This document shows positions 1 to 64,000 of a stretch of 64,000 bases of DNA, one piece after another. The first letter of the stretch is position 1; each line of letters starts with the position of its first letter. The notes beneath the pieces are model-generated. The model was not told the DNA's origin, made no database searches, and was given only the letters and a program-made list of their open reading frames with translations. The DNA is from an uncultured Planctomycetia bacterium. GTDB taxonomy: Bacteria > Omnitrophota > Gorgyraeia > Tantalellales > Tantalellaceae. The DNA lies in assembly GCA_964421015.1 (NCBI GenBank), contig CAYQUS010000001.1, positions 300,726 through 364,725 on the forward strand, written 5' to 3'. The position numbers were made by a program, and so were the translations under genes.

Positions 1-578
1 GGCCTGAACCAGAACATCGACCCCGCCGGAAAATCCAAGAGTGGAACCCCGAATGCGTCCATATTCATTCTCGAACACAGCTTTTCAACAGCCTGTCTGT
101 TCTCCTGCCATGGATCTTTCTCCAGTTCTGTAAAAAGATGCGGGACTATCTCGGGATAAACAACGCCGAGTTTCTCGTCACCGTCGAACATCCCAAGGAT
201 GTTCCTCACGATCTCTTCCGAACCGGAAAGATTGTACATAAGATAGTTTCCCCAGCCTTTCAGCCAGGGTACATGCGGCGTCTTCTTTGTGTGCACTTTA
301 AGCACAAGGTCGTATAACAAGAGGCTCTGGCTGAAATCGCATATGAACGGCGCGATGTCATAACCCCTGTTCTCCACTTCGCGCACTGTTACCCTCGCAC
401 GCGGGAGAACGCTCTTGAACACATCTTCCGTTCTTCTGCTCATACCTCTGGGGGTCGACACGTAAACATCAAGAGGCGAAGGAATATTTGATAACATATC
501 GGCAAGACCCTGGACCATATCCTGGTAAAAACAATGTGCCACTACCGCTATTTTGTATTTGCCGGCAATATCCCTCAT
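1..578 (-). CDS. Partial CDS (N-terminal part; C-terminus lies off the left edge). Rhamnan-synthesis-F (RgpF)-like glycosyltransferase family protein.
   Basis: ATG at 578 on the minus strand overlaps the upstream stop as ATGA. Manual translation MRDIAGKYKIAVVAHCFYQDMVQGLADML...VYVSTP has no stops to the window edge. The KIAVVAHCFYQD motif resembles the Rhamnan_synth_F family. Confidence 0.5.
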   Translation of the reverse strand, partial: MRDIAGKYKIAVVAHCFYQDMVQGLADMLSNIPSPLDVYVSTPRGMSRRTEDVFKSVLPRARVTVREVENRGYDIAPFICDFSQSLLLYDLVLKVHTKKTPHVPWLKGWGNYLMYNLSGSEEIVRNILGMFDGDEKLGVVYPEIVPHLFTELEKDPWQENRQAVEKLCSRMNMDAFGVPLLDFPAGSMFWFR

Positions 579-1321
579 CGAAGTATACCGCCTTCCTTTA
601 AAAGGCGCCTTGCCCTTGCGAGGTCCTCGGGAATGCCGATATCAATAAAAAAACCTTTGGAAACAAATACTTTAAGCCTTCCATTACGAAGCTTTTCCGG
701 AAAAACATCTTTTTCCAGAGAGAATGCCCCCTCCCTGGGAAAATCCTCGAGGTAATTCCTGGGAAAAACATAGCACCCGCTGTTTATAACCCCCGGACCG
801 CGTGAAATTTTCTCCTCAAATCCGGAGAGAAAGGCGCCCGACACATCGAGCCTCCCGTACCTTGAGGTGTCGGGCACTTCACAGCCGACTATAACTGGAA
901 TATGATCCTCTTTCCAGAAAGACTCTATCTCATCTATCTCTGCGTCAAAATAAGTATCTCCGTTAAAAACGAACACATGGTCCGAAGTACATCTTAACAT
1001 CGCCCCCTTCACCGCGCCGCCGGTGCCCAAAGGCTCCTTTTCTATCTCGTAAACCAACTCCAACTCACCGAAAGAATCCCCTATACGATGGATTATATTG
1101 TCGGCCATATGACCGACAGACAATACGACGCGCTTGAATCCTTTGCGCTCCAGGAGAGAAAGAAGGATCTCAAGGAACGGACGTCCATCCACAACCGCCA
1201 TGACTTTAGGCACATCGCTTATCATACTCCTAAGTCTGAGCCCCAGGCCCCCGGCAAGCACCACCGCTTCACGATGAGCGCCTTGTTTCACCGTCCCGGG
1301 AGATACTACATCACTTTCCAT
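575..1321 (-). CDS. Sugar-1-phosphate nucleotidyltransferase. Probably D-glycero-alpha-D-manno-heptose-1-phosphate guanylyltransferase (HddC-like).
   Basis: 248 aa. N-terminal VVLAGGLGLRLRS is the NTP_transferase G-loop (GGxGxRL). It lies next to a GHMP heptose-kinase-like gene, and a GT9 heptosyltransferase is in the locus. Confidence 0.65.
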   Translation of the reverse strand: MESDVVSPGTVKQGAHREAVVLAGGLGLRLRSMISDVPKVMAVVDGRPFLEILLSLLERKGFKRVVLSVGHMADNIIHRIGDSFGELELVYEIEKEPLGTGGAVKGAMLRCTSDHVFVFNGDTYFDAEIDEIESFWKEDHIPVIVGCEVPDTSRYGRLDVSGAFLSGFEEKISRGPGVINSGCYVFPRNYLEDFPREGAFSLEKDVFPEKLRNGRLKVFVSKGFFIDIGIPEDLARARRLLKEGGILR

Positions 1322-2337
1322 GCCTGCGCTCCGCTTTTCGTAAAATGAAAATTGCTCACTACTCCGCCGAACCCTTCTATGGTCTTTGTGACTTCCGCTC
1401 GCTTTTCGGGAGGAACAAAAAGAGCCATAAAACCGCCTCCGCCGGCTCCTGTAAGTTTTCCGGCCAGAGCCCCCGAGCGAAGAGCTCCTTTGTATATCTC
1501 CTCTATGCGAGGGTTAGACACCGACCTCGCTGAACGCTTCTTGTTCTCCCACCCGCTCTTCATGCACTCGACCATACCCGCAAAATCGCCTTTCAGAAGA
1601 CACTCTTTCATCACCAGCGCTTCCTGTTTCATCGCGTCCATGGCTTTTATCGTATCGGACAGACCTGACCTGACATTACTGCTCTGGTCGGAAATAATGC
1701 TAGCCGACTCCCGTGAAATGCCCGTATAAAAAAGAAGCATAGAAGCCTCAAGTTCAGAGATAACCCAATCCTTGACCCTCAGCGGATTAACGATAGCCCT
1801 GCCGTTATTATAAAATTCCATAAAATTAACCCCGCCGAACGCCGCGGAATACTGGTCCTGCCTCCCTCCCTGCAAACCGCAGTCGATCCGCTCTATCTTG
1901 AACGCGAGGCTCGCTATGCCATAATCGTCCAGAGGCAGGTTAAGGAATTCGGTAAATGCGCGGACCATGGCCACTACCAGTGTGGATGAAGACCCCAGCC
2001 CCGATCCGGGAGGCGCGTCGCAGTAAGTAGAAAGTTCGATGTGGAGCAGATTTCCTCCGTTCCAGCTACGGACCATCTCATTATACACAGCCCTGTGAAG
2101 GTCCATCCGTCCGGTCAGAGGAAACTCACCCCGCGCAGCCGGATCAAGGTCTTCTGTATCCTGGCCGATAATGGTAAACCGCACCTTAGATTCGTCCAGT
2201 GTCCTTATGCCCGCATAGACATACCTCGCGATAGCCGCATTGAGCACATAACCTCCGTAAACATCACAATACGGAGAAACATCCGTACCTCCGCCGGCAA
2301 GACCGAAACGAAGAGGAGCCCTTGCCCTGACTATCAT
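1306..2337 (-). CDS. GHMP-family sugar kinase. Probably D-glycero-alpha-D-manno-heptose-7-phosphate kinase (HddA-like).
   Basis: 343 aa. RAPLRFGLAGGGTD at the N-terminus matches HddA-type kinases. The GHMP ATP-binding loop PPGSGLGSSS and a C-terminal GAGGGGF are present. Confidence 0.7.
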   Translation of the reverse strand: MIVRARAPLRFGLAGGGTDVSPYCDVYGGYVLNAAIARYVYAGIRTLDESKVRFTIIGQDTEDLDPAARGEFPLTGRMDLHRAVYNEMVRSWNGGNLLHIELSTYCDAPPGSGLGSSSTLVVAMVRAFTEFLNLPLDDYGIASLAFKIERIDCGLQGGRQDQYSAAFGGVNFMEFYNNGRAIVNPLRVKDWVISELEASMLLFYTGISRESASIISDQSSNVRSGLSDTIKAMDAMKQEALVMKECLLKGDFAGMVECMKSGWENKKRSARSVSNPRIEEIYKGALRSGALAGKLTGAGGGGFMALFVPPEKRAEVTKTIEGFGGVVSNFHFTKSGAQAWKVM

Positions 2338-3143
2338 GCTGGCCCCCTTTCCCGGATGGGACCGTCGTCAACGAACGGTGGCTGCTCGGAATTCATCTTT
2401 ATTATAGCGGCTCGGTCCTTTACGAACTGGTTAAGATGAGCCCTTTCCTCAGGCGCGGGCTGAGACGAATTCTGAGCGTTGTACCTCCCACCTGCTGATA
2501 TTTCGCTCAAAGTCCTTTTCCTGACAACAAACTCTATGCCGCATTCCGCGACAGGCGTTACCGTCTGATCATACCGCGGCAGGTCATATCGATAAGTCGA
2601 CGAAAGTTTAATCAGCTTCACAAGTTCAGCTTCCTCACCGAGGCCGGCAATAAGGTCAACGACATTCCTGGACTTCACGCTCCATGACCTTTTCTTGAAT
2701 ATAGTAAAAGTCCATTTATGCTCAGTGTTAAAGGTGCTTGGGAACACACCCTGCTCATACATATCCTCATCCGGAACGGTCACGATGAGATACCCTCCGG
2801 GGACAACGACCCTCAGCCAGTTCCTCAGCGCTTCAAGCGGATCATCCAGATGTTCAAGACAATGGCTGCTGTGGACAAAATCGAAAGAAGCGTCGGGCAC
2901 TCCCGCGAGGAGCTTCGCGTCACCGTCTTCTTTATCCCAAGTCCTCACTTCCGTCATAAGACGGAAAAGCCCCCTGTACATCCCGAGTGGATCCGGACGT
3001 CCACCGATATCAAGCCCTTTCCCGGAAAAATAATGATTTATGAAATCCGGGTCATGCAGACGCCTTGAGATAGATTTACTGCATTCTCTCACGAAACACC
3101 TCCGCCTCTTTTTTTGAAAGACCTGAACACGAAATGCGGCCAT
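2334..3143 (-). CDS. Class I SAM-dependent methyltransferase.
   Basis: Motif I GLDIGGRPDP. FDFVHSSHCLEHLDDP and VVPGGYLIVTVP are typical of the Methyltransf_11/12 fold. The longest ORF starts at 3212 but overlaps the upstream gene by 124 nt. Start trimmed to the internal ATG at 3143. The exact start is uncertain. Confidence 0.55.
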   Translation of the reverse strand: MAAFRVQVFQKKRRRCFVRECSKSISRRLHDPDFINHYFSGKGLDIGGRPDPLGMYRGLFRLMTEVRTWDKEDGDAKLLAGVPDASFDFVHSSHCLEHLDDPLEALRNWLRVVVPGGYLIVTVPDEDMYEQGVFPSTFNTEHKWTFTIFKKRSWSVKSRNVVDLIAGLGEEAELVKLIKLSSTYRYDLPRYDQTVTPVAECGIEFVVRKRTLSEISAGGRYNAQNSSQPAPEERAHLNQFVKDRAAIIKMNSEQPPFVDDGPIRERGPA

Positions 3144-3868
3144 ATCTGCTCCGAGTTCAGGCCGTCGCGCCTTATGACCTTGTCCTCTACCACCTCGGTC
3201 GCCCCTATGCAACTGGAAACATTCGCGTCATCGAACACTATATACCCGCCTTCAGACATAAAGGGTTTTACGTTCTCATACGAGAAATCCACAGCCGAAC
3301 GTATATCGCAGTCAATATGAGCTAGCGCGACTTTGCCTGCCTCTGCCATCACGCCGGGCGCGGTTTCGCTGAAATCTCCCTTTACTATGATGAGATTACT
3401 CAGCCCAAGCCTCTCTACGTCCTTTCGTATCAACTTGGGATCCGCCCCCGAAAAATCTCCCCGATTATGCGCGTCTACCGCTTTGTCGGTCGCAGGCATG
3501 CCAGCGAAACTGTCCAGCGCAAAAACTGTCATCCCCGGATAAAGCTTACGGGCTATGTACGCCATAAAGATAGCATTACCGCATAGATACGCGCCGTATT
3601 CAACGATATGGCCGAACTCGCAGCGCCCCAGGAAGAACTTCATAATGAGAAACAGGTTCATGCGGTTAGCCTCGCTCATTACACTGCGGCTGCCGGCCGC
3701 GGCAAGAGCCTCCCGGTAAAGAGGATCGTCCAGCACCTTCTCCCGAAGGCCTCCGAACTGCAGCCCCCACCCTCGCTGGTACCCCTCGTAAACGTTCCTT
3801 CCTTTCCTTATCCCGGCTTGAAACCCTTTAAGTTCAGGTAAATATGTGTTCATGTTTTCTCCGTTCAC
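3089..3868 (-). CDS. TylF/MycF-family (macrocin-O-methyltransferase-like) SAM-dependent sugar O-methyltransferase.
   Basis: 259 aa. GHIVEYGAYLCGNAIFMA...FALDSFAGMP...IVKGDFSETAP...AHIDCDIRSAVDF...GGYIVFDD follows the TylF family layout. Confidence 0.65.
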   Translation of the reverse strand: MNGENMNTYLPELKGFQAGIRKGRNVYEGYQRGWGLQFGGLREKVLDDPLYREALAAAGSRSVMSEANRMNLFLIMKFFLGRCEFGHIVEYGAYLCGNAIFMAYIARKLYPGMTVFALDSFAGMPATDKAVDAHNRGDFSGADPKLIRKDVERLGLSNLIIVKGDFSETAPGVMAEAGKVALAHIDCDIRSAVDFSYENVKPFMSEGGYIVFDDANVSSCIGATEVVEDKVIRRDGLNSEQIWPHFVFRSFKKRGGGVS

Positions 3869-6800
3869 TACCTTTTGACCGCATGTATGTAGTGCTGGGC
3901 AGGGCCCAGGTGTCCGTATACTTCAGACCAGTAGAACTTCATGGAAACATCACGGAACCCTCCATTTTCCAGCATTTTAATAAGATCCCATCCGAAATCG
4001 GTGAAGACCAGAGAACCTTTACCGGTAAGAGGGTCGCCGTGGTAGATAGGCTCCGCGATGTGCTCTACCGCCCCTGAAACCAGACGGGCCCTCGAAAAAC
4101 TTTTATCCCTGTCCAGGTAGAGCGGCACTGTCATTATGAGACTCGCCTGCTTTTTCATAACCCTGCAAAGCTCCCTTACCGCGCTTAACGGATCAGGGAC
4201 ATGTTCAAGAACCTCATTGGTGACCACAATATCAAAAATCCCGTCCGTAAAACTCAGCCTGCAGATATCCTCGTGGCGTATACCTCCCACGACACTCCCG
4301 GGTGAGTATTTTCCTCCAAGATATTCGCTTCCTTCAAGTTGAAAATTAGGTAAAGCCTTTTCTGCCCACAGATAAAAAGAAGTCATCTTTTCCGTAAGAT
4401 ATGCTCTGCTTACCTTGTCACTCCTCCTAACCGCGATCTCCTGCAGGACCGACGCTATTGCCCTCTGCCTGTTATTCAGACCGCAGACCGGACAGACAAG
4501 CCTTTCCCTCCAGTTAGGTACCCATGTCCCGCCCGAAATAAAAGAACCGCACTCTTTATCTACCTTGAACCCCACATCCCGGCCGCATACTCTGCAATAC
4601 CCATTAAGCAGGAACCGATCGCTCCTTACATGCCGCATCATGACTTTCTTTTCCCTATTCCTTGAGATCATCTGTCCGTGAGAAACTGACCACTTATCAT
4701 ATTCTTCCTTAGTCTTTATTTCTTTCCAGTCCATCATGGCATCTTTACGCCTATCCGGCTCATACTTTGCGGTCTTTCGGAAATATGCAGCCATAGAGGG
4801 TATTCCTTTTTTCGCTTCGGGACTGTAAGACACCCCAGCGACATTGATAATATGCTTCATGGTATCCATTCCGGCTTCGAGGGAATAGTTCTTTTTTACG
4901 AACGCCAACCCACCCGTTGAAGAGGACTCCCAAAGCGCTTTATCCTCATAAAGTTCCGCTACGCGGGAAGCGAAAACATCCGGATCGTCGCCGACAAGAA
5001 CCCCGTCACCCGGAGAGAGCGACATCCCTTCGGCGCCTATGCTCGTGGAGACACAAGGTACCCCGTAGCTCAAGCTGGTCCCTATCTTTCCTTTTATACC
5101 AGCGCCGTAACGCAAAGGAACTACCGTGATACGGGCCCGGTCCATTTCCGAAGCCAGGTCCTCAACATAACCCGCGATATCTACCCCATGGCCCGCAAGA
5201 TCCCGCACATCATCAGGAATATGACTGCCGACTACGCGGAAAAACGTTCCAGGAAGTTTTTTCCTTACCAAAGGAAATATCTCTTTTACGAAATAAACAG
5301 CGGCATCCTTGTTCGGAAGATGCTGGAAACCGGCAACGAACAATATCCCGTCGCGACCGTCAAAGCTGCGCGTTCTTCCGGGAATATCTATTGCCCAGGG
5401 GAAAAGGCATATGCGGCTATCTTCCTGCTTCGAGTTCAGCTCTTCCTCGAGCATCGTCTTCTCAACGGTACTATGGACTATAACTGCATCCGATAAACGC
5501 ACGATAGCAAGCTCTTTTTCTTTCGTCTTTTTGGCTTTCCGCCGAAGGCTGTCAGACGATACAAGCTCAGCCTCTCTGCCTTCCCTAAGGTGATGAAGAT
5601 CTGAAGTATGCAAAATGTATTTAGCATCCGGACAGTGCCTTTTTATAGTCCGAATATTACGCTCGGCAGCCGTCATCCTGAAAGTTATTACAATATCATA
5701 CGTCTTACCGTATTTTGCCAGATGTTCTTCGAGCGAGGTGACGAACGGCGAATACAGGCACTCTATCCCCATCCGCTGCATATCACGGGTATACGGGGCC
5801 AGAAAAAGGAAATTATCTTCAGGCGCGAATGTAACCTTATACCCCATGCCGAGCAATATGCGCATGATATTAAGGGCCGTTATCGATCCGGCATCCTGGT
5901 CGGGTCTCGGCGTGCAGTGATCGATAACAAGCACCCGGCCACAAGAATACCTGTCTTTTTCAATAAAAGACCCGATCCCCGGAAGAGCGTGTTCGCGTAT
6001 ACGCTCTTTCCATTTTTCGTAAAGCCTGGCGGTATTTTCTTTCTGATAAGATTTAACCCCGCCGGACGTGTCTTTCCCGCATGTAACGCCTTCAAAATGA
6101 ACGACCCGCGAAAGAGGCTGGTAGATGACCCTTCGCCCCGCCTCCCTGACCCTGAAAGCAAGATCCGAATCCTCCCCATAGGCCGGAGAAAAACTTTCGT
6201 CAAAACCGCCAAGGCTGTCAAAAAGTTCCTTCTCTATCATGATCGACGCGCCGGAACAGTAATCCACATCCCTCATGTAGTTATACTCGGGACTTTCCGG
6301 GTCCTGCATCCTGCCGTAATTGCACCCCGAACCGTCCTGCCAAATGATCCCACCGGCCTCCTGCAGACGTCCGTCAGGATAGACCAGCTTTGATCCGACG
6401 AGTCCCGCGGAAGGGACACAGTTAAACGTCTCGACAAGCTCGTCAAGCCATCCGGGCCGGACTATCGTATCATTGTTGAGCATAACAAGAAGACGCCCCT
6501 TCGCGGCGCGAGCACCGGCGTTGCAGGATCTGACAAAACCCTCATTGCGGTCATTGCGGATCACCCTTATCCCTCCTATAGAGTTCAGCATTTCACGGGT
6601 AATATCCGAAGACGCATCGTCGACAACTATGACCTCAAAACTATAACCGGTCATGTGCGACATTAGGGACCTCAGGCACTGGTATGTATACTCGGCTTTA
6701 CCGAAAACCGGGATAATTACAGAAACTAAGGGTTTTTCCGGAAGAATAAGATCGAAAGGCTCTCCCGGTATGCCGGGAGAGCTGAATTTTTCAGGCAGGA

Positions 6801-7896
6801 ATGATCCGTAAAAAAAATAGGCCCCTGCCTGGCCATACTGTCCGGCCTCAGCGAAAAGACCGGGGAAAAGACCGTGAAGCTTCCTCTTTATCGCATGTCT
6901 GATCGGAGGAGAGAACGGAATAGCTTTATAAACAGCCTTCCCCAATAGCCGCAAGGATCCACCTGTTATCCGCGGAACAGAACGACACGTCTCCCCACAG
7001 TTACATAAAAACCGAGCCAGACGCCATGACCTGGAATTTAAAAGACTATTAAATTCCTCTCTAACTCCAAAAATCTCTTCTTTTGCCATTTCTAATTGAC
7101 CGGTTGTCTCGGATAAAAGATCAGATATCCTTTTGTTTTCCGATTTAAGCGCTTCCGACGCGGAACGCTCGTCGGACAATACTTTTTCCATAATACCGAA
7201 TGACGCTGCGTTACCCAGAACCTTGTAAGAATCTCTTATTTTCCCGGCGGTCGCGGCATCTAAAGAGAAAAGGTCCGGCAGATCCCTGGCAGCGTTTCTA
7301 CCCACGGCCAGAACACCCAAACCGCTTGAGTGATAAAATTCAAAACTCGGATATTCCGTTTTAAGCTTTGACCAGTATTCCCTGACACCAAAACCTGCCT
7401 TGTCCTCCGCTGTATCATGAAATAGCACTATACCTCGGGCGCTAAGTTTAGGCTTCCAGGTCTCAAAGTCATGACTGACAGCCTCAATGGTGTGCAGTCC
7501 GTCAATATGAAGAAGATCTATGGATCCGTCCTGGAATTCCGTTGCGGCGGCATCGAACGTCGTCCTCATAAGCCTGGAAAAGCTGCCGTAAGGAACATCA
7601 TGGCGGCGCATCAGGTCCTCAAATACCTCCTCCCCGTAATGACCGGAATGCTCATCCCCCTTCCATGTATCGACCGCGTAACATTTTGCCTCAAGGCCGT
7701 TCCTCTTTACTGCTTCGCAAAATGCCAGGTACGAGTCTCCCGCATAAGTACCCAGCTCAACAAAACACCGGGGATTGAATATCTTTATAAGGGAAAAAGC
7801 GAACGGGATATGCCCCTGCCATGACATTATCCTGCCGGGATCAACCTTCAAGTATTTCGTAAGATCCGAAAATGATATATCGAGAAACCTGTTCAT
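3868..7896 (-). CDS. 1342-aa multidomain glycan synthase. Order: N-terminal class I SAM methyltransferase, coiled coil, GT2 glycosyltransferase, GT4 (GT-B) glycosyltransferase, Cys4 zinc ribbon, C-terminal class I SAM methyltransferase.
   Basis: Single 4029-nt ORF. N-terminus: FVELGTYAGDSYLAF...LLHIDGLHTIEAV...VLFHDT (CmcI/TylF-like methyltransferase). Middle: VSVIIPVFGKAEYTYQCLRSL...EVIVVDDASSD...DSDLAFRVREAGRRV (GT2). Then VLVIDHCTPRPDQDAGS plus EGMSLSPGDGVLVGDD...GIKGKIGTSLSYGVPCVST (GT4). Then CRVCGRD...CPVCGLNN. C-terminus: FDIVVTNEVLEHVPDP...ASLIMTVP (Methyltransf_11-like). Confidence 0.75.
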   Translation of the reverse strand: MNRFLDISFSDLTKYLKVDPGRIMSWQGHIPFAFSLIKIFNPRCFVELGTYAGDSYLAFCEAVKRNGLEAKCYAVDTWKGDEHSGHYGEEVFEDLMRRHDVPYGSFSRLMRTTFDAAATEFQDGSIDLLHIDGLHTIEAVSHDFETWKPKLSARGIVLFHDTAEDKAGFGVREYWSKLKTEYPSFEFYHSSGLGVLAVGRNAARDLPDLFSLDAATAGKIRDSYKVLGNAASFGIMEKVLSDERSASEALKSENKRISDLLSETTGQLEMAKEEIFGVREEFNSLLNSRSWRLARFLCNCGETCRSVPRITGGSLRLLGKAVYKAIPFSPPIRHAIKRKLHGLFPGLFAEAGQYGQAGAYFFYGSFLPEKFSSPGIPGEPFDLILPEKPLVSVIIPVFGKAEYTYQCLRSLMSHMTGYSFEVIVVDDASSDITREMLNSIGGIRVIRNDRNEGFVRSCNAGARAAKGRLLVMLNNDTIVRPGWLDELVETFNCVPSAGLVGSKLVYPDGRLQEAGGIIWQDGSGCNYGRMQDPESPEYNYMRDVDYCSGASIMIEKELFDSLGGFDESFSPAYGEDSDLAFRVREAGRRVIYQPLSRVVHFEGVTCGKDTSGGVKSYQKENTARLYEKWKERIREHALPGIGSFIEKDRYSCGRVLVIDHCTPRPDQDAGSITALNIMRILLGMGYKVTFAPEDNFLFLAPYTRDMQRMGIECLYSPFVTSLEEHLAKYGKTYDIVITFRMTAAERNIRTIKRHCPDAKYILHTSDLHHLREGREAELVSSDSLRRKAKKTKEKELAIVRLSDAVIVHSTVEKTMLEEELNSKQEDSRICLFPWAIDIPGRTRSFDGRDGILFVAGFQHLPNKDAAVYFVKEIFPLVRKKLPGTFFRVVGSHIPDDVRDLAGHGVDIAGYVEDLASEMDRARITVVPLRYGAGIKGKIGTSLSYGVPCVSTSIGAEGMSLSPGDGVLVGDDPDVFASRVAELYEDKALWESSSTGGLAFVKKNYSLEAGMDTMKHIINVAGVSYSPEAKKGIPSMAAYFRKTAKYEPDRRKDAMMDWKEIKTKEEYDKWSVSHGQMISRNREKKVMMRHVRSDRFLLNGYCRVCGRDVGFKVDKECGSFISGGTWVPNWRERLVCPVCGLNNRQRAIASVLQEIAVRRSDKVSRAYLTEKMTSFYLWAEKALPNFQLEGSEYLGGKYSPGSVVGGIRHEDICRLSFTDGIFDIVVTNEVLEHVPDPLSAVRELCRVMKKQASLIMTVPLYLDRDKSFSRARLVSGAVEHIAEPIYHGDPLTGKGSLVFTDFGWDLIKMLENGGFRDVSMKFYWSEVYGHLGPAQHYIHAVKR

Positions 7897-7899
7897 CCC

Positions 7900-8514
7900 C
7901 TATTTGATCCCTCTCGTCAAAACAGCATTCTGCACTTTCAGCTTTACCGTATCCATAAAGTTACCTACTATTCCCCTGTCTGGCTTTCTCGCTACAAGCA
8001 CTGAATCATGCCACCAATCGCTCCCGTCAGAATAACCTTTATCATCCCAGAAAGTCACGGCCTCTATGACCTCGAGCCCCGCGAAATCCGCCATAGCCCT
8101 CATTCCATCCGGGTAGAACCTCCAGCAATCTACCGGGTAACGATGTTCCGGACCGCTTGAAGGCGCTATGATACAAACAAACCCCCCTGGCCTCAAAACC
8201 CTGGCGATTTCGGCCATGGTTATCCAAAAATAACGTATATGCTCGAAAGCCTGTCCCGAAACTACCACATCAACCGAGCTCGACGCTATGCTCCGCCAGG
8301 AATAAGGGTCAGAAAGCACTACATCCACATTCTTCCCGGAAGCCATATCGACCCCTGTATAGTTCCACTTCTCCCGTGCCAAAATATCACGATAGCTGCC
8401 GTTAACATCCTGACTGCCAAGATCAAATATGCTAAGACGTCGTCCTGCCATAGGCGCCAGGTAACGATCTCTGAACAATATCATTTTCTCGATTGAACTT
8501 CTATGCATGATCAC
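7900..8514 (-). CDS. Class I SAM-dependent methyltransferase.
   Basis: 204 aa. IFDLGSQDVNGSY...VDVVVSGQAFEHIRYF...LRPGGFVCIIAPS. The stop overlaps the upstream start as ATGA. Confidence 0.6.
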   Translation of the reverse strand: MIMHRSSIEKMILFRDRYLAPMAGRRLSIFDLGSQDVNGSYRDILAREKWNYTGVDMASGKNVDVVLSDPYSWRSIASSSVDVVVSGQAFEHIRYFWITMAEIARVLRPGGFVCIIAPSSGPEHRYPVDCWRFYPDGMRAMADFAGLEVIEAVTFWDDKGYSDGSDWWHDSVLVARKPDRGIVGNFMDTVKLKVQNAVLTRGIK

Positions 8515-9497
8515 CCCTTACCCCGGACCTGACATCCGGATATATCCCTCCGGACGAAAGCGTCCATCCCCGGCACATCATAAGTGAAATACGAGGGAAG
8601 TCCGTTCGCCATACAAAGCTTGCACACCGCGCTCGACTTTCTCTTCCGCTGGATCTCATCGAGAGCATCATCAAGATAATTCCCTATGACGAACTTACTT
8701 TCATCATAAACAGCGCAGCACAAGAGCGCATCTCCTCTGCAATTTAAAGTTATCTGTTCATCAAGGAGCCTGCACCGCGATATGGCTTTTCCTCTCATCT
8801 CGGCAACCGCTTTTTTCGGAGGCATGATAAGGTCTCCCACCAGACGCTCATCCTCTTCGGTAATTTCAGACAACGGCAATATACCGCAGATGGCCATAAC
8901 CTTTTCCAACGGCAGGAATAGCGCGTCCACAGTCTGTAAAAGCACCTCATTCTCGCGACAATATTCCGCTATTACAGCCTCATCGGCAACATTAGAACGA
9001 TAGCGGTGAAACGCCACCGATATCCTGGTCGAAGGACATATGCCAGTTTTTTCCTTCAAAAGAAAATCCAGATTATCCCTCAAAAGCCCCAGATCTCCGC
9101 CCCTGTGAGTCCTTTCGTATGTTTCTTTCCTGAACCCTGACAACGAGACGCGTAAAATATCGGGACCCGCTGCGATAAGTTTTTTCAGAACATTCTTAGG
9201 AACGTTCAGATTAGTGCTTATGGAACATTTTATCCCGCAGGATCTCACTACCCTTACCATATCATCTATCTCGGGATGAAGAAGCGGTTCCGACCAGTTA
9301 AAAAGCCCTACCCCGGTAATTTTACATTCCTTTGCGGCTTTGGCAAGTATCCGATGAAGAGTATCCGGAGACATCATCCCTTTAGCGTTATCGCCACGCT
9401 GGCTGTTCCCTGACGGACATGAGGGGCACCGTAGATTACATCCTGAAACGACATCGACATAAAAGTGCATTTTGGGTTTTTCAGCAACCATTACCAC
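8511..9497 (-). CDS. Radical SAM domain protein with a Cys-rich C-terminal SPASM/twitch-like region.
   Basis: 328 aa. FYVDVVSGCNLRCPSCP is the canonical CxxxCxxC [4Fe-4S] motif. The C-terminus has CRLLDEQITLNCRGDALLCC and CKLCMANG cysteine clusters. Confidence 0.7.
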   Translation of the reverse strand: MVMVAEKPKMHFYVDVVSGCNLRCPSCPSGNSQRGDNAKGMMSPDTLHRILAKAAKECKITGVGLFNWSEPLLHPEIDDMVRVVRSCGIKCSISTNLNVPKNVLKKLIAAGPDILRVSLSGFRKETYERTHRGGDLGLLRDNLDFLLKEKTGICPSTRISVAFHRYRSNVADEAVIAEYCRENEVLLQTVDALFLPLEKVMAICGILPLSEITEEDERLVGDLIMPPKKAVAEMRGKAISRCRLLDEQITLNCRGDALLCCAVYDESKFVIGNYLDDALDEIQRKRKSSAVCKLCMANGLPSYFTYDVPGMDAFVRRDISGCQVRGKG

Positions 9498-9503
9498 CCC
9501 GCG

Positions 9504-10277
9504 TCAGGCCCGCGTTATCCAGGCATCGGGCCAATATGTCAGCTCTTCGACAACAAACGCCTCCCCGTACATAGCACCGGGGCGCTCTATTTTAAATTCA
9601 GGATGTGTACGGACAAATTCACGCGCCGCTTCAGCCGGATTATCCGATAGCCACTCTTTCCTGCCGTTCGGCGTATCCGCCAGGCGTTCCATTATCCCAT
9701 CTGCGGCCACAATGTATGATCCGGAGCCTACAAGTGTAGCGTAGATCTCCAGCTCTTTCGACACATGATTCCTGGAATGGTCGCTGTCCAGGAAAACAAA
9801 GACCTTTTCGCCGGCCGAGATGTTTTCCTTCACTTTCCTTACGGTATCATCTGACACAGAAGAACCCTCAATAAGTGTGATAAGATCAGAGAATGGGCTC
9901 TTCCCTATGCTGCGGCGCACTTCCTGAGGTATAGTGATATCAATAGAAATAACTTTCCCCTTCCCCATAAGACGACAAATCGAAGCAAAAAAAACGGCGC
10001 TTCCTCCCCGACTCACCCCGGTCTCAATAATAACATCAGGTTTTATAGTGAACACAGATTCCTGGAGCCTCATAAGATCCTCGGGAAACTGCCATATCGG
10101 AAAACCACACCAGGAAAACGACTGCCAATGCAAACTGTTCCACTCCTGTTTTATCCACAGGTCTGACAATGATCTAAAACCCTCAGGAGAATATAACCCG
10201 AACCTTTTCTCTTCCCCGCTCGAGCTCACTGTTGTTACCGTTTTGTCCGCATCGTCTATAATAATTCTCATAAGCAC
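9504..10277 (-). CDS. CmcI-family (cephalosporin-hydroxylase-like) SAM-dependent O-methyltransferase, of the kind that O-methylates rhamnosyl or sugar residues.
   Basis: 257 aa. WQFPEDL...KPDVIIETGVSRGGSAVFFA...KVFVFLDSDHS is the CmcI family pattern. Confidence 0.6.
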   Translation of the reverse strand: MLMRIIIDDADKTVTTVSSSGEEKRFGLYSPEGFRSLSDLWIKQEWNSLHWQSFSWCGFPIWQFPEDLMRLQESVFTIKPDVIIETGVSRGGSAVFFASICRLMGKGKVISIDITIPQEVRRSIGKSPFSDLITLIEGSSVSDDTVRKVKENISAGEKVFVFLDSDHSRNHVSKELEIYATLVGSGSYIVAADGIMERLADTPNGRKEWLSDNPAEAAREFVRTHPEFKIERPGAMYGEAFVVEELTYWPDAWITRA

Positions 10278-10285
10278 CCGCCCCC

Positions 10286-11047
10286 CTAACGCGTCGCCAC
10301 TAAAGTGAATAGTTCTATCTTTTTGTTCATCGGCACAAAAAAGTGTTTAGAAACTGAGAGATCGAACTTGTTAAACCCTCTGAGCTCCAACAAGTTCTCA
10401 AACACCTTAGGCCCTATCCACCACCATGTCCATGCCCCAAAACTTTTGGCCCTTTCTCTTTTGGGCATGAATTCCATCAGTGGCCGCTTCAGATCCATAT
10501 CTGGAGGCAGTCGGTCAGTGATTATTATCGCTTCCTTAGCCCTGTCGGCAGCGAATTGGATAGCGCCCACGGGATTACGTGTGTGCAGAAGCACGGAACC
10601 GAACGTAACAACATCGAAATCGCCCAGCTCTTCCGGAATATCGTATATCGATCCGAAACTGAGTTCGAGTTTTGACCCTAAACGGTTACGGCAATAATAC
10701 CACCCATTATTAAGCCTGCCCATGGTCGAACGCATAGTCCTTTCGACTTCGCGATAATCCTGATCCGAGGTCGGCATAATATCCCAGCTATGAGACGGAG
10801 AAAGATCATAGGGAGTAACTACTGCCCCTTCCTTTTCCATCCAGAAAGCATGACTACCCGTGGCCGTTCCGATCTCAAGAACAGTCTTTCCCTTAAAATC
10901 AAAACTGCCATGGTATTCGCGTTCAGTATATCTGAAATCCCATTGCCCTGGGGTAGGCTCCTCTCCGGGAAGATCTATAACATGAAAAAACGCACATTCT
11001 TCTCTTTTTGGATCCTGATCCACCTTTTGATAACCGACCTTATCCAT
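10286..11047 (-). CDS. Class I SAM-dependent methyltransferase.
   Basis: 253 aa. Motif I KTVLEIGTATGSHAF, then FDVVTFGSVLLHTRNP. Confidence 0.6.
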   Translation of the reverse strand: MDKVGYQKVDQDPKREECAFFHVIDLPGEEPTPGQWDFRYTEREYHGSFDFKGKTVLEIGTATGSHAFWMEKEGAVVTPYDLSPSHSWDIMPTSDQDYREVERTMRSTMGRLNNGWYYCRNRLGSKLELSFGSIYDIPEELGDFDVVTFGSVLLHTRNPVGAIQFAADRAKEAIIITDRLPPDMDLKRPLMEFMPKRERAKSFGAWTWWWIGPKVFENLLELRGFNKFDLSVSKHFFVPMNKKIELFTLVATR

Positions 11048-11084
11048 ACTCCCCCTTAAAATAATATGTGCGCGACAGCTACGA

Positions 11085-12110
11085 TCATTTCCAATCGATC
11101 CCCCAGGATCCCGGATCGCTATTGCGCAATTCTTCTATTTCCCTGAGGCCTTTAAACTCCGGTTCCGCGAAAAATCTTTCCATATCACTTTTCCACCTAT
11201 CAGGATCATATAAGAAAGGCTTATCCGAAAAGAACGTCATGGGGAAATCCCCGACCATCGCCTTAAGATCCCGATTGTATTTTACATGATCTTTCCTTAT
11301 CCGGTTTGAAAAGTCTTCCGAAATATAAAAAGCTCCTCTAAACCGGCTATCCGACAATGCAAGCCTTTTCAAGGCTGCGTAGTACTCCCTTTTATGGGAA
11401 GTAACCCTGTTAAGCGCTAACTTAAAGACCAAAAGATTCCCCGAAATTGTCGGATTACTGTCCGTAGGATTTTCGTCAGGAGCAAGATCCAACCCGAGCC
11501 TCTCGATAAAATCTCCAACAACTCCGCTTTTCTTTTCCCTCGCGTTCTCATAGCTGATAAACTCCGTCTCGTCCGCGAACTTCTCCCAGAATTTTATGAA
11601 CGCCTCAAGACCCACCCGTCGGAAAATAGAGCAATATTCCGCGAAGGAACAGAAAGTCCCGGTGGCCTGAATTTTTTGGGCCCATGCGCTCCGTGTTGAA
11701 TCTAGAAATTCGCGCAGATAACAGATAACTTTAATATTGTACGGCTCCCTTGAGAAAATTTTTGCTAGACGAGGAGCTTTACCAAAAAATCTTCTAAGTC
11801 TGTCAGCTTTTGTAAGGTTCTGAAATCCTTCCGAGCTGACTATAATGCGCCGGAAAGCCGCAACCTCTTCATCGAACCTCGCTTTCAGATCCGATATCTC
11901 CTCCTCACTGATGGAACTTTTTTGGTGACAGGCTGCAGATATCTCTCCTTGCTGAGGAGAAAATAACCTTGTCCCTGTCCTTGGGTAACATACACCCTGG
12001 CGCGCCAGAACTTCGCGGTTTCCAGTAAGAAAAGCCTGTATAGCGCTTGAGCCTGTTTTAGCTCTGCCAATATGAAGATATAACAACTTTTTAGACATGT
12101 CCAAACCCAT
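11085..12110 (-). CDS. Putative sulfotransferase-fold protein (P-loop-like PAPS-binding motif). Function uncertain.
   Basis: 341 aa. N-terminal LYLHIGRAKTGSSAIQ resembles the sulfotransferase 5-prime-PSB motif. It sits directly downstream of two clear sulfotransferase genes. Confidence 0.4.
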   Translation of the reverse strand: MGLDMSKKLLYLHIGRAKTGSSAIQAFLTGNREVLARQGVCYPRTGTRLFSPQQGEISAACHQKSSISEEEISDLKARFDEEVAAFRRIIVSSEGFQNLTKADRLRRFFGKAPRLAKIFSREPYNIKVICYLREFLDSTRSAWAQKIQATGTFCSFAEYCSIFRRVGLEAFIKFWEKFADETEFISYENAREKKSGVVGDFIERLGLDLAPDENPTDSNPTISGNLLVFKLALNRVTSHKREYYAALKRLALSDSRFRGAFYISEDFSNRIRKDHVKYNRDLKAMVGDFPMTFFSDKPFLYDPDRWKSDMERFFAEPEFKGLREIEELRNSDPGSWGIDWK

Positions 12111-12158
12111 GTTGAAACAAACAAAGAACAGCGCCCGAACTAACTTGTGAATTACCGA

Positions 12159-13118
12159 TCATCCGTTTACCTGTTTTTCATAATTCAGAAAATGAGCCTC
12201 CAGTTCACGCAATGCCGTCAAGTCGACTTCGCCCGGGAAGTGATCTTTGATCGAATTATAATACGCCGCCGCTTCACGGATATTTTTCGACCCTGAAAAA
12301 CTTTTACAGGCACCCTTAACTCCAGAGCTGTTTATTTTTTCCTTGAGTGGCAAAAGACAATCAGAAGAAAATACCTCCCCCAGAAAGTCCAGACAATCTT
12401 TGAGCGTTTTTTCCGGAGACGCTATCAGATCATCGTATTTTATCCTCATCACCCTCCCCCGACCAAGCGCTCGCTCCCCCTTAACCGCATAACTCACTGA
12501 CCGCATCCATCGCGCACAAGCATCATCACTTTTGATGTCCTTTCCGGCACCCCCTGCTCCCGAGAATCCGGTGAAAGAACTCACGACAGCCACGGGGTCT
12601 CGTAGCAGGTGTATAAACTTCGCTTCCGGAAAAAGTTTTGCAAGCGCATACATATAGAAAGTATTCTCCGGGCCGCCGTCCACCCATCGTTTTTTCGAAT
12701 CATCCGGAGACCGGACTACCTGATAATTCCCGGCCGAAACCACACCCGGATCAGGACTCAATAAACCGTTCCGTTCCATACTCTTTATGTTTTCTTCGGG
12801 AACAATGTGATTTGAAACTGACAACTTCCGTATAAATCTGAGACGGGGTTCTCGCGTATCAGTTATAAACTGATCGACTGCCTTCCCGAAAGCAGCGTAA
12901 AAATCGTTTTCATCCCAATCAAGCGCGCTTAAGTGGGAATATCTTCCGTGTACTGTTCCGAACCTGTAAAGTTCTTTCATCCTGACAGCCAATCTTGCTA
13001 TCCAATGCGTTTCCGGGAGCGGCAGTATATTCGGATGCTGACCAAGGCACCATGTTAGGACACTGGTCCCTGATCTGCCCGATCCGACTATAAATATCGG
13101 TTTGTTATCAGACTGCAT
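12159..13118 (-). CDS. Sulfotransferase (PAPS-dependent, bacterial Sulfotransfer_3-like).
   Basis: 319 aa. PIFIVGSGRSGTSVLTWCLGQHP is the 5-prime-PSB PAPS-binding loop. It is a paralog of the adjacent gene. Confidence 0.65.
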   Translation of the reverse strand: MQSDNKPIFIVGSGRSGTSVLTWCLGQHPNILPLPETHWIARLAVRMKELYRFGTVHGRYSHLSALDWDENDFYAAFGKAVDQFITDTREPRLRFIRKLSVSNHIVPEENIKSMERNGLLSPDPGVVSAGNYQVVRSPDDSKKRWVDGGPENTFYMYALAKLFPEAKFIHLLRDPVAVVSSFTGFSGAGGAGKDIKSDDACARWMRSVSYAVKGERALGRGRVMRIKYDDLIASPEKTLKDCLDFLGEVFSSDCLLPLKEKINSSGVKGACKSFSGSKNIREAAAYYNSIKDHFPGEVDLTALRELEAHFLNYEKQVNG

Positions 13119-13122
13119 ATTC

Positions 13123-14172
13123 TCACCGTCCCCAGATTTCCGATAAACTTCTTAAAAAAGATCCCGTCGTGCGAATAAGCCCGGCTTTCGCCAAACGCAA
13201 ACAGTTTATCCATTGACATTGTTCTTCTCTAGACGCAGACAAAAATCTTTTTTCTAAAACACAGAGTGCCCCAAAATCCGGTTCCGCTGGAGGAAACGTA
13301 TGCATGATCTCACGATACAATATGTTCGCGCGCCTGCCTTCAGGGGATGCGGGATCCGGCTCGTTCAGATCAGCGCCAGATGTCCTGGAACTGTTCATCC
13401 TTTCATTTAACGGCAAAAGACAGTCCTGACAAAATGGCTCTCCCAGAAAAGACAGGCATCTCCTTACAACACTTTCCGGATCCGTCTCCAATTCAGAATA
13501 ATTTATTCTCAGAACTTTACCCGCCCCCAGCGCTTTTTCCGCCGTCACAACATCGCTAGTCGCCTTTACCCATACCCGGTAAGCATCCTTTTGGCTGTAA
13601 TCCGCCGTTTTCTTATTAGCCTTGGAAAAATTCATGAGGGAACGTGCCACCGCATCTGGTTCCCTTAAAATATGTATGAATTTCGCCCCGGGGAAAAGCA
13701 GTGATAAACCGTAAATGTGCCTACTGTTCCCCGGAGCCCCGTCAACCCATCTTCTCTTGGGATCGCTGGGGCTTCTCTCTACACAACAACTCCTTCTCGT
13801 GTTACTAAGAGAAGACCGCAAGCCAGGCATATCGGTTCGAACTTTACCGTTCCTTATAAAACTCAGACGAGGCTCGCGTGTATCCACCACAAACCTGTAT
13901 ATGGCATGCCCCAACTCGGAGTAAAAATCATTCTCAGACCATCCGAGTGCCCCTATGTGGGAATAATGTCCGTTGGCCGTGCCCGCTTCATAAAGCTCTT
14001 TCATCATGGTCGTAAGCCTGAAAAGCCAGTTCGTTTCGGGAAGAGGCAATATATTAGGATGCTGTCCGAGACACCAGGTCATAACACTACTGCCGGACCT
14101 TCCGGACCCTACAATAAAGATCGGGTTATCCGTCACTTCCCCTCCGGTATTGTCAGAAAAATCTCTGTTCAT
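13123..14172 (-). CDS. Sulfotransferase, tandem paralog of 12159-13118.
   Basis: PIFIVGSGRSGSSVMTWCLGQHPNILPLPETNW is nearly identical to the neighbour over the first ~90 residues. The longest ORF starts at 14244 but overlaps the ABC exporter gene by 92 nt. Start trimmed to the ATG at 14172 (protein begins MNRDFSDN). Confidence 0.6.
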   Translation of the reverse strand: MNRDFSDNTGGEVTDNPIFIVGSGRSGSSVMTWCLGQHPNILPLPETNWLFRLTTMMKELYEAGTANGHYSHIGALGWSENDFYSELGHAIYRFVVDTREPRLSFIRNGKVRTDMPGLRSSLSNTRRSCCVERSPSDPKRRWVDGAPGNSRHIYGLSLLFPGAKFIHILREPDAVARSLMNFSKANKKTADYSQKDAYRVWVKATSDVVTAEKALGAGKVLRINYSELETDPESVVRRCLSFLGEPFCQDCLLPLNERMNSSRTSGADLNEPDPASPEGRRANILYREIMHTFPPAEPDFGALCVLEKRFLSASREEQCQWINCLRLAKAGLIRTTGSFLRSLSEIWGR

Positions 14173-15991
14173 TCCAGTACCTGTAAAATTTACCTTTCTT
14201 ATCAAGAAGCTCCGATAACGCGCCCTGTTCAGCCACGGTTCCATCTTCCAGGACCACTATCTTGTCGGCACCTCGTATCGTGAAAAACCTGTGCGCCGCC
14301 ACAATGGCCGTTCGGCCCGAAACTGCGTCGCTAATGGCCTCCTGTATGAGTTTCTCTGTACTCGAATCGAGCGAGCTAGTAGCTTCATCAAGTATAATTA
14401 TCTCCGCATCTCTGAGAAGCGCCCTGGCAATGGACAAACGCTGCTTCTCTCCTCCGGATAGTTGCGCGCCCCTTTCTCCTATAACCGTATCAAACCCATC
14501 GGGAAGACGCTTTATCAGCATATCTATCCGGGCTTTTACGGACGCTTCCATAAGCTCCTCTTCACTCACTTCCCGGTCGAGCCCATACGTCATATTCATC
14601 CTAATGGTGTCGTTAAAGAAAAAAGCATCCTGGCTCACGTAAGCTATCTTATCGAGAAGCGACTGTATCTTAAGATCTCGGATATCCGTACCGTCGAGTA
14701 ATATTGTCCCCGCCGGACAATCGTAAAACCGCATAATAAGGTGTATTAGTGTCGTCTTACCCGACCCCGTGGCGCCGACAATAGCCGTCATCTGCCCTTT
14801 ATTAAAAACCAGGGAAATGCCTTTCAATACCATATTCCTGCCGTCATAGGAAAAATCCAATCCCCTCACCTCTATACCGCTCCCTATGCCGGTAAACTCC
14901 CGAGTACCATCGGATAGAATGAACTTTTTTTCATCATCAAGCACTTCCAGTATCTTTTCTATCCGGGCACTGGATATGTTGAGATTTACCCTGAACTGAT
15001 TTATGGCGTTAAAACCGGGAAGAGAAAGTCTGGCAATGTAGAAAAAAACCAGATACGACGAAATGTTCCCTTTTCCCGAAGGCAAAAGGAACGCGACAGC
15101 CGAAGCCAGGGCAATAAACGCGACCGTCATACACAGTTCCTGTATGTGCGGAATGAGCCTTCCCTTCCTGTCGAGGCGGAACGATAATCGCGCCTCCTCT
15201 CTATTGGCTTCCTGGAACAGAGACTTTTCCCAATGTTCCATATTGTGAGCCTTTACCAGAGGCATCGCCATAAGAACGCTGAATATCCGGTCATCCAGGT
15301 CTTCCTCCGCCTTGACCTGTGCCCTCGAGATATTTCGTATACTGGCAGTGACCCACTGTGCCAGAAGAACAAAAAATGGGAATATGCACAACATAAGAGA
15401 TGTTAATTCCCATGAAATATACAGCATTATCCCCAAATACGCGGCAAGCGACAAAACCTGGCTGATAAGTTTCTGAATGTTATTAAGCTGCGCCGAGGTA
15501 GAAGAGGAAAATTTCATAATAACGGTATTTATCCTGCCGAGACTCGCCTTGTCGAAAAAGGATTTCCCGAACTTAAGATACCGTTCGAACATAAGCGACC
15601 TCAAACTGCCGGTCGCCCGCCGAACCAGGTAAGTCACGCCAATGTCCGACATGTACTGCAAAGTAAGTTTCGCCAGGGTTACAGCAAAAATCGACGTTAC
15701 AAGTACCAAGAAAACCGCCTCGAACTGTCCTGTCCCGGAAATAAAGGGACCAACTATGTTCTTCAGGACCGGCACACTGCCGACAAAACCGTAATCCCGG
15801 GTTATCATCACCCTTAAGGCCGCCATCAAAAGCTGGAGATTAAGCACCTGGAAAAGTATCGTCACGGAAGAAAGAAGTATCGTCAGGACAAAATAGCCCC
15901 GGTTCACACCCATTGTTTCCATGAACCGTATCAGGCGTATAGTTTCGGATGCCACCCCTAAATTTCTGTGATCATGATAATTCTTTTTCAT
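14153..15991 (-). CDS. ABC transporter, fused permease/ATPase (type I exporter, MsbA/PglK-like).
   Basis: 612 aa. N-terminal half has about six TM helices. Walker A GATGSGKTT, ABC signature LSGGEKQRLSIARAL, Walker B IIILDEATSSLD. Confidence 0.85.
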   Translation of the reverse strand: MKKNYHDHRNLGVASETIRLIRFMETMGVNRGYFVLTILLSSVTILFQVLNLQLLMAALRVMITRDYGFVGSVPVLKNIVGPFISGTGQFEAVFLVLVTSIFAVTLAKLTLQYMSDIGVTYLVRRATGSLRSLMFERYLKFGKSFFDKASLGRINTVIMKFSSSTSAQLNNIQKLISQVLSLAAYLGIMLYISWELTSLMLCIFPFFVLLAQWVTASIRNISRAQVKAEEDLDDRIFSVLMAMPLVKAHNMEHWEKSLFQEANREEARLSFRLDRKGRLIPHIQELCMTVAFIALASAVAFLLPSGKGNISSYLVFFYIARLSLPGFNAINQFRVNLNISSARIEKILEVLDDEKKFILSDGTREFTGIGSGIEVRGLDFSYDGRNMVLKGISLVFNKGQMTAIVGATGSGKTTLIHLIMRFYDCPAGTILLDGTDIRDLKIQSLLDKIAYVSQDAFFFNDTIRMNMTYGLDREVSEEELMEASVKARIDMLIKRLPDGFDTVIGERGAQLSGGEKQRLSIARALLRDAEIIILDEATSSLDSSTEKLIQEAISDAVSGRTAIVAAHRFFTIRGADKIVVLEDGTVAEQGALSELLDKKGKFYRYWNEQRFF

Positions 15992-16040
15992 AGAAAACTT
16001 GAATATCGCCGGCGTAATGCCAGACGGCCGGATGGCCCTT

Positions 16041-17072
16041 TCAATAAAGCTTTGGAAGGGCTGGTTCCGCTGAGATCTTATTGACGCTACCTAAAGTCTT
16101 CTCTATAACTTTCTTCGAAAGCAGCATGTACAGATAGGAGTCCCCGGTCCTTCTTCCAAATAACTTAAGTAATACAACTGAAAATAAATGCCTGAAAAAA
16201 TGGAACCCGTATTTGATAAAAAGAAATACGCGGATCGCCGCTTCGCCGTACCATTTATAGTATTTCCCGGCAAAATATATCTCGCTTTTCCGGTATTCCG
16301 TCATAGCGAGCATCAGGTTCTTTTTAGCGGAATAACCCCCGTAATGCACGATGGTTGTCTCGGGGAAATATCTTACGGCCCATCCCTTGGCGGCAAAACG
16401 CGCGCAAAGGTCTATGTCCTCAAAATACATGAAAAAGTTCTCATCCAGAAGCCCAGTATCAAAAAGCGCGGTACGTCGCATCATCATGCATGAACCCGAC
16501 ACCCAGTCGACATCGCTGCGCTCGCTGTGACGGGCATCAAGGTAGTCCCTGAAACTGTAATCTTTAAGAGAAAGACGGTAATGACATATCTTACGGCCCA
16601 GTTCTGTAAAAAAAGTCGGGAATGCCCCGCATGACATCTTGAAATTGCGTCTCTCATCCACCTGGCGCGGTCCCAGAACGCCTACCTTCCGGTTCTTTTC
16701 GTTGTCCATGTACAAAAGCATCCTGTCGAAAGTATTCTCAAAAATACATGTATCGCTGTTCAGAAGAACGATAAAATCACCGTAAGAGTTGTAGATACCG
16801 ATATTGTTAGCCTTGCTGAACCCTTCATTACTTCCCATACGGATAAGACGCACTTCAGGAAAAGCCGAAAGTTCCACAGGGTCGATCTCGCCGGAACTAT
16901 TATCGATGAGGACTATCTCAAAACTGCACCTCGGCCTGAAATCATATATGGACCTGATACAATCTCTTGTAAGGTTCCAGGTGCCATAATTGACTATTAT
17001 TACGCTAAGCTTAACTTTGCAAGATCCTTCCCTGTCCACACCTTCTCCGTTCTGTTTACCTCTTTTCCTCAA
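16041..17072 (-). CDS. GT2-family glycosyltransferase.
   Basis: 343 aa. LSVIIVNYGTWNLTRDCIRSI...EIVLIDNSSG...LNSDT is the GT-A DxD-type layout. Confidence 0.75.
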   Translation of the reverse strand: MRKRGKQNGEGVDREGSCKVKLSVIIVNYGTWNLTRDCIRSIYDFRPRCSFEIVLIDNSSGEIDPVELSAFPEVRLIRMGSNEGFSKANNIGIYNSYGDFIVLLNSDTCIFENTFDRMLLYMDNEKNRKVGVLGPRQVDERRNFKMSCGAFPTFFTELGRKICHYRLSLKDYSFRDYLDARHSERSDVDWVSGSCMMMRRTALFDTGLLDENFFMYFEDIDLCARFAAKGWAVRYFPETTIVHYGGYSAKKNLMLAMTEYRKSEIYFAGKYYKWYGEAAIRVFLFIKYGFHFFRHLFSVVLLKLFGRRTGDSYLYMLLSKKVIEKTLGSVNKISAEPALPKLY

Positions 17073-17089
17073 TTTCGACCGACAAACCT

Positions 17090-18175
17090 CTATCCCGCCC
17101 GGTGATATAACTCAAGGGTTTCCTTTGCGGCCTTTGCCCAGGAGAATTCCCGGGCCCGTTCCATCCCCTTTTCCACGAAACCGTCCGAAAGTTCCCTGTT
17201 CATGAGGATGTTGTATATGACGTCGGCGGATTTTTTGACATCGGTAGGCGGCACCATAAAGGCAGCGTCCCCCGCTACCTCGGGGAGAGAGGAACCTTCA
17301 GAACACACTACCGGCGTCCCGCACTGCATGGCCTCAAGAACCGTAAGCCCGAACCCCTCGTAAAGTGAGAGGTGAACCAGCACACTGGCGATACTGTAAA
17401 GCACCGCAAGATCCCTGGAAGGGACTTCCCCAAGATACCTGATATACCTGCCTTTAAGAATGTCTTTAAGCTCATCTTCTTTTTTATCCCATCTCCCGCA
17501 AACTACGAGCTGATGGGGAATACCCCAAGACCTCAAAAGCTCGAAAACCTTGAGAAGATTCCCCACGTTCTTATGGGGCTTTATACTTCCGACGTAAAGC
17601 ACTATATCTTTGTCCAGCCGGTACCTGCTCCGTACGTCCGCTATCCTGGTCTTATCGTCTATCCGGTGAAAATCTTTTCCTCCTGCCTCATACACAACAT
17701 CTATTTTAGAGGCAAAATCTTTGCCGAATATCCTCAGAAGATCCTGCTCCGTATGCCGGGATACCGAGATCACTTTTTCCGCTGTTCCCAGCGCCCGGCC
17801 TATCATGAAAGAAGCGTAGATCCTGGCTAAAGGTGACGGCACAGATTCTGGGAACAAAAGATATATGAGGTCATGTATCGTGACCACCATTCTACCCTTG
17901 TAAAGAAGCGGGATGTTGAAATGCGGAACGTGCAGCACGTCTAGTTTTGCCGACTCATATGGCGTGAAAAACTGTTCCCTTCCTGAATATATCGGCGCCT
18001 CCCATTCTACTATGCGGACTTTTTCCCTGGGGAGCGTCTCTTCAAGAACACCCGTTTTTCCAAAAACAACGAACTCGTCATCTTTGGATTGCCTTACCAT
18101 CTCCGGCAAAAGGCTTTTTATGTAGCTGCCTATCCCCGGATGGCTTATCATCCTCGCGTCAAAACCTATTCTCAT
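17090..18175 (-). CDS. GT4-family (GT-B, group 1) glycosyltransferase.
   Basis: 361 aa. The C-terminal domain EGFGLTVLEAMQCGTPVVCSEGSSLPEV is the GT4 EX7E motif. Confidence 0.8.
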   Translation of the reverse strand: MRIGFDARMISHPGIGSYIKSLLPEMVRQSKDDEFVVFGKTGVLEETLPREKVRIVEWEAPIYSGREQFFTPYESAKLDVLHVPHFNIPLLYKGRMVVTIHDLIYLLFPESVPSPLARIYASFMIGRALGTAEKVISVSRHTEQDLLRIFGKDFASKIDVVYEAGGKDFHRIDDKTRIADVRSRYRLDKDIVLYVGSIKPHKNVGNLLKVFELLRSWGIPHQLVVCGRWDKKEDELKDILKGRYIRYLGEVPSRDLAVLYSIASVLVHLSLYEGFGLTVLEAMQCGTPVVCSEGSSLPEVAGDAAFMVPPTDVKKSADVIYNILMNRELSDGFVEKGMERAREFSWAKAAKETLELYHRAG

Positions 18176-18318
18176 AACCGTCCTTCTTGCCCTTACCTCT
18201 TAACCTCAACCTTTAACCTGAACCCTAGATTTGGCCAAAATACAGTATGTATTTTGTTCTTATAGGTCAACTCACAGCCAAATCTACACCTTACTCCTTT
18301 CTCCTTCCCTCTTTCTCC

Positions 18319-19809
18319 TTATATCTTCTCGAATATTATAACCCCCGGAGCTTCCCTATCCGTCCGGAATCTATGGAACCCCATATCATCAGGTCTATTC
18401 TCCCACTTTATATCCGGGTAATCAAGCACATGTTTCTTATATTTACCGCTCACCTCCCTGAAATATGGGCTGTCAAGAGACTCCTTCCAGTCTTTCCTGA
18501 AAACTATCCATTCCGGCATATGATCGCTGTCATATATCCCGTAATTATCCACTTTCAGGTCGGTATAGAACATGACAGCCATATCACCGTATATTATTTT
18601 TACCTCGTCTCCGGTTTTAGCGTTCTTATTCAAAAATTTCACTATCCCCTCTACCGGACCGTCATAGTCATGCGTGATCTCATAAAGATACTTCGGAAGA
18701 TAACACTCAAAACGCCCCATATTGAACACCCCGGTCAGGATAGAAAGTCCCAAAAAACAACCGAAGAGCGCTCTATTGAACTTAAAAAGCCTGAAAAGTA
18801 TCATTCCTTCAACAATAGCCAGAAGCGGTATAAAATATACCAGGTACCTGAAGTTCCTCTCCTCGGCAAAAAGAAAAGCAGCCATACTGAGAAGAAGCAC
18901 CGGCAGAATAAGCCAAACTGCCCTGGCCTCTTCGGTGGAAAGCTTTATTTTCCAGCGCCTCTTCCATATCAGCCTGAAGGCGTAGGCCCCCAAAAAGAAA
19001 AAGACCGGCATAATGAACTTATTTATCATCCGGATCTGGAACTCAAAATTTTTCCATAATCTTTTAGCGCTTATGGCCGCTACATGAGCCCCGCTATTGG
19101 AGTATAAGAACCATGGAGCTACGCTCCCTGCCGTAAATATGATAAATAAGCCGAAAACGGGAAAAGTTTTCCGCTGAAAAGAAAAAACGAAATAATGCAG
19201 GCAGATCGCGGCGAAAACCGGAAGGAACATACCATGTACCGTGTAACCGAGAGCGGTAAGCGAGATATAAACCCCTAAAATGTCGGACCATTTTCGTTTT
19301 TCCAGATATCGGGAGTAAAAGATAAGTGCAACAATCACCAGAAACACCGCCGGGGCATAGTACCTGGCCTGACGCATTAAAAGAAGATAATTTACCGAAA
19401 AAGCCGTAAGCACAGAGGCCGTCAATGCCGTAAAACTCTCCCGGGTCAAACGAAGCGCCAGTATGTATAAGAGAGGGATGTTTAAAAGCCCCAACAAGGC
19501 AAAAAATACACGCGCCGAAAAATTACTTTCGCCGAAGAGCCGGAAAGCCGCCGCCGTTATGTAGAACTGTCCCCAGGGGTGATATCTCCAGCCGTAATCT
19601 TCCGAGAATGACGTTCTTATGGTGGGATTGACGAGATTCTTACCGTCATAAGCCTTTGGATAGCCATATTCAAGCGTGCGCCTGGCAAGAATGGCAGTCT
19701 CCGCCTCGTCCTGCCAGAGATACTGGTTTCCCAGGTTAGCAAAAAGCAGGATCCCCGCCAGGACAGTAAGGATGGCTATAGAATAGTACTGGTTAAGTTT
19801 CTTTATCAT
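18319..19809 (-). CDS. Polytopic membrane glycosyltransferase. ArnT/PMT_2-like GT-C fold (GT39/GT83-like).
   Basis: 496 aa with more than 10 predicted TM helices. The first periplasmic loop LWQDEAETAILARRTLEYGY resembles the ArnT DE-x-x-YAEI motif. Confidence 0.55.
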   Translation of the reverse strand: MIKKLNQYYSIAILTVLAGILLFANLGNQYLWQDEAETAILARRTLEYGYPKAYDGKNLVNPTIRTSFSEDYGWRYHPWGQFYITAAAFRLFGESNFSARVFFALLGLLNIPLLYILALRLTRESFTALTASVLTAFSVNYLLLMRQARYYAPAVFLVIVALIFYSRYLEKRKWSDILGVYISLTALGYTVHGMFLPVFAAICLHYFVFSFQRKTFPVFGLFIIFTAGSVAPWFLYSNSGAHVAAISAKRLWKNFEFQIRMINKFIMPVFFFLGAYAFRLIWKRRWKIKLSTEEARAVWLILPVLLLSMAAFLFAEERNFRYLVYFIPLLAIVEGMILFRLFKFNRALFGCFLGLSILTGVFNMGRFECYLPKYLYEITHDYDGPVEGIVKFLNKNAKTGDEVKIIYGDMAVMFYTDLKVDNYGIYDSDHMPEWIVFRKDWKESLDSPYFREVSGKYKKHVLDYPDIKWENRPDDMGFHRFRTDREAPGVIIFEKI

Positions 19810-21745
19810 TACCCCCCTCTCCTTGACATAAAAAACCCTTTCTTAGCAAAAATCCGACAAGGTACTCCGCGCAGTCGCAAACCGTGGTCTCTTCTGACCT
19901 TAAAACTATATCCGGTTTTTTGGGGGGTTCATATGGCGCGTTTACTCCGGTGAACTCCGTAACGATCCCCAGTCGAGCCTTCTCATACAGGTTTTTAGGA
20001 TCCCTTTTTTCACAGGTTTCTAAAGATGTATCGATAAAAACCTCTACAAAATTGTCTTCACCCACAACCCTCCTGGCTTGGGCCCGGTCTTCTCGGTAAG
20101 GAGAGATAAAAGCGGCAATGACAATAACACCGGCATCATTCATAAGCCGCGCCACTTCAGCGACACGTCTTATGTTTTCCGTTCTGTCCTGCGGGGAAAA
20201 ACCCAAGTCCCTGTTTAGCCCATGCCGAACATTATCCCCGTCCAGGACATAACACAAGTGGCCCCTGGAAATAAGTTGTTTTTCGGTCTCATACGCAATG
20301 GTGGATTTCCCGGAGCCGCTTAAACCCGTGAACCAGAAAGTAACGGGCCGCTGTTTCAGGATATTCTCCCGGGCTCTTTTCAGATCTTCCCCCTCCTGAG
20401 GATATAGATTGACTCTGTCAGGATTTGCCGTGTTCTCCGGGCGTGCCATCGAAGGAAGCCGGCCTCTTTCTATTATCATCCCAGCGGCCACCGTGGCATG
20501 GGTCGCGGTATCTATAAGTATAAAACTTCCGGTCTGACGATTCCTTGTATATTCGTCACAAAAAACAGACTTGAAACACTGGACAGTTACTCGGCCTATC
20601 TCATTCAGTTTCAGGAAAGAAGCTTCCTGCCTGTTCAATGTCGAAGGATCTATGCTGAACTGGATATTGGTTAGTGAACACTTGATAAGCTGTGTCGTAT
20701 GTTTAAGCCAGTATACCTTCCCCAATTCCAGCGGAGAATTATCCATCCAAACGAGGATGGTCTCGATCTCTCTGCTTATTTTCGGTAAATTTGAAACATG
20801 CACGATCATGTCACCGCGGGCTATATCCAGCTCATCTTCGGTTGTCACGATTACAGATTGCGGAGCAAATGCGTACGGGACTTCTCCCCGGGGACTCACG
20901 ATAGACCGTACGCACGTTTTTTTCTGCGACGGAAGCACCATTATCTCGTCGCCTTTATGTATCACCCCCGAAGCTAACTGCCCGGAATATCCCCTGAAAT
21001 CCATATTGGGCCTTATGACATACTGTACCGGGAATCGAAGATCTATAAGATTCCTGGAACTGTGAATATGTATGTTTTCAAGATAACCTAAAAGCGGGAA
21101 TCCCTTATACCATGGCATACGCTTGCTTTTTTTGACTATATTGTCGCCTTTTAATGCGCTGATCGGTATGTACTCTATATTGGATATTTGAAGTTTCCCG
21201 GAAAAATCTTCAAAGTCCCTGACTATGCGGTTGAACGTCTCCTGCGAATACTTCACCAGGTCCATTTTGTTGACTGCCACAACTATGTTCTTTATGCCTA
21301 AAAGCGAAACAATAAAAGCATGCCTCTTAGATTGGACCAAAAGCCCCTTTCTCGCGTCAACGAGAATAACGGCAAGATCAGACGTAGACGCTCCCGTAGC
21401 CATGTTACGGGTGTATTGTTCATGCCCCGGGGTATCCGCTATGATAAAATGCCTTTTGGGTGTTGAAAAATATCTGTACGCTACATCTATTGTTATTCCC
21501 TGTTCCCTCTCGGATTTAAGACCGTCCATCGCAAGTGACAGATCAAGTTTTGGGCGTTTTAACCTTTTCGAATCTTTCCTGACGTTCGCCAGCTGATCCC
21601 CGTAAAGCCCGTTGGCTTCGAACAGAAGCCGCCCTATCATCGTGGATTTACCGTCATCCACGCTTCCGGCCGTTGATATCCTCAATAGATCAGCTTTCCG
21701 GCTTTGCTTTACCACCTCATGGCTTTCCTCTCGTAAAGTCGTCAT
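19793..21745 (-). CDS. cysNC: Bifunctional sulfate adenylyltransferase subunit 1 / adenylylsulfate kinase (CysN-CysC fusion, NodQ-like).
   Basis: 650 aa. N-terminal GTPase G1 motif GSVDDGKSTMIGRLL and DTPGHEQY are CysN-like. The C-terminal ~180 aa has P-loop GLSGSGKSTIA and DGDNVRHGLNRDLGFS, which is the APS kinase pattern. Confidence 0.9.
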   Translation of the reverse strand: MTTLREESHEVVKQSRKADLLRISTAGSVDDGKSTMIGRLLFEANGLYGDQLANVRKDSKRLKRPKLDLSLAMDGLKSEREQGITIDVAYRYFSTPKRHFIIADTPGHEQYTRNMATGASTSDLAVILVDARKGLLVQSKRHAFIVSLLGIKNIVVAVNKMDLVKYSQETFNRIVRDFEDFSGKLQISNIEYIPISALKGDNIVKKSKRMPWYKGFPLLGYLENIHIHSSRNLIDLRFPVQYVIRPNMDFRGYSGQLASGVIHKGDEIMVLPSQKKTCVRSIVSPRGEVPYAFAPQSVIVTTEDELDIARGDMIVHVSNLPKISREIETILVWMDNSPLELGKVYWLKHTTQLIKCSLTNIQFSIDPSTLNRQEASFLKLNEIGRVTVQCFKSVFCDEYTRNRQTGSFILIDTATHATVAAGMIIERGRLPSMARPENTANPDRVNLYPQEGEDLKRARENILKQRPVTFWFTGLSGSGKSTIAYETEKQLISRGHLCYVLDGDNVRHGLNRDLGFSPQDRTENIRRVAEVARLMNDAGVIVIAAFISPYREDRAQARRVVGEDNFVEVFIDTSLETCEKRDPKNLYEKARLGIVTEFTGVNAPYEPPKKPDIVLRSEETTVCDCAEYLVGFLLRKGFLCQGEGGNDKET

Positions 21746-22651
21746 TTAAAAATACCCTTCTTTCTTCTTCTGTTCCATTGATGAGTCCCGGTCATGGTCT
21801 ATAAGGCGGGTTATTCTCTCTGAATCTGTAGCGGTCATTATCTCCTTTATGATTTCCGGGACAGTAGACGCCTTTGACAGTATCGCTCCCGTGCATGGGT
21901 AACAACCAAGTGTCCGGAACCGGCAAACGACCTTTTTGGGTCTTTCTCCTTTCTTCAGAGGAACCGGGCCGTCTAAAGGTATCAGCCGCCCTTCCCTCAC
22001 TATCATCTCCCTTTTCTTAGCAAAATACATCGGCACTACGGGTATCTTTTCCGCATATATGTATTCCCAAACGTCAAGTTCTGTCCAGTTGGAAAGCGGG
22101 AAAACCCTTATGCTCTGTCCTTTGTCAAGCATGGTATTGTACACATTCCACAACTCAGGGCGCTGGTTTTTAGGATCCCACTGTCCGAATTCATCGCGGA
22201 AAGAAAAGACCCTTTCCTTAGCCCTGGATTTTTCTTCCTCACGCCTTGCCCCTCCGAATGCCGCGTCATGCTTACCTTCTTTCAGCGCGGCCAGTAGGGC
22301 TTGTGTCTTCAGGATCTCACAGCACTTTACGGTGCCTAATTCCCAGGGGTTCACTTGCCCCCCGGAAATTTGGGGAGGCAAATAAACTTTAAGCTCAACA
22401 CCCGACTTTTTTACAAATTTATCACGGAAACGGTACATTTCCTTAAACTTCATGGAGGTATCAACATGCAGGAGCGGGAAAGGTATTTTACCGGGGTAAA
22501 AAGCCTTCTGAGCTAGACGTACCATTACAGAGGAATCCTTACCGACAGAATAAAGCATAACGGGCCGCTCGAAGGATGCCGCCACTTCTCGAATTATCTG
22601 TATGCTTTCCGCTTCAAGTAACTCTAGATTATTGATCCTGTACTTTTGCAT
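21746..22651 (-). CDS. cysD: Sulfate adenylyltransferase subunit 2 (CysD, NodP-like).
   Basis: 301 aa. PP-loop SVGKDSSV plus PAPS_reduct-family conservation. It is immediately upstream of cysNC with zero gap. Confidence 0.9.
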
Positions 22652-22710
22652 AATTGTTCTCTTATCGGCTATCGGGTCTCCTCAGATTTCCGCTCGCCTT
22701 CCCGCTTAGT

Positions 22711-23802
22711 TTAAAGAAAGCCTATCTCCCTGATAATATCTTCCGCCTCGAATCTATCGAGGTTTTCTCCCTCCCCGGGGTAAATCACCCTGACATTCTC
22801 ACCTCTCGGTGCCCACCGGGCGGGATCATTGACACCGCTGAAAAGTATTATCGTCTGCACTCCTGAAACAGCCGCAATGTGCGCCGGAGCGGAATCAAGC
22901 CCGATGAAGATCTCCGCATTTTTCATAAGAGGCCCCAGAACGTTAAGATTTACTTTACCTGATAGATCGATCACTTTTTGCGGAGTTTTTCGCGCGACTC
23001 CTTTAATGTAAACACTGTCTTCTTTACTCCCGACTATCACAGGTAAAAGCTTCTTTTGCGTTTGAAGATAGTCAATGACCCCGGCGAACCCTTCAGGGGT
23101 CCAGTTCTTTTCCTTCCTTCCGGAAACCATATGAAGCACTGCGTACGGCCTGTCGATACCCTCTTTTTTTCTTATATTTTCGGCTTCCAGATCGCTTTCC
23201 TTTGATGAAACAAGCCTAACCTGGGCCTCCTCGCACCTTATACCCAAAGGCCCAAGGAGCGCCGCGTTTTTGTCGATTTCGTGGGCATTTTCATCATACG
23301 GCACTTCGTGCGTCAGTAAAAAACCCAGGCCTGTTATACCATAACTTATTCTGTATTTAACTCCCGCCAGAAATGAGGCGAGTATATGCCTTGCGTCCCC
23401 CCTGAGATCTACTACCGCGTCATATTCTCCCCTCTTAATAATGCGGACCATATCTAAAAAACCACGTATCCCATACCATAGTCCGCGTCTTTCACGCCTG
23501 AACCACGGCGCGTCAAAAACCTTTAAACCGCTGATAGATGCTTCGTCTGACAATAAGCACTGTGCCCACGAAGGAACCATAAGATCTATCCTTGCTTGGG
23601 GAAAGGCCTTCCTAAGCGGAGCCAGCACGGACGTCGCCATGACCACATCCCCAATATGATCTATCCTTATCACAAGTAAACTTTCGGGGGGATGTATCAT
23701 CTTTGCAGGTACACTTTTTAATATCCGCCTGACGATTTCCCCGGCGGAATCCAACATAGCGAATAGAACCGTATACAGCCCCTTCTTGTAAACATACTTC
23801 AT
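22711..23802 (-). CDS. GT9-family glycosyltransferase (heptosyltransferase-like, RfaF/WaaC/WaaQ family).
   Basis: 363 aa. LVIRIDHIGDVVMATSVLAPLRKAFPQARIDLMV at the N-terminus and GLDSAPAHIAAVSGVQTIILFSG in the C-terminal domain are the GT9 signature. Confidence 0.8.
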   Translation of the reverse strand: MKYVYKKGLYTVLFAMLDSAGEIVRRILKSVPAKMIHPPESLLVIRIDHIGDVVMATSVLAPLRKAFPQARIDLMVPSWAQCLLSDEASISGLKVFDAPWFRRERRGLWYGIRGFLDMVRIIKRGEYDAVVDLRGDARHILASFLAGVKYRISYGITGLGFLLTHEVPYDENAHEIDKNAALLGPLGIRCEEAQVRLVSSKESDLEAENIRKKEGIDRPYAVLHMVSGRKEKNWTPEGFAGVIDYLQTQKKLLPVIVGSKEDSVYIKGVARKTPQKVIDLSGKVNLNVLGPLMKNAEIFIGLDSAPAHIAAVSGVQTIILFSGVNDPARWAPRGENVRVIYPGEGENLDRFEAEDIIREIGFL

Positions 23803-23848
23803 TCTATGTCCCGCCTGTCCGTCATATACTCGAATTGCTTTTCCAAGG

Positions 23849-25276
23849 ATGTTGTGTTATAGTTTTGCTATTGTGAACCTATTCCGGTCAAAAAACAACC
23901 TGAATTTGCCTAGTAGCGCTCTCTTTCTGTCTGGCTTTCTGCTTTTATGGATAGCTTTGCCGCTTTTCTCCTGGTTACGGCCTCTTTTCGGGGACTATAA
24001 CTATCCACCACTCAACCCAGGCTTCCGGTACATTATCCTGGCTTATATATCCTTGCTATACATCCTGTACCTGTGCGCGTCGGAAAGTTTCAAAGAAAAA
24101 TTTAGCGTTCCCAGACCCTTTATATTTTGTATCCTGCTCGTTCTTACGTACTGTTCTTTCGCCCCACCGGTATTCTCGATAGACCTTTACGAATATGTAA
24201 TAAGAGGACGTATGTCCGCTATCTACGGGCTTAACCCCTTTGTACATACGCCGCAAAGCGCCTCGCAGGACCCCCTATACAACGTGATATTCTGGAAATC
24301 CACAGTCACTACCTACGGACCGCTTTGGAACATCATAGCCGACCTTCTTGTCAGGCTTTCGGGGACGGGTGTAAAGGCAAATATCGTCTCCTTCAAGTCA
24401 TTGCTCTTTCTCTTTCACCTCGCGTCCGGCTATTTCGTTTACCTCCTCGCGGACAGTGAAAACAAGCGCGGAAGCTTCCGCATAACTTTTCTTTTTCTGC
24501 TTAACCCCTACATAGTGGTGATGAATCTCATGGAAAACCACAACGATATCGTCATGGTGGCTTTCTTTATTCTTTCTCTATACCTGCTCAAGAAGGAAAA
24601 ATACCTTCTATCTACAATGCTGCTGACTCTTTCCGCGGGAACTAAATACCTTACCGCGATTTTCTTTCCCCTCTTCATCATATATGCCGTAAAAAAAACC
24701 GATCCTGTCGGCAAAAAAGTTTCTTTTCTCGTCAAGGCAGCGGCCGCAAACTCTGTCCTTGCCGCCCTGATGTGGTCTCCTTTCGGGATGGGACCTTCTT
24801 CTGTCATGAATGCCATACAGGACATTAAAACCCGCCTTGACACTAACAGTATCCCCTACCTTACATACAGCATTTTTACCCGTCTCTTTTCAGAGCTTTC
24901 CGTAACAGACTTCAGAAAAATATCCGACATCGTCTTTTTAGTTCTGATTTTTTCCTCATACGCAATGTTTATATTTTCCAGGAATAATTCCATAAAAACT
25001 CTCGTAAATATGTGCGTAGTAATACTTATCGGGTATTTTTCTCTGGTATCTTTTCAGTTCGGAAGCTGGTACATCCTCTGGCTATCGCCTCTCATTATTT
25101 TTTCAGGCCTGCCGAAAAAGAACATGTTTTTCGTGCTTCTCACTTTCGCCGCGCTTATCTCGTTCTGGAAACGAATATCGTTTCTCCTTATAGCTGTGTC
25201 CCTGATCTACGCCATAAGTTTTCTTTTGGACACCCGTAAACACTTAAAAGAAAAGTCCGGGTTTTTATCCCGATAA
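23849..25276 (+). CDS. Polytopic integral membrane protein. Possible GT-C-type polyprenyl-phosphate-sugar-dependent glycosyltransferase or polymerase. The only convincing plus-strand gene.
   Basis: 475 aa with about 12 hydrophobic helices. It is convergent with the DPM1-like GT2 at 25283-25975. No catalytic motif was recognised by eye. Confidence 0.45.
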   Translation: MLCYSFAIVNLFRSKNNLNLPSSALFLSGFLLLWIALPLFSWLRPLFGDYNYPPLNPGFRYIILAYISLLYILYLCASESFKEKFSVPRPFIFCILLVLTYCSFAPPVFSIDLYEYVIRGRMSAIYGLNPFVHTPQSASQDPLYNVIFWKSTVTTYGPLWNIIADLLVRLSGTGVKANIVSFKSLLFLFHLASGYFVYLLADSENKRGSFRITFLFLLNPYIVVMNLMENHNDIVMVAFFILSLYLLKKEKYLLSTMLLTLSAGTKYLTAIFFPLFIIYAVKKTDPVGKKVSFLVKAAAANSVLAALMWSPFGMGPSSVMNAIQDIKTRLDTNSIPYLTYSIFTRLFSELSVTDFRKISDIVFLVLIFSSYAMFIFSRNNSIKTLVNMCVVILIGYFSLVSFQFGSWYILWLSPLIIFSGLPKKNMFFVLLTFAALISFWKRISFLLIAVSLIYAISFLLDTRKHLKEKSGFLSR

Positions 25277-25282
25277 TCCCGT

Positions 25283-25975
25283 TCATTTAAATTTTCCCAG
25301 TTTTATCATGAGAAGAGTATTAACGGCTTCAAGACCGTCTTTCCACCCTATTTTCTTGCCTTCATCGTAACTTCTCCCCCTGTAGGACACAGGAACTTCA
25401 ACTATCTTCGCCTTTCTCATCAAAAGCTTGGCCGTCACCTCAGGTTCGAATTCGAAACGGCTGGCTTTTATATCCAGCGATCTCATAACTTCGGTACGAA
25501 CCATTTTATAGCAGGTTTCCATGTCCGTAAGGCTGCCCCCGAAAAGCACGTTCGTGAGTGAAGTAAGAAATCGGTTTATCATATAGTGAGGAAAAGAAGT
25601 GCTCTTCCAGGTCTTAAGGAACCTGGAGCCGTATACGGCCTCCGGAGCGGATTCTCCGGCCACGGCAGCCATACCCACCATATCGCTCGGGGAATATTCA
25701 AGGTCAGCGTCCTGCACAATAACATAGTCGCCCTTTGCGTTTGAAAGAGCTGTTCGTATCGCGGATCCTTTCCCCTGGTTCCTGTCGTGATAAAAAACCT
25801 TTACTTCACCCTTTCCCGTGCCAAAGGTACGCTCCAGAAGCTCTCTTGTTCCGTCGCTGGAACAGTCGTCCACAAGAATTATCTCTTTATCGAGATCGAC
25901 GTTCCTTACAAGCTCAAGAAGGTCGAGAATGGTCTTGTTTTCGTTGTAAACCGGTATGAGTATACTGAGCTTCAT
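25283..25975 (-). CDS. GT2 polyprenyl-phosphate glycosyltransferase (DPM1/ArnC/GtrB/CsbB-like).
   Basis: 230 aa. MKLSILIPVYNENKTI...EIILVDDCSSDGT...YVIVQDADLEYSP is the GT2 layout. The short soluble form is typical of polyprenyl-P-sugar synthases. Confidence 0.7.
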   Translation of the reverse strand: MKLSILIPVYNENKTILDLLELVRNVDLDKEIILVDDCSSDGTRELLERTFGTGKGEVKVFYHDRNQGKGSAIRTALSNAKGDYVIVQDADLEYSPSDMVGMAAVAGESAPEAVYGSRFLKTWKSTSFPHYMINRFLTSLTNVLFGGSLTDMETCYKMVRTEVMRSLDIKASRFEFEPEVTAKLLMRKAKIVEVPVSYRGRSYDEGKKIGWKDGLEAVNTLLMIKLGKFK

Positions 25976-26781
25976 TTATCTCCTCCATAATTTTTTCTGC
26001 ATATAAAAACAACCCCCGGCGCGGAAAGCCACGGCATAAGTTTTTTGCACCATTTTGTCGCCGCGACACATAGTCTGCTGGGGCCGTCATAAGTGCTTTT
26101 GTCCCTAAAAATCCCTGAAAAGACCATAAGAGCATGTTCCTGATCCACAGGAATTATTTTTTCCACGGAGAAACCGGATCTCTCAAGGACGGATCTAAGC
26201 TCCCCGACAGAGAACCTCTGCTCCCAATAATGTTCTTCGGGAGGAGTTTTTCCTAAAATCTTTCGGACAAACCTGTTATTTTTTATCACAGTAACAGGCA
26301 AGGACACCATTTCAAATATCGTGGTCCTGGGAACCTTGACTATAAAAACCCCTCCGGGTTCGAGTACCCTGAACGCTTCCAGAACAGCCTTCTGGGGACC
26401 TTCCGTAAAATGCTCTATGACACCCAGGGAAAGATATCCTCCGAAATGACCGTCAGGAAAAGGCAGTTTTTCCACATTTCCGCATCTAAGGTCTATTCCA
26501 GGTTCGAACTCTCTGGCTTTTCTTAGAGGCTCCTCATTATAATCAACACCTATTACGTCATACCCCATGCGCCTCAGGTATATCACATACGGCGCAAGAC
26601 CGCATCCGCCCTCCAGTATTCTTTTTCCACGTGGCAGGAATGATAGGAATATCCCGATATTTTCTTTTACCCTGGGGTATTCGAAGATCTCCATTATCCG
26701 CGCAAGGCCCACCCCCTGCCAGTTCTCTTCCCATGCTTTTTTTGTGCTCAGATCTATGCGCTCGTCTTTTTGGGATCTCAT
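25972..26781 (-). CDS. Class I SAM-dependent methyltransferase.
   Basis: 269 aa. KRILEGGCGLAPYVIYLRRMGYDVIGVDYN...LEPGGVFIVKVP. Confidence 0.6.
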   Translation of the reverse strand: MRSQKDERIDLSTKKAWEENWQGVGLARIMEIFEYPRVKENIGIFLSFLPRGKRILEGGCGLAPYVIYLRRMGYDVIGVDYNEEPLRKAREFEPGIDLRCGNVEKLPFPDGHFGGYLSLGVIEHFTEGPQKAVLEAFRVLEPGGVFIVKVPRTTIFEMVSLPVTVIKNNRFVRKILGKTPPEEHYWEQRFSVGELRSVLERSGFSVEKIIPVDQEHALMVFSGIFRDKSTYDGPSRLCVAATKWCKKLMPWLSAPGVVFICRKNYGGDK

Positions 26782-26783
26782 TT

Positions 26784-27938
26784 CTACCTTTTGGTTTTGA
26801 TCTCCGCTCTTCCCGACCGTTTAGCGGAATTTTTTAATATCTCCGCTATTCTTTTCGAGGCTTTACCATCGCCGTAGGGATTCCTGGCTTTGGACATTTT
26901 CATGTAAAGTTCCTTATTCTCGATCAGTTTTATGACCCCCTTCACAATATCCTCTGTCCCTGTGCCCAAAAGCATCGCGCACCCTGCCCGAACCCCCTCC
27001 GGCCTTTCGGTCACCTGCCTCATTACAAGAACCGGTTTATTCAACGCCGGAGCTTCTTCCTGGATCCCCCCGGAATCAGTCAATATCAGGTAGGACATTT
27101 TCATGAGCCTGACGAACGGCTCATACTCCATCGGCTCTGTAAGATTGACCCGCGGTACTTTCCTTAATATGCGGGATACCTGCGAGCGCACATTGGGATT
27201 AAGATGGACCGGGTAGATTATCTCGACGTCGGGCCTCATCTCAGCGATCTTCTTTATAGCCTTAAACATGTTCTCCATGTCCCGCCCGAAACTCTCTCTT
27301 CTGTGAGCCGTAACCAGTATTATTTTTTTTCCGGCATCCGGATCGAGCGGAAATTTTCCGTCTATTTTCTGATTTTCGCCTTTAATTTTTCTGCCTGTTA
27401 TCCCCAACAAGGCGTCTACAACGGTGTTTCCGGTAATGAAAATGGAATTTTTATCTATGTTTTCCTTCCTGAGGTTTTCCGCGGCAGCGGGAGTGGGGGC
27501 GAAATGGAAATCCGCCAGGTGGCTTAAAAGCCTTCTCTGCACTTCTTCGGGATAAGGTTTGAACTTATCGTAGCTTCTTAGTCCGGCCTCCACATGGGCC
27601 ACTTTTATTTTTCGAAGGAACGCCGAAAGGGCCGCTGCGAAAGCCGTGGTCGTATCCCCCTGGACCACCACAATGTCCGGTTTGACCTTGTCAAAAACTT
27701 TCCCAAGCCCCTTGATAACCCCGCTTATGATCTCTTCGACCGACTGGTCATGTTTCATCACATCGAGATCATGATCGGGAATTATCCCGAAAAGTTCCAG
27801 AACCTGATCAAGCATACGGCGATGCTGTCCCGTGACGCAGACAAAACATTCTATCCCTCTGGTTTTTTCCAGCTCTCTTACCACAGGAGCGAGTTTTATA
27901 GCTTCGGGCCTTGTCCCGAAAACAGCAAGAACTCTCAT
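26784..27938 (-). CDS. wecB: UDP-N-acetylglucosamine 2-epimerase (non-hydrolysing, WecB/MnaA family).
   Basis: 384 aa. MRVLAVFGTRPEAIKLAPV...VVVQGDTTTAFAAALSAF...HVEAGLRSYD...VHLNPNV...LTDSGGIQEEAPALNKPVLVMR. All Epimerase_2 hallmarks are present. Confidence 0.9.
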   Translation of the reverse strand: MRVLAVFGTRPEAIKLAPVVRELEKTRGIECFVCVTGQHRRMLDQVLELFGIIPDHDLDVMKHDQSVEEIISGVIKGLGKVFDKVKPDIVVVQGDTTTAFAAALSAFLRKIKVAHVEAGLRSYDKFKPYPEEVQRRLLSHLADFHFAPTPAAAENLRKENIDKNSIFITGNTVVDALLGITGRKIKGENQKIDGKFPLDPDAGKKIILVTAHRRESFGRDMENMFKAIKKIAEMRPDVEIIYPVHLNPNVRSQVSRILRKVPRVNLTEPMEYEPFVRLMKMSYLILTDSGGIQEEAPALNKPVLVMRQVTERPEGVRAGCAMLLGTGTEDIVKGVIKLIENKELYMKMSKARNPYGDGKASKRIAEILKNSAKRSGRAEIKTKR

Positions 27939-27965
27939 GGTTTTCCCTCTTCTTCCTTCTTATTT

Positions 27966-29006
27966 TTACTTCCCGATAACCCTTCGATAAGCTTCGGCGG
28001 TCTTTTCAGCCACTTTTTCCCATGTGAAATTCTTAAGTATGTGTTCTTTAAGTTCCACGGTTCTATCCGAGGAATAAGCTTTGTCAACTGAGGCCCTTAT
28101 GGAAAAAATGTCTTCAGGTTTGGCGTAAAAGGCCATGTCACCGAAATACTCCCTGGTACTTCCTTCCTCCGTAATGACCACTTTGGAACCCGACAAACCC
28201 GCTTCCAAAGCGGCAAGACCTGGCGTCTCGAACCAGCTGGTAAGAGCGAATATGCCGGAGGCCGCGTACGCGGAAGAGAGTAATGTGGACTCATGCTCCA
28301 CCCGCCCTATGAAAAAGGTATTTTCAGAGGCCTCTTTTCTGCATTGTTCGTAATAGTCCGTATAATCCGAAACAGGCTCTCCGGCAAAAACAACCGTGCG
28401 TCCTGTCCCCTTCATGGCCCTTATGAAATTAAGCTGGTTTTTCCTGGGCTCTATACGTCCCGCATACAGGATAAAATCCTTTTTACCGTACCTTTCTATA
28501 AATTCAGCCGCATCGGCTTCCCTGAACCTGAGGTCAACCCCGTTGGGAACTACAGACATCTTCCTCCTGGAAATCCCGAAAAGCTTGGTTATCTGTTCGG
28601 CTTCCATAATGGAATTGGGAAGCATTATATCCGAAAGCTCCATGGTCTCTCTTCGCCCTGAAGGGAAATAAGGGAAAACCCGTTTTACGGCGTGCCGGAC
28701 CAAAAGTCCGGTTTTTTTGAGAATATCTCCCTCTTCCCTTAGAGCCCGTTTAAGACCGGACCAGAAGATCGGGGACAAAACCACTTTAACTCCCCTATTA
28801 CGCGCCGCGGCCATAAGACCCGTACAGTCTTTGACCGAACCGAAAACATGCAGTATATCAAAATCTTCCAGTTTGTCTTTCCACTGGTCAAAAAGCTTAA
28901 CTTCCACCCCCGCTTTTCTCAGATATTCCCCTGTCTTTATAAGCTGTACCTCACCGCCCCCCGGATTCTGGAACGCGGATGGGTAAGAATAAAAAGCCGC
29001 TCTCAT
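27966..29006 (-). CDS. GT4-family glycosyltransferase.
   Basis: 346 aa. C-terminus ETPGLAALEAGLSGSKVVITEEGSTREYFGD is a GT4 EX7E-like motif. Confidence 0.75.
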   Translation of the reverse strand: MRAAFYSYPSAFQNPGGGEVQLIKTGEYLRKAGVEVKLFDQWKDKLEDFDILHVFGSVKDCTGLMAAARNRGVKVVLSPIFWSGLKRALREEGDILKKTGLLVRHAVKRVFPYFPSGRRETMELSDIMLPNSIMEAEQITKLFGISRRKMSVVPNGVDLRFREADAAEFIERYGKKDFILYAGRIEPRKNQLNFIRAMKGTGRTVVFAGEPVSDYTDYYEQCRKEASENTFFIGRVEHESTLLSSAYAASGIFALTSWFETPGLAALEAGLSGSKVVITEEGSTREYFGDMAFYAKPEDIFSIRASVDKAYSSDRTVELKEHILKNFTWEKVAEKTAEAYRRVIGK

Positions 29007-29752
29007 CCGATCCCTCCTTCACGCAACAACCCGAAATATTTCCTGTATTTTAAATAGTCGTAATACGCGCAAAGCGAATAAAAATCAAAACCTTCCTTAC
29101 CGTCCAAAAAACCCATCTGGATAAAATACCTCTTTAAAAAAGTCCATGCGGGTTTAAGAAAAAGCCGGTACGGTTTAACGACCTGTCCTCTATCACGCAT
29201 ATTGAAAGCTTCCAGATCGGTATAAAGATCCAGCTTCTTAATATACTCTTCTTTTGATGCCGTCGAGTAATGGAGTATCGGGTTAGTTAAACATCCGGCA
29301 CAACCCTTTATTTCTACTTTTTCATGAACGAGGCCCGTAAAAGCTCCTTTTTCTTTCCTGAATATCCTCAAGTGCCTGTCGTTCTGATGCCCCCCATAAC
29401 GCATTTCTCTGCCGAAAATAATGTTGCTCCTGGGGATAAAATATCCGTCATACTTATCTGAGGACAAGGCTCTTTTTATCTCTGCCGCGAGAGCTTCAGT
29501 GACAATTTCATCGGCATCCAGTGAAAATATCCATTCCCCAACGGCCTGTTTAACGGCAAAATTCTTCTGTGACGAAAAATCGTCGAATTCCCGGGAAAAA
29601 GTCTTTGCTCCTCCGGATCTTGCGACTTCGATTGTTCTGTCCGAAGACCCTGAATCCACGACAATAACCTCATCCGCCCAAGCCACCGATCTCAGACACT
29701 CCTGAAGTTTCTTTTCCTCATTAAGAGCTATTATTACGGCACTTATACCCAT
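29003..29752 (-). CDS. GT2-family glycosyltransferase (WaaE/KdtX-like LPS-core type).
   Basis: 249 aa. ISAVIIALNEEKKLQECLRSV...EVIVVDSGSSDRT...FSLDADE. Confidence 0.75.
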   Translation of the reverse strand: MGISAVIIALNEEKKLQECLRSVAWADEVIVVDSGSSDRTIEVARSGGAKTFSREFDDFSSQKNFAVKQAVGEWIFSLDADEIVTEALAAEIKRALSSDKYDGYFIPRSNIIFGREMRYGGHQNDRHLRIFRKEKGAFTGLVHEKVEIKGCAGCLTNPILHYSTASKEEYIKKLDLYTDLEAFNMRDRGQVVKPYRLFLKPAWTFLKRYFIQMGFLDGKEGFDFYSLCAYYDYLKYRKYFGLLREGGIG

Positions 29753-29770
29753 ACTCTTTCTTCCTCTGTG

Positions 29771-30721
29771 TCACTTGAAAATTCCAAAAACATCCCTGTC
29801 CGTTGGCCCTGCCTCACCATAGGCCCGGGCACATCTCTTTCTGACGGCCTCCGGGAATCTTTTTAAAGCCTGAAAAAATCCCTTTACAGCGGCAATATCC
29901 CCCCGCCAGACCCACCAAAGCAGTCGGATAGGTATAAAAATAAGGTGCGTTATCCAGTATCCTGGATAGGAAATATTTTTCCAGAAAAAAAAGGCGCTGT
30001 TGCGGCTGTCTATCGCGGAGACACCCTTTTTGCCGAACTTCTTCCCGAAACTCGCCCCTCCCATGTGGTATACGACGGATCCGGGCTCATAACGGCACTT
30101 CCACCCTCTTTTCCATGCGCGGAAACATATATCGGAATCCTCCAGCCTTCCGGGAAGATAAAGATCGTCATATCCTCCCAGCTCAAGGAACATATCTCTC
30201 CTTACTGCCCCGAACCCTGTCTGAAAGGTATTCCCGCTCGTGTCAACTTCCTTTTCCCACCCATCATACCTGGCCTTAGCGCCGAACCAGCCGTATTTTA
30301 TAAAACCCTTGGACCTGCCCCCCTCAAGCTCTTCACCGGTAAAATTGAAACATTTCGGAGCTACCATAAAAATATCACTGCTATTTTCAAGGGTCTTTAC
30401 CATAGGATCAAGAAAATCCTCTTTAACCTTCATATCGTTATTGAGAAGCACCGCTATCTCTTCGCTCTGGTCACGCACGACCTTGTTATACGAACAGAAT
30501 ACCCTGTTATCCATGGGCACGACCGTTATGTCTCCGGAAAAAGCTTCAAGCGCCGTAAGGCTGGCATCTGTACTCTGATTATCTATTACGGTGATCCTGG
30601 CCTCCCGGGAGGACATGTTTTTTGCCTTAATGATCGAAGGCATGCACTCGGGGATGAATTTTTCACCGTTGTAGTTAAGCACTATAATATTAACTTTCAT
30701 GTCCTCTCCGAATGATCTCAC
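29771..30721 (-). CDS. GT2-family glycosyltransferase.
   Basis: 316 aa. VNIIVLNYNGEKFIPECMPSI...ITVIDNQSTD...LLNNDM. Confidence 0.7.
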   Translation of the reverse strand: MRSFGEDMKVNIIVLNYNGEKFIPECMPSIIKAKNMSSREARITVIDNQSTDASLTALEAFSGDITVVPMDNRVFCSYNKVVRDQSEEIAVLLNNDMKVKEDFLDPMVKTLENSSDIFMVAPKCFNFTGEELEGGRSKGFIKYGWFGAKARYDGWEKEVDTSGNTFQTGFGAVRRDMFLELGGYDDLYLPGRLEDSDICFRAWKRGWKCRYEPGSVVYHMGGASFGKKFGKKGVSAIDSRNSAFFFWKNISYPGYWITHLIFIPIRLLWWVWRGDIAAVKGFFQALKRFPEAVRKRCARAYGEAGPTDRDVFGIFK

Positions 30722-32601
30722 TTTATCCTGTAAATAGAATACTCCACTCCCCTGGCGTTCCCGGAAACAGGCTTGTTGCGATAAACAAGTTCAAGAAAAT
30801 CCTCCCGAAAACCGCTGTCCCTGATCAAACCTGTAAGCCTTCTTCTGTCCTGAAACTCAGGGGTCTTATTTTCGTAATCCGCGTAAAGAATATGAGAAAA
30901 CCCCTCTGACTTAAGCTTGTTTATTACCTCGGCCCCGCCGCCGAGATATTTATCGTACCTATCGAATATCCACCAGTAGATTTCACGCCTGTAGGGTTTA
31001 TCTATGAAAAAAGTGTTGCTTTCGTTAACTACCATTATTTTCACGTTTTCATCAGTGATACCGTTTATATACATCGAAACATCAAAAGACCTTTCATTAT
31101 CCGACAGGTAATCCTCTTCGCTTGTTATACCAAAAACCACTTTGCCTCTGTCTATATTTCTGTAAATGTTTAAGGACAGGTGAATAACTAAAAACGCCGA
31201 TACGGTGAACATCAGCAGTCTTTTCAGGGTTCTACTGTTCCACTCTGAGGCAAGCACCCACGCTGATAGCACACTAAGAAAAGGTATGGCCGGAAGAAAA
31301 AACCTCATATGCTGATATTGGAAGAACCAGAAAAGCGTGTACAGAAGTGAAAAGCCCATTACGTATTTCAGTATACGCGTGAGTTTCCCCGTTAAAAGAA
31401 GACCCGGGATAAGCGCCAGAAAAAGCGCCCCGAGCCTTTCCCCTCCGAACTCTTCCGGGCGCATGGCTGTTCTCCACGGCAGACTTAAAAAACTTCCCAA
31501 CCCCGTAGACATTCCGTGCGAAACTCTTATCGACCTTTCCGATACAAGCTTCAACACCTCATTATCCAACCCACCTCCCCCGAAAATATCCGAAAAAAAC
31601 GGGAATAATGGAGTGCCTCTTACCACATACTGCCTCAGATACCAAACAGACGAAAATAGAGCCGCAGCCAGCATAAAAGATAGAATCGCTTTGCCTTCCA
31701 TCTTAAGCTCCGTAGGCTTTTTGAAAAAAGCTGCCGCGAAAAAACATACAAGAAGTATGATCGGCACCACCGCGAAAAAATATTTTACCGAAAGCCCGAA
31801 CCCGCACATAACCCCTGAAAACAACGCCCATCTAAAATCTTTATTCTCCTGATACAGAACAAAGGCATAAAAAGCCAGAAAGGCGTATAAAACGGAGCCA
31901 AGATCCACATAGGTATGCGTAGCCTCGGAAAATACCGCGGGGGTCAGAAAAAAAATCGTGGAGGCAAACACTCCGGTTTTTACCGAAAAGAACCTTTTTG
32001 AGAAGGCGTAAACCGCCGCGGCCGAAAAAACAGCCAGAGAAAAATGGAAAAGACCGGTTAAAGGGAAAAGCCCTAAAACGAGAGCCATGGTGTAATACAT
32101 CTCAACAAGGTACGGCCACAAACAGTTAGTACTGTTAAAAGGTATAAGTCCGACCGTCCCAGCCCCGGCGAAATATTTGGCGTCAGTGAGATGGTAAACC
32201 ATCGAATCGTTGCTAAAAGACGGCGCCATGGCTCCAACCATGGTTACCGCCATGCCCGTTAATAGCAGGCACAAAAAGAACCCGGTAAAAGCTTCTCTCC
32301 CCGCTTTTGACATTACGGAAAATGCCACGGGAATATCCCTGAGGCACATTCTTATTTCCGGCAATACCAGAATAGCGATGGCCATGATAACCCCAGCGGT
32401 AACTAGAGGATAGAGTATTCTAAGGATACCTAAAAAGAGGATAACGCAGGATAGCGTTCCAAAACCCATGGCGAAGGAAAAGACCATATTTTCGGAGACA
32501 GAAATGGTCTTTAGACCCGCTGCGCCAAGCAGCTTTCTCCCGAGAGCCCATAGAACCAGCACTAAAACAAAAAAAACAGATATGCTTATAAAATAATCCA
32601 T
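30718..32601 (-). CDS. Large polytopic membrane protein with a ~200-aa C-terminal extracytoplasmic domain. Possible GT-C glycosyltransferase or polymerase.
   Basis: 627 aa. The N-terminal ~420 aa is very hydrophobic (more than 12 helices). The C-terminal portion is soluble. The stop overlaps the upstream start by 4 nt. Confidence 0.4.
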   Translation of the reverse strand: MDYFISISVFFVLVLVLWALGRKLLGAAGLKTISVSENMVFSFAMGFGTLSCVILFLGILRILYPLVTAGVIMAIAILVLPEIRMCLRDIPVAFSVMSKAGREAFTGFFLCLLLTGMAVTMVGAMAPSFSNDSMVYHLTDAKYFAGAGTVGLIPFNSTNCLWPYLVEMYYTMALVLGLFPLTGLFHFSLAVFSAAAVYAFSKRFFSVKTGVFASTIFFLTPAVFSEATHTYVDLGSVLYAFLAFYAFVLYQENKDFRWALFSGVMCGFGLSVKYFFAVVPIILLVCFFAAAFFKKPTELKMEGKAILSFMLAAALFSSVWYLRQYVVRGTPLFPFFSDIFGGGGLDNEVLKLVSERSIRVSHGMSTGLGSFLSLPWRTAMRPEEFGGERLGALFLALIPGLLLTGKLTRILKYVMGFSLLYTLFWFFQYQHMRFFLPAIPFLSVLSAWVLASEWNSRTLKRLLMFTVSAFLVIHLSLNIYRNIDRGKVVFGITSEEDYLSDNERSFDVSMYINGITDENVKIMVVNESNTFFIDKPYRREIYWWIFDRYDKYLGGGAEVINKLKSEGFSHILYADYENKTPEFQDRRRLTGLIRDSGFREDFLELVYRNKPVSGNARGVEYSIYRIK

Positions 32602-32602
32602 C

Positions 32603-34204
32603 TCAGAGCTTTTCCTTAAGGTCGTATATCACATAGCCCAAAGACCGCCTCTCAAGTTTTTTCCTGTACCCGTCCGCTCTCGAACCGGACAGCGCCAGAA
32701 TTTCCCACAAGAACCTGTCAAAAGTACCTTTTTCAGGTTCCTCGTAAACCCTTTCCCCGGCTTCAACAAGCCTGTAATTATTTTCCAGATATTCTTTGAA
32801 AGCCTGGTCTGAATCAAACTCATCAAGGTTTCCACATACAAAATAGTCTGCCCCTTCCTCTCTTCTTTTCTCGAGAAGATCTATATTGCCTTTCATAGCC
32901 GGCAGATATTGCGACCACCCCTTTCTCCCGCAGTAGTAAAGAAGCATCGCGTCAGGCCCGAAAGATGTGAGAATAAGATCTTTTTCCCCAGTAATATGGT
33001 TTACCCTGGCGCCAAGCTCCTCCTGGAACTCGAATACCGGTTTGTATTTTATTTTTGGGAACACAATAACGAATATACTTACGGTTACAAGAGCCCAGAA
33101 AAACAACTTAACTGTCTTTTTAAGAAAACCACCCCTAATTCGGCCGAAGACCGAATAATACCCCAAAGCCGCCAGTATCGCTCCGGGAGGGAGAAAATGT
33201 ATCTTGTAATAGTCCTGCACGGAAGCCATCGGGACAAGGAAGATAAAAGCCGCTGCCGCAAAGATCCATGAGAACAGTACCCATTTCAGCGTTTCCTCTT
33301 TTTTAGAAAAACATCCAAGAATAGCCAGGATAAAGATACCCGGGGAGAATATTACCCAGGAAACCTGCTTAAGGATAACCCTCCAGAATTCAATTGAAAA
33401 AGAATTTTCTATTATCTGCGATATGAGGAATTTCGGTCCGAAAATGGCCTCCCCCTCCACCAGAGTATACTCTGTGGGAAAGGCGGCACGCACCGAACCG
33501 GAATGTATCACCCACCACCAAGCGTTAACAGCAAGCACAAACGTGAGCGGTATTAAAAACAATGGGATAAGCCTAGTTTTTCTGAAGATCAGAAATAACG
33601 CCGCGATAAAAACAAGTATGTACAGATTGGTAAGTTTTAGAAGTATGAAAAGCGTGAGCGCCAAAGATGCCGTAACAAGATCTACCACCCTCTCATCCCT
33701 CAACCACTTTATGGCATGGTAAATCAAAACGAACATGGCAAGAAGCATAAAACTTTCCGCCTGAAATACTCTGCTCATAAGTATGGAAATGGGAGCTATA
33801 CAGTAAAACACCAAGGCTGTCAAAGCAGTCCTGTCGCCCGATATCAGAAAACATAGCCTGAAAAAATAAAAAGCCGACAGGCCGAATAGAATTATCACCG
33901 GTAACCTGAACACCCAGTTGTGGTCACCAGCCGCCCTTATGATAAAAGAAACGGAGTAAGGTAAAACAGGAAGCTCGAACATGAAATATCCGGGAGAAGC
34001 TCCGTCATTATCGACCCTGGGCAATAAAAAACTCGAAGCAGGGTCCTGGGCATAGTTTCGTGCTATGGCCGTTCCCATAGCCTGACGGAGAGGATTAAAG
34101 TCAAATAAGGCGCCGTTTATGTTGTAGAACCTGATGCCGATAGCCGCTAATATTATCGCAGCGGCTATAATATTCCTTCGGCTTACTGAAAAAACACCGG
34201 TCAT
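32603..34204 (-). CDS. Polytopic membrane protein, PMT_2/ArnT-like GT-C glycosyltransferase candidate.
   Basis: About 533 aa from the ATG at 34204. This start forms an ATGA overlap with the stop of the upstream gene, verified in sequence. The protein begins MTGVFSVSRRNIIAAAIIL. There are more than 10 TM helices and a soluble C-terminal domain. Confidence 0.45.
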   Translation of the reverse strand: MTGVFSVSRRNIIAAAIILAAIGIRFYNINGALFDFNPLRQAMGTAIARNYAQDPASSFLLPRVDNDGASPGYFMFELPVLPYSVSFIIRAAGDHNWVFRLPVIILFGLSAFYFFRLCFLISGDRTALTALVFYCIAPISILMSRVFQAESFMLLAMFVLIYHAIKWLRDERVVDLVTASLALTLFILLKLTNLYILVFIAALFLIFRKTRLIPLFLIPLTFVLAVNAWWWVIHSGSVRAAFPTEYTLVEGEAIFGPKFLISQIIENSFSIEFWRVILKQVSWVIFSPGIFILAILGCFSKKEETLKWVLFSWIFAAAAFIFLVPMASVQDYYKIHFLPPGAILAALGYYSVFGRIRGGFLKKTVKLFFWALVTVSIFVIVFPKIKYKPVFEFQEELGARVNHITGEKDLILTSFGPDAMLLYYCGRKGWSQYLPAMKGNIDLLEKRREEGADYFVCGNLDEFDSDQAFKEYLENNYRLVEAGERVYEEPEKGTFDRFLWEILALSGSRADGYRKKLERRSLGYVIYDLKEKL

Positions 34205-35775
34205 TTTTCTCCCCCGGACCTTCCCGCGCACATATACTGTGCCCCGGCCGGCAGCCACCCCAGGGAAGGCTCCATGCGCCGTAACATCCTTAAAAACCCC
34301 GGGAAAAATACAATGTACCTTTTTCTGTAAGTTTCAAGGCCCGCCCCATGAATAAGTTTTTCTGCGTCATTGAGTGTTAAAAGCGAGGTGTTTTTGTCAA
34401 GAACCGAAAATTTTACGGTCAATCGCGTAAGTGGGTTATACGGGTTATGCTCAAAAATTATGACCACTCCTTCTTTCGCCAGAAAATCCGATATTTTTTT
34501 AAGGAAAGAACCCCTGTCTTCGGGACTCACATGATGCAGTACGTTAGCCATGATAACGGCTTGAAATTTATTGCCTGCCATATCGTTTATATCGTCCAGG
34601 AACCTTACCCCTCTTACATTATTTGCCGCTTCTTTTACGGACGCGCTTGAGATGTCGTACCCGGTTATTCCAACCTTGTTCTTTTCAAAATGTTCACGTA
34701 AAAATCGGCTCACAAGCCCTACCCCGCATCCGTAATCCAATATGTTACCTCTAAAATTTTCCCCAAGAAGCTCTTTAACACATTCCGCCTTGTAATTCGC
34801 GAAATACTCCGGTCCCTCTCCCGAGAATCTCACGTCGCGGTTGAGTATACTGCTGTAATCCCGTCCGAATTTGTCGAACTCGGCCCCGCTTTGTTGCGCA
34901 GAGAAATATTCTTCTATGCTCTTAGGGGCGTAGCCAAGATCGGAGGCGGCTTCGGAAATGTCGTAAGATTTCTCCGAAAACAGCCTGGGTATCTGATCCA
35001 TAGCGAACCCTCTTCCTCTTGTCGCTAAAACCACCGCCCTGGCACCTATGGCTAAAAGCGGCATCGGGATGTGTACTTTTACTTTTGAAATTTTTTTAAA
35101 ACCAAGCAATTTTTCTACAAAGACGTTGTACTCCAGGCTTTCTGGACCGGCTATCGTGTAGATCTTGCATCGCAGGTATTCCTTTTCGATGCAGGTTAAA
35201 AGCACCGAAATAAGATCCGACACATGTACGGGGGAAACAGTGTACTTTCCATTTCCGGGAACAGGAATGAACGGCAGAGAATCTACCTTGTCGATAAGCA
35301 TGTTTATACCGCTTTTGTCCGATATACCGTAAACCTCCGAAGGCCGTAAAATGACCCAGTCCATTATCGACTTTTTAACATGCTCTTCTCCCCGGAGTTT
35401 TGAAACGCTGTATTCCCCGCCCAAAACCGAAATAGCCTGTGTGCTGACATATATGAACCTTTTAACGCCGTTTTCCTCGCACGCTTTTACAAGCAGTCTT
35501 GTCCCTTCGGTGTTGACCCTGAAATAAAGACCGGCATCGTTGGTATGGGTAACGGCCGCCATGTGTACGACCGTATCTACACCCTTAAGAAAAGAACCGT
35601 AAGAATCCGGATCCAGGATATTTCCGGTAACTCTTTCTACTTCCGGATAAAGAAGCTCCGGGTCTCCCGGAAGACAAAGCGATCGTATCCTGTATCTTGA
35701 TCTTATAAGCTCTTTCAGGAGAAAATTACCAATTTTCCCGGACGCTCCGGTTATAAAAACCCTTTTTCCTGTCAT
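34201..35775 (-). CDS. Fusion protein. N-terminal NAD-dependent epimerase/dehydratase (extended SDR) and C-terminal class I SAM methyltransferase.
   Basis: The start at 35775 forms an ATGA overlap with the upstream stop, verified. N-terminus: KRVFITGASGKIGNFLLKEL plus VVHMAAVTH. C-terminal ~200 aa: ILDYGCGVGLVSRFL...AVIMANVLHHVSPEDR...GVVIIFEHNPYNP. Confidence 0.7.
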   Translation of the reverse strand: MTGKRVFITGASGKIGNFLLKELIRSRYRIRSLCLPGDPELLYPEVERVTGNILDPDSYGSFLKGVDTVVHMAAVTHTNDAGLYFRVNTEGTRLLVKACEENGVKRFIYVSTQAISVLGGEYSVSKLRGEEHVKKSIMDWVILRPSEVYGISDKSGINMLIDKVDSLPFIPVPGNGKYTVSPVHVSDLISVLLTCIEKEYLRCKIYTIAGPESLEYNVFVEKLLGFKKISKVKVHIPMPLLAIGARAVVLATRGRGFAMDQIPRLFSEKSYDISEAASDLGYAPKSIEEYFSAQQSGAEFDKFGRDYSSILNRDVRFSGEGPEYFANYKAECVKELLGENFRGNILDYGCGVGLVSRFLREHFEKNKVGITGYDISSASVKEAANNVRGVRFLDDINDMAGNKFQAVIMANVLHHVSPEDRGSFLKKISDFLAKEGVVIIFEHNPYNPLTRLTVKFSVLDKNTSLLTLNDAEKLIHGAGLETYRKRYIVFFPGFLRMLRRMEPSLGWLPAGAQYMCAGRSGGEK

Positions 35776-36485
35776 TTCGCTGAGAACTCCCTGATCCTGG
35801 CTTTGAGCATATTTCTGAGGAACTCGAGTATAGTGCCGTACTTGACAAATGAATTTCTGTAATTGCATTTATAGAATTTGGAAGGTATGGAAGCTACCGA
35901 AAGCTTAAGCCTCCTGGCCTGTATCATTATCTCCGCGTCAAGGAACCAGTCGTCGGAAGAAAGGTCCATTTTTTCGTAAGCTTCCCGTCTTATCACTTTA
36001 GGTTTAGAGTTCACATCTACGGCATTTATACCGGGGAACATGATAAAAAATAATATGTTGTAAACTACCGAAATTATCCTTCTGACAATGCCGTCGTGCC
36101 GCACCACCCTGTAGGTTTTAACAAGGTCGAGGTTATCCTTCTTGATCTTGCGATAAACCCTCACTATGTCCCTGTAAGGCATCTGTTCATCCCCGTCAAT
36201 AAGGCATACATAATTCCCTTCCGCCATTTTAAGTCCGCTTCTGGCGTCCCACCCCATCATCCCTTCCTTGGGCATGGCCACGTACTTTATATTTTCATGC
36301 CGCGAAGCTATGTCTTTCACGATAAAGGGAGTTTCGTCCCCCTTGCCTTCGAAATAATTCCCCACAAGAACTATCTCCCAGGACGGCAGAAACCTGTCCA
36401 CAAGCTTAACGACCTTTTCGACAAAATCATACGCCCTGCCGCCGGCCGCGTAACAAAGTATTACTACCGACAACTCTGCCCGCAT
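35772..36485 (-). CDS. GT2 glycosyltransferase (DPM1-like polyprenyl-phosphate-sugar synthase type).
   Basis: 237 aa. LSVVILCYAAGGRAYDFVEKVV...EIVLVGNYFEGKGDETPF...YVCLIDGDEQMP. Confidence 0.65.
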   Translation of the reverse strand: MRAELSVVILCYAAGGRAYDFVEKVVKLVDRFLPSWEIVLVGNYFEGKGDETPFIVKDIASRHENIKYVAMPKEGMMGWDARSGLKMAEGNYVCLIDGDEQMPYRDIVRVYRKIKKDNLDLVKTYRVVRHDGIVRRIISVVYNILFFIMFPGINAVDVNSKPKVIRREAYEKMDLSSDDWFLDAEIMIQARRLKLSVASIPSKFYKCNYRNSFVKYGTILEFLRNMLKARIREFSAK

Positions 36486-36511
36486 AAGATATCTCCCGTT
36501 TTTTAAAGACC

Positions 36512-37096
36512 TTATAGCGTTCTTATTACCTTGTTCCCGTCAAGATTGTAGCGCTTAGCGCACTTTGCGCATTCCGAGGACCCGTTTTCGAACTCCAGCT
36601 TTTCACCGCACTCACACATCCAGCCTTTTATACGGGCGGGATTACCGTAGACAAGAGCATAGTCTGGAATATCCTTTGTCACGACGGATCCGGCTCCTAC
36701 AAAAACTGACCTGCCGATAGTATTACCGCATACTATGGTAGCGTTGGCCCCCACGCTGGCTCCTCTTTTAAGGACTGTTTTTAAAAACTCCTTTTCCCTG
36801 TCTCTCGGATATTCGGACCTTGGATTAAAAACATTGGTAAAAACACAGGAAGGACCGCAAAAAACATAATCCTCAAGAACTATCTTGTCATAAATAGAAA
36901 CATTGTTTTGAATTTTTACACCGTTGCCTATCACAACGTCTCCCCCTATAAAAACATTCTGCCCTATCTGGCACTTCTCCCCTATGACAGCCCCTTTAGA
37001 CACATGAGAAAAATGCCAGATCTTGGTTCCCGTGCCTATTTTAGCTCCGTCATCCACGTAACTTGATTCGTGCACAAAATAATTTTTTTCTTCCAT
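36512..37096 (-). CDS. Hexapeptide-repeat (LbH) sugar N-acetyltransferase (WbpD/PglD/WlbB-like), with a C-terminal Cys4 element.
   Basis: 194 aa. Consecutive hexapeptide repeats [68 protein letters not shown] at the C-terminus. Confidence 0.8.
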
Positions 37097-37116
37097 GTCG
37101 TCTCCTAGTATGCATT

Positions 37117-38127
37117 TTAGATTTTTACGGGAACTCCGTTATTACTCAACGATTCCTGCGCCTTTTCCAGTATCTTTACTACCTCAAGCCCGTTACGCCC
37201 GTCTGTAAGAGGTTTCTTCTTATTTTTAATGCACTCAAGAAAATGCAGACATTCCAGCCTGAGGGGCTCAGACATATCCACCCTCGGAAGATATATGTCC
37301 CCTGTTCTCAGCGTAAGATAATCCCCATAGGAATCAAAACCGGATTTTTCTCCCTTGTCGAAACCTTTATTGTATATCTTAATTTTCTCGACGCTCTGCA
37401 CATCGTCAAACACAAGCATTTTTTTACTGCCCACTATGGTCAGTTTTCGCTCTTTATGGGGATCGAGCCAGGATATCTGCACCTGGGCCATTTTCTTGTC
37501 CTTAAAGTACATGGAAAGGAAAACTACATCCTCGAGGCCCTTCTGCAGGTAACACTGGCCTCTTGCTGACACATTCTCGACTTCCGAACCAAAAAGATAA
37601 AGCAGCATCGATATGTCATGGGGCGCGAAGCTCCAAAGAGAATTCTCATCTTTCCTTATCGTTCCCAGATTGACCCGCAGAGAATAGGCGTAATAAACGT
37701 CGCCGAGGTCCCCTGAATCTATGTACCCTTTAATCTGCCGAAGCGCTGGGTGATAAAGCATAAGATGCCCGACCATAAGGGGTATGTTCTTCCGTTCCGA
37801 TATAGCGACAATCTCCTTGCAATGCTCTTCCTTGAGAGCCATTGGTTTTTCCACATATGTAGCCTTGCCTGCCTCGAGAGCGGCCTTGGCAAGACGGTAA
37901 TGGTCCACGGCAGGAGCGGCTATTACCACGCCATCAATTTTTGGATCCGACAATATGAGATCAAAATCATCGGTAGCCACCGGGAGGTTGAACGCCTTTT
38001 TAGCGGACTCTAATTTCTTTTTATCCACGTCACAACAGGCATACAGAACCCCGAGATCATAATAGTTCCTGACCAGATGTTTCCCCCAGCTTCCGGTTCC
38101 GACAACAGCTATCTTAAGATCTTTCAT
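37117..38127 (-). CDS. Gfo/Idh/MocA-family NAD(P)-dependent oxidoreductase. Sugar-nucleotide 3-dehydrogenase candidate (WbpB/GnnA-like).
   Basis: 336 aa. [18 protein letters not shown] Rossmann motif, EKPMA motif. Context: next to the LbH acetyltransferase. Confidence 0.75.
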
Positions 38128-39415
38128 TTATTCCCCCGTTAGTTACTTTTTTAAAACATTCAGACCCGCCGGACAACCCGGCAGCTACAATAACACAAAG
38201 GGCTAAGAAAATCATCCTCGACACGAGCATAACACCGCCCCATCTTACCGAAAATCCGTGCATTATATCCGGCAATCCCGGAAGATTTCCGAAAAAAGAA
38301 GGATCAACAGGCATAAGAAGCCCTGTGGTCGTTCCGGGAGAATTCAGATTATAAATAAAAAGAGTGGAAACCTGCGCCCAGTATATTCTTTCAGATAAAT
38401 CCTTCCTGCACACGGCCAGGATAAGCAGCGGCGTAACCCAAATAAAATAGTGCACGGGCACATAGAAAACAGTGTAAACCAGCATCAGCGAAGAGATCCC
38501 TGTTAAAACAATGTCCTGTTCTCTTCCCCGTTTCTTCAAGACCAGACAATTCGCGATAAAAACCGGGTACAAAACAAGAAATATAATTTTTTCAAAGGCA
38601 AAACCGGAATCCAACCTTATCCCGGAATAGAATTTTGGGAAAATTGAACCAATAACATCTTCTCCCGATAACACATAAAAAGGTAAAAGCACGAAGACAA
38701 CTGGCATGAGAACGGCCGCAATGCTCTTAAGCAAACTTTTTTTTGAATCTGTTGCGACTATAAGCAATGGCAATATCATGAAGATCGTGAACGTTTTAAA
38801 AAGCGCTGCGAGACTCAGAATAAAAAAGGCCTGCCATATCCGTTTTTTTTCCATGACCAGGAGAGAAAAAACCGTGAGGGACGCCGGAATGATATCGAAC
38901 TGCCCGAACATATACGCGCCATAAAGCACAACGGGGCTTAAACACCAGAGCTTCAAAGCTTTTTGGGACGTTTCCCAGGATTTTAAAAAATTCATGATGC
39001 AGAACAAGCAAAGTCCGTCAAAAATGAGGTACGGGCTCTTCATTATGATAAGATATCTGAATACCGAGAGAGAAGTCCCATTGGTCAACAGCCATTCCCT
39101 CAAACCTGAGCTAAAAACATCCTGTATCCAGGGATAAAACCCCGGGTTAACCGGTTTAAAGATCATCTGGCAAACCCCGAAAAAAACATAGGTGAGCGGA
39201 GGATAATAGTTCCATGATCTTCCGGGCGGAAAATTTTCCGCTATATACCCGTATACATCCAGGATACCAGAATAAGCCAGTTTGCTTGGGAAAAAGTTTA
39301 TGAATATTATGTCGTTATGCGCTGCCGCGAACATCATCACAGCTCTCAGCGCAAGACCGGCTGTTATCCAAACGGTAAAATTTCGCCAGTTTTTTTTTAT
39401 CTCTTGGGCAGCCAT
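38114..39415 (-). CDS. Polytopic integral membrane protein. Possible GT-C glycosyltransferase or Wzy-like polymerase.
   Basis: 433 aa with about 11 TM helices. It is immediately downstream of a DPM1-like GT2. Confidence 0.4.
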   Translation of the reverse strand: MAAQEIKKNWRNFTVWITAGLALRAVMMFAAAHNDIIFINFFPSKLAYSGILDVYGYIAENFPPGRSWNYYPPLTYVFFGVCQMIFKPVNPGFYPWIQDVFSSGLREWLLTNGTSLSVFRYLIIMKSPYLIFDGLCLFCIMNFLKSWETSQKALKLWCLSPVVLYGAYMFGQFDIIPASLTVFSLLVMEKKRIWQAFFILSLAALFKTFTIFMILPLLIVATDSKKSLLKSIAAVLMPVVFVLLPFYVLSGEDVIGSIFPKFYSGIRLDSGFAFEKIIFLVLYPVFIANCLVLKKRGREQDIVLTGISSLMLVYTVFYVPVHYFIWVTPLLILAVCRKDLSERIYWAQVSTLFIYNLNSPGTTTGLLMPVDPSFFGNLPGLPDIMHGFSVRWGGVMLVSRMIFLALCVIVAAGLSGGSECFKKVTNGGINERS

Positions 39416-40146
39416 AAGACAAAAACCTCTCTAAAGATCAGTTTCATATACGACAGGGTGGTTTTAAAGATCTTCATCTTGCTCTTCCCTTTCCTCCTGT
39501 CACATTTCAAAACCATTGAAACTTCTTCCATCCTCGCTCCCAGCCTTTTGAGCTTGAGAAATATCTCTACCGCGCAGACAAAACCCTTCTCTGTTATAAA
39601 CCCATCTCCGTATATCTCATATGCCCTATTCAGGACATCATAGCTATAGCACCTGTAGAAAGAACTGAACGTTCTTATGCCCGTGCTGCCGGACACCAGG
39701 CTTATCAGAAAATTGGCTCCCTGGCTCAGCATTTTTCTAAAAAATGTTGTCCCCTGAACTCCCCCATTTTTAGCGTAACATGACGCGAGCGCTACGTCGC
39801 ATCCGGATCTCACCTTTTCCAGCATATCTTCCAGAACCCCAAGGTCGCTGGTATTATCGGCTTCCATCGTCACGATCACATCGCCTTTTCCTGAAGATCT
39901 GAGCGCTGCCCTGAAACCCAGATCAAAAGCCGACCCTGGGCCCATGTTAACGGGATTCTTTACGACCTCCAGGGGGAAATCCTTTCTCATCGACTCAGCT
40001 ATAGACACCGTTGAATCCGAAGAACCGTCATCGGATAGTACAACTCTATAGTCCCACCTTTTGGATAGGGCCGCCCGCGACAGATTATGAAGCAATGCTC
40101 CTATGTTTTTTTCCTCGTTGTATACAGGAAAAACAAATACTATCAT
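39397..40146 (-). CDS. GT2 polyprenyl-phosphate glycosyltransferase (DPM1-like).
   Basis: MIVFVFPVYNEEKNIGALL...VVLSDDGSSDST...VTMEADNTSD. The ATG at 40146 gives an ATGA overlap with the upstream stop. An alternative in-frame ATG at 40167 would add MAKGRDQ. Confidence 0.65.
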   Translation of the reverse strand: MIVFVFPVYNEEKNIGALLHNLSRAALSKRWDYRVVLSDDGSSDSTVSIAESMRKDFPLEVVKNPVNMGPGSAFDLGFRAALRSSGKGDVIVTMEADNTSDLGVLEDMLEKVRSGCDVALASCYAKNGGVQGTTFFRKMLSQGANFLISLVSGSTGIRTFSSFYRCYSYDVLNRAYEIYGDGFITEKGFVCAVEIFLKLKRLGARMEEVSMVLKCDRRKGKSKMKIFKTTLSYMKLIFREVFVLWLPKR

Positions 40147-41138
40147 CTGGTCACGCCCTTTTGCCATTCTATGGTTCTTGGGAGACCTTCCTCAAGGCTG
40201 ACCTTAGCCCTGTATCCAAGAACCTTTTCCGTCTTCGAAAGATCCGGCACCCTGCGCATTACATCCTGATACCCTTTTGAAAGGCTGTCATAAGGGATAA
40301 ACTTGATCTTGGTCTTCTTCCCTGGCCTTACCATTCCCCAGATCATATCGGCGAGTTTCTTTATCGTTATCTCCCGGTCGTTACCTATGTTAAGTATCTC
40401 TCCATTCGCCTGTGGTCTTTCCATGGCTCGGACTATCCCCTCTACAGTGTCCTCTACATAAGTGAAAGACCTTGTCTGACTGCCGTCACCGTGAAGAGGT
40501 ATAGCCTTATTTTTAAGAGCGCAATCTATAAAAACAGACTGCGGCCCTCCCCACCAGCTGGTGTTCTGATTGGGACCATATCCCCCGAAAAACCTTAATA
40601 CAGAAACCATTATGCCGTATTTTTCCTCATAGGCAAAACATAAATGCTCGTCGAATATCTTGGACGCGGCGTATGCCCACCTTTTGACGTTTGAAGGCCC
40701 TATCACCAGGTTCTTATGTTCAGAAAAAGGAATGTCCGGATTTCGTCCGTAAACGTCGGATGTAGAAGAAAAAACGATTTTTGCGTTTTTTACCCTGGCT
40801 ACTTCCAGCATTGATTCAGTGCCTTTAGCGTTTACCATAAGGGTATCGTAAGAGTTACCGTATCGGGGGATTTTGAACGCTGCCAGGTGAATTATGTAAT
40901 CCAGGGATTTACCTTTCAAAATTTTTAATATCTTTCCGTTTTCCCTGACATCGCCCTTTATAAAACTGAATGCCTTATCTGCCATCACGGGTTTTATGTT
41001 CCTGTATAGCCCCTGAGACAGATTATCCAGCCCTATGACATTATACCCTCTGGATAAAAGCTCTCCGGCGAGGTTAGATCCTATAAAACCGGCCACACCC
41101 GTTATCAGAACCCTTTTATTCTTTTTTATTTTTGCCAT
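40143..41138 (-). CDS. NAD-dependent nucleotide-sugar epimerase/dehydratase (extended SDR, UDP-glucose-4-epimerase/UDP-glucuronate-decarboxylase-like).
   Basis: 331 aa. RVLITGVAGFIGSNLAGELL glycine-rich loop, YAASK catalytic YxxxK. Confidence 0.8.
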   Translation of the reverse strand: MAKIKKNKRVLITGVAGFIGSNLAGELLSRGYNVIGLDNLSQGLYRNIKPVMADKAFSFIKGDVRENGKILKILKGKSLDYIIHLAAFKIPRYGNSYDTLMVNAKGTESMLEVARVKNAKIVFSSTSDVYGRNPDIPFSEHKNLVIGPSNVKRWAYAASKIFDEHLCFAYEEKYGIMVSVLRFFGGYGPNQNTSWWGGPQSVFIDCALKNKAIPLHGDGSQTRSFTYVEDTVEGIVRAMERPQANGEILNIGNDREITIKKLADMIWGMVRPGKKTKIKFIPYDSLSKGYQDVMRRVPDLSKTEKVLGYRAKVSLEEGLPRTIEWQKGVTR

Positions 41139-42240
41139 AACGTTTTACCCCTTCCTTCAGGATCTTTGTTATTCTGGAACTTGTGTCCTTATCGCCGTAA
41201 TGGTTTACATGCCTCCCTGGACGAAAATCTGAAGAAACCTCGGAAGCTATACGTCTGAAATCTGCGTCTACCAGCTTGTTCCAACCGTTCTCCGTGGTTT
41301 CGGTCCATTCTGTGCGGTCTCTGACGGTGACACACGGTACTTTGAAGAAATAAGCCTCTTTCTGCACCCCGCCTGAATCTGTCACTATCTTTCTGGCGTT
41401 CCTCTCAAGATTCACCATGTCGAGATATCCGGCGGGAGGAATGATCCTTAGATTCCTGTTTTTTTCAAGTTTTTTAAGTAGATCGAATTTTTCCAGCATT
41501 TTCCTTGTCCTGGGATGCAGAGGAAATACAATTGTGTCCTTAATTCCCGATATCCCTCTTACTATGGACGTCAGTCTTGCGGGGAAATCGGTATTTTCAG
41601 CTCTATGTACCGTGACCAGAACATATCTTCCCGCCCTCACTTCCAATTCGTCAAGTATCGCTGATTTTCGTGAAGCCACATCAGCCATTTTCATAGAAAG
41701 TTCATACATTATGTCACCCACATTGTGTACTCCGCCTGATATCCCTTCCTTCTTCAGGTTCCTGACAGCCCCGATCGTCGGACAGAAAAGCGTTGATGAC
41801 ACTCTGTCTGTAAGTATCCTATTGATCTCCTCCTGCATATTCCAGTCAAAACTCCTAAGTCCCGCCTCCACATGAGCCAGGTCTATTTTCATCTTGGTTG
41901 CGGCAAGGGCGCCAGCCAGGGTCGAATTAGTATCTCCGTAAACAAGGATAACGTCAGGCTTTTCTTTGATTATTATAGGCACCAGTTTCATCATCATGGT
42001 AGAAACCTGTTCAACCTGGTTCATAGAGCCTATCCCCAGATCGTAGGTAGGGTCATCCATATCAAGGTCCTCGAACATTTTCCGCGACATTTCATAGTCG
42101 TAATGCTGCCCCGTGTTGACAAGCACCTCTCTGATCCCGGCCTTTTTCATGGCTCTGGAAACAAGAGCGGCTTTTATGAACTGGGGCCTGGCCCCGACTA
42201 CCGTTATTATTTTCAATTTAAACAACCTCCGATCGTACAA
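41116..42240 (-). CDS. UDP-N-acetylglucosamine 2-epimerase family (WecB/WbpI-like). Second copy.
   Basis: 374 aa. LKIITVVGARPQFIKAALV...VILVYGDTNSTLAGALAA...HVEAGLRSFD...LHPRT...VTDSGGVQKEAYFFKVPCVTVR. Confidence 0.8.
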   Translation of the reverse strand: MYDRRLFKLKIITVVGARPQFIKAALVSRAMKKAGIREVLVNTGQHYDYEMSRKMFEDLDMDDPTYDLGIGSMNQVEQVSTMMMKLVPIIIKEKPDVILVYGDTNSTLAGALAATKMKIDLAHVEAGLRSFDWNMQEEINRILTDRVSSTLFCPTIGAVRNLKKEGISGGVHNVGDIMYELSMKMADVASRKSAILDELEVRAGRYVLVTVHRAENTDFPARLTSIVRGISGIKDTIVFPLHPRTRKMLEKFDLLKKLEKNRNLRIIPPAGYLDMVNLERNARKIVTDSGGVQKEAYFFKVPCVTVRDRTEWTETTENGWNKLVDADFRRIASEVSSDFRPGRHVNHYGDKDTSSRITKILKEGVKRYGKNKKE

Positions 42241-42275
42241 AAAGCGGTAATAGCTCTGTAATTCTCAACGCCCTC

Positions 42276-43502
42276 CTACTTTGCTCCGGGCATCATTTTC
42301 AGAGTGTTTATATCCTTCAGCGCAGGGGTCGGAAAGAATTTTGACGCCTTGGAGTCATTGTCAAACAAAAATATACCGCAATCCATTGATATATTGTTCG
42401 ATACACCCTGCATACGGTCAAAGTATCTGTGCAGGCTCTGCGCGACATAGTAGTAGCTCCCGTCGAAATCCAAACCGCGGACAAACCCGTTGAAATGGGA
42501 AGCCGTCTTGTGGGAACTGATGTGAAGATCTCCTCTCATGGAATCAAGGTAACACAATCCGCCATCCAGGATCCTGACGCTGTGAGGCTGCCAAAGCCCG
42601 CTCTCGACCACACCGTTGACCTTCCCCCTGAAAAGATCATATTCCATTATCCCACCGTCAAAACAATTCTTCTGTACGTTCCCCGTCAAAGAAAACATGG
42701 ACATAAAGAGGGAGCCGCCATCGACACAAATATCGTTTATATGGTGGTTATATTCCCCTGTCCTTTCAAATTTATCGCTTATGGATATGGTCTCCAGCAT
42801 TTTATTGGTACTGAGATCGTAAACCCCTATCTTGTCCAGCAGACAGAGTACAACATATATAACCTTACGCGAAGCATCTACAGCTATTCCGTGGGGAATG
42901 CTCCTGTCCGGGAGCGGAAAAAAATCGATCTCTTTGTATGCCCGATCAAATATCCTCACTCCTTTTAGCGCATCGACCACATATAGGTGATCACCATACC
43001 AGTCAAAACCACGCGTGATCCCGGAAATTTCCTTTTTCATTCTCCCGGAAGGGATGCTGTAACTGTAGATCCCCCCGCCTTTCACTCTGCTCCTGTCACT
43101 CGTATCTGAGCTTGATATAAGAAGATCCGCATTATGAGAACAGATATCGTCTATGACTTTAAAATTACGTAAAAGCGGCGAAACCGAAAAATTTTTACCG
43201 GGATGATAACCGTAACTCTCCAGCTGTGCTATCACTTCGTAAAAAGCGGTGGTAGTTATTATCACATAAACGCTGTTTTTGTCTTTTATGTTCTCGAGGC
43301 AACTGGGATCTAGCACATCGTATCCCCTGTAAGCTCCCGGTCCCTGTTGATTTTTTGAAATATCAACGATGTATTTGACCTTCTTTCCTAAAAGCTTATG
43401 TGTTTTGTCAAACCAGCCTGCGCTACCCCAGTAAATTACATCTTTCCCTGAAACAGCTCTGCTTAATTCCTTTAAGTCCAGCCATGCGGTCTTGGATATC
43501 AT
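42276..43502 (-). CDS. Hypothetical protein. N-terminal alpha/beta region, C-terminal part probably beta-rich (propeller-like).
   Basis: 408-aa ORF with coding-like composition, in operon context. No motif recognised. Confidence 0.45.
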   Translation of the reverse strand: MISKTAWLDLKELSRAVSGKDVIYWGSAGWFDKTHKLLGKKVKYIVDISKNQQGPGAYRGYDVLDPSCLENIKDKNSVYVIITTTAFYEVIAQLESYGYHPGKNFSVSPLLRNFKVIDDICSHNADLLISSSDTSDRSRVKGGGIYSYSIPSGRMKKEISGITRGFDWYGDHLYVVDALKGVRIFDRAYKEIDFFPLPDRSIPHGIAVDASRKVIYVVLCLLDKIGVYDLSTNKMLETISISDKFERTGEYNHHINDICVDGGSLFMSMFSLTGNVQKNCFDGGIMEYDLFRGKVNGVVESGLWQPHSVRILDGGLCYLDSMRGDLHISSHKTASHFNGFVRGLDFDGSYYYVAQSLHRYFDRMQGVSNNISMDCGIFLFDNDSKASKFFPTPALKDINTLKMMPGAK

Positions 43503-43510
43503 TTTCCTCC

Positions 43511-44974
43511 TTAACTCGTGCCTCTCCTTAAAAATACCCTATTTAATACCCTGGTTTTCCTATTAAGATACCAAAGCACGGGTATATATGCTATACAAAA
43601 AAATAACATTCCCAGTATCCCCCTTAGAAGCGGGGGCATATCGACAGTTATTCTCTCGATACTAAAAACAACCGCCAAGGAATATAAGAACGGTAGCATA
43701 ACGCTACTGAGAAAAACCAACACTTTGGACCACCTTTCGGAATGCCTGACGCAATATATAAGAAGCACGGCAAAGTAAACATAATAGGTCAAGGATGTCC
43801 CCCAGGCAACCCCGCATATACCGTACCCTCCCTTTATGGCCATATAATTTACAGCTACACCGACAAAACAGACCAGGATGGTCATAGGAATAAGGACCAT
43901 CTGTTTGCTTATGGTGACCACAAAACTGCTGGACATGGGTGTCAGTGACAGAAAAAAACATCCCGCAAGAAGTATTTTCATGCTGCTCACACCGGGCAGA
44001 TACTGCGGCAGAAAGAACGTCACCAGCACCGGAATGACAAAATACGCGCTAGCCAGCAACACCGGAAAAAGGTACGCCATGACAAAAGTGGTTTGTTTCA
44101 CGTACTGCACTATGTGCCCCCGCGAGTCCGTCCTTCCGAAAGCCTCCTGCATATCCGGCGCGACTACAATACCGAATAATTTAGGAAGAGTGTTGGTATA
44201 GGTAAGGGCAAGAACAGCTATGGAATAAAATCCCATCGGTTCCGCTCCCAACATCCTTATTATCATTATTTTGTCCAGGCTTATTAGAACGGTATACGCT
44301 ATACCCGAAAGCAGTATGGGAAGCCCGAACTTGGACAAAGCGAATATCCTCCCGACGTCTATCCTGAACCTTAAGGAGTAATCGGTTTTAAGCATAATGA
44401 ACAGCCAGCTCAAAAAAGTAGCCGCTAAGGTGGCCATAAAAATACCCGAAAGTCCGAAGTATTTTGTCAACAGTATGATAAAAAACAAAGAACTCAAAGA
44501 ATTGAATAGAACATTGCCGGATAGCAAAGAAAAATTCTTGTCGGCTCGCAGCATTTCCTGAAAAAGATTATAGAAAAGCGTGACAGAGATTATAAAGGGG
44601 ATCATCCTTATTCCGGCTATGATATACCCTGGAGTACCCGTCGGCATGACAAAAGAAACGGAAATAAAAACCAGAATTACCAGAAACGACATCAACGTCG
44701 CTATCGAAAAGGCCGAATCCCTCATGGCCTGGACTTCCCCTACGTCTCCCTTGCCCCGGAAATATGGTATCTTAACGGTTATCGCTGTAAAAACACCAAA
44801 ATGAACGAAAAGAGAATAATTAAGCACGACAAGAAATCCCGACCATATTCCCATCATTTCCGGGTCGAGAAATTTACGCGTCATAATACTTGTAAAAACC
44901 CCTATGACCTGTGCCGCCAGGGTGAACGCCGCGAAACGGGAGCTCTCTCTTATGACCTTACCTACATATTTCAT
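43511..44974 (-). CDS. Polysaccharide biosynthesis protein of the MOP/Wzx flippase family.
   Basis: 487 aa with about 12-14 TM helices. Organisation and internal segments (AVLALTYTNTLPKLFGIVVAPDMQEAFG) resemble Wzx-type O-unit flippases. Confidence 0.55.
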   Translation of the reverse strand: MKYVGKVIRESSRFAAFTLAAQVIGVFTSIMTRKFLDPEMMGIWSGFLVVLNYSLFVHFGVFTAITVKIPYFRGKGDVGEVQAMRDSAFSIATLMSFLVILVFISVSFVMPTGTPGYIIAGIRMIPFIISVTLFYNLFQEMLRADKNFSLLSGNVLFNSLSSLFFIILLTKYFGLSGIFMATLAATFLSWLFIMLKTDYSLRFRIDVGRIFALSKFGLPILLSGIAYTVLISLDKIMIIRMLGAEPMGFYSIAVLALTYTNTLPKLFGIVVAPDMQEAFGRTDSRGHIVQYVKQTTFVMAYLFPVLLASAYFVIPVLVTFFLPQYLPGVSSMKILLAGCFFLSLTPMSSSFVVTISKQMVLIPMTILVCFVGVAVNYMAIKGGYGICGVAWGTSLTYYVYFAVLLIYCVRHSERWSKVLVFLSSVMLPFLYSLAVVFSIERITVDMPPLLRGILGMLFFCIAYIPVLWYLNRKTRVLNRVFLRRGTS

Positions 44975-45004
44975 GGCAAAAAATCCCTCTCCAAAACAAC
45001 CTTT

Positions 45005-46882
45005 TCATATTTTTCGGTTTTTCATAGCCGCCAGAGCGTTAAACGCCCTGTCTCTCCGGAAGGGTATATCCACGATATAGTCCTCCGCGGGCGCCTCCAG
45101 AAAATCCTCTACCTTGGCTATAGCCTCGGAAAAACTCCCGAACTTCTGCAATGACCTCCCGAAGAGACGTTTCCCTCTCTCTCCCACTTCGACACACGGC
45201 GAATAAAGAGACATGACCGGGAGCCCGGCCACGGCGGCCTCATGGAAACTTGTAGAGGGATAATCAAGAATGACCCGGTTTAAGCCTCCCAGGCACTCGG
45301 ATACGCGTTTCTCTTCTATGGAAATATTGCTTTTACCATGGTCCAAAATGTACCTGACTATTGACATCCTTGACCATTCCTGGCCCGGAGCGTACTTGAA
45401 GATGAACCTTGTGTTTTTCTTTGAGAAAAAATGATCCACAAGTCTCTTCTGGAACTCATAGTACCAGGTTATGGGATACAGATATCCGTTGATACCTCTG
45501 AACCCAAGAAAAAGTTTAGTCGGTATGTACATAACAGGCCCGTCATCACGCCTTTTCCGCGCCCATTTCCTTTTCACGGCCTCAAGCTGTCCGGCATCCT
45601 GGAACACGCTGCACCCAGAAAGATAACCGTAATTCAGGGCTTCTTTAAGCCTTTTCTCCTCGGAAGAGTTAATGGAAAAATATATGTCAAAATGGTCCAT
45701 TTCACTTATGAGGTCCCTGCCCCCGTCGGCAACGCTGCATGAATGCTGAAAACAAACCCTTTTACCTTTTTTAGCCGCGGCTAATATAGAACTTATAGAA
45801 TCCTTTTCCGAACTGGATCTGGCCACGACATAGTCTATTTTTTCTTCTTCTATAAACCTCTCCAAAACAGTCATTTCGGAGAGGTTCCTGTAAAAAACAT
45901 CGCCTATAAGGTCTCTCATGTACGGGATAAAAAACCTTGATACGTCCGCGCCGCATTGTTCATTAAGCCAGCCTGTTATCTTTGTCTCGAGAGGAAACCT
46001 CTCTGCGGCCGCGCCGCAAGATGCCTTGATATCATCTTGCCCTTTTATCTTATACGGCACTGAAAGATCCAGACATACTTCATGGAAAAGACCGTGTACC
46101 GAGAATATAGACTCCGGCCCGGTCTTAAGAAAAACCTTTCCCCGGTTCCTTATGGTCTCAGCTATAAACCTGTCTATCGCGTAACATCCGGCATGAAGAG
46201 ACATGACGTTCAATCTTTTTTTAACCCGGGAAGGCAAAACTTTCATGAACTTCCTGAACCTGAAAAAATAAAAAATCGACCTGGCGGCACACCTAAAAGA
46301 ACATATCCCGGGAAACTTAAAATGCCGCTGCTCTAATCTCTTCGGAACGCCTCCTCCCGATACCCAGCGGGAAAAAGCCACACCCCTCTGCTTTGATATT
46401 TCCTCTATAAGACCGGAAACTATTTTGCCCTGTTCGGGAAAAGGTCTATAGAGACTGGCGCCCTCCATATAAGCGCCATCTCTCCCGCAATAAGTCACAG
46501 AATCGGGGCGTACCGCCTCCAGAAATTTTATCACCGCCCTGGAAACAAGGACCAGAGAATCCATAAGACACTTGACCCTGAAATAATGAGCCCTTACAAG
46601 ACCCAGGTTTTTCGGAATATCTGCCCGTAGATTTTTCCGGAGAAAATGGTCAAGCTCATCCATTACGGAAAGCTGTTCCGTAAAGTACATTCCCTGGTCC
46701 GGCAAAAGGCTCTCTTCCTCATAGTAGTCCTCAAGGATGGAATAATTAATGCCTTTTTTGCCAAGCAGATACGAAACTGCGGGGCTAAGCGAAACAAGAT
46801 TTTTTCCTGAAAGATCCGTTTCGTGAACAATATCCTCTACTAGATACCAGTCCCCATGCATATTTTTGAAATCGCGTAACAT
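45005..46882 (-). CDS. Large hypothetical protein. The C-terminal region resembles a GT-B/Capsule_synth/TagF-like nucleotide-sugar transferase fold. Candidate glycan-tailoring transferase.
   Basis: 625 aa. The C-terminal segment ...RVILDYPSTSFHEAAVAGLPVMSLY resembles donor-binding ends of retaining GT-B enzymes. No firm family assignment by eye. Confidence 0.45.
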   Translation of the reverse strand: MLRDFKNMHGDWYLVEDIVHETDLSGKNLVSLSPAVSYLLGKKGINYSILEDYYEEESLLPDQGMYFTEQLSVMDELDHFLRKNLRADIPKNLGLVRAHYFRVKCLMDSLVLVSRAVIKFLEAVRPDSVTYCGRDGAYMEGASLYRPFPEQGKIVSGLIEEISKQRGVAFSRWVSGGGVPKRLEQRHFKFPGICSFRCAARSIFYFFRFRKFMKVLPSRVKKRLNVMSLHAGCYAIDRFIAETIRNRGKVFLKTGPESIFSVHGLFHEVCLDLSVPYKIKGQDDIKASCGAAAERFPLETKITGWLNEQCGADVSRFFIPYMRDLIGDVFYRNLSEMTVLERFIEEEKIDYVVARSSSEKDSISSILAAAKKGKRVCFQHSCSVADGGRDLISEMDHFDIYFSINSSEEKRLKEALNYGYLSGCSVFQDAGQLEAVKRKWARKRRDDGPVMYIPTKLFLGFRGINGYLYPITWYYEFQKRLVDHFFSKKNTRFIFKYAPGQEWSRMSIVRYILDHGKSNISIEEKRVSECLGGLNRVILDYPSTSFHEAAVAGLPVMSLYSPCVEVGERGKRLFGRSLQKFGSFSEAIAKVEDFLEAPAEDYIVDIPFRRDRAFNALAAMKNRKI

Positions 46883-46933
46883 TATTTATCTCCCGGGCAA
46901 AAATACCGTGTGGGGCAACTTTTGCCAACAGAA

Positions 46934-48238
46934 TCAAATGAGCTCATCTACATTGTCACAGACTTTTCGGAACGCCTCCACCACGTCATCAATATCCCTT
47001 TTTTTCATATCAGAATGCATAAGTTCGTGGGTTATTACTATCTTTTCGTGCATTTTCTCGGCAATCGGACAGAGCCCTTTACCGTAGCTGATTTCACCCT
47101 TGTACTTTTCACATTTCCAGGGACAACCGGTCTTACCATAAGCTATCCTTTCCCTGAAAATAGGCTGAAGGTAAAGCGGCCTAACATAACCCGCCCCCAC
47201 TTTTATCCCCTCCGTCTCTCTGCGGGTCGTAAATTCGAGCTCAGCCTTGACCGCCTCCACAAATCTGTCACGCCCTACGGGAGAAGCTTCCGGATTGTAT
47301 TTCAAAACATGTAGATAAAAAACATGTTTTGAAAAAGGCCTTGTGGGGGCTGCTTCCAGCAGACTCGATCCGGACAGACCTTTACAAATACGTTCCACAT
47401 TCTCTATTCTTCTGCCCACAAGGCGCTCTAGTTTCTTAAGCTGCTCCCGGGCCATCGCCGCCTCGATCTCTGTCATCCTGAAGTTATACCCTATCATATT
47501 AACCAGGGACTTAACACCCTTAGCCTCAGTCACAGCCTCCGCGTGGTTCCTTATTAAACGGAGTTTTTCAGCCAGATCATCTGAATCCGTGACGATAACC
47601 CCCCCCTCTCCCGTGTGAATATGTTTATGGTAATTCAAAGAATAAATCCCCATATCCCCCAGTGTGCCGGCATATTTTCCTTTGTATTTTGCTCCCGGCG
47701 CCTGAGCCGCGTCCTCTATCACAATTAGGCCGTGTTTTTCCGCGAGAGCTTTAACGGCATCGGCATCGTATGGCTGTCCGAAGATATCCACCGCTATTAT
47801 GGCCCTGGTCCTTGGTGTTATTTTCTCTTCAATAGACCTTGCCGAGATACAGAAATGATCCTCCTCTATGTCCGCGAAAACCGGGATAGCGTTAAAAATG
47901 AGAGGCGCCACCGCCGATGCCGACATCGTGTAAGGTGAAACGATTACCTCGTCCCCGGGCCCTAATCCGGCGGCTCCGACAGCGCAGTAAAGGCCGGAAG
48001 TGGCTGAATTTACTGCTACGGCGTGTTTTACCCCGAAATATTCCGCCCATTCTTCCTCAAGAGCCCTTACCTCAGACCCTCCGTAAAAATCCTCATGCCA
48101 TGCGCCCAGGAATTTGGAAAGTACTTTCGATCTTAAAACTCTCAGCGCCGCCTTTTCCTCTTCCCTGCCTACGGGAGAGTACGCCGGGAATTTAACATTC
48201 CTAACCTTAGAGCCTCCGTTAATAGCTAACTTCGCCAT
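46934..48238 (-). CDS. DegT/DnrJ/EryC1/StrS-family PLP-dependent sugar aminotransferase.
   Basis: 434 aa. FLGAWHEDFYGGSEVRALEEEWAEYFGVKHAVAVNSATSGLYCAV...DAAQAPGAKYKGKYAGTLGDMGIYSLNYHKHIHTGEGGVIVT. The PLP lysine context is conserved. Confidence 0.85.
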   Translation of the reverse strand: MAKLAINGGSKVRNVKFPAYSPVGREEEKAALRVLRSKVLSKFLGAWHEDFYGGSEVRALEEEWAEYFGVKHAVAVNSATSGLYCAVGAAGLGPGDEVIVSPYTMSASAVAPLIFNAIPVFADIEEDHFCISARSIEEKITPRTRAIIAVDIFGQPYDADAVKALAEKHGLIVIEDAAQAPGAKYKGKYAGTLGDMGIYSLNYHKHIHTGEGGVIVTDSDDLAEKLRLIRNHAEAVTEAKGVKSLVNMIGYNFRMTEIEAAMAREQLKKLERLVGRRIENVERICKGLSGSSLLEAAPTRPFSKHVFYLHVLKYNPEASPVGRDRFVEAVKAELEFTTRRETEGIKVGAGYVRPLYLQPIFRERIAYGKTGCPWKCEKYKGEISYGKGLCPIAEKMHEKIVITHELMHSDMKKRDIDDVVEAFRKVCDNVDELI

Positions 48239-49365
48239 ATGTTTTCCTCCACCAGAGAAACTATCCTTTCCGCCGCGTCCTTAATGAAATCAAAATCGCA
48301 CCCCACTGTGTTATTCCCCGTCAAAACCGAATTTATCCGCCTTTCCAGCTCGTTATATTCCGTAACCGTACTCAACGAACCTCTTTTAGACAATATAAAT
48401 GGGTCGGGACAGGACAGTCCTATTTGAACGCTTATTACCGGTTTTTTTAATATAGCCGCCTCGATAAGAAGCATAGAGGACATCCCTACCACAAGATCGG
48501 AAGAAGAAGCAAGGGTAAGAGAACTCGACGAACGGTCTACCTCAAACCTTAACTTTCCGACCTTTTTGCCGGCAATATCCGACCATTTTTCTTCTTTTTC
48601 CCTGGGGTGGGGTCTGACAACAATAATAAAATTTCCGGGAAATCCACGGGAAACAACTTCCAGGGACTTTTCTACCTCTGAAAATATTGTCATTTCATCA
48701 TAACCGAGCGTGTTGCCTTTTTCAGCCTTGCCGTAATCCTGCGATATGGGTTCTGAGACAAACACTATGACCTTGTCTTTTTCTCCCGCCCCCATAGAAT
48801 CTCTTAAATAATATATTTCACCTTGGGACAAGCGCTCCGCCTTCTCAAGGACCGTCTTAAAATGCGGCTGTCCGGTAACAACTATGGCCTCGGGGTCGAC
48901 ACCCTCGGAGACAGCCTCTTCTCTGGCTTTCTCATCCATGACAAGAACCTTAGAGGGGACATAATCCAGTTTCTTATTGTTTTTATAATCCCTCATGCCG
49001 GAGACCCCGTACTTGGAAAATCTTATCCCGTAATTAAGCCACTGGTCCAGTATAGCCATACTGAAAATACCAAGACCGCTGGCCTCTTTCCACATGTACC
49101 TTTCCGTCATGTCTTCAGCGCTGGTTCCTGTGATCAGGATATCCGGGGAAAGATCCGACAAAAAATCCCTTATCGATCCAGGGCTTATCACGGTAACCTC
49201 CGCGGCTATATCTTTGCCCTCGAGACCGTATCTTTTATACACTTCCATCGCTGTATCCTTGCCGTAAAGAAACACCTCGTATCCTTTCGCTCTGAGCGGT
49301 CCGGCCAAAGGCACAACGGTATTGGCACCTCCCGGATCTCTTGAAAAAAGCAGTATCTTAGGCAT
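48226..49365 (-). CDS. Hypothetical protein. Possible GT-B-fold glycosyltransferase/hydrolase-like protein.
   Basis: 379 aa. N-terminal KILLFSRDPGGANTVVPLAGPL resembles Rossmann starts of GT-B enzymes (MurG/PseG-like). No catalytic motif confirmed. Confidence 0.4.
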   Translation of the reverse strand: MPKILLFSRDPGGANTVVPLAGPLRAKGYEVFLYGKDTAMEVYKRYGLEGKDIAAEVTVISPGSIRDFLSDLSPDILITGTSAEDMTERYMWKEASGLGIFSMAILDQWLNYGIRFSKYGVSGMRDYKNNKKLDYVPSKVLVMDEKAREEAVSEGVDPEAIVVTGQPHFKTVLEKAERLSQGEIYYLRDSMGAGEKDKVIVFVSEPISQDYGKAEKGNTLGYDEMTIFSEVEKSLEVVSRGFPGNFIIVVRPHPREKEEKWSDIAGKKVGKLRFEVDRSSSSLTLASSSDLVVGMSSMLLIEAAILKKPVISVQIGLSCPDPFILSKRGSLSTVTEYNELERRINSVLTGNNTVGCDFDFIKDAAERIVSLVEENIWRS

Positions 49366-50332
49366 TTTTACCCTTTTTTATTTTTTCACAGGACGCGAGA
49401 GACAAAGAGGCTTCCCTGCCGCTGCACAAAGGCTCAGCTGCTCCTTTAAGGCAATCGTAAATATTCTTAGCGGCGTACAATAGACCTTTTCCAAGATCCG
49501 TTTCGATACAACTGGATAATCCAAGGATCTTGTATCCCTTAAAAACCGGGCTTGTTTTAACATCGTATTTTTCTATTCTGAACCCGGACTCCGTTATCCG
49601 TATCCTGGATTTTTGAAAAAAAAGATCAATTTCAAATACCGTATAATTGCCGCATGGTGCCGGAGCAAGGTAGAAATCCCCGCCGCTTATGCGTAAAAAA
49701 GCGGAAACCGACGGGTCCTGATCATAATAATCCTCTGTCTTTCCCAGGGAAACAGGAGTCCTTACTTCACCTAAAAGAAATCTCAGAAGATCAACCATGT
49801 GTGACCCATTGTGAAAAAGACCCTTTCCGTAATGACCTGTTCCCGTCACAAATTTGCCATACTTCCCGGAAGAGATATCTTTCCTTAACGCGTTAAACTC
49901 TGGAACAAACCTTCGGGTATAATTAACTATAAGCAGTATTTTTTTTCTAAAATAAAGTTCGGATATCTCACGACAGTGCCTCACAGATAAAGCAAGCGGT
50001 TTTTCACAAAAAACAAGCTTTATGGGGTATCTTGATATTTTCCTAAGTACTTCATAGTGCCCGCTATCAGGCACGGCCACCGAAACTACGTCCACCTTGC
50101 CGCTGGAAAAAGCTTCCTCTATAGACGCAAAAGCCTTGCCTCCCCAGGATCTGGAAGCCTTAATGGACCTTTTAACGTCGCTATCCACAAACCCGGCTAA
50201 CTTAAATCCCGGGCAAGCGGTATACGCGTGGGCATGGGTAAGGATTTTCTTGTCCGAAGGCCTGTCAAAAGAGGCTCCTATATTCCCCGCCCCGACAATA
50301 AGAACATTGTACCTCACACTTTCCTTACCCAT
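49358..50332 (-). CDS. Gfo/Idh/MocA-family oxidoreductase.
   Basis: 324 aa. YNVLIVGAGNIGASF Rossmann motif, EKPLA motif. Confidence 0.7.
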   Translation of the reverse strand: MGKESVRYNVLIVGAGNIGASFDRPSDKKILTHAHAYTACPGFKLAGFVDSDVKRSIKASRSWGGKAFASIEEAFSSGKVDVVSVAVPDSGHYEVLRKISRYPIKLVFCEKPLALSVRHCREISELYFRKKILLIVNYTRRFVPEFNALRKDISSGKYGKFVTGTGHYGKGLFHNGSHMVDLLRFLLGEVRTPVSLGKTEDYYDQDPSVSAFLRISGGDFYLAPAPCGNYTVFEIDLFFQKSRIRITESGFRIEKYDVKTSPVFKGYKILGLSSCIETDLGKGLLYAAKNIYDCLKGAAEPLCSGREASLSLASCEKIKKGKNA

Positions 50333-51032
50333 TCGCCTTCTCTCCCCTTAAAACCCGGTATTTGTACTCGGCCATCTTCCAATCTTCCTCATTATCGATA
50401 TCCTGCACTTCCGACTCGGGTATTTCTATGCCCACGGTATTATCCGTAAAAAGGGTTTTTTTGCGAATAAAACTCTCGGTTCTCAGCCAGTAAAATTGAC
50501 CGGCATCGTGATAGGCGGGCATAAGGTCCTGCGATCTTTTATCCCTGTTTTCCGGCCATATCATCGAAACCTTACCGGACTCTAACTTAAATGCCCTCTG
50601 TATGGGAAAACTGAACCTGACTACGGGAACCGCTGAATCAGCACTGCTATCTTCCAGAAGTTCGAGACTGCGTCTTATTTTATCCGGGGATATCAGAGGC
50701 GCTGTGGGGTATATACAGCATGCATACTTAAAGTCCCTCCCCCTTGCCGAATAATCATTTAATACCTCCAGCATGACCTCGGCCGTGGTTGAGTAGTCCC
50801 CGGAAGTGCCCCTTGACCGCAGAAAGGGAACTTTGGCTCCATATTTCCTGGCTATAGACGCTATATTTTCGTCCTCGGTGGACACCATGACCTCATCAAA
50901 ACACCCAGAAGCAAAGGCGGCGTCAATAGAATACTTTATTATCGGATTACCGAGAAAATTCCTTATATTCTTGCCGGGGATACGCTTAGATCCTCCCCTC
51001 GCCGTTATTACGGCTACAGTGTTTTCCGCCAT
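50325..51032 (-). CDS. pseF: Pseudaminic acid cytidylyltransferase (CMP-Pse synthetase, PseF; NeuA/KdsB family).
   Basis: AVITARGGSKRIPGKNIRNFLGNPIIKYSIDAA is the CTP_transf_3 signature. Start trimmed to MAENTVAV at 51032. The longest ORF starts at 51056. Confidence 0.75.
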   Translation of the reverse strand: MAENTVAVITARGGSKRIPGKNIRNFLGNPIIKYSIDAAFASGCFDEVMVSTEDENIASIARKYGAKVPFLRSRGTSGDYSTTAEVMLEVLNDYSARGRDFKYACCIYPTAPLISPDKIRRSLELLEDSSADSAVPVVRFSFPIQRAFKLESGKVSMIWPENRDKRSQDLMPAYHDAGQFYWLRTESFIRKKTLFTDNTVGIEIPESEVQDIDNEEDWKMAEYKYRVLRGEKANG

Positions 51033-51119
51033 AAATCCTCCATCACCCGGGCACACCCCGCTTCCCGCGGGCTATGCCCGGGATTTCAACGCTCCCTTTA
51101 TGTCACTCTTTCAGGACAG

Positions 51120-52322
51120 TTATGCCGACTTTTTCTTTTTCGTCGTCTTCGCTGCCAGTTTATAAGCCAGCTTGTAGACGTCTATCTTCTTTTTCGGCGG
51201 TTCCTGTTCCCATATGGGGGACTTTAGTTTCCACCTTTCTTTTCCGACTCGCTCCCACATGTCCCCCCTGAAACCATCGGCCACACGCCAGAATTCCTTT
51301 ACGCTTATGCCTATATAGTCACAGAAGGCTTTCACATATTTCGCGGAGCACTTCCCATCGAAGGCTTTAACAAGAGCAATAGCCTCATCTCTTGTTATCC
51401 TCCCGCTCCTTATATCGTAGCATGCGTGGTCGGTACACTGTCCGAAACCGAACTTTATATACTTCAGCATCTGATTCACCTGGACAAGATCGGAATCCAG
51501 CTGATAAAAGTTGCCGTATGTACCTATGTCTTTAGGGTCGTGATCTGCCGGCCTCACCTTCAACCCGTTGGCCATGGAGAACCTGACATTGTTGTACTGC
51601 GACCACTCCTTAGCGTAATACTGGAGCCACACCCCCCTTATACCCTTACTTTCCAGGCCTTCCCTGTCGTAGTGAAAAAGAAAAAGATCTTTCTCGGAAA
51701 TACCGTCTCCGACATACTTTTTCCAATCCTCCGAAAGGGTATTTAGTTTATTCGCGTTAAGAGCGTTATCGTTGGTTCCCACGCCGGTATTTCTTACACC
51801 AAGGGTCAACCCGGCATTCTCTCCCTGTATTATAAGCGGAATACCGAACCGCTCTGCCGCAATATATGTCGAAGCCCAGAGCGAGTATTCCGTGACCTTC
51901 ACAGGATTGAGAAATTTGTAAAAATCCCTCTTTACCACTTTTTTCATGATCTTCGGATTCGGCCTCAACTTTATAGTGTCAAACCCGAGGTTTATTATAT
52001 TCTCTATGTTCTTTGACCCGATAGCCGTTATCCCTTCAGGCTCGCTGTTCACAAGAAGGACACGAAGCCCTAGCCTGTCTCTCGCGTACAAGGCCTGAAA
52101 AGTAGAATCTTTACCACCACTTATCCCGACCGCGCAATCGTAGGGAGCCTTTGTGGTCTTCTTTGCCCACTCGGCTATATCGTGGAGTTCTTTCTCCCGC
52201 TTAACCCAATCGATCTGGCGATCTGATTCCTCCTCGTAGAGGCATGCCCCGCAGACTCCTTCTTCGTTGAAGTAGATCCCGGGTCTCGTATCCGGCTGAA
52301 CACATCTTTTGCAATACTTCAT
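51120..52322 (-). CDS. N-acetyl-sugar amidotransferase (PP-loop ATPase, WbpG/PseA-like). Converts an acetamido group to an acetamidino group.
   Basis: 400 aa. N-terminal Cys4 CKRCVQPDTRPGIYFNEEGVCGAC, then PP-loop GISGGKDS. This is the same arrangement as LPS/flagellin-glycan amidotransferases. Confidence 0.65.
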   Translation of the reverse strand: MKYCKRCVQPDTRPGIYFNEEGVCGACLYEEESDRQIDWVKREKELHDIAEWAKKTTKAPYDCAVGISGGKDSTFQALYARDRLGLRVLLVNSEPEGITAIGSKNIENIINLGFDTIKLRPNPKIMKKVVKRDFYKFLNPVKVTEYSLWASTYIAAERFGIPLIIQGENAGLTLGVRNTGVGTNDNALNANKLNTLSEDWKKYVGDGISEKDLFLFHYDREGLESKGIRGVWLQYYAKEWSQYNNVRFSMANGLKVRPADHDPKDIGTYGNFYQLDSDLVQVNQMLKYIKFGFGQCTDHACYDIRSGRITRDEAIALVKAFDGKCSAKYVKAFCDYIGISVKEFWRVADGFRGDMWERVGKERWKLKSPIWEQEPPKKKIDVYKLAYKLAAKTTKKKKSA

Positions 52323-52335
52323 TTTGATACCTCCG

Positions 52336-53367
52336 TTATTTTACGAGATCCAGTTTAATAGGAGTTCCTTTTGTAACGCCTCTTTTGGCTTTTTTGCCGG
52401 CAATTCGTTTAAAATACCTCGGCTCAAGCCCGAAACATGGCCGGATAGACCGAACGTTCTCCTCGTTTATCACCTCCCCCTTTTTAATATCCTTAACGGC
52501 AAATAAAGACCGTCGGAATACCCTGCTGGTTTTTTCCTTCTTTGTTGTGCCGTAACTTGCTTGTCCTAGAGCTTTCTCGACCACACGTATGTCCCTGACC
52601 AGCGCTTCAAGCTCAGAAGGTTCTATGGAGAAAAAACTGTCAGGAGTTTGTATTTTACGGTCAAGGGTGAAATGTTTTTCCACCATTACCGCTCCCAAGG
52701 CCGCCGCGGCTACCGAAGCGGCCGTATCAAGGGTGTGATCCGATATCCCGACCCGCGCGCCGAACCTTCTAGCCATATCCGGAATAGTTCTAAGGTTCAT
52801 CTCGGAGGGATCGGCAGGATAACTCGAAACACATTTCAAGAGGACCACTTCTCCTGCGCCGGCTCTTCTGGCGGCCATTACAGCCCGTTTTATCTCTCCG
52901 AGATCAGCCATTCCGGTCGAGAGAACCAAAGGCTTACCGGTTTTTGCGGCGTACTCGATAAGGGGTATATCCACAATCTCAAAAGACGCTATCTTGTGGA
53001 AAGGCACACCGATCCCCTCCAGAAAATCCACAGAACTTTTATCGTAGGCCGTTGAAAAAAAAGTTATTTTTTCATCGTCCGCTGTTTTTTTCAGCAACGG
53101 GAACCATTCCCAGGGGGTGAACGCCTTGGAATAAAGTTGATAAAGCGTCTGTCCACCCCACTTGGGGTGCCGTAACCTGAAAAACCTCTTATCCGAATCT
53201 ATCGTAAGGGTGTCGGGAGTATAGGTCTGGAATTTTACGGCGTCAGCCCCGCATTCTTTGGCCTTTTTTATCATGGCTACAGCCCTGGTAAGGTCCTGTC
53301 CGTGATTTGCGGAAACCTCGGCAGCAATGAAACAGCCTCTCTTATCGAACAGATTTTTTACGGCCAT
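52336..53367 (-). CDS. pseI: Pseudaminic acid synthase (NeuB-family, PseI).
   Basis: 343 aa. CFIAAEVSANHGQDL...AKECGADAVKFQT...IASFEIVDIPLI...PLVLSTGMA...DHTLD NeuB TIM-barrel motifs. A C-terminal SAF/antifreeze-like domain is present. The Pse context gives the assignment. Confidence 0.85.
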   Translation of the reverse strand: MAVKNLFDKRGCFIAAEVSANHGQDLTRAVAMIKKAKECGADAVKFQTYTPDTLTIDSDKRFFRLRHPKWGGQTLYQLYSKAFTPWEWFPLLKKTADDEKITFFSTAYDKSSVDFLEGIGVPFHKIASFEIVDIPLIEYAAKTGKPLVLSTGMADLGEIKRAVMAARRAGAGEVVLLKCVSSYPADPSEMNLRTIPDMARRFGARVGISDHTLDTAASVAAAALGAVMVEKHFTLDRKIQTPDSFFSIEPSELEALVRDIRVVEKALGQASYGTTKKEKTSRVFRRSLFAVKDIKKGEVINEENVRSIRPCFGLEPRYFKRIAGKKAKRGVTKGTPIKLDLVK

Positions 53368-53878
53368 TGGTCCTCCGCCATATTTTAAAAAGCGCTGACA
53401 GAAGGGCGCTCGCGTAATAGGGATACAGTCTGTTGTACGCCTCCTCCGGGGTAGATACTCCCCTAATATCTACGAATTCCTCAACGATAACCTTCCCGGC
53501 GTCAACTTCCTCGGTCATTAAGTGAACTCCCACACTTGCCTTAAAATTCTCCTCAGAAAGAGCTTTCCCCACAGGATCGGCACCTTTGTATTTGTAAAGA
53601 TACGGATGAACATTTATCGCTCCTACACGGGGTAGCGATATAATGTCATTTCCGGCTATTTCCCGCCCGTGAACACTGACAAGAAGATCTGATTTTTTTA
53701 GAAAATTCCTGAATGATTTCGTTTTTATGCTTCGGAATACAGGTATACCCAGCAACTTCAAGATCCTGTCGGTATCCTCGCTATAACTTACAGCGGCTAC
53801 TATGCCGCTTCCCGAGGCAAGGATAGTCATAACACCTAAAACACCGGCTTGTCTGCCTCCCATAAAACATGTCCTCAT
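53342..53878 (-). CDS. Formyltransferase-domain protein (Fmt/PurN fold) embedded in the Pse operon.
   Basis: GAINVHPYLYKYKGADP corresponds to the formyl_transf HxSLLPxxxG motif region. Start trimmed to MRTCFMGG at 53878 to avoid a 41-nt overlap with pseG. Confidence 0.55.
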   Translation of the reverse strand: MRTCFMGGRQAGVLGVMTILASGSGIVAAVSYSEDTDRILKLLGIPVFRSIKTKSFRNFLKKSDLLVSVHGREIAGNDIISLPRVGAINVHPYLYKYKGADPVGKALSEENFKASVGVHLMTEEVDAGKVIVEEFVDIRGVSTPEEAYNRLYPYYASALLSALFKIWRRTNGRKKSVR

Positions 53879-53885
53879 TTTGGTG

Positions 53886-54887
53886 TTAGGCCTCACGGCG
53901 CAACCTCCCCACAATACTGTCCGCAACTCGCATAGCCCCTTTCCCGTCTACCAGGGCATTCCCTGACAAGCTCATGGAAAGCCTGGTATTTTCATCTGAC
54001 AGTTCCATAATAAGCTTTTCCAGATTCTCCAGCGCGCCCGGATCATAACAATAGCCCGCATTTTTGATAAAACCGGCCTTTTCCCAGCCGTATATGTTAT
54101 TGCTCTGATTCTCGGCGACGGCAAATGTTATGGTGGGGACTCCCGTTCTGGCCAGTTCATAAAGTGTCTGGCCTCCGGCCGAAACGGCAAGATCAGCATC
54201 AAGCATGAGTTCTCTCATTGCCCCGTCGTCGGGATAGAATACGTACTTGATCTTTTCCCCTTCTCCGGGATTTGCAAGGAACTCTCCCTTAAAACCCTTT
54301 CCGACTACCACCGCAAGTTCAATTTCAGTAAATTTTTTCCTGAAAAGATCCACCACCTTATGTGTCATCCCGGCGGGGTCTTCCCCGCCAAAAGTAACCA
54401 TTACTTTCCTGACGGACTTTCTTATATGTTTACGAGACTCTTGCCAGAACGCCTTGCGTAAAGGTATGTACTGTGTGCCCAGAAGATACCTCATTCCCAC
54501 TGGACGAGGGTATGGCATGCTCTCCGCTCCGACGGAACCATTGATAACAACCCCTTTCGGGTATTCAATGCGCATCGTATCGTCAATGTATGCGGGAACC
54601 CCCGCTATTCTTGACACTTCGCTATAGAAACTAAAATCTGCATCATATGAATCAACTATAACAATGTCATCGCCTTTTATGTTTTTGAGTGCCGTCCGGC
54701 TGTGTTCTATCCAGTTTATGAGCTCATATTGGACCCCCGACAAAATATCTCCGGCGCTGCCATCCCCGTCCAGATAAAAAACTGCCTGGATCCCCCTTTC
54801 CTTAAAGGCCTGGGCGATAGAAAGACACCGTGTAACATGTCCCGCCCCTCTTCCCTTTCCGCCTTCTGTAAAAAAATAAGCTCTCAT
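53886..54887 (-). CDS. pseG: UDP-2,4-diacetamido-2,4,6-trideoxy-beta-L-altropyranose hydrolase (PseG, GT28-like fold).
   Basis: 333 aa. N-terminal YFFTEGGKGRGAGHVTRCLSIAQAF matches the PseG GxGHxxR start. It sits between the pseH-like and pseI genes. Confidence 0.7.
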   Translation of the reverse strand: MRAYFFTEGGKGRGAGHVTRCLSIAQAFKERGIQAVFYLDGDGSAGDILSGVQYELINWIEHSRTALKNIKGDDIVIVDSYDADFSFYSEVSRIAGVPAYIDDTMRIEYPKGVVINGSVGAESMPYPRPVGMRYLLGTQYIPLRKAFWQESRKHIRKSVRKVMVTFGGEDPAGMTHKVVDLFRKKFTEIELAVVVGKGFKGEFLANPGEGEKIKYVFYPDDGAMRELMLDADLAVSAGGQTLYELARTGVPTITFAVAENQSNNIYGWEKAGFIKNAGYCYDPGALENLEKLIMELSDENTRLSMSLSGNALVDGKGAMRVADSIVGRLRREA

Positions 54888-54888
54888 T

Positions 54889-55461
54889 TCACTCTTTGTT
54901 CTTTGTGTTGGATTTAGCGTATTTCACTATATCGAGATATTCTCCGTCCTTTAAAAAAACTTTTTTTTCTATACCCTCAAACAACATCCCGTTCTTTTCA
55001 GCAACCCTTATCATCGCTTTATTACGTGACGTCATCCCCGAAAAAACCCTGTTAAGCCCAAGCGTCTCGAAAGCGTATTCTGTCACAAGTCTGTACGCCT
55101 CAAGACCTATCCCCCTGCCCCAGACATCTTTCTCGCCGATAATTATGGATATTTCTCCGGAATTGTTCTCCCACGATATGGACAGACTTATATTACCAAC
55201 GTGCCGGCCGTCGGCCATGTTTATTATGGCAAATACCGCCTTGTCGCCGGACCTGTCCACCTCTTCCACATACCTGGCCGTTTTTTCTAAAGTGTTATCT
55301 CCCTGTCCGTGCCGATTGTCCCTGCAGACCTCTTTGTCGTTGAACCAGTCCGTGTAACGCTGGCTTACGTGCTTCAGAGAAAGCCCCTCGAGCCGGATAG
55401 TATCGCCGTTCAGCTCTGGCTCATCTATGACTTTTTTCATTCGTTCCCTGAATTTTTCCAT
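54889..55461 (-). CDS. pseH: GNAT-family N-acetyltransferase. Probably UDP-4-amino-4,6-dideoxy-N-acetyl-beta-L-altrosamine N-acetyltransferase (PseH).
   Basis: GNAT motif A region VWGRGIGLEAYRLVTEYAFETLGLNRV. Start trimmed to MEKFRERM at 55461. The longest ORF (55497) overlaps the upstream methylase by 32 nt. Confidence 0.6.
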   Translation of the reverse strand: MEKFRERMKKVIDEPELNGDTIRLEGLSLKHVSQRYTDWFNDKEVCRDNRHGQGDNTLEKTARYVEEVDRSGDKAVFAIINMADGRHVGNISLSISWENNSGEISIIIGEKDVWGRGIGLEAYRLVTEYAFETLGLNRVFSGMTSRNKAMIRVAEKNGMLFEGIEKKVFLKDGEYLDIVKYAKSNTKNKE

Positions 55462-55465
55462 AAAA

Positions 55466-56104
55466 CTATTTCCGTATGAGGTAAAACTTGTCGACATTAT
55501 CGCTGCCTATGTACTTAACCAGCCTATGCTTGATGATACGGCATTCGGGGAAACTCTCCTTGAACATCCCGGCAAAGTCCCCCTTCCACATCATATTGTT
55601 CCTGCCCCTGTAGGTTATTTCATGATATTCCGGTGAATAATACTCGTATCCCCATATGTACCGCGAACTTGTCCTGTAAATTTCAGAAAGAGCCTTACTT
55701 ATATCCTTCGGACTTATGTGTATCAAAACTCCCGCCGTGAACACAAGATCAAAAAACCCATCTTTAAATGGAATATCGAAGGCTGAGCCGCATATCACAT
55801 CTATCCCTTTCAGTCTCTTCTTGGCTTTTTCCACGGCATACCGGTTTATTTCTACCCCATAAAGATTTTTAAATCCCAACTTTTGAAACAAGGCCAGCTG
55901 GTTGCCGACATTCGAACCCACCTCGAGTATCCTCATGTCCTTATCCAGCTTACCGAGAAAGTCTCTAGTTATGCTGCTGGCCGTAATACCGTACATTTTT
56001 TTGTAAACCGCGTCTAATTTGCCGGGGGAAAAGGTGTTTCTCCCGACATATTTTCTGCCGAACTCACCGGTCCATTTCTCCAGCTGTTTTGTCATAATTT
56101 CCAT
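55466..56104 (-). CDS. Class I SAM-dependent methyltransferase (Pse-biosynthesis-associated methylase type).
   Basis: 212 aa. MRILEVGSNVGNQLALF...FDLVFTAGVLIHISP. Confidence 0.6.
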   Translation of the reverse strand: MEIMTKQLEKWTGEFGRKYVGRNTFSPGKLDAVYKKMYGITASSITRDFLGKLDKDMRILEVGSNVGNQLALFQKLGFKNLYGVEINRYAVEKAKKRLKGIDVICGSAFDIPFKDGFFDLVFTAGVLIHISPKDISKALSEIYRTSSRYIWGYEYYSPEYHEITYRGRNNMMWKGDFAGMFKESFPECRIIKHRLVKYIGSDNVDKFYLIRK

Positions 56105-57312
56105 TATTTTCCCCTTCTTTTAAAAATGTCCATGACTGTTTTTATTACCCTTGCCGTTTCAGTTTTTTTCATAAGAGGATATATCGGCAAGCTTATCTCC
56201 CCTGCATAAAACCTCTCGGCATTCGGACAAAGACCCGGTTTGTACCCAAGCCCCCTGTAATAAGGGTGAAGGTAGACAGGGATATAGTGTACTTGAACGC
56301 CTATACCTCTTGAGCGCAGTTCTTCAAAAACTTCTTTTCTCGATCCCGCATGAGCATCACTCATTCTTATAGGATACAGGTGCCAGGCTGACCTCTTCCT
56401 ATGATCCCGTACCGGGATATCAAAGTAAGGGTTAGAAGCGAACTTTCGCGAATATTCTTCAGCGATAACCCTTCTTTTTGAAATAAATCCGTCGAGTTTT
56501 CCTAGCTGCGCAATGCCAAGAGCGCACTGGAAATCCGTTATCCTATAGTTCAGGCCGAGGGACTGCATCTCGGCATACCACCCTCCGTTACTATTTCCTC
56601 CGCATATTAATTTCTTCTCATCCCGGGTTATCCCATGCGTTCTTAACTCCAGAAGTTTCTCGTAAAACTTACGGCTGTTTGTAAGAACAGCTCCCCCTTC
56701 CCCGGTAGTTATGGATTTTACCGGATGAAAGCTGAATACGGTCATATCCGAGTGTTCGCAACTTCCCACCTTTACCCACCTGTCCCGTTCCCTGTACTCA
56801 GCCCCTAAAGCATGGCACCCATCCTGGATGACCGCAAGTTTATTCTTTTTGGCTATCTTAAATATTTCGGCGATATCGCATGGCACACCGGCGTAATCCA
56901 CGGGAAGTATGGCTTTAGTTCTCTTTGTTATCTTCCTCTTGATGTCATCGATCGATATATTGGCCGTCGCCGGATCCACGTCGGCAAAAACGGGCTTAGC
57001 TCCGGAATAAAGGATGGAATTGGCTGTCGCGGCGAAAGTCATTGGGGTCGTTATAGCTTCGTCCCCCCTGCCCAGACCCGAGGCAATACAGGCGATATGG
57101 AGAGCCGCGGTACCGTTGGAAACCGCTACCGCGTACTTGCTGCCGCAATAAGCAGCCAGAGCTTTTTCGAACTCTGCTACCGTGGGCCCCTGGGTCAGCC
57201 AGTCACTTTTCAAGACCTCTATGACGGCTCTGATATCGTTTATATCTATTGTTTGCCTGCCATATGGAATGCTCTTAAGCATTTTTCCGTCCTTCGCTTT
57301 TATCAACGGCAT
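56104..57312 (-). CDS. pseC: UDP-4-amino-4,6-dideoxy-N-acetyl-beta-L-altrosamine transaminase (PseC, DegT family).
   Basis: 402 aa. IPYGRQTIDINDI...AVAVSNGTAALHIA...SFHPVKSITTGEGGAV matches PseC-type aminotransferases. Confidence 0.85.
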   Translation of the reverse strand: MPLIKAKDGKMLKSIPYGRQTIDINDIRAVIEVLKSDWLTQGPTVAEFEKALAAYCGSKYAVAVSNGTAALHIACIASGLGRGDEAITTPMTFAATANSILYSGAKPVFADVDPATANISIDDIKRKITKRTKAILPVDYAGVPCDIAEIFKIAKKNKLAVIQDGCHALGAEYRERDRWVKVGSCEHSDMTVFSFHPVKSITTGEGGAVLTNSRKFYEKLLELRTHGITRDEKKLICGGNSNGGWYAEMQSLGLNYRITDFQCALGIAQLGKLDGFISKRRVIAEEYSRKFASNPYFDIPVRDHRKRSAWHLYPIRMSDAHAGSRKEVFEELRSRGIGVQVHYIPVYLHPYYRGLGYKPGLCPNAERFYAGEISLPIYPLMKKTETARVIKTVMDIFKRRGK

Positions 57313-58295
57313 TAAGAATCTTTAACCATCCTCTTAAGATCACTCAAGGTATACCAGCTTTTATTATTGTCACTTCTGTACCCTTCGAAATTGAAATCCA
57401 AGGCCCTTCCCCCGTCCTTCTTTTCCCTGCCGCGCACAACGTAATGATAAGTAATGTACCTGTCCTTATATTCATTGGTGTAGATCCCGTCATCCGCCGA
57501 CACGAGTGTCTCATGCAGTTTTTCCCCTTCCCTTACGCCCACTATTTTATGCCGGCAATTTGGGCAGACCGCCTGGGCAAGCTCAACTATCTTAATACTC
57601 GGCATCTTGGGTATGAATATCTCTCCCCCTTTCATGTCATTAAGAGACCTTAAAACAAAATCTACTCCCTGGTCCAGGGTTATCCAGAACCTGGTCATTC
57701 TCGGATCCGTTATGGGTACCACGCCTTTTGCCCTGCACTCCTTAAAAAAAGGTACGACGCTCCCCCTGGAACCAAAAACATTTCCGTACCTGACCACGCT
57801 GAACTCTGTCTTTCCTGAGGAATAGTTATTAGCGGCAACGAACATTTTTTCCGAACAAAGTTTAGTCGCCCCGTAAAGGTTTATAGGATTCGCGGCTTTA
57901 TCGGTACTTAAGGCTATCACCTTCTTAACTCCATTGTCGATAGCCATATTTATTACGTTTTCAGCCCCTATAACGTTGGTCTTGACAGCTTCAAAAGGGT
58001 TATATTCGGCTGTCGGAACTATCTTTATGGCCGCCGCGTGCACAACGACATCCACGCCGTTAAAAGCCCTGTGAAGCCTGTCGGCGTCTCTCACATCTCC
58101 CAGGAAATAACGTATGTTAGGGTATTTCGCCACGCTGAATTTTTTCGCCATCTCCCACTGCTTCATTTCATCACGGCTGAAAATTATAAGTTTTTTGGGA
58201 GAGTATTTCTCAAGCACGGTTTCGGTGAATTTATTCCCGAAAGATCCTGTCCCGCCCGTTATAAGCACTGTTTTATTTTTGAATATCTTCTCCAT
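57312..58295 (-). CDS. pseB: UDP-N-acetylglucosamine 4,6-dehydratase, inverting (PseB/FlaA1/CapD family).
   Basis: 327 aa. KTVLITGGTGSFGNKF...LIIFSRDEMKQ...VVHAAAIKIVPTAEYNPFEAVKTNVIGAENV...YGATKLCSEKMF. Confidence 0.9.
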   Translation of the reverse strand: MEKIFKNKTVLITGGTGSFGNKFTETVLEKYSPKKLIIFSRDEMKQWEMAKKFSVAKYPNIRYFLGDVRDADRLHRAFNGVDVVVHAAAIKIVPTAEYNPFEAVKTNVIGAENVINMAIDNGVKKVIALSTDKAANPINLYGATKLCSEKMFVAANNYSSGKTEFSVVRYGNVFGSRGSVVPFFKECRAKGVVPITDPRMTRFWITLDQGVDFVLRSLNDMKGGEIFIPKMPSIKIVELAQAVCPNCRHKIVGVREGEKLHETLVSADDGIYTNEYKDRYITYHYVVRGREKKDGGRALDFNFEGYRSDNNKSWYTLSDLKRMVKDS

Positions 58296-58348
58296 TTTTC
58301 CCCCTGAAAGTTGCGTAAATTGAAAATAGAAAATATACCGGCGCTCTT

Positions 58349-58585
58349 TTATTCCTCTCCCTCATGCAGCCAGTTACGGGCCTTATTGTAGGCTTTCCCT
58401 ACCTTGTCTTCTACCTTGGGAGAAACCACTCTTAAAAGTTCCTTACCCAGGATTCGATACTGTTTGCCCACTTTGGCGGTCCTTATTATTCCTTTCTTAA
58501 TTAACCTCATCATGGTACTTGTAGATACCTTGAGTAAAGCCTCGGCTTCTTTTACCGTATAGACCGTGTTATCGTTTATCTCCAT
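58349..58585 (-). CDS. Small helix-turn-helix DNA-binding protein (excisionase/MerR-like HTH_17 type).
   Basis: 78 aa. YTVKEAEALLKVSTSTMMRLIKKGIIRTAKVGKQYRI is an excisionase-family HTH. The RBS GGGGG lies 5 nt upstream of the ATG. Confidence 0.6.
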   Translation of the reverse strand: MEINDNTVYTVKEAEALLKVSTSTMMRLIKKGIIRTAKVGKQYRILGKELLRVVSPKVEDKVGKAYNKARNWLHEGEE

Positions 58586-58644
58586 TTTACCCCCAATGAC
58601 TTTTTGTTTCCCAGCTACGGCTTAGATGTGGCTTGAAATTCAAA

Positions 58645-58712
58645 CAGGTGCAGAATACCATAAACATCTTTACACGTCAATACTATTCATTGATATTCAA
58701 TAGTATTCATGA
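58645..58712 (-). promoter_or_regulatory. Sigma70-like promoter (minus strand) for the HTH gene. An inverted repeat AATACTATT-N11-AATAGTATT overlaps and flanks the -35.
   Basis: Read on the minus strand: TTGACG (plus coordinates 58675-58680), a 16-nt spacer, TATTCT (58653-58658). The inverted-repeat arms are at 58679-58687 and 58699-58707. The region is also a near-direct repeat, TCAATACTATTCAT / TCAATAGTATTCAT. It lies in the only long (273 bp) intergenic region of the window. Confidence 0.35.
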
Positions 58713-58858
58713 TACCGCGAGCATCTTTATTGTAAGTCTTTTATTTTTGGGAGGATACTAAGGAATATGTAACATATAAGAACCGCTGAGACCCAAAGCA
58801 GGAAGATCATTCCCCCTACTGATCTGTAATATGTTCTCATCTCTCACCTTTGCCCTTT

Positions 58859-59962
58859 TTACCGTATCTCCGAGACTCTTAAATACTCTTTTTCCAATAT
58901 TTTAGAGGCGACAGAGTGCCCCCTTCGAGTCCAGTGGGGATCTATGTCGAAGTACAGTCTCTTCCCACTAATATTGCTTTCTTTGACCATTTCCGGTAAA
59001 AGATCAATACAGGCTATACCGTTTCTTTCAAGCATATCAGACAAAACTTCATTTGGCCTGTCAACATTGTATCCCGGGAACTTATTCAGCTCCTCACGGC
59101 AGTATATCTGCTCCCTTAGCGGTATAAGAACAACTGCAAAATCTATACCTTTCTCCTTCGCCTCGCGGGACATTTTAACAAGTATCTTTTCAGCTTCATT
59201 ACAGGAATTTTTCAAAGCATCGGTGTATTCCTCAAGAAAAATATCGCGCTTGTTGTTTATCCCGGAAGCCAGCATCAGGTTCCTTATCGACGGAAATGTT
59301 ATGTAAAGCCTGTCTCTCACCATTGTGACCAGGTGTAAACGGTTTATGAACTCCCTTACGTGAAAAGCTAGATCCTTTTTTTCTATCCTGACCCCTTCTT
59401 TTACTTCCCCTGCGGAGCCCTTGAGCGGTGTTATGTTAAGGTCGTTTTCCAGGCAAAAACCAAGAAAAATGACGTCCGGAGAATATTTCAAGACCCTTTT
59501 AAAAACTTCCGTGTACTGCACTATATCGTATCCATACACAGCCGCGTTAATTATAGTTACCTTGCCCGCCGGATTTAATTTTTTAAGGGCCTTACCGAAA
59601 AGAAAAGGATAGGCTTCTTCATCCTCCACACCCCAACCGAAAGTAAAAGAATCCCCTATGAAAGCTGCTCTGAACTCTCCCTGGACTTTTTCATGGGAAA
59701 TATTTTCTTTCCCTCTGAACCCTGAGGAATTTATGTTCATTCCCACATCAAACTGGTTTTTTAAAACCATTCTCCCGCTGTAAGAAGGCCTGGGAACATA
59801 TGGAAGGATCTCGTCATCGGCTCTCCATTCATAATTTATTTTAAGTTCCAGTATCTGCGGATAGAAAGCTCTCAGGAAAATTTCCACAAAAAATAAACAC
59901 ACAAAAACCGAAAACAGCATCAGGATAACGTTCGCCGCTTTGCTTAAGACCTTCATGTACAC
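58859..59962 (-). CDS. SGNH/GDSL-family hydrolase with an N-terminal membrane anchor. Possible glycan O-acetyl esterase/transferase partner, AlgX/AlgJ-like.
   Basis: 367 aa. N-terminal TM helix. GDS block AAFIGDSFTFGWGV. The C-terminal DPHW resembles the SGNH catalytic DxxH. Confidence 0.55.
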   Translation of the reverse strand: MYMKVLSKAANVILMLFSVFVCLFFVEIFLRAFYPQILELKINYEWRADDEILPYVPRPSYSGRMVLKNQFDVGMNINSSGFRGKENISHEKVQGEFRAAFIGDSFTFGWGVEDEEAYPFLFGKALKKLNPAGKVTIINAAVYGYDIVQYTEVFKRVLKYSPDVIFLGFCLENDLNITPLKGSAGEVKEGVRIEKKDLAFHVREFINRLHLVTMVRDRLYITFPSIRNLMLASGINNKRDIFLEEYTDALKNSCNEAEKILVKMSREAKEKGIDFAVVLIPLREQIYCREELNKFPGYNVDRPNEVLSDMLERNGIACIDLLPEMVKESNISGKRLYFDIDPHWTRRGHSVASKILEKEYLRVSEIR

Positions 59963-59966
59963 ACCC

Positions 59967-61655
59967 CTATTTTTTCCGCATGTCGTAAATCAGTATCGAC
60001 CCGCCGGCTGTGGCTGAGACTTTCTCATGTTTTGTCCACCCGAGAGATTCCAGATACTGGGCGCTTACGGCATACACGGCCTCTTGAGGAAACTCTCTCT
60101 CTTCCTCGTTAACATCAATATGCTTCACTCCGTAGTATGAAGGATCGGCTGTACCGAAATAAACTAGCCTGACTTCCTTTATACCGTTTTTATCCATGTA
60201 GCTCTTAAGAGCCGGGAGATCCTGCCCCCAATCCAGATTAGAATCCCTAAGGTACAAATAACCGTTCTCAGTACCGCCCACAAGTTCGTTGAAATAGCTC
60301 AGGTAATCGGGCCACACGAAAAAATGCAGAACCGCTGTCCAGACCACAAGGCCAGCTCCGAGAAAATTTAAGATCTTCCCCCCTTTTAAAAGGGTACCCA
60401 TTCCCAAAGCGGCTATAACAAAGATCATGGGATATGCCGGCAGTACGTATCTCAGTCCCAGCTGAAGGTTGGAACGCGACGCCGCTACAAAGAACATAAC
60501 TGCGAAAAATAAAAGATACAGGTTTAGATCTCTTTTTTCCCGTTTTGTGAATACAAGCACCGTCCCGGTAAAAAAAGCTATCACGACCGGGATAGGTGTT
60601 TTTATAATGAACGCCGCGGCGTAATAAATGGGGTTACCCATGGCGCTCCAGGAACCCATAAAAAAGTTCCTGGTACCCTCCGCGCTATGCCTCGCTATTC
60701 CGGCTATCCCAACCCAAAAAGAACTTAAAGGAACGGGAACAGAATAAAGGAACTTTCTCGCAAGATCCGTTAGTCCGGTTCCCGCTGAAGGGAATATTTT
60801 ATTTAGAAATTCCAGAAAAAACCCCTCTTTTTGAGAAGCCCTCATGGCTCCCTCAAGGAGAGGCCTCAATTCAAAGAGATACCCCGCCCACAGGATAAAA
60901 AAAGCCGCCGGAAAAACTACAAATAGCATGGTACGCATAGCCTTCCCGAAGCGCGACCTTTCCTCTTCCCGGTATTTAAAAAAAAGACCGAAAGAGACAA
61001 GGATATAGGCGGGTAAAAGAAAAACCGCGGTAAACTTGCTGAGAAGGGCCAGACCCAGCGTCACGCCGGAAACCAGGGCGCGTTCCGTACGGGGATTTTC
61101 GAGAAAATCCCACATACAGAATACTGACAGCATTATGAATACAGTTGCCGTCATGTCTGTGGTAGCAAGGCTGGAATGCGCGATCATGTTCGGGCATAAA
61201 AAGTACATAAAAGCCGCAAGCACGGCCGTCAGGTCCCCGTAATGCCTTCTTGTCCAGAAAAAAAGGAAAAATCCCCCAAAAAGCCCGATAACTACGATGG
61301 GTAACCTCGAGAAAAGAACTATCTTATCCGCCTTTTCCCTATTTAGGCCATATATGAATTCTCTGGAGAATTCGCCTCTGTCCTCCCTGGCCCAGAAAGA
61401 CCTTTCATCCGGAAGTTCAAGCTCGAGAGCCAGTAGCGGCAAAGCCATAATGTACCGAGAAAGCGGCGGAACCTCGGTGGAAAAAGAAAAATCGCCTTTT
61501 GTCAGAAAAATATACCCTGACGCTATATGGTGCCCGGTCTCATCACAGGTAGGCGACTTTCTGACAAGACTTGTAACGGAAAGCGCGGTGAACGCTATTG
61601 ACAGGATGAACAATATAAAAACCGGAGTATTCTTGCGAAAACATCCCTGGCTCAT
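59967..61655 (-). CDS. PMT_2/GT39-like polytopic membrane glycosyltransferase (GT-C fold).
   Basis: 562 aa with more than 11 TM helices. The first extracytoplasmic loop has PTCDETGHHIASGYIF, which is the DE-motif of protein-O-mannosyltransferase/ArnT-type enzymes. Confidence 0.55.
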   Translation of the reverse strand: MSQGCFRKNTPVFILFILSIAFTALSVTSLVRKSPTCDETGHHIASGYIFLTKGDFSFSTEVPPLSRYIMALPLLALELELPDERSFWAREDRGEFSREFIYGLNREKADKIVLFSRLPIVVIGLFGGFFLFFWTRRHYGDLTAVLAAFMYFLCPNMIAHSSLATTDMTATVFIMLSVFCMWDFLENPRTERALVSGVTLGLALLSKFTAVFLLPAYILVSFGLFFKYREEERSRFGKAMRTMLFVVFPAAFFILWAGYLFELRPLLEGAMRASQKEGFFLEFLNKIFPSAGTGLTDLARKFLYSVPVPLSSFWVGIAGIARHSAEGTRNFFMGSWSAMGNPIYYAAAFIIKTPIPVVIAFFTGTVLVFTKREKRDLNLYLLFFAVMFFVAASRSNLQLGLRYVLPAYPMIFVIAALGMGTLLKGGKILNFLGAGLVVWTAVLHFFVWPDYLSYFNELVGGTENGYLYLRDSNLDWGQDLPALKSYMDKNGIKEVRLVYFGTADPSYYGVKHIDVNEEEREFPQEAVYAVSAQYLESLGWTKHEKVSATAGGSILIYDMRKK

Positions 61656-61658
61656 TGC

Positions 61659-63848
61659 TCACATCTCCGTATTTGAAGCCAAACCTGAAAAGGCGCTGTA
61701 TTTGAATTCAACAACATTTTTCCCCACGCTCAGACTGACGGCCTGTATCACCGAAAATGGTTCTATTCGGGAGGTCTTTCCGTTAACTTTAACATTCCAC
61801 CCGGGATACCTGTTCTCCGAGAACACCAGGAACCCCGCATACGGCATTTCAAGCTCAAATACAGCGTACCCCGGAGAATACCGCACTACCGCTACGGGAA
61901 TAGACCTGTCTATCCCCTCAAAACTCAGCTGTTTTGCGGCGAAAGCCCTGGGAAGAGTTTCCTTAAGCCTGTACAATGATATCTCCCCCTCCGAAACAAC
62001 AAGATCCAGCCAGGGCTCATTAAGTTTTTCCGGGCTTATGACATACTTAACGTTAAGCGCTTCAATAAGAGACCGGTTTTCCCCTAATGAACCTTCTTGC
62101 GGAGCCTTGAGGCCCAGAGCGTTATCTACCACTTCCAGCTCCTCAAGTTCTTTTCTGTAATACTCGTTCGCCAGCGGGGTGTACAGGGCTATACTGTCTA
62201 TCCCGTATATCGAATTTAAGCTCGGCACTGTCCAGTTCGGTAATTTCGCGGACGCCACATTGTACGGAAAAATGCGAAAAAGGGTCTTATCCTTCTTGAT
62301 GACTTTGAATATTTCGCTGTAAGCCGGATCTACAAAATCAAAGTTCCTTATGTTACCCCTGAAACCTGTTCCGTAAGAACTGAAAACGGCAAGATCTATA
62401 AATATTAGCGCGGCAGCGGCCGAACGCGTAAAAACAATGATTTTCTTCTTACCCGTTAACACGTAAAAACAAACCGCTATCAGCCCCGCGCACAGAAGCA
62501 CCGAAAAAAGATTGGGCCAGAGAGACAAAGAGGAACTTGCTACCATGGAGTCGTAAAAACCCTTCACTTTCTTAAGGTATATTGAAAGGTCATGCCTGTG
62601 AAAGGGCTGGCCGTAGATGTCTCGGGTAACAAGATATTCCCCGAGAGATATGATCCTGTCCTTGAAGATAACAAGAACCGCCTTTGAGGCCAGGAAAACC
62701 ACCAGCATAAAAGAGAGAAATCCCGAAAATATCCGCAAATAAAACTGTCGGTCTTTTCCCTTCTCAAAAAACACTGTAAAACCTATCCCCGAAAGCACAG
62801 ACATAGAAAAAATAGTGAAGAGTATGGCTTTGGACGGCCCCCTGAAATCATATATCCTGAAAAACCTTATCATCGCGGCGAAAAGCGGATTGTATTTACC
62901 AAGAGCTACAAATACGGAAACCGCCAATACGGCAAATATCGGATATATCGTCCTGGCCTTCAGATTTTTCCGGACAGCCGTCATGAGGAACAAAACGCTC
63001 AAAAGACCTATGTAGACCCTGGCTCCACCGGGAACGGGATACGGGAAAACGACGCTTATAAAAGCCAGCGGAGAAAATGACCCGGATAAAGCGAAATCCA
63101 GATTTGCCCCGGACCTCCATGATAAGCCGGCCAGGACTTTGGTTAAAACGAACTGCGGAAGAAAAATACCCGCTGCTATGGCCATTGTCATGGACATCCA
63201 GGCAATGTCCGAAAATCTCACCTTGCCCCTGACGCCGAGACCGGTTAAAAAGTACACCAGGCACAAAAAAGCGCTGTATAACGCGGCCTGGGGAGCCCCG
63301 GAAAGAAGCTGAAGCCCCGTAGCGACTCCGGCAAATGCCAATATAGCGGGCTTGCGAGATTCAAAATATTTCTCATAAAGAAAAAGAACCAGAGGAAGCC
63401 ACGTCAGGGCTTTGAGCGTAGCCGTATTTATCATGCACCCGGCATATGCCCCGCCGAAACAGAAAATAAAGGCCGCGAGGGCGCTTCCCCACTCGCATCC
63501 CCCCATTTTTTTTGTGTAGATGTAAGTAAATATACCTGCAAGAGCGAAATGTATCACCGTGAGGTAGTTATACGCGAATCTGAAAGGGAAAAGAAAGTAA
63601 AAGATCATGTGCGGCGGATAGAACCCCCCTATCTGTCCTTCCGCCATGACCGGAAAGCCGCTTTGAACATATCTCGTCCAAAAAGGTAAAACCAGGTTTT
63701 TTATGTTCCCGGCGTATATCATGCTCCACGGGTAGAACTGATCGGAATAGTCCCCGTAGAGGAACCCGCCTTTCATGCTGATAAGCTCCCGGAGAAAGAG
63801 TAAAAGGGCTGAAGCGAAAAGGATAATGAAAACTGAATGTTTTTTCAT
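61659..63848 (-). CDS. Large polytopic membrane protein, YfhO-like GT-C glycosyltransferase candidate.
   Basis: 729 aa. The N-terminal ~480 aa are multi-TM and the C-terminal ~230 aa are soluble. GDYSDQFYPW lies near the N-terminus. The ATG at 63848 overlaps the upstream stop as ATGA. Confidence 0.45.
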   Translation of the reverse strand: MKKHSVFIILFASALLLFLRELISMKGGFLYGDYSDQFYPWSMIYAGNIKNLVLPFWTRYVQSGFPVMAEGQIGGFYPPHMIFYFLFPFRFAYNYLTVIHFALAGIFTYIYTKKMGGCEWGSALAAFIFCFGGAYAGCMINTATLKALTWLPLVLFLYEKYFESRKPAILAFAGVATGLQLLSGAPQAALYSAFLCLVYFLTGLGVRGKVRFSDIAWMSMTMAIAAGIFLPQFVLTKVLAGLSWRSGANLDFALSGSFSPLAFISVVFPYPVPGGARVYIGLLSVLFLMTAVRKNLKARTIYPIFAVLAVSVFVALGKYNPLFAAMIRFFRIYDFRGPSKAILFTIFSMSVLSGIGFTVFFEKGKDRQFYLRIFSGFLSFMLVVFLASKAVLVIFKDRIISLGEYLVTRDIYGQPFHRHDLSIYLKKVKGFYDSMVASSSLSLWPNLFSVLLCAGLIAVCFYVLTGKKKIIVFTRSAAAALIFIDLAVFSSYGTGFRGNIRNFDFVDPAYSEIFKVIKKDKTLFRIFPYNVASAKLPNWTVPSLNSIYGIDSIALYTPLANEYYRKELEELEVVDNALGLKAPQEGSLGENRSLIEALNVKYVISPEKLNEPWLDLVVSEGEISLYRLKETLPRAFAAKQLSFEGIDRSIPVAVVRYSPGYAVFELEMPYAGFLVFSENRYPGWNVKVNGKTSRIEPFSVIQAVSLSVGKNVVEFKYSAFSGLASNTEM

Positions 63849-64000
63849 TTTTCAAGCGCTCTTTGGTATATCCTTATGGCAGGCCCGGGGGACACTCTTG
63901 TAAAAACATCCTCGTCCTTGACAGCCATGTAAGTCGACGCTATGAGGTCGAGCGTGGGTCTAAAAACACCGTCACGATAAGGGCTAACGTCTTTATATAT
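63845..64000 (-). CDS. Partial CDS (C-terminal 51 codons; the start lies off the right edge). Unknown product.
   Basis: Manual translation of the minus strand gives an open frame from the window edge, ...IYKDVSPYRDGVFRPTLDLIASTYMAVKDEDVFTRVSPGPAIRIYQRALEK, ending in a TGA that overlaps the downstream ATG. Confidence 0.35.
   Translation of the reverse strand: MYKDVSPYRDGVFRPTLDLIASTYMAVKDEDVFTRVSPGPAIRIYQRALEK

Follow-up and report, generated by a model that had tools for sequence, protein, structure and literature searches.

The window analysed here (the whole stretch of DNA, 64 kb in length) contains 55 scanned open reading frames (ORFs), which cover 97.7% of it, and 54 of them lie on the minus strand. 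The coordinates of the genes for sulfate activation, sulfotransferases, the exporter, glycosyltransferases and modification enzymes are given in Table 1.

Table 1. Features of the sulfation and glycan genes in the window, in order of position.
Feature	Position	Strand	Basis
HddC-like nucleotidyltransferase	575–1321	-	NF049965, 169 bits (cutoff 300)
HddA-like GHMP kinase	1306–2337	-	NF049969, 376 bits (cutoff 600)
Methyltransferase	2334–3212	-	
TylF-type methyltransferase	3089–3868	-	
1342-aa multidomain protein (methyltransferase-GT2-GT4-methyltransferase)	3868–7896	-	Pfam domains aa 46–162, 392–603, 850–985, 1206–1254
Methyltransferase	7900–8514	-	Pfam, NCBIfam
Radical SAM/SPASM protein	8511–9497	-	Pfam, NCBIfam
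CmcI-type rhamnosyl O-methyltransferase-like	9504–10277	-	Pfam, NCBIfam
Methyltransferase	10286–11047	-	Pfam, NCBIfam
ST3, third sulfotransferase (large family mostly outside Pfam)	11085–12110	-	
ST1, Sulfotransfer_3	12159–13118	-	PF13469, 6.4e-32
ST2, Sulfotransfer_3 (diverged paralogue, C-terminal extension of ~30 aa)	13123–14172	-	PF13469, 9.9e-30
Fused TMD-NBD ABC exporter (MsbA/HepA/PglK-like)	14153–15991	-	ABC_membrane + ABC_tran
GT2	16041–17072	-	Pfam
GT4	17090–18175	-	Pfam
PMT_2/GT-C membrane transferase	18319–19809	-	Pfam
CysN-CysC fusion (ATP sulfurylase GTPase subunit + APS kinase)	19793–21745	-	NF004035, PF01583, motifs
CysD, small (PAPS-reductase-fold) subunit of ATP sulfurylase	21746–22651	-	NF003587, TIGR02039, PF01507, 1ZUN_A
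GT9 heptosyltransferase (RfaQ/heptosyltransferase III-like), directly upstream of cysD	22711–23802	-	PF01075, 2e-22

From the GT9 gene to the end of the module, the largest gap between genes is 143 nt. The stop of cysNC overlaps the start of the next gene (GT-C) by 17 nt, the stop of the ABC gene overlaps the start of ST2 by 20 nt, and the GT2/GT4/GT-C stretch between the exporter and cysNC has gaps of 49, 17, and 143 nt. The cysD/cysNC cassette lies inside the glycan array with glycosyltransferase genes on both flanks. The packing of the PAPS cassette, sulfotransferase and glycan genes is operon-like, and cysDNC and the sulfotransferases share one unidirectional gene array, as stated in the original prediction. 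As the scans for promoters and terminators gave only chance-level results, it is solely the gene packing that speaks for co-transcription.

The CysD protein exceeded the curated cutoffs of the NCBIfam models NF003587 (446 bits, cutoff 195) and TIGR02039 (444 bits, cutoff 396.6) and matched PF01507 (6e-52). Its residues 5–301 were aligned with the structure of the P. syringae ATP sulfurylase (1ZUN_A) at full length. The CysN-CysC protein scored 895 bits (cutoff 715) with NF004035, the model for the bifunctional CysN/APS kinase, and contains the Pfam domains GTP_EFTU (aa 21–204) and APS_kinase (PF01583, aa 467–615, 4e-66). The comparison with 1ZUN_B and the APS kinase 3UIE showed that the motifs GSVDDGKST, DTPGH, NKMD, the P-loop GLSGSGKST and LDGDNVRHGLN are kept; the G1, G3, and G4 GTPase motifs and the C-terminal APS kinase P-loop are found in one polypeptide, as in the NodQ-type bifunctional CysN/CysC. 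The matches of 19793–22651 to CysD, CysN, and APS kinase models bear out the proposal that the pair generates PAPS and is arranged like NodP/NodQ. CysD and the CysN domain together make up a complete predicted ATP sulfurylase of the heterodimer type, and the complete fused CysC (APS kinase) domain indicates that the end product of the cassette is PAPS. No PAP phosphatase gene (cysQ) was found in the window. The cassette may be the sole sulfate-activation system of the genome, and it may also serve assimilation.

ST1 and ST2 had been proposed as two clear PAPS-type sulfotransferases, and both were matched by PF13469. In the homologue alignment A1, the ST1 segments GSGRSGTS, PLPETHW, and LLRDPxxVxxS are invariant, and the PAPS-binding and catalytic residues R15, S16, G17, S19, E36, R173, and S181 (ST1 numbering) are invariant in 24 homologues. 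ST2 retains the family-invariant 5'-PSB and 3'-PB residues, and the proteins that it matches best are encoded elsewhere by the second gene of a tandem sulfotransferase pair. The longest version of its ORF starts at 14244; the start at 14172 gives a 349-aa protein (P0075) that fits the family alignment. The profile of ST1/ST2 matched the solved sulfotransferases 4GOX, TPST1/2, CurM and the mycobacterial Stf9 (2Z6V, E=3e-10) and Stf1 (2ZQ5, E=4e-6), and the key residues were aligned with the equivalent segments of TPST1 and OLS-ST. Like TPST1/2, both proteins have the R-S-G-T motif of the 5'-PSB loop, the catalytic Glu as the base and the R...S motif of the 3'-PB, which places them in the superfamily of PAPS-dependent sulfotransferases. 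Their closest solved relatives are sulfotransferases of the polyketide-synthase and protein-tyrosine types rather than of the carbohydrate type.

The original prediction called the third gene only sulfotransferase-like. ST3 proved to have the superfamily fold with the 5'-PSB motif K-T-G-S/T and the 3'-PB motif R-x7-S; K18, E94, and R133 are invariant across its homologues and S141 is nearly invariant. The structures that ST3 matches best belong to carbohydrate sulfotransferases, and the members of its family elsewhere are also found in glycan loci, adjoining other sulfotransferases. The PAPS-binding 5'-PSB/3'-PB residues, whose absence had been named beforehand as grounds for rejecting the prediction, are present in all three candidates on alignment. 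None of the three has a signal peptide and the P-loop lies within ~20 residues of the N-terminus; each is predicted to be a cytoplasmic PAPS-type sulfotransferase.

It is highly improbable that these genes are decayed or non-catalytic paralogues and the glycan is unsulfated, even though there is a precedent in Aeromonas salmonicida, where a gene with a sulfotransferase domain adjoins wzt and wbbB and sulfate in the O-antigen was not reported (PMC4483657). The three ORFs of the window are intact and of full length relative to their families, they keep the invariant PAPS-binding and catalytic residues, and a PAPS-producing cassette is maintained alongside.

The ABC exporter scored under the cutoffs of three models: HepA_fam (430 bits, cutoff 725), MsbA (381 bits, cutoff 602), and PglK NF050066 (187 bits, cutoff 1000). 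A PglK/Wzk-type flippase was therefore rejected at the equivalog level; the fold class is the same. The Wzm/Wzt (ABC-2) O-antigen pathway was also rejected, as the Wzm and Wzt of relatives had no tblastn match in the window, where the fused exporter is found instead. The related loci L001 and L003 do carry Wzm/Wzt; the Wzt proteins of relatives are short (241–243 aa), and this length suggests that they have no room for a carbohydrate-binding domain. The exporter of the window is presumed to be an exporter or flippase of a lipid-linked glycan.

The 1342-aa multidomain protein is presumably a polymerising and methylating glycosyltransferase. The modification genes at 7900–11047 lie between this polymerase and the sulfotransferases, and their collinear orthologues in the metagenomic relative L086 are 45–83% identical. 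The sugar-activation and methylation genes at 575–3868 are syntenic with those of the related loci L003/L004. The GT9 protein scored 125 bits with TIGR02201, which is below the cutoff of 170. Pse, heptose and heavy methylation had also been attributed to this locus: PseB, PseC, PseI, and PseF all exceed the equivalog cutoffs, the HddA-like and HddC-like proteins were found with scores under the model cutoffs, and nine genes contain ten methyltransferase domains.

The composition of the array also bears on the nature of the sulfated substrate. The substrate of the sulfotransferases might not be a glycan but another compound that the neighbouring ABC protein exports, for example a secreted peptide (cf. 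RaxST/RaxX with RaxB), a small metabolite or a lipid. Such a substrate would be in line with the tyrosylprotein and CurM/OLS polyketide sulfotransferases being the nearest solved homologues of ST1/ST2, with the scores of the exporter against type-I-secretion and bacteriocin-exporter models, and with the radical SAM/SPASM enzyme of the module, a class frequent in peptide maturation. We nevertheless consider it very unlikely. Neither a C39 peptidase domain in the exporter nor an HlyD-type partner in the window was found, the array gaps of at most 143 nt leave no room for a precursor-peptide gene, and PKS or NRPS genes are absent from the window ORFs. The structural proximity of ST3 to carbohydrate sulfotransferases and the partners of the ST family in other genomes also argue against it: a homologue of the GT2-GT4 core (aa ~373–1018 of the 1342-aa protein) is next to ST in 51 of 80 genome loci, and Wzm/Wzt are found alongside the ST family in 13 of the 80 genomes.

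The arrangement recurs in other genomes. L086 is collinear with the window from cysD-cysNC to the giant glycosyltransferase, with the order TauE-CysD-CysNC-(Wzy_C)-ABC-ST-ST3 homologue-methyltransferase-CmcI methyltransferase-radical SAM-methyltransferase-giant glycosyltransferase; its ABC orthologue is 57% identical and adjoins the sulfotransferase. Of the 80 species-level genomes with the ST family, 12 encode CysNC or CysC, and 7 encode CysD, no farther than 10 kb from an ST homologue. The taxa with this linkage are Bacillota, Gammaproteobacteria, Dyella, Lysobacterales, Spirochaetota, Nitrospirae, and Paenibacillus. By our own estimate, the chance expectation for it is well under 1%. The linked cassettes of these genomes are just 46–52% identical to the CysNC of the window, whereas the cassettes of Omnitrophota are 66–79% identical, indicating that the linkage arose more than once. 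Judging solely from the named proteins that CysNC matches best, the organism probably belongs to Candidatus Omnitrophota.

The same identity values may be read differently, namely that cysD/cysNC serve housekeeping sulfate activation for cysteine synthesis and either lie among the glycan genes by coincidence or are dual-purpose. The closeness of the window CysNC to the cassettes of related uncultured bacteria suggests vertical inheritance and not co-transfer with the sulfotransferases. In all five relatives, cysD is preceded by a sulfate-permease-like TauE-type gene, which the window does not have, and in two of them an Rrf2-type regulator is also found upstream; the cassette might stand so in a general sulfur-uptake unit, and the regulator would also fit general sulfur metabolism. 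We regard this explanation as unlikely. As predicted, the cassette has no sulfite-reductase or cysteine-synthesis neighbours: the assimilatory partners cysH, sir (sulfite reductase), and cysK (cysteine synthase) are absent from the 55 ORFs of the 64-kb window and from the 10 kb around the cassettes of the five relatives, all of which lie among glycan genes. Its position between glycosyltransferase genes, with a stop codon overlapping the next gene, and the independent recurrence of the linkage with the ST family across several phyla argue against an incidental placement, while dual use is compatible with the main explanation, sulfation of a surface glycan.

Several known systems resemble the locus in part. 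In Sinorhizobium, NodP/NodQ, a CysD homologue and a CysN-CysC fusion, supply PAPS for Nod-factor sulfation by NodH. As proposed for the window, the PAPS serves a dedicated carbohydrate sulfotransferase whose gene accompanies those for glycan synthesis; the acceptor there, however, is a lipo-chitooligosaccharide made by NodABC, and no nod genes, nodABC included, are found among the 55 ORFs. Orthology to the nodulation sulfotransferases NodH/NoeE was rejected, as ST1 matched the NoeE equivalog model at the P-loop only, with 27 bits (cutoff 500). A relationship to Stf0 (trehalose 2-sulfotransferase) was rejected as well, since the ST1/ST2 profile had no Stf0 match at E<=0.01. Consequently, the analogy to NodPQ/NodH and Stf0 that had been drawn holds as a functional likeness, but not as orthology of the sulfotransferases to NodH, NoeE or Stf0. 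Mycobacterium tuberculosis has the same CysN-CysC fusion with CysD and Stf for sulfolipid-1, and the CysC of the window aligns with 4BZP; the acceptor there is trehalose and the genes are not within one glycan operon. In Xanthomonas oryzae, RaxP/RaxQ are a CysD and CysN-CysC pair, and RaxST sulfates tyrosine on a peptide secreted through an ABC transporter with a peptidase domain. A RaxST-type peptide system was rejected for the window, as its exporter consists of just ABC_membrane and ABC_tran, and a peptide gene, peptidase domain and membrane-fusion protein are lacking.

Cytoplasmic assembly followed by ABC export is exemplified by E. coli O9a WbdA/WbdD, Klebsiella WbbB, and Geobacillus WsaE, while H. 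pylori Wzk and C. jejuni PglK are fused ABC flippases. No use of sulfate is known in any of these systems. The locus shares with this group a giant multi-glycosyltransferase protein with fused methyltransferase domains and an ABC exporter; no Wzy-type polymerase is required and all modifications are cytoplasmic. The Wzm/Wzt of such pathways is replaced in the window by the fused half-transporter. Vibrio sp. KMM 8419 has a large polysaccharide locus with cysD, cysN, cysC, three sulfotransferases and an ABC transporter, and its authors regard the presence of PAPS genes and sulfotransferases in a polysaccharide cluster as a hallmark of the synthesis of sulfated polysaccharides (PMC11641403). Its cysC is separate, in contrast to the fused CysN-CysC of the window, and its export is of the KpsMT/DE type and not by a fused MsbA/PglK-type exporter. 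Moreover, its cys genes are known second copies and its product was solved by NMR.

Taken together, the PAPS cassette, the three sulfotransferases, their embedding in the array and the recurrence both in L086 and in 12 of the 80 genomes support the original prediction that the locus makes its own activated sulfate and sulfates a surface glycan or glycolipid. The product of this very large gene cluster is very probably a surface sugar polymer that carries sulfate and methyl groups, and we consider it likely that the stretch serves as the sulfation arm of a pathway in which a surface glycan is assembled in the cytoplasm and exported by an ABC transporter. In this model, the glycan would grow on a membrane lipid carrier facing the cytoplasm and be O-methylated with SAM. 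Cytoplasmic PAPS from CysD/CysN-CysC would be used by ST1, ST2, and ST3 for O-sulfation at different positions or on different residues, and the presence of cysDNC inside the operon would couple PAPS supply to glycan synthesis. After sulfation, the modified lipid-linked glycan would be exported via the ABC transporter, the GT-C enzymes could decorate it further in the periplasm, and the final product at the cell surface would most likely be an LPS O-antigen-like polymer.

The ST subfamily with the motif WCLGQHPN is paired with the GT2-GT4 polymerase in at least 256 species-level genomes of ~10 phyla, and soil and sediment bacteria commonly carry it. A bolder proposal, which we consider unlikely, is that this pair, with its repeated recruitment of cysDNC, marks a class of surface glycans that is widespread, sulfated, in many cases methylated and exported by ABC transporters. 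In this class, sulfate would be the chain-capping, length-determining group (like methyl/phosphate in WbdD systems), and ST3 would stand for a branch of the superfamily with ~39,000 clusters at 50% identity, mostly unmodelled by Pfam. Cultured carriers of the pair include Dyella monticola, Dyella mobilis, Paenibacillus tyrfis, P. tianmuensis, and Rhodoplanes tepidamans, which makes the chemistry testable.

The occurrence of PAPS genes and sulfotransferases in a polysaccharide cluster has already been published, and the locus changes no concept; what is new is the lineage, in which this arrangement was undescribed. As the ST3 family is mostly missed by the standard domain libraries, the capacity of genomes for sulfation is probably under-annotated. 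Few sulfated bacterial polysaccharides are structurally proven, and they are wanted for their biological activities and as animal-free substitutes for sulfated glycans. For these, the locus would offer a compact and complete genetic recipe from an uncultured lineage, comprising the PAPS supply, three sulfotransferases, a polymerase and an exporter.

Both genes of the proposed PAPS cassette, CysD and a CysN-CysC fusion (CysNC), scored above the cutoffs of the CysD/CysN/APS-kinase models against which they were checked (see the table). CysD aligned over its full length with 1ZUN chain A. CysNC consists of an EF-Tu-type GTPase domain (aa 21-204) and an APS kinase domain (aa 467-615), and its G1, G3 and G4 motifs and kinase P-loop are kept in alignments to 1ZUN_B and the plant APS kinase 3UIE. 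As CysD is full length and the GTPase and kinase motifs are conserved, the cassette is complete, judging from its sequence, and PAPS is its predicted end product. The best named matches of CysNC were Candidatus Omnitrophota MAGs (66-79% identity).

The window contains 55 ORFs covering 97.7% of 64 kb, 54 of them on the minus strand, and domain scans showed that nearly all of the products are glycan-biosynthesis proteins. The GC content is 0.42-0.52 and the GC skew is negative throughout; scans of the window revealed no tRNA, no Rfam family and no notable tandem repeat. From the GT9 heptosyltransferase gene (23802) to position 575 all genes are co-directional with gaps of at most 143 nt, in agreement with the original prediction that cysDNC and the sulfotransferases share one unidirectional array. 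No nucleotide separates cysD from cysNC, whose stop lies 17 nt inside the following GT-C gene; likewise, the fused ABC exporter gene ends 20 nt inside the ST2 sulfotransferase gene. Glycosyltransferase genes flank the cassette on both sides. A consensus scan of 10.5-25.5 kb found 21 promoter and 17 terminator sites versus 19.8 and 16.1 expected, which is the chance level, so it is from gene packing that we infer co-transcription of cysDNC with the sulfotransferase genes. The sole plus-strand gene and the GT9 gene are divergent, with 46 bp between them. There is one long non-coding gap, of 563 bp; it falls in the most AT-rich region of the window, directly upstream of pseB, holds 1.9 copies of a 20-bp repeat and is probably an operon boundary or promoter region.

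Coordinates of the features in the window
Feature	Position	Strand	Match
RgpF-like (rhamnan synthesis protein F) gene, runs off window start	1-590	-	3.4e-35
Giant MT-GT2-GT4-MT protein, 1342 aa	3868-7896	-	
Radical SAM/SPASM protein	8511-9497		every NCBIfam match far below cutoff
ST3, third sulfotransferase	11085-12110	-	
ST1, sulfotransferase	12159-13118	-	Sulfotransfer_3, 6e-32
ST2, sulfotransferase	13123-14172	-	Sulfotransfer_3, 1e-29
Fused ABC exporter	14153-15991	-	
GT-C-type glycosyltransferase	18319-19809		PMT_2 / GT87-like
CysN-CysC fusion	19793-21745	-	NF004035, 895 bits (cutoff 715)
CysD	21746-22651	-	NF003587, 446 bits (cutoff 195)
GT9 heptosyltransferase	22711-23802	-	
Membrane protein, 475 aa, listed with the GT-C-type	23849-25276	+	weak GT87 / mannosyltransferase-like, E=1.4e-3
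GT-C-type glycosyltransferase	30718-32601		PMT_2 / GT87-like
GT-C-type glycosyltransferase	32603-34258		PMT_2 / GT87-like
GT-C-type glycosyltransferase	38114-39415		PMT_2 / GT87-like
Large protein, 625 aa	45005-46882	-	no Pfam match
Pseudaminic-acid pathway	48226-58295		
Non-coding gap	58296-58858		
20-bp repeat	58677-58714		
GT-C-type glycosyltransferase	59967-61655		PMT_2 / GT87-like
Large protein, 729 aa	61659-63848	-	no Pfam match

The PAPS-binding residues on which the original prediction had hinged are present in the tandem sulfotransferases ST1 and ST2: across 24 aligned homologues, the 5'-PSB loop GSGRSGTS, the Glu of PLPETHW and the 3'-PB element LLRDPxxVxxS do not vary. In the ST1/ST2 profile, the PAPS-motif segments align with the equivalent parts of tyrosylprotein and OLS/CurM sulfotransferases; the profile detects mycobacterial Stf9 and Stf1 and leaves Stf0 undetected. 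Because the catalytic residues are conserved, it is unlikely that the sulfotransferases are inactive, even though the case of Aeromonas salmonicida, in which a sulfotransferase-domain gene lies beside wzt and wbbB and no sulfate was reported, indicates that a sulfotransferase gene alone is no proof of sulfation (PMC4483657). The predicted ST2 start at 14172 is the one that fits its homologues. The proteins most similar to ST2 are encoded, on other contigs, by the second gene of a tandem sulfotransferase pair, so the ST1-ST2 pair is old and did not arise by recent duplication. The last ~30 codons of ST2 encode a C-terminal extension, QCQWINCLRLAKAGLIRTTGSFLRSLSEIWGR, which is missing from ST1 and might form a helix that binds a membrane or a partner; C-terminal tails also occur in several longer homologues of the family alignment.

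The 112.6-kb metagenomic contig L086, whose genes run TauE-CysD-CysNC-(Wzy_C)-fused ABC-ST-ST3 homologue-MT-CmcI MT-rSAM-MT-giant GT, is collinear with the window at identities of 45-83%. The loci of the other close sulfotransferase homologues, L001-L004, share a module with the window in which sulfotransferases and methyltransferases are accompanied by a radical SAM enzyme and the giant MT-GT2-GT4-MT protein, but their exporter is Wzm/Wzt, and none of the four has cysDN within 10 kb. The radical SAM/SPASM protein is kept within the module in L003 and L086 and has a 772-aa form in L001. In the five relatives of the cassette (L085-L089), the order TauE-CysD-CysNC among glycan genes was found every time, and neither cysH nor sir lies within 10 kb; other sulfotransferases are nearby in two and an Rrf2 regulator is upstream in two. 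We give a housekeeping or dual-use role of cysDNC in sulfate activation a lower, but real, probability. The TauE/TSUP-type permease gene directly adjoins cysD at its 5' side in all five, and the GT9 gene takes this position in the window; a search prompted by this arrangement found no TauE-type permease gene anywhere in the window.

One genome per species was scanned, which gave 256 loci encoding ST relatives; 80 of these were kept for neighbour counts. The GT2-GT4 core (aa ~373-1018) of the giant protein accompanied the ST1/ST2 family more regularly than any other neighbour and was matched over more than 400 aa in 51 of the 80 species-level genomes, from about ten phyla; no characterised member of this core family was found. 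Both Wzm and Wzt were present in 13/80 loci, CysNC or CysC within 10 kb in 12/80 and CysD within 10 kb in 7/80. The cysDNC-linked loci belong to Bacillota, Gammaproteobacteria, Dyella, Lysobacterales, Spirochaetota, Nitrospirae and Paenibacillus. Since their CysNC proteins are just 46-52% identical to that of the window, compared with 66-79% for Omnitrophota, the cassette seems to have been recruited to sulfotransferase loci separately in different lineages, an argument for its functional coupling to the sulfotransferases. It is unlikely that the acceptor is a peptide or a small molecule, as the array has no space for a precursor gene and no peptidase domain or PKS, and the sulfotransferase family is consistently paired with a polymerase.

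ST3 belongs to a separate family, since its profile-profile match with ST1/ST2 was weak (probability 10%) and confined to the 3'-PB motif region. An exhaustive profile search gave 39,212 clusters at 50% identity (E<=1e-3), or 6,892 at E<=1e-30; the rarity suggested by 21 matches in a word-indexed search was a sensitivity artefact. Among 60 sampled members, Pfam found Sulfotransfer_1 in six, Sulfotransfer_4 in three and five other families or groups in one or two members each, so that most had no hit and Pfam mostly misses this family. Many of its proteins have 700-1600 aa with 2-4 tandem domain copies, or carry fused GT4 or methyltransferase domains.

The proposed mechanism starts from the observed gene identities, conserved motifs, gene order and its conservation. 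Sulfate would be activated to PAPS in the cytoplasm, while a lipid-linked glycan would be polymerised by the MT-GT2-GT4-MT enzyme with accessory GT2 and GT4. An HddA/HddC-type activated heptose is probably among the precursors (both matches scored below cutoff; an HddA-like kinase and nucleotidyltransferase also occur in L003/L004), and rhamnose-type sugars may be too (CmcI-type MT, RgpF-like gene). The glycan would be O-methylated, then O-sulfated by the three cytoplasmic sulfotransferases and exported by the fused ABC transporter. The GT-C enzymes, five or six in number, may decorate it further; together with several small GT2s resembling polyprenyl-phosphate sugar synthases, they imply extensive periplasmic decoration. 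The GT9 heptosyltransferase hints weakly at LPS as the final carrier. The idea that sulfate is an export-coupled chain terminator was considered too and gained no support; Wzt of the relatives has 241-243 aa, which we judge too short to include a carbohydrate-binding domain, and the exporter of the window is fused. The predicted pseudaminic-acid genes are also in the locus and form a complete pathway: PseB, PseC, PseI and PseF exceed their equivalog cutoffs, and PseG falls slightly short of its own (150.5 vs 153.6). The accompanying Pse-associated methylase, GNAT, formyltransferase-like protein and WbuX-type amidotransferase suggest a modified derivative (acetamidino or methylated).

The closest precedent is the capsule cluster of Vibrio sp. 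KMM 8419, with second copies of cysD, cysN and cysC and three sulfotransferases; its authors consider cys genes plus sulfotransferases a hallmark of sulfated polysaccharide synthesis (PMC11641403). NodPQ/NodH, RaxPQ/RaxST and mycobacterial CysDNC/Stf are analogous in function; the tests did not place the window sulfotransferases or their locus among NodH/NoeE, Stf0 or RaxST-type systems. We found no description of the sulfotransferase/GT2-GT4 module in the literature, including that on sulfated O-antigens with Wzm/Wzt, and no paper on sulfation in the literature on Omnitrophota sulfate metabolism.

Family models, motifs and gene order thus confirm a cysDNC-plus-sulfotransferase cassette in a glycan locus, and the complete cassette, conserved sulfotransferase motifs and recurring linkage support the reading that the locus makes its own PAPS and would sulfate a surface glycan. 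The wide distribution of the sulfotransferase/GT2-GT4 module and a third sulfotransferase family mostly missed by Pfam add to its interest. Among the cultured strains with the ST + GT2-GT4 (+cysDNC) module are Dyella mobilis DHON07 and Paenibacillus tyrfis MSt1. In Dyella monticola 4 G-K06 (L028, 9968-17221), a 416-aa sulfotransferase, CysD, CysNC and DegT immediately adjoin etfA/etfB, the classical O-antigen locus position in Xanthomonadales; this strain is thus a cultured, tractable carrier of the sulfotransferase, PAPS and GT2-GT4 combination.

Follow-up and report, generated by a model that had tools for sequence, protein, structure and literature searches.

The DPMS of P. furiosus (PfDPMS) is still membrane-bound and active when residues 230-352 are removed (PMC5526996), and Ppm1 of M. 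smegmatis alone suffices for synthase activity (PMC3485146). These two enzymes provide a precedent for polyprenyl-phosphate (Pol-P) glycosyltransferases without transmembrane (TM) segments. PfDPMS (PMC5526996) served as the reference for the residue mapping below.

The window, the whole ~64 kb stretch of DNA analysed, comes from a Candidatus Omnitrophota MAG and is a surface-glycan locus with nearly all genes on the minus strand. A sequence-only reading had pointed to three short soluble GT2s of the DPM1/ArnC/GtrB type, and all the ORFs it named are present at or near the positions it gave. The three proteins match PF00535, lack predicted TM helices and are DPMS-like by PDB match or Foldseek, which bears this assignment out:

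25283..25975, minus strand: GT2#1, predicted TM-less DPMS/ArnC-like polyprenyl-phosphate glycosyltransferase (230 aa; PF00535 116.6 bits)
35772..36485, minus strand: GT2#2, divergent TM-less Pol-P glycosyltransferase-like GT2 (237 aa; PF00535 46.4 bits)
39397..40146, minus strand: GT2#3, TM-less DPMS-like GT2 with an EAD motif (249 aa; PF00535 79.1 bits)

The likeness to PfDPMS, ArnC and GtrB was found by sequence for GT2#1 and GT2#3 and by predicted structure for GT2#2. It spans the whole catalytic domain, including the acceptor loop and the interface helices, supporting that these proteins resemble Pol-P glycosyltransferases and not ordinary GT2s. All three have a DxD-type motif (EAD in GT2#3) and the acceptor loop, both of which the sequence-only reading required. 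Of the residues that bind the Pol-P phosphate (R117, R131 and S135), GT2#2 has all three, GT2#3 has R131 and S135 (RKMLSQG), and GT2#1 has R117. The A-loop arginine is present in all three proteins and the A-loop lysine in GT2#1 and GT2#3 (RRKGKSK in the latter), and these residues do not vary in the GT2#1 and GT2#2 families. There are also differences from PfDPMS. Ser135 is replaced by Asn and Lys178 by Glu in GT2#1, Glu12 of PxYNE and the base-binding Asp of VDD are absent from GT2#2, and GT2#3 has a Cys at the Arg117 site and its DxD begins with Glu instead of Asp. Therefore, donor and acceptor details are expected to differ from those of DPMS.

The seven large membrane proteins named together with these GT2s are all GT-C-like (four PMT_2, two GT87/MptA-like, and one divergent YfhO) and polytopic, with 6-10 TM segments each by a crude hydropathy count:

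18319..19809, minus strand: PMT_2/PMT-family GT-C (496 aa; PMT_2 45.5 bits, PMT 26.9 bits; 8 TM)
23849..25276, plus strand: MptA/GT87-like GT-C membrane glycosyltransferase (475 aa; GT87 18.9 bits, below the cut-off; MptA TIGR03459 48.7 bits)
30718..32601, minus strand: PMT_2-family GT-C (627 aa; PMT_2 34.9 bits; ~9 TM)
32603..34204, minus strand: PMT_2-family GT-C (533 aa; PMT_2 33.6 bits against a 26.1-bit cut-off; ~9 TM)
38114..39415, minus strand: GT87-like GT-C (433 aa; GT87 29 bits against a 25-bit cut-off; ~8 TM)
59967..61655, minus strand: PMT_2/PMT-family GT-C (562 aa; PMT_2 51.8 bits, PMT 42.2 bits; 9 TM)
61659..63848, minus strand: divergent YfhO-family GT-C with a C-terminal beta-rich extracytoplasmic domain (729 aa)

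The assignments come from PMT_2, PMT and GT87 matches, from YfhO matches of homologues and from Foldseek. A Pfam search with the 61659-63848 product itself gave no match, while PF09586 (YfhO) is found in homologues that are 40-52% identical to it. Its AF2 model has a pLDDT of 87.7, and the Foldseek PDB top 20 are all GT-C proteins (STT3, ArnT, EmbB, AftA, PglB). Since the Pfam families of the others are likewise GT-C families, the membrane proteins are not transporters or Wzy/ligase proteins. Motifs are found past TM1 in the 18319-19809 product (WQDEAE) and the 59967-61655 product (CDET), and D33 in GDYSDQFYPW of the 61659-63848 product is at least 90% conserved. These three GT-Cs lie outside the modules described below and probably use lipid-linked donors as well, either those of the modules or others. 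The seven GT-C genes among ~58 genes in the window are more than expected by chance, given that large polytopic proteins make up 5.9% of 561 background genes from comparable loci.

Module 1 would consist of GT2#1 and the MptA/GT87-like protein. The best PDB match of GT2#1 is PfDPMS (5mlz, 7e-17, residues 1-209), followed by ArnC, and its E12, D89-A-D91, R118 and A-loop R201/E205/G206/K207 do not vary among 17 orthologues. Sequences from Omnitrophota share 60-79% identity with it, and those from many other phyla 45-52%. Proteins identical to the partner carry PF26314 (MptA_B), and the loop past its first TMs contains an acidic motif, SIDLYEY. The two genes are convergent, tail to tail, and their pairing recurs in locus L090. 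Two further genes lie nearby:

22711..23802, minus strand: GT9, heptosyltransferase III/RfaQ-like (PF01075 80 bits, TIGR02201 125 bits)
26784..27938, minus strand: WecB, non-hydrolysing UDP-GlcNAc 2-epimerase (TIGR00236 500.8 bits against a 210-bit cut-off)

The WecB gene is two genes upstream of GT2#1 and possibly supplies the donor for this module. In loci L007, L090 and L091, WecB is also upstream of the GT2#1 orthologues and GT9 genes flank them. Among 80 loci of the GT2#1 family across phyla, 19 have a large polytopic neighbour adjacent to the GT2 gene and 29 have one within two genes (background 5.9% per gene), an enrichment of only ~2-fold; in the other 51, no large membrane protein lies that close. 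GT-C neighbours were nevertheless seen repeatedly: the 39 polytopic neighbours include 14 PMT_2, 5 PMT (both families often match one protein), 2 YfhO, 2 DUF2079 and 1 DUF6044.

Module 2 would combine GT2#2, an SDR-methyltransferase and the two PMT_2 proteins encoded at 32603-34204 and 30718-32601, with the genes in this order. The AF2 model of GT2#2 (pLDDT 90.8) matched PfDPMS first in Foldseek (TM 0.81), followed by ArnC (0.75) and GtrB (0.74), while other GT2s scored at most 0.66. Its invariant D97-G-D99, R126, R135, S139 and R210 correspond to D89/D91, R117, R131, S135 and R202 of PfDPMS, and Q101 (Q93 in PfDPMS) is nearly invariant. The only hydrophobic stretch, residues 132-150, forms an interface helix in the model. 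Two other genes belong to this region:

34201..35775, minus strand: SDR (NAD epimerase/reductase) and class I methyltransferase fusion (524 aa; Pfam Epimerase and Methyltransf domains)
29003-29752: fourth short GT2, adjoining the PMT_2 genes (matches GmaR and SunS, which are protein glycosyltransferases)

The true start of the fusion is 35775, giving MTGKRVFITGASG, and its best NCBIfam matches are HpnA, OleD and SdmB. Each GT2 had been said to sit next to a membrane protein. This is true of modules 1 and 3, but in module 2 a single gene, that of the fusion, separates GT2#2 from its PMT_2 partners. The position of the SDR-methyltransferase is kept in other loci, fused in L087 and L094 and as split genes in L089. 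Orthologues of 32603-34204 hold the same position in L087, L089 and L094, and those of 30718-32601 in L087 and L089 match both PMT_2 and PMT. A 9-12 TM GT-C-like gene is found one to three genes downstream of the GT2#2-family gene in all six contexts. The GT2 at 29003-29752, which served as a control, was rejected as a Pol-P type enzyme given its matches to GmaR and SunS.

Module 3 would comprise GT2#3, the GT87-like protein and an SDR:

40143..41138, minus strand: UDP-xylose synthase/ArnA-C-domain-like SDR (NCBIfam PRK11908 143 bits, ArnA C-domain 140 bits)

The SDR also scores 133 bits with dTDP-glucose dehydratase, and thus its assignment is ambiguous. It is directly upstream of GT2#3, a position kept in L087 and L089, and probably supplies the nucleotide sugar. 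PfDPMS is the best PDB match of GT2#3 (3.6e-20, residues 9-246), and the EADN and ASCY of GT2#3 are conserved in orthologues. The starts at 40146 (249 aa, over 40167 with 256 aa) and, for the PMT_2 gene of module 2, at 34204 (over 34258) stand as first read, since ATGA overlaps, RBS and orthologue lengths agree with them. The GT87-like gene overlaps the end of GT2#3 by 19 nt, and TM1 of its product is followed by an HND motif. Members of the GT2#3 family are also found naturally fused to GT87, PMT_2 (P0352, P0416), SDR (P0339, P0399) and WecB domains; in the GT2+GT87 fusion P0315, the membrane half shares 33% identity with the GT87-like protein over 395 aa (E 6e-61).

The short GT2s might instead be ordinary cytoplasmic enzymes that extend an Und-PP-oligosaccharide or glycosylate protein, with the GT-C genes adjacent only because of gene density. 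The window is indeed packed with other GT2, GT4 and GT9 genes, the GT2s have no TM segments, their NCBIfam matches are all far under the curated cut-offs, most GT2#1 homologues in other phyla have no adjacent GT-C, and the neighbouring GT2 at 29003-29752 resembles a protein glycosyltransferase. However, the likeness to DPMS, ArnC and GtrB extends beyond the nucleotide-binding half, residues that bind the Pol-P phosphate are conserved, synteny with the GT-C genes is strictly kept, and GT2 and GT-C occur as natural fusions, which makes this explanation unlikely. We consider it very unlikely that the polyprenyl-P-sugar primes a lipid-linked oligosaccharide, like AglJ in haloarchaeal N-glycosylation, with the GT-Cs as oligosaccharyltransferases or polymerases. 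AglJ is the best NCBIfam match of GT2#1, but its 93.6 bits are far under the 325-bit cut-off. The model of 61659-63848 also matches STT3 and PglB, and the locus encodes a Wzx-like flippase and several further cytoplasmic glycosyltransferases; yet sequence searches gave no match to the STT3/PglB/AglB family, PMT_2, GT87/MptA and YfhO are known as monosaccharide transferase families, and three synthases paired one-to-one with GT-Cs suit a single-sugar logic better.

The acceptor may well be the LPS core or O-chain, a tentative assignment, since GT9 heptosyltransferase-like genes flank the locus. By the same mechanism, it is also possible, if somewhat doubtful, that a secreted or surface protein (PMT-like O-glycosylation) or a sulfated capsular polysaccharide or exopolysaccharide is decorated. 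Four of the GT-Cs match PMT_2 or PMT, the locus contains two sulfotransferases, CysNC/CysD (PAPS supply), a HepA/MsbA-like ABC exporter and a nonulosonic-acid block, and the GmaR/SunS-like GT2 hints at protein glycosylation. However, ArnT-type lipid A and LPS transferases also belong to PMT_2, the sequence points to no protein acceptor, and GT9 lies beside the conserved core in four Omnitrophota loci, to which the syntenic locus L090 adds Wzy_C and Bac_transf.

Periplasmic-side glycosylation with lipid-linked monosaccharides, as the sequence-only reading had proposed, is supported by the motifs, synteny, GT-C neighbours and fusions. Each peripheral-membrane GT2 (a GT-A core, two interface helices and an acceptor loop, without a TM anchor) would bind a nucleotide sugar made by neighbouring enzymes and move one sugar onto polyprenyl phosphate at the cytoplasmic face. 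The polyprenyl-P-monosaccharide would then be flipped by a flippase encoded outside the window; the GtrA-like small flippase that had been sought was not found in the window, nor was any ORF like GtcA or ArnEF. Finally, the polytopic GT-C, working at the outer face of the inner membrane, would transfer the lipid-linked sugar to an acceptor that has already been exported.

All three modules keep their synteny in other Omnitrophota. The analysis shows their families and folds, the conservation of catalytic and acceptor-site residues, the synteny and the fusions; the enzymatic activity, sugar identities, flipping and acceptor are inferred. It is quite likely that they are three split extracytoplasmic glycosylation modules within a surface-glycan locus conserved in Omnitrophota, probably one for LPS. 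Three small GT2s near large membrane GT-Cs would thus represent a well-known kind of pathway, which is unusually dense in this locus.

The window is a near-unbroken run of minus-strand genes, and scanning almost every ORF of 180 aa or more against Pfam and NCBIfam described one large glycan-biosynthesis locus. The locus starts with methyltransferases, a radical-SAM enzyme, and a 1342-aa multidomain glycosyltransferase, continues with two sulfotransferases plus CysN/CysC and CysD, a HepA/MsbA-like ABC exporter, and GT2, GT4, and GT9 enzymes, and ends with two WecB epimerases, a Wzx-like flippase, and a nonulosonic-acid block. The proteins studied here are interspersed among these genes. The ORFs named in the sequence-only reading are all real and their coordinates are good; its starts at 34204 and 40146 were upheld by inspection of the start regions, which also placed the start of the SDR-methyltransferase gene at 35775, not 35868.

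18319-19809, membrane protein, PMT_2
23849-25276, plus strand, membrane protein, MptA/GT87-like (module 1)
25283-25975, minus strand, short GT2 of 230 aa, GT2#1 (module 1)
30718-32601, membrane protein, PMT_2 (module 2)
32603-34204, membrane protein, PMT_2 (module 2)
34201-35775, SDR-methyltransferase fusion (module 2)
35772-36485, minus strand, short GT2 of 237 aa, GT2#2 (module 2)
38114-39415, membrane protein, GT87-like (module 3)
39397-40146, minus strand, short GT2 of 249 aa, GT2#3 (module 3)
40143-41138, SDR (module 3)
59967-61655, membrane protein, PMT_2
61659-63848, membrane protein, YfhO-like

Several other parts of the locus are worth recording. A truncated minus-strand ORF at the window edge (1-578) resembles rhamnan-synthesis RgpF-type proteins by eye. 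The 1342-aa protein (3868-7896) contains methyltransferase, GT2, GT1-type, and methyltransferase domains, and its neighbors include at least five more methyltransferases and a radical-SAM/SPASM enzyme (2334-11047). Two sulfotransferases (PF13469), a CysN/CysC fusion, and CysD, the latter two for PAPS supply, are at 12159-14244 and 19793-22651, and this gene content suggests a sulfated surface glycan. The sulfation block is absent in the syntenic locus L090 from another Omnitrophota genome; its place is taken there by GT4, GT4, Bac_transf, Wzy_C, and GT9 genes. The nonulosonic-acid block (46934-58295) is complete and of the pseudaminic/legionaminic type. It encodes PseB, PseC, a methyltransferase, a GNAT protein, a PseG-like protein, a formyltransferase, NeuB, a 400-aa protein without assignment, a CMP-transferase, a GFO oxidoreductase, and DegT. 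Upstream of it, in a gap at 58296-58858, is a minus-strand ORF of 78 aa with an excisionase/MerR-like helix-turn-helix (58349-58585).

The three short GT2s had been read as DPM1/ArnC/GtrB-like enzymes, and their closest relatives bear this out. They matched PF00535 in the Pfam scan with 116.6 (GT2#1), 46.4 (GT2#2), and 79.1 bits (GT2#3). Among solved structures, Pyrococcus furiosus DPMS (PfDPMS, PDB 5mlz) was the top match of both GT2#1 (E 7e-17, residues 1-209) and GT2#3 (E 3.6e-20, residues 9-246), in each case across the entire catalytic domain and followed by ArnC and GtrB, and a profile built from 17 GT2#1 orthologues left this ranking unchanged. GT2#2 showed weak sequence similarity. Its AF2 model, built with 38 homologues (pLDDT 90.8), was closest in the PDB to PfDPMS (TM 0.81, rmsd 3.1), then ArnC (0.75) and GtrB (0.74), while other GT2s reached at most 0.66. 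This relative ranking is discriminating, since the neighboring control GT2 at 29003-29752 (249 aa) instead found GmaR, the Listeria flagellin glycosyltransferase (5e-19), and the peptide S-glycosyltransferase SunS as its closest solved relatives. The GmaR/SunS likeness of the control protein hints at a protein-glycosylating enzyme within the locus. The matches of GT2#1 and GT2#3 to PpgS (48 and 37 bits) covered the whole model, with scores far under the curated cut-offs.

Residue roles were taken from the PfDPMS paper (PMC5526996), and GT2#1 and GT2#3 were mapped by MAFFT and HMMER alignments, not by structures. The metal-binding DxD is D89-A-D91 in GT2#1, invariant in the 17 orthologues, and D97-G-D99 in GT2#2, invariant in 38, with a nearly invariant Q101. 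GT2#3 has E-A-D, with Glu in the first position and the second, metal-binding Asp retained, and its orthologues conserve this motif. In the GT2#1 family, Glu12, the Arg117 equivalent (R118), and the equivalents of acceptor-loop Arg202, Glu206, Gly207, and Lys208 are invariant in addition to D89-x-D91, and the A-loop residues are R201 and K207. GT2#1 has an invariant Asn134 at Ser135 and a Glu at Lys178, and Arg131 is unaligned. GT2#2 retains all three ligands of the Pol-P phosphate (R126, R135, and S139) and loop R210, all family-invariant; Glu12 and the base-binding Asp (D39) are missing from it. GT2#3 retains Arg131, Ser135, and an RRKGKSK loop, while Cys replaces Arg117, also in its orthologues.

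By hydropathy count, none of the three GT2s has a TM helix, so the C-terminal TM anchor of types I/III DPMS, GtrB, and ArnC is absent from all of them, and the proteins stop past the second interface helix. A hydrophobic-moment analysis aimed at amphipathic interface helices failed to separate these from ordinary surface helices and was therefore not used as evidence. The missing TM domain is not disqualifying, because PfDPMS minus residues 230-352 is still membrane-targeted and active (PMC5526996) and Mycobacterium smegmatis Ppm1 suffices without its membrane partner (PMC3485146). Human DPM1, M. smegmatis Ppm1, and PpgS are all TM-less (PMC5526996, PMC3485146). The three families, which are anchor-less, about 230-250 aa long, and broadly conserved, are likely to be polyprenyl-phosphate sugar synthases. 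All three currently carry the generic annotation "glycosyltransferase family 2". The 230-aa GT2#1 product is identical to a protein labeled "MAG TPA: Candidatus Omnitrophota bacterium", found on contigs of GCA_035399965.1.

The seven large membrane proteins have 6-10 TM helices each by a crude Kyte-Doolittle count, where GT-C enzymes typically have 8-13. As proposed earlier, HMM searches placed them among GT-C families. PMT_2 was over the cut-off for 18319-19809, 30718-32601, 32603-34258 (the ORF as scanned), and 59967-61655, and GT87 was over the cut-off for 38114-39415. The protein at 23849-25276 matched GT87 with a sub-threshold 18.9 bits (cut-off 25) and the MptA model TIGR03459 with 48.7 bits, and an identical protein has a precomputed PF26314 MptA_B match. 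The sequence of 61659-63848 itself had no match in the Pfam or PDB search; its assignment to YfhO comes solely from homologues at 40-52% identity, many of which carry PF09586. It was the only one of the seven given a fold test. Its AF2 model (32 homologues, pLDDT 87.7) has about 13 long helices with a beta-rich domain after them, and the best 20 Foldseek matches in the PDB were all GT-C enzymes (STT3, ArnT, EmbA/B, AftA, and PglB) at probability 1.0, with low TM-scores of 0.26-0.42. The phmmer search of five candidates (23849, 38114, 59967, 18319, and 61659) against the PDB returned nothing meaningful because they are too divergent for a single-sequence search. After TM1, the seven proteins carry the motifs WQDEAE, SIDLYEY, NDS, FDF, HNDI, CDET, and GDYSDQ, which are candidates for the conserved acidic residues that GT-C enzymes carry in their first extracytoplasmic loop. 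Conservation was assessed for two proteins: D33 of 61659 is kept in at least 90% of homologues, and the H-x-D of 38114 is kept in P0315, a homologous fusion protein described below. A reading of these membrane proteins as transporters or Wzy/WaaL enzymes was discarded in view of the Pfam and fold results; the Wzx-like flippase has its own gene (43511-44974).

The sequence-only reading placed each short GT2 next to a large membrane protein gene. This holds for modules 1 and 3, while in module 2 the SDR-methyltransferase gene intervenes. Two other contigs from Omnitrophota (L087 plus L090, 68-72% identity; L089, 64%) show the entire arrangement in synteny. The shared order is SDR, GT2#3, GT87-like, GFO, hexapeptide acyltransferase, GT2#2, SDR(-methyltransferase), PMT_2, PMT_2, GT2, GT2, GT4, WecB, methyltransferase, MptA-like (on the opposite strand), GT2#1, and GT9. 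Only GT2#2, the SDR/methyltransferase fusion, and PMT_2 are retained in L094, and its flanks are otherwise different. Distant GT2#2 relatives have other proteins of 9-12 TM helices one to three genes downstream (PTPS_related, DUF7024, and an unnamed 613-aa protein with DUF2142 nearby), with an SDR, methyltransferase, or B12-radical-SAM gene in between. The GT2#1 family is widespread, with more than 600 genome matches at 45-64% identity in many phyla. We sampled 80 loci for membrane neighbors of 380 aa or more with six or more TM helices; such a protein lay directly beside the GT2 in 19 loci and no more than two genes away in 29, compared with a per-gene background of 5.9%. The 39 membrane neighbors of this family included PMT_2 (14), PMT (5, often the same protein), YfhO (2), DUF2079 (2), and DUF6044 (1), and few transporters. 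A phylum-wide linkage of GT2#1 to WecB/GT9 was tested and rejected; it was seen in one of 80 diverse loci and holds only within Omnitrophota.

Natural fusions were found in an exhaustive GT2#3 search, which gave 390 cluster representatives at E ≤1e-30. In P0315, a GT2#3-like domain that shares the EADN and ASCY signature is fused to a GT87 domain, and this half is 33% identical to the window protein 38114-39415 over 395 residues (E 6e-61). Two proteins (P0352 and P0416) join a GT2#3-family GT2 to PMT_2, two (P0339 and P0399) to a UXS-like SDR, and two (P0437 and P0444) to WecB. These fusions echo the gene order of the window, in which WecB (41116-42240) and the SDR (40143-41138) are followed by GT2#3 and the GT87-like gene. 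As genome data, the GT2 and GT-C fusions are direct evidence of synthase-transferase coupling and the strongest single item of linkage support. Two further proteins from other genomes, a Patescibacteria DPMS-like GT2 with a C-terminal GtrA-like TM domain (L014, 1502-2620) and an amine oxidase plus GT2 with a small C-terminal TM region that is EamA/ArnE-like by eye (P0398), may be synthase-flippase fusions.

Taken together, sequence and model evidence favors a classical split pathway. The short GT2s would synthesize Pol-P-monosaccharides in the cytoplasm, these would be flipped across the membrane, and the GT-C enzymes would transfer the sugar at the outer face of the inner membrane. The proposal of periplasmic-side glycosylation with lipid-linked monosaccharides is supported with minor corrections. 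A GtrA-like small flippase (about 120-150 aa, 4 TM helices) was sought, and no ORF of the window with at most 220 aa has three or more hydrophobic segments; the single long intergenic gap contains just one ORF, that of the 78-aa helix-turn-helix protein. A GtrA/GtcA-type gene may be elsewhere in the genome. The donor sugars of modules 1-3 can only be guessed from neighbor genes. Upstream of module 1 is a bona fide WecB (500.8 bits), and upstream of module 2 are a UDP-GlcNAc 3-dehydrogenase-like GFO enzyme and a NeuD/PglB-type acyltransferase. The SDR of module 3 matched UXS (143 bits) and ArnA-C (140 bits), both under the cut-offs and barely over dTDP-glucose dehydratase (133 bits). On this context, candidate donors are UDP-GlcNAc or UDP-ManNAc for GT2#1, amino sugars of the UDP-GlcNAc3NAc type for GT2#2, and UDP-Xyl, UDP-4-keto-pentose, or UDP-Ara4N-type sugars for GT2#3. 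Our best guess for the acceptor is LPS, because a GT9 heptosyltransferase-like gene adjoins module 1, as it does in three further loci of the phylum. In L090, Bac_transf, Wzy_C, and two additional GT9 genes come next.

The modules share features with several known systems. The closest relative of all three GT2s is PfDPMS/eukaryotic DPM1, with which they share the DxD, the A-loop Arg/Lys, interface helices, and a partial Dol-P phosphate site, and their length of 230-250 aa is that of the active TM-less truncation and of human DPM1. They differ from PfDPMS in having no TM domain and in S135N and K178E (GT2#1), the loss of E12 and D39 (GT2#2), and D89E and R117C (GT2#3). GDP-mannose is unlikely to be the donor for all three. 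Similar to mycobacterial Ppm1/PpgS with PimE, MptA/B, and Rv3779, stand-alone TM-less GT2s appear to feed GT-C enzymes, and the partners at 23849 and 38114 are of the MptA/GT87 type; in mycobacteria, PpgS makes polyprenyl-P-GalNAc for Rv3779 (PMC3485146). In contrast to Ppm1, the window GT2s have no adjacent Ppm2/Rv3632-like small membrane partner, and the host is a diderm with an LPS-like (GT9) context rather than arabinogalactan or LAM. CsbB/GtcA/YfhO and GtrA/GtrB/GtrX follow the same three-component logic of a cytoplasmic GT2, flipping, and an extracytoplasmic GT-C (PMC7389260), and 61659-63848 is a YfhO-family member. However, this gene adjoins none of the three GT2s, CsbB and GtrB both have TM helices, and the window host has no teichoic acids.

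ArnC/ArnT likewise pairs a Pol-P-sugar GT2 with a periplasmic LPS-decorating GT-C, and GT2#3 has an ArnA-C-domain/UXS-like SDR directly upstream. Bordetella LgmA/B/C, Francisella FlmF/FlmK, and Rhizobium RgtE/RgtA-D also combine a GT2 Pol-P-sugar synthase with a GT-C that modifies lipid A or LPS core. Unlike the window GT2s, ArnC has two C-terminal TM helices, and the GT-C beside GT2#3 is GT87-like, not of the ArnT family. Of the full Arn set, ArnA(B)CD-T-EF, the window has just the ArnA-C/UXS-like SDR and an ArnC-like GT2. Module 3 was rejected as an Arn operon, as ArnB, ArnD/deformylase, and ArnE/F are all absent from the window. Because ArnD, ArnE/F, and GtrA are absent from the window, the modules are neither an Arn operon nor a complete Gtr/Gtc system. 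ArnD-like deacetylase and formyltransferase genes are present in the related Omnitrophota loci L089 (297-3944; GT2, then Polysacc_deac_1 and GT87), L091 (1579-5761; PMT_2, a 303-aa GT2, and a formyltransferase-deacetylase fusion), and L094 (11538-12711). These Arn/Lgm-like additions suggest amino-sugar donors deacylated at the lipid level. The modules of the window are new and divergent representatives of established enzyme classes, from a phylum that has received little study.

The sole feature that might exceed known systems is the SDR-methyltransferase fusion of module 2. Three other loci (L087, 8712-10274; L094, 6712-8271; L089, 8712-10271, as two genes), including one with an otherwise unrelated flank, likewise keep it in the interval that separates GT2#2 from the PMT_2 genes. 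Since its closest NCBIfam relatives are lipid-acting SDRs (HpnA, OleD, and SdmB), the fusion might conceivably edit the sugar on polyprenyl phosphate, by oxidation/reduction or epimerization and O-methylation, before GT-C transfer, a role that we consider rather improbable. The short list of known lipid-level sugar edits includes DprE1/DprE2, ArnD, and NaxD/LgmC, and if the proposed role is true, such editing would extend to methylation.

The adjacent-gene observation is confirmed and its interpretation supported, and the finding is ordinary in kind. Because the pathway logic is textbook, its value is annotation and context, not a new principle. Omnitrophota are mostly uncultivated, very small, and apparently host-dependent, and the literature we found on their LPS or glycosylation consisted only of broad genome surveys in which variable polysaccharide cassettes are mentioned. 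For this phylum, the analysis yields concrete synthase-transferase enzyme pairs. The locus predicts a surface glycan, probably LPS, to which several sugars would be added periplasmically, drawn from at least three distinct lipid-linked monosaccharide donors, and which may be further decorated with sulfate, methyl groups, and nonulosonic acid.

Follow-up and report, generated by a model that had tools for sequence, protein, structure and literature searches.

In a genome of Candidatus Omnitrophota, an operon on the minus strand appears to make a CMP-activated derivative of pseudaminic acid (Pse) for a Wzx-exported surface glycan, with a formyltransferase in the role of PseH. The product is most likely a Pse5Am7Fo-type sugar that may carry additional amino or methyl groups. 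We assign this reading, which was drawn from sequence comparisons, a probability of about 0.6. The window referred to below is the whole 64,000-nucleotide stretch of DNA analyzed, related loci are designated by L numbers, and the genes described between 43511 and 58585 lie on the minus strand.

The ORF listing shows nine consecutive ORFs that begin and end exactly at positions 50325 and 58295, in the order given by a preliminary description of this DNA: pseB, pseC, methylase, "pseH," pseG, formyltransferase, pseI, amidotransferase, and pseF. Position 50325, where that description ended the operon, marks the end of a gene only; three overlapping genes follow. Past pseF, the operon runs on with overlaps of 8 to 13 nt through genes for a Gfo/Idh/MocA oxidoreductase, a 2-epimerase-fold protein, and a 434-aa DegT aminotransferase (DegT2). 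Overlaps between operon ORFs range from 1 to 26 nt, and we found no terminator-like sites in minus-strand intergenic sequence inside the operon. The nine genes at 50325 to 58295 form the 5′ portion of this long operon.

Scores against NCBIfam hidden Markov models, given here in bits against the curated cutoff, exceeded the cutoffs for PseB, PseC, PseI, PseF, the Pse-associated methylase, and the WbuX/NASAT amidotransferase. PseB (inverting UDP-GlcNAc 4,6-dehydratase; 57312 to 58295; Pfam Polysacc_synt_2) scored 488 against 408 with TIGR03589; assignments to FnlA (246 against 730) or LegB (70 against 475) were rejected. PseC (UDP-4-amino-4,6-dideoxy-AltNAc aminotransferase; 56104 to 57312; DegT_DnrJ_EryC1), the gene for which has 1 nt in common with pseB, scored 497 against 424 with TIGR03588. 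For PseI (pseudaminic acid synthase; 52336 to 53367; NeuB and SAF domains), the TIGR03586 score was 453 against 340, and the NeuB_NnaB model reached 307 against 400, such that the gene is of the PseI type and not of the NeuB or LegI type, the alternative the preliminary description had considered. PseF (CMP-pseudaminic acid synthetase; 50325 to 51056) scored 300 against 206 with TIGR03584, a model on which SpsF-like cytidylyltransferases of related loci stayed below 33 bits, and is 73% identical to its orthologue in L123, the closest syntenic relative. E values ranged from 1e-44 to 1e-149, which rules out chance matches.

PseG (probable UDP-sugar hydrolase; 53886 to 54887) fell 3 bits short of its cutoff (TIGR03590; 150.5 against 153.55), and no other family scored higher. 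Its N terminus reads G-A-G-H-V-T-R, with the conserved GxGH motif, and the orthologous domain in L123 (43% identical) scored 158 bits on the same model, above the cutoff. A sequence search of the PDB with PseG gave no match. By these sequence criteria, PseB, PseC, PseI, PseF, and the probable PseG supply the backbone enzymes that convert UDP-GlcNAc to CMP-Pse. The complete gene set claimed for that route is present, the formyltransferase probably taking the PseH step. The predicted chemistry of the route matches that of the CMP-Pse5Ac7Ac pathway of Campylobacter jejuni and Helicobacter pylori (PseB, C, H, G, I, and F); five of those six enzymes are recognized here by equivalog models, PseG just under its cutoff. 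Unlike in those species, the acetyltransferase in the window is not of the PseH type, a formyltransferase gene stands between pseG and pseI, and the genes belong to a surface polysaccharide locus of the Wzx type, not to a flagellin glycosylation island.

The gene previously called pseH (54889 to 55497) encodes a RimL/SpeG-like GNAT N-acetyltransferase (Pfam Acetyltransf_3, 79 bits). This call does not hold: the protein fails the PseH model (TIGR03585, 31 bits against 93), and it tracks the second aminotransferase module, co-occurring with DegT2 (p≈0.001). It and its orthologues score 22 to 31 bits on that model (22 to 23 for those in L122 and L123) and match SpeG-like proteins best, whereas GNATs in the pseG-pseI slot of other loci score 40 to 160 bits. 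A PDB search with the window GNAT matched no PseH.

The candidate for the PseH step is the single-domain formyltransferase encoded at 53342 to 53896, which overlaps pseI by 26 nt. The database call has a GTG start and 184 aa; initiation at an ATG at position 53878 would shorten the protein to 178 aa. The protein scored 46 bits against a cutoff of 26 for PF00551 (Formyl_trans_N), and its catalytic triad N89/H91/D126 (Asn-His-Asp) is invariant in 34 homologues. Its AF2 model (pLDDT 94) resembles most closely the ArnA N-terminal domain, Fmt, and WbkC (TMq 0.83 to 0.87). Among 31 genome loci from Omnitrophota, CPR bacteria, DPANN archaea, and methanogens, members of this family adjoin pseI in about 26, usually without an acetyltransferase. 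Two of the loci, L001 and L034, have Pfam annotation; both show the order pseB-pseC-(pseF)-pseG-fmt-pseI, and no acetyltransferase domain occurs within 20 kb. When loci were seeded with the methyltransferase instead, the pseG-pseI slot held a formyltransferase in 10, a GNAT in 2, and another gene in 5, and was empty in 7.

Given its place beside pseI and the usual lack of an acetyltransferase, the enzyme probably takes over the PseH step in the manner of PseJ and would yield an N7-formyl group. The Fmt-fold gene described earlier therefore stands as a formyltransferase, by fold and catalytic triad, but is better read as a PseH replacement than as an extra tailoring step. Precedents for PseJ and PseA are cited in PMC11040635, among them Pse5Ac7Fo synthesis by the Anoxybacillus kamchatkensis enzyme PseJ (Reimer et al. 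2018; PDB 6CI2). Like PseJ, the window enzyme is short (~180 to 190 aa), has a single domain, and is encoded within a Pse cluster; unlike PseJ, it belongs by sequence to a separate clade, for which there is no NCBIfam model. Close kinship to PseJ was rejected: 6CI2 matched at a pairwise E value of only 7e-4 and ranked 26th by profile, after Fmt, WbkC, ArnA, and VioF. Profile searches placed the enzyme nearer to Fmt (6e-15) and the sugar N-formyltransferases (1e-13) than to PseJ (8e-8), so the analogy with PseJ is one of position and not of orthology.

The preliminary description implied a different scheme, in which the GNAT is a functional PseH, the product is Pse5Ac7Ac, and the formyltransferase, amidotransferase, and methylase act later and independently at other positions or generate a mixture of glycoforms. 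The GNAT gene does lie directly upstream of pseG, the classical position of pseH, and its 31 bits are a weak match to the PseH model. The order pseC-methylase-GNAT is retained in L122 and L123 and resembles a pseH-MTase-pseC order reported from Clostridium butyricum (PMC13317340), and in some loci canonical PseH-like GNATs fill the pseG-pseI slot (e.g., L116, 160 bits). Set against this are the low PseH scores and SpeG-like affinity of the GNAT and its orthologues, and the two Pfam-annotated relatives that have no acetyltransferase domain at all. Most formyltransferase relatives, moreover, occur in clusters with no detected homologue of the window GNAT, and a sugar acetylated at both N5 and N7 would offer the formyltransferase no free amine. 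We consider this scheme unlikely, though it is the strongest of the alternatives. Since the GNAT is kept beside the formyltransferase in both the window and L123, Pse5Ac7Ac is still a possible product or coproduct.

With the formyltransferase in the PseH role, synthesis could proceed as follows. The enzyme would transfer a formyl group from N10-formyl-tetrahydrofolate onto the 4-amino group of UDP-4-amino-4,6-dideoxy-beta-L-AltNAc, later N7 of Pse; we infer this activity from synteny only, namely the PseH position of the gene. A stand-alone, ATP-dependent N-acetyl sugar amidotransferase (NASAT) would then turn an acetamido group into an acetamidino group. If N7 carries the formyl group, N5 is the sole remaining acetamido, which would lead to a Pse5Am7Fo-type sugar; N5 as the target is thus a deduction conditional on N7 formylation. 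The GNAT might serve a parallel N7-acetyl route or acetylate an extra amine, which the oxidoreductase, the epimerase-fold protein, and the second aminotransferase could install.

One argument against N5 as the target is that C. jejuni PseA acts at N7; in favor of the proposed route, the O-chain of Legionella consists of 5-acetamidino legionaminic acid. The window amidotransferase (NASAT/WbuX/PseA type; 51120 to 52322) scored 349 bits against 203 for WbuX (TIGR03573), and its translation contains C4xxC7...G-x-C23xxC26 and the PP-loop S68GGKDS, which bears out the earlier description of a PseA/WbpG-like enzyme with four cysteines and SGGKDS. NASAT motifs are defined as the PP-loop SGGXDS plus CXXCXn[GN]XCXXC, and the closest solved relative is the L. 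pneumophila NASAT (PDB 8WEX; 2e-33) (PMC10607449). The window enzyme thus has the PP-loop and the tetracysteine motif of the NASAT family (C. jejuni PseA, PtmG/LegA, Pseudomonas aeruginosa WbpG, Escherichia coli WbuX, and 8WEX), and ATP-dependent conversion of acetamido to acetamidino would be expected of it as well. No HisH/HisF-like (WbuY/WbuZ) ammonia-supplying partners were found among ORFs of at least 150 aa in the 64-kb window, unlike in L123 and several other loci, where they are present. L123 also encodes a WbuX::PseG fusion protein (339 and 158 bits), a sequence feature that ties this amidotransferase family to the Pse pathway. In L005 and L011, a window-type amidotransferase (53% and 72% identity) directly follows fmt-pseI, and no homologue of the window GNAT was detected in either locus.

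The methylase (55466 to 56104), a SAM methyltransferase, belongs to the Pse-associated family, as proposed earlier (TIGR03587, 182 bits against 112). It may add a methyl group to the amidine nitrogen, as PtmH does with Leg5Am7Ac, or to a different nitrogen. PtmH and L. pneumophila ORF8 are N-methyltransferases that make Leg5AmNMe7Ac, and PtmG/PtmH are the precedent for such a pair (PMC3766260). Here, too, the methyltransferase is encoded alongside an amidotransferase in a nonulosonate cluster. In most of 40 metagenome loci, the methylase homologue comes directly after pseC, or after pseC and an amidotransferase gene; across the surveyed loci the family tracks pseC rather than the amidotransferase, with which co-occurrence was not enriched (20/40 versus 9/24, p=0.24). 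The link to an amidino group is only an analogy with PtmG/PtmH, and the co-occurrence count did not support it.

The three conserved genes beyond pseF, omitted from the preliminary description, plausibly modify the same sugar. The oxidoreductase (49358 to 50332; PF01408; 8-nt overlap with pseF) is 46 to 48% identical to module genes of Clostridium tyrobutyricum and L040. The epimerase-fold protein (48226 to 49365) has only a subthreshold Pfam match (Epimerase_2), but the top PDB folds for its AF2 model (pLDDT 92) are all hydrolyzing or nonhydrolyzing 2-epimerases (TM 0.6 to 0.72, ~15% identity); its 429 homologues include some from cultured Clostridium. DegT2 (46934 to 48238; PF01041, 293 bits; PseC model, 213 bits against 424) is 65% identical to its orthologues in Clostridium and L040, all of them 434 to 437 aa long and all encoded by the final module gene. 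The module lies directly behind a CMP-sugar cytidylyltransferase gene in Clostridium flagellin islands, CPR loci, and L040, always within nonulosonate clusters. The islands of C. tyrobutyricum (L039) and Clostridium sporogenes (L038) have four successive genes in common with the window, those for the cytidylyltransferase, the Gfo/Idh/MocA protein, the epimerase-fold protein, and the 434- to 437-aa DegT protein (42 to 65% identity); a GNAT or methyltransferase gene then follows, and formyltransferase, PseI, and PseG accompany the run. In those islands, flagellin and Maf genes flank the run, and their cytidylyltransferase is not of the PseF type (29 to 32 bits), whereas the locus described here is of the polysaccharide type and encodes a canonical PseF, and the window has no flagellar or Maf genes.

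We speculate that the 12-gene unit at 46934 to 58295 could make an undescribed nonulosonic acid with a pseudaminic acid backbone, formylated at N7 and bearing an acetamidino group (possibly N-methylated) at N5, with a third nitrogen at the C8 or C4 hydroxyl position of the CMP-sugar, introduced by the oxidoreductase and DegT2 and acetylated by the non-PseH GNAT. This extension is doubtful; if true, the module would represent a widespread, uncharacterized branch of nonulosonate chemistry, from Clostridium flagellin islands to CPR bacteria.

Least probable is that the GNAT, amidotransferase, oxidoreductase, DegT2, and epimerase-fold protein only adjoin the Pse genes and make up a WbpB/WbpE/WbpD/WbpI/WbpG-like pathway whose product is a different sugar, a UDP-2,3-diamino-2,3-dideoxy-hexose with a 3-acetamidino group: the enzyme types correspond one for one to the Wbp pathway, UDP-2,3-diacetamido-glucuronate 2-epimerase is among the fold matches of the epimerase-fold protein, window-type amidotransferases adjoin the GNAT or DegT2 in L006 and L029 and DegT2 in L067, and the window carries many other glycan genes, but the fixed place of the module behind cytidylyltransferases, the WbuX::PseG fusion, the pairing of the amidotransferase with Pse genes only in L005 and L011, and a separate, better WbpB/WbpD/WbpI-like set at 36512 to 38127 and 41116 to 42240 argue against it. 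On NF040723, the model used for a WbpB-like UDP-GlcNAc(A) 3-dehydrogenase (cutoff, 450 bits), the module oxidoreductase scored 51 bits and its paralogue at 37117 to 38127 scored 174.

Beyond the module, we found genes for a soluble 625-aa protein (45005 to 46882) and a Wzx-type flippase (43511 to 44974; Polysacc_synt and Polysacc_synt_3; 12 TM-like segments). The 625-aa protein has no TM-like segments and no match in Pfam, NCBIfam, or the PDB; its homologues directly follow pseI or the amidotransferase in L001 to L004 and L011, and it is a candidate Pse transferase. In the 563-nt gap upstream of pseB, a 78-aa excisionase-type HTH protein (58349 to 58585; TIGR01764, 36.6 bits against 28.8; MamR-like, 41 bits) is a possible regulator.

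The window is a single large glycan locus with nearly all of its genes on the minus strand: of the genes encoding 150 aa or more, only one (23849-25276, +) is not on the minus strand, and each 2-kb bin from 1 to 64000 has a negative GC skew. Between 50325 and 58295, nine ORFs follow in succession on the minus strand, and their scores against curated NCBIfam models, read with the models' own cut-offs, confirm the order pseB, pseC, methylase, pseH, pseG, formyltransferase, pseI, amidotransferase, pseF given in the preliminary description. PseB (488 bits against a cut-off of 408), PseC (497 against 424), the pseudaminic acid (Pse)-associated methylase (TIGR03587, 182 against 112), PseI (453 against 340), a WbuX-type N-acetyl sugar amidotransferase (349 against 203), and PseF (300 against 206) all pass. 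PseG scores 150.5 bits against 153.55 and is the best-scoring family among those compared; a PDB sequence search with this protein gave no match. The Fmt-like gene (53342-53896) matches PF00551. The weak call is pseH, since the GNAT encoded at 54889-55497 (-) reaches 31 bits on a PseH model with a cut-off of 93. The synthase is of the PseI type rather than the NeuB or LegI type that had been named as the alternative, with the NeuB model at 307 bits, below its cut-off of 400. A legionaminic or neuraminic acid locus is rejected, as the model cut-offs are passed for PseB and PseI but not for LegB and NeuB. The original finding is real and was mostly well read.

Pseudaminic acids occur on cell surfaces and flagella and influence motility, the binding of phages, and recognition by the immune system; to our knowledge, few of the enzymes that determine their N-substituents have been identified. 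The locus extends a known pathway family and does not overturn current understanding. Its enzyme types have precedents (PseJ, PseA/NASAT, and PtmH); what is new is the combination, together with a distinct formyltransferase clade and a conserved module downstream of pseF.

The formyltransferase had been counted as an extra tailoring gene, a view at odds with its genomic context. A scan limited to a single genome for each species found homologues at 31 loci, from Omnitrophota, Auribacterota, Elusimicrobiota, Dehalococcoidia, Patescibacteria, DPANN archaea, and methanogens, and the gene (fmt) directly adjoins pseI in about 26 of them. The bacterial-type order is pseG-fmt-pseI. At both Pfam-annotated loci, which read pseB-pseC-(..)-pseF-(..)-pseG-fmt-pseI, an acetyltransferase domain is absent throughout 20 kb. 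In an independent set of metagenome loci seeded on the methylase, the slot between pseG and pseI holds a formyltransferase (10 loci), a GNAT (2), nothing (7), or another gene (5), and the formyltransferases that fill it belong to one of three clades. From this gene content we infer that the enzyme is a functional replacement of PseH, part of the core pathway and not an additional decoration. It would supply an N7-formyl group in the place of PseH, like PseJ.

Homologues of the formyltransferase form a tight family of single-domain proteins of about 180 aa in which Asn89, His91, and Asp126 are invariant; Asn-His-Asp is the formyltransferase catalytic triad. The closest structural matches to an AlphaFold model (pLDDT 94) are Fmt, WbkC, and the N-terminal UDP-sugar formyltransferase domain of ArnA (TMq 0.83 to 0.87). 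PseJ (6CI2), which PMC11040635 presents as a characterised Pse formyltransferase giving N7-formyl, is a distant relative (E of 7e-4 pairwise and 8e-8 by profile), whereas the profile lies closer to Fmt (6e-15). The closest homologues of both the formyltransferase and the GNAT come from Omnitrophota, including Ca. Omnitrophus magneticus, and two of the window's proteins group at ≥90% identity with proteins named Candidatus Omnitrophota bacterium. These data suggest that, among uncultured bacteria and archaea, the pathway may often yield N-formyl Pse by way of a non-PseJ formyltransferase clade. Among the metagenome loci L042 to L121, at least three formyltransferase clades occur between pseG and pseI of environmental Pse clusters. 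A PIG-L/LmbE-type deacetylase gene occupies the same interval in locus L061 and adjoins the formyltransferase gene and pseI in locus L040; deacetylases of this type near pseI hint at N-acyl swapping at N5.

As a PseH, the GNAT is doubtful. Together with its orthologues in two compared loci, L122 and L123 (the latter a Logan SRR23086397 contig), which are 60 to 69% identical to it, it scores 22 to 31 bits on the PseH model, and the best matches of these proteins are SpeG/RimL-like; GNATs found between pseG and pseI in other loci have PseH as their best match, at 40 to 160 bits. The order pseC-methylase-GNAT is conserved in relatives of the window, and for this reason the GNAT may provide a parallel N7-acetyl route. 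A gene arrangement in C. butyricum resembles this order (PMC13317340). In a de-duplicated set of 59 loci, each 8 kb or longer and none seeded on the GNAT or the downstream module, a second aminotransferase was present in 4 of 7 GNAT-positive and 2 of 52 GNAT-negative loci (Fisher p = 0.001, no phylogenetic correction), and in C. tyrobutyricum the GNAT gene lies directly 3' of the second aminotransferase gene.

The amidotransferase carries the Cys4 and SGGKDS motifs attributed to it, its translation reading C4xxC7...GxC23xxC26 plus SGGKDS. The NASAT family is defined by this Cys motif together with the PP-loop, and the closest relative with a solved structure is NASAT 8WEX of Legionella pneumophila (E of 2e-33) (PMC10607449). 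In loci L005 and L011, a window-type amidotransferase (53% and 72% identity) directly follows fmt-pseI, and no homologue of the window GNAT was detected in either. Since N5 would be the sole acetamido group available there, we propose a Pse5Am7Fo-type product. L123 is the closest syntenic relative, with pseC, methylase, GNAT, fmt, pseI, and pseF 66 to 76% identical. Its positions 5143-7476 encode a 777-aa fusion in which residues 1-348 score 339 bits on the WbuX model and residues 442-702 score 158 bits on the PseG model, each above the cut-off; the fused WbuX copy is a more distant paralogue, 28% identical to the window amidotransferase. This Rosetta-stone WbuX::PseG fusion connects amidotransferases of this family with the Pse pathway and offers a concrete lead on the stage at which the amidino group is formed, predicting that the amidotransferase acts no later than the PseG step. 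L123 also encodes a second WbuX with HisH and WbuZ/HisF partners; in contrast, no HisH/HisF partners were found among the window's ORFs of 150 aa or more.

The operon runs on past pseF, beyond the nine genes first described. Overlaps of 8, 8, and 13 nt continue from pseF into three further minus-strand genes, giving a unit of 12 or more genes: a Gfo/Idh/MocA oxidoreductase (49358-50332), an epimerase-fold protein with sub-threshold family matches only (48226-49365), and a 434-aa DegT aminotransferase (46934-48238). A model of the second protein (pLDDT 92) has the UDP-GlcNAc 2-epimerase fold (TM 0.6 to 0.72, about 15% identity). The order cytidylyltransferase, oxidoreductase, epimerase-fold protein, DegT is kept in the flagellin glycosylation islands of Clostridium sporogenes (L038) and C. 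tyrobutyricum (L039), in L040, and in CPR loci. Carriers of the run are these two islands and L040, L023, L029, and L031; their DegT proteins are 434 to 437 aa long, module genes are 42 to 65% identical to those of the window, and a GNAT or methyltransferase gene comes next after the run. The searchable literature yielded no description of this run. Its occurrence on nonulosonate clusters in cultivable Clostridium makes the module directly testable there.

Being fixed behind a CMP-sugar synthetase, the module suggests a CMP-nonulosonate as its substrate. An oxidoreductase plus an aminotransferase is a generic route from a hydroxyl to an amine; for this reason and because of the module's position, conversion of a nonulosonate hydroxyl to an amine, adding a third nitrogen, is conceivable, if unlikely. 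Alternatively, the module, the GNAT, and the amidotransferase could make up a Wbp-like 2,3-diamino-hexose pathway, whose enzyme types they match. However, the nonulosonate context of the module is constant, and a better WbpB/WbpD/WbpI-like set lies elsewhere in the window: a second oxidoreductase, closer to UDP-GlcNAc 3-dehydrogenase (174 bits), beside a hexapeptide acetyltransferase (36512-38127, -), with a WecB-type 2-epimerase nearby (41116-42240, -) and no aminotransferase of its own. A 3-amino hexose feeding a NeuB-type synthase was rejected as the product, because, by established chemistry, O3 of the hexose ends up as the nonulosonate ring oxygen.

The TIGR03587 methylase gene follows pseC almost invariably in environmental loci, sometimes with an amidotransferase gene inserted between them. 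A precedent for a methyltransferase next to an amidotransferase is PtmG/PtmH, which make Leg5AmNMe7Ac (PMC3766260). Methylase and amidotransferases co-occurred in a first small sample (4/4, p = 0.02), but a larger sample was not enriched (20/40 versus 9/24, p = 0.24); the coupling was therefore dropped, and no link is claimed. Literature searches on TIGR03587/PtmH, triamino nonulosonic acids, and Omnitrophota pseudaminic acid returned nothing useful.

Upstream of pseB, a 563-nt gap contains weak promoter-like sites and a 78-aa excisionase-type HTH gene (58349-58585, -), whose product scores above the TIGR01764 cut-off, shows weak MamR similarity, and may regulate the operon. Locus L034 has a MarR/TrmB-like gene in its place. 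A promoter and terminator scan found no excess of promoter-like sites over shuffled sequence and only a modest excess of terminator-like sites, and it leaves the boundaries undefined; between the genes of the run there is no terminator-like site on the minus strand, and no Rfam family matched across the whole window.

For a soluble 625-aa protein encoded downstream of the DegT gene (45005-46882, -), searches of Pfam, NCBIfam, and PDB sequences gave no match. Its homologues directly follow pseI or the amidotransferase gene in five loci, including several of the Omnitrophota type, which makes it a candidate Pse transferase. A Wzx flippase with 12 TM is also encoded downstream of the DegT gene (minus strand). 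Because the window holds no flagellin or Maf genes, the sugar is predicted to be destined for a polysaccharide or lipo-oligosaccharide. Two sulfotransferases occur with CysD and a CysN/CysC fusion (12159-14244 and 19793-22651, -), and these sulfotransferase and PAPS synthesis genes predict a sulfated glycan. A 10-TM 729-aa protein at 61659-63848 has no family match. The window also encodes four PMT_2 (ArnT/GT39-like) membrane glycosyltransferases (18319-19809, 30718-32601, 32603-34258, and 59967-61655, -) and a GT87-like protein (38114-39415, -). A 1342-aa protein (3868-7896, -) combines methyltransferase, GT2, GT4-like, and second methyltransferase domains and is flanked by at least five more methyltransferases and a radical SAM/SPASM gene (8511-9497).
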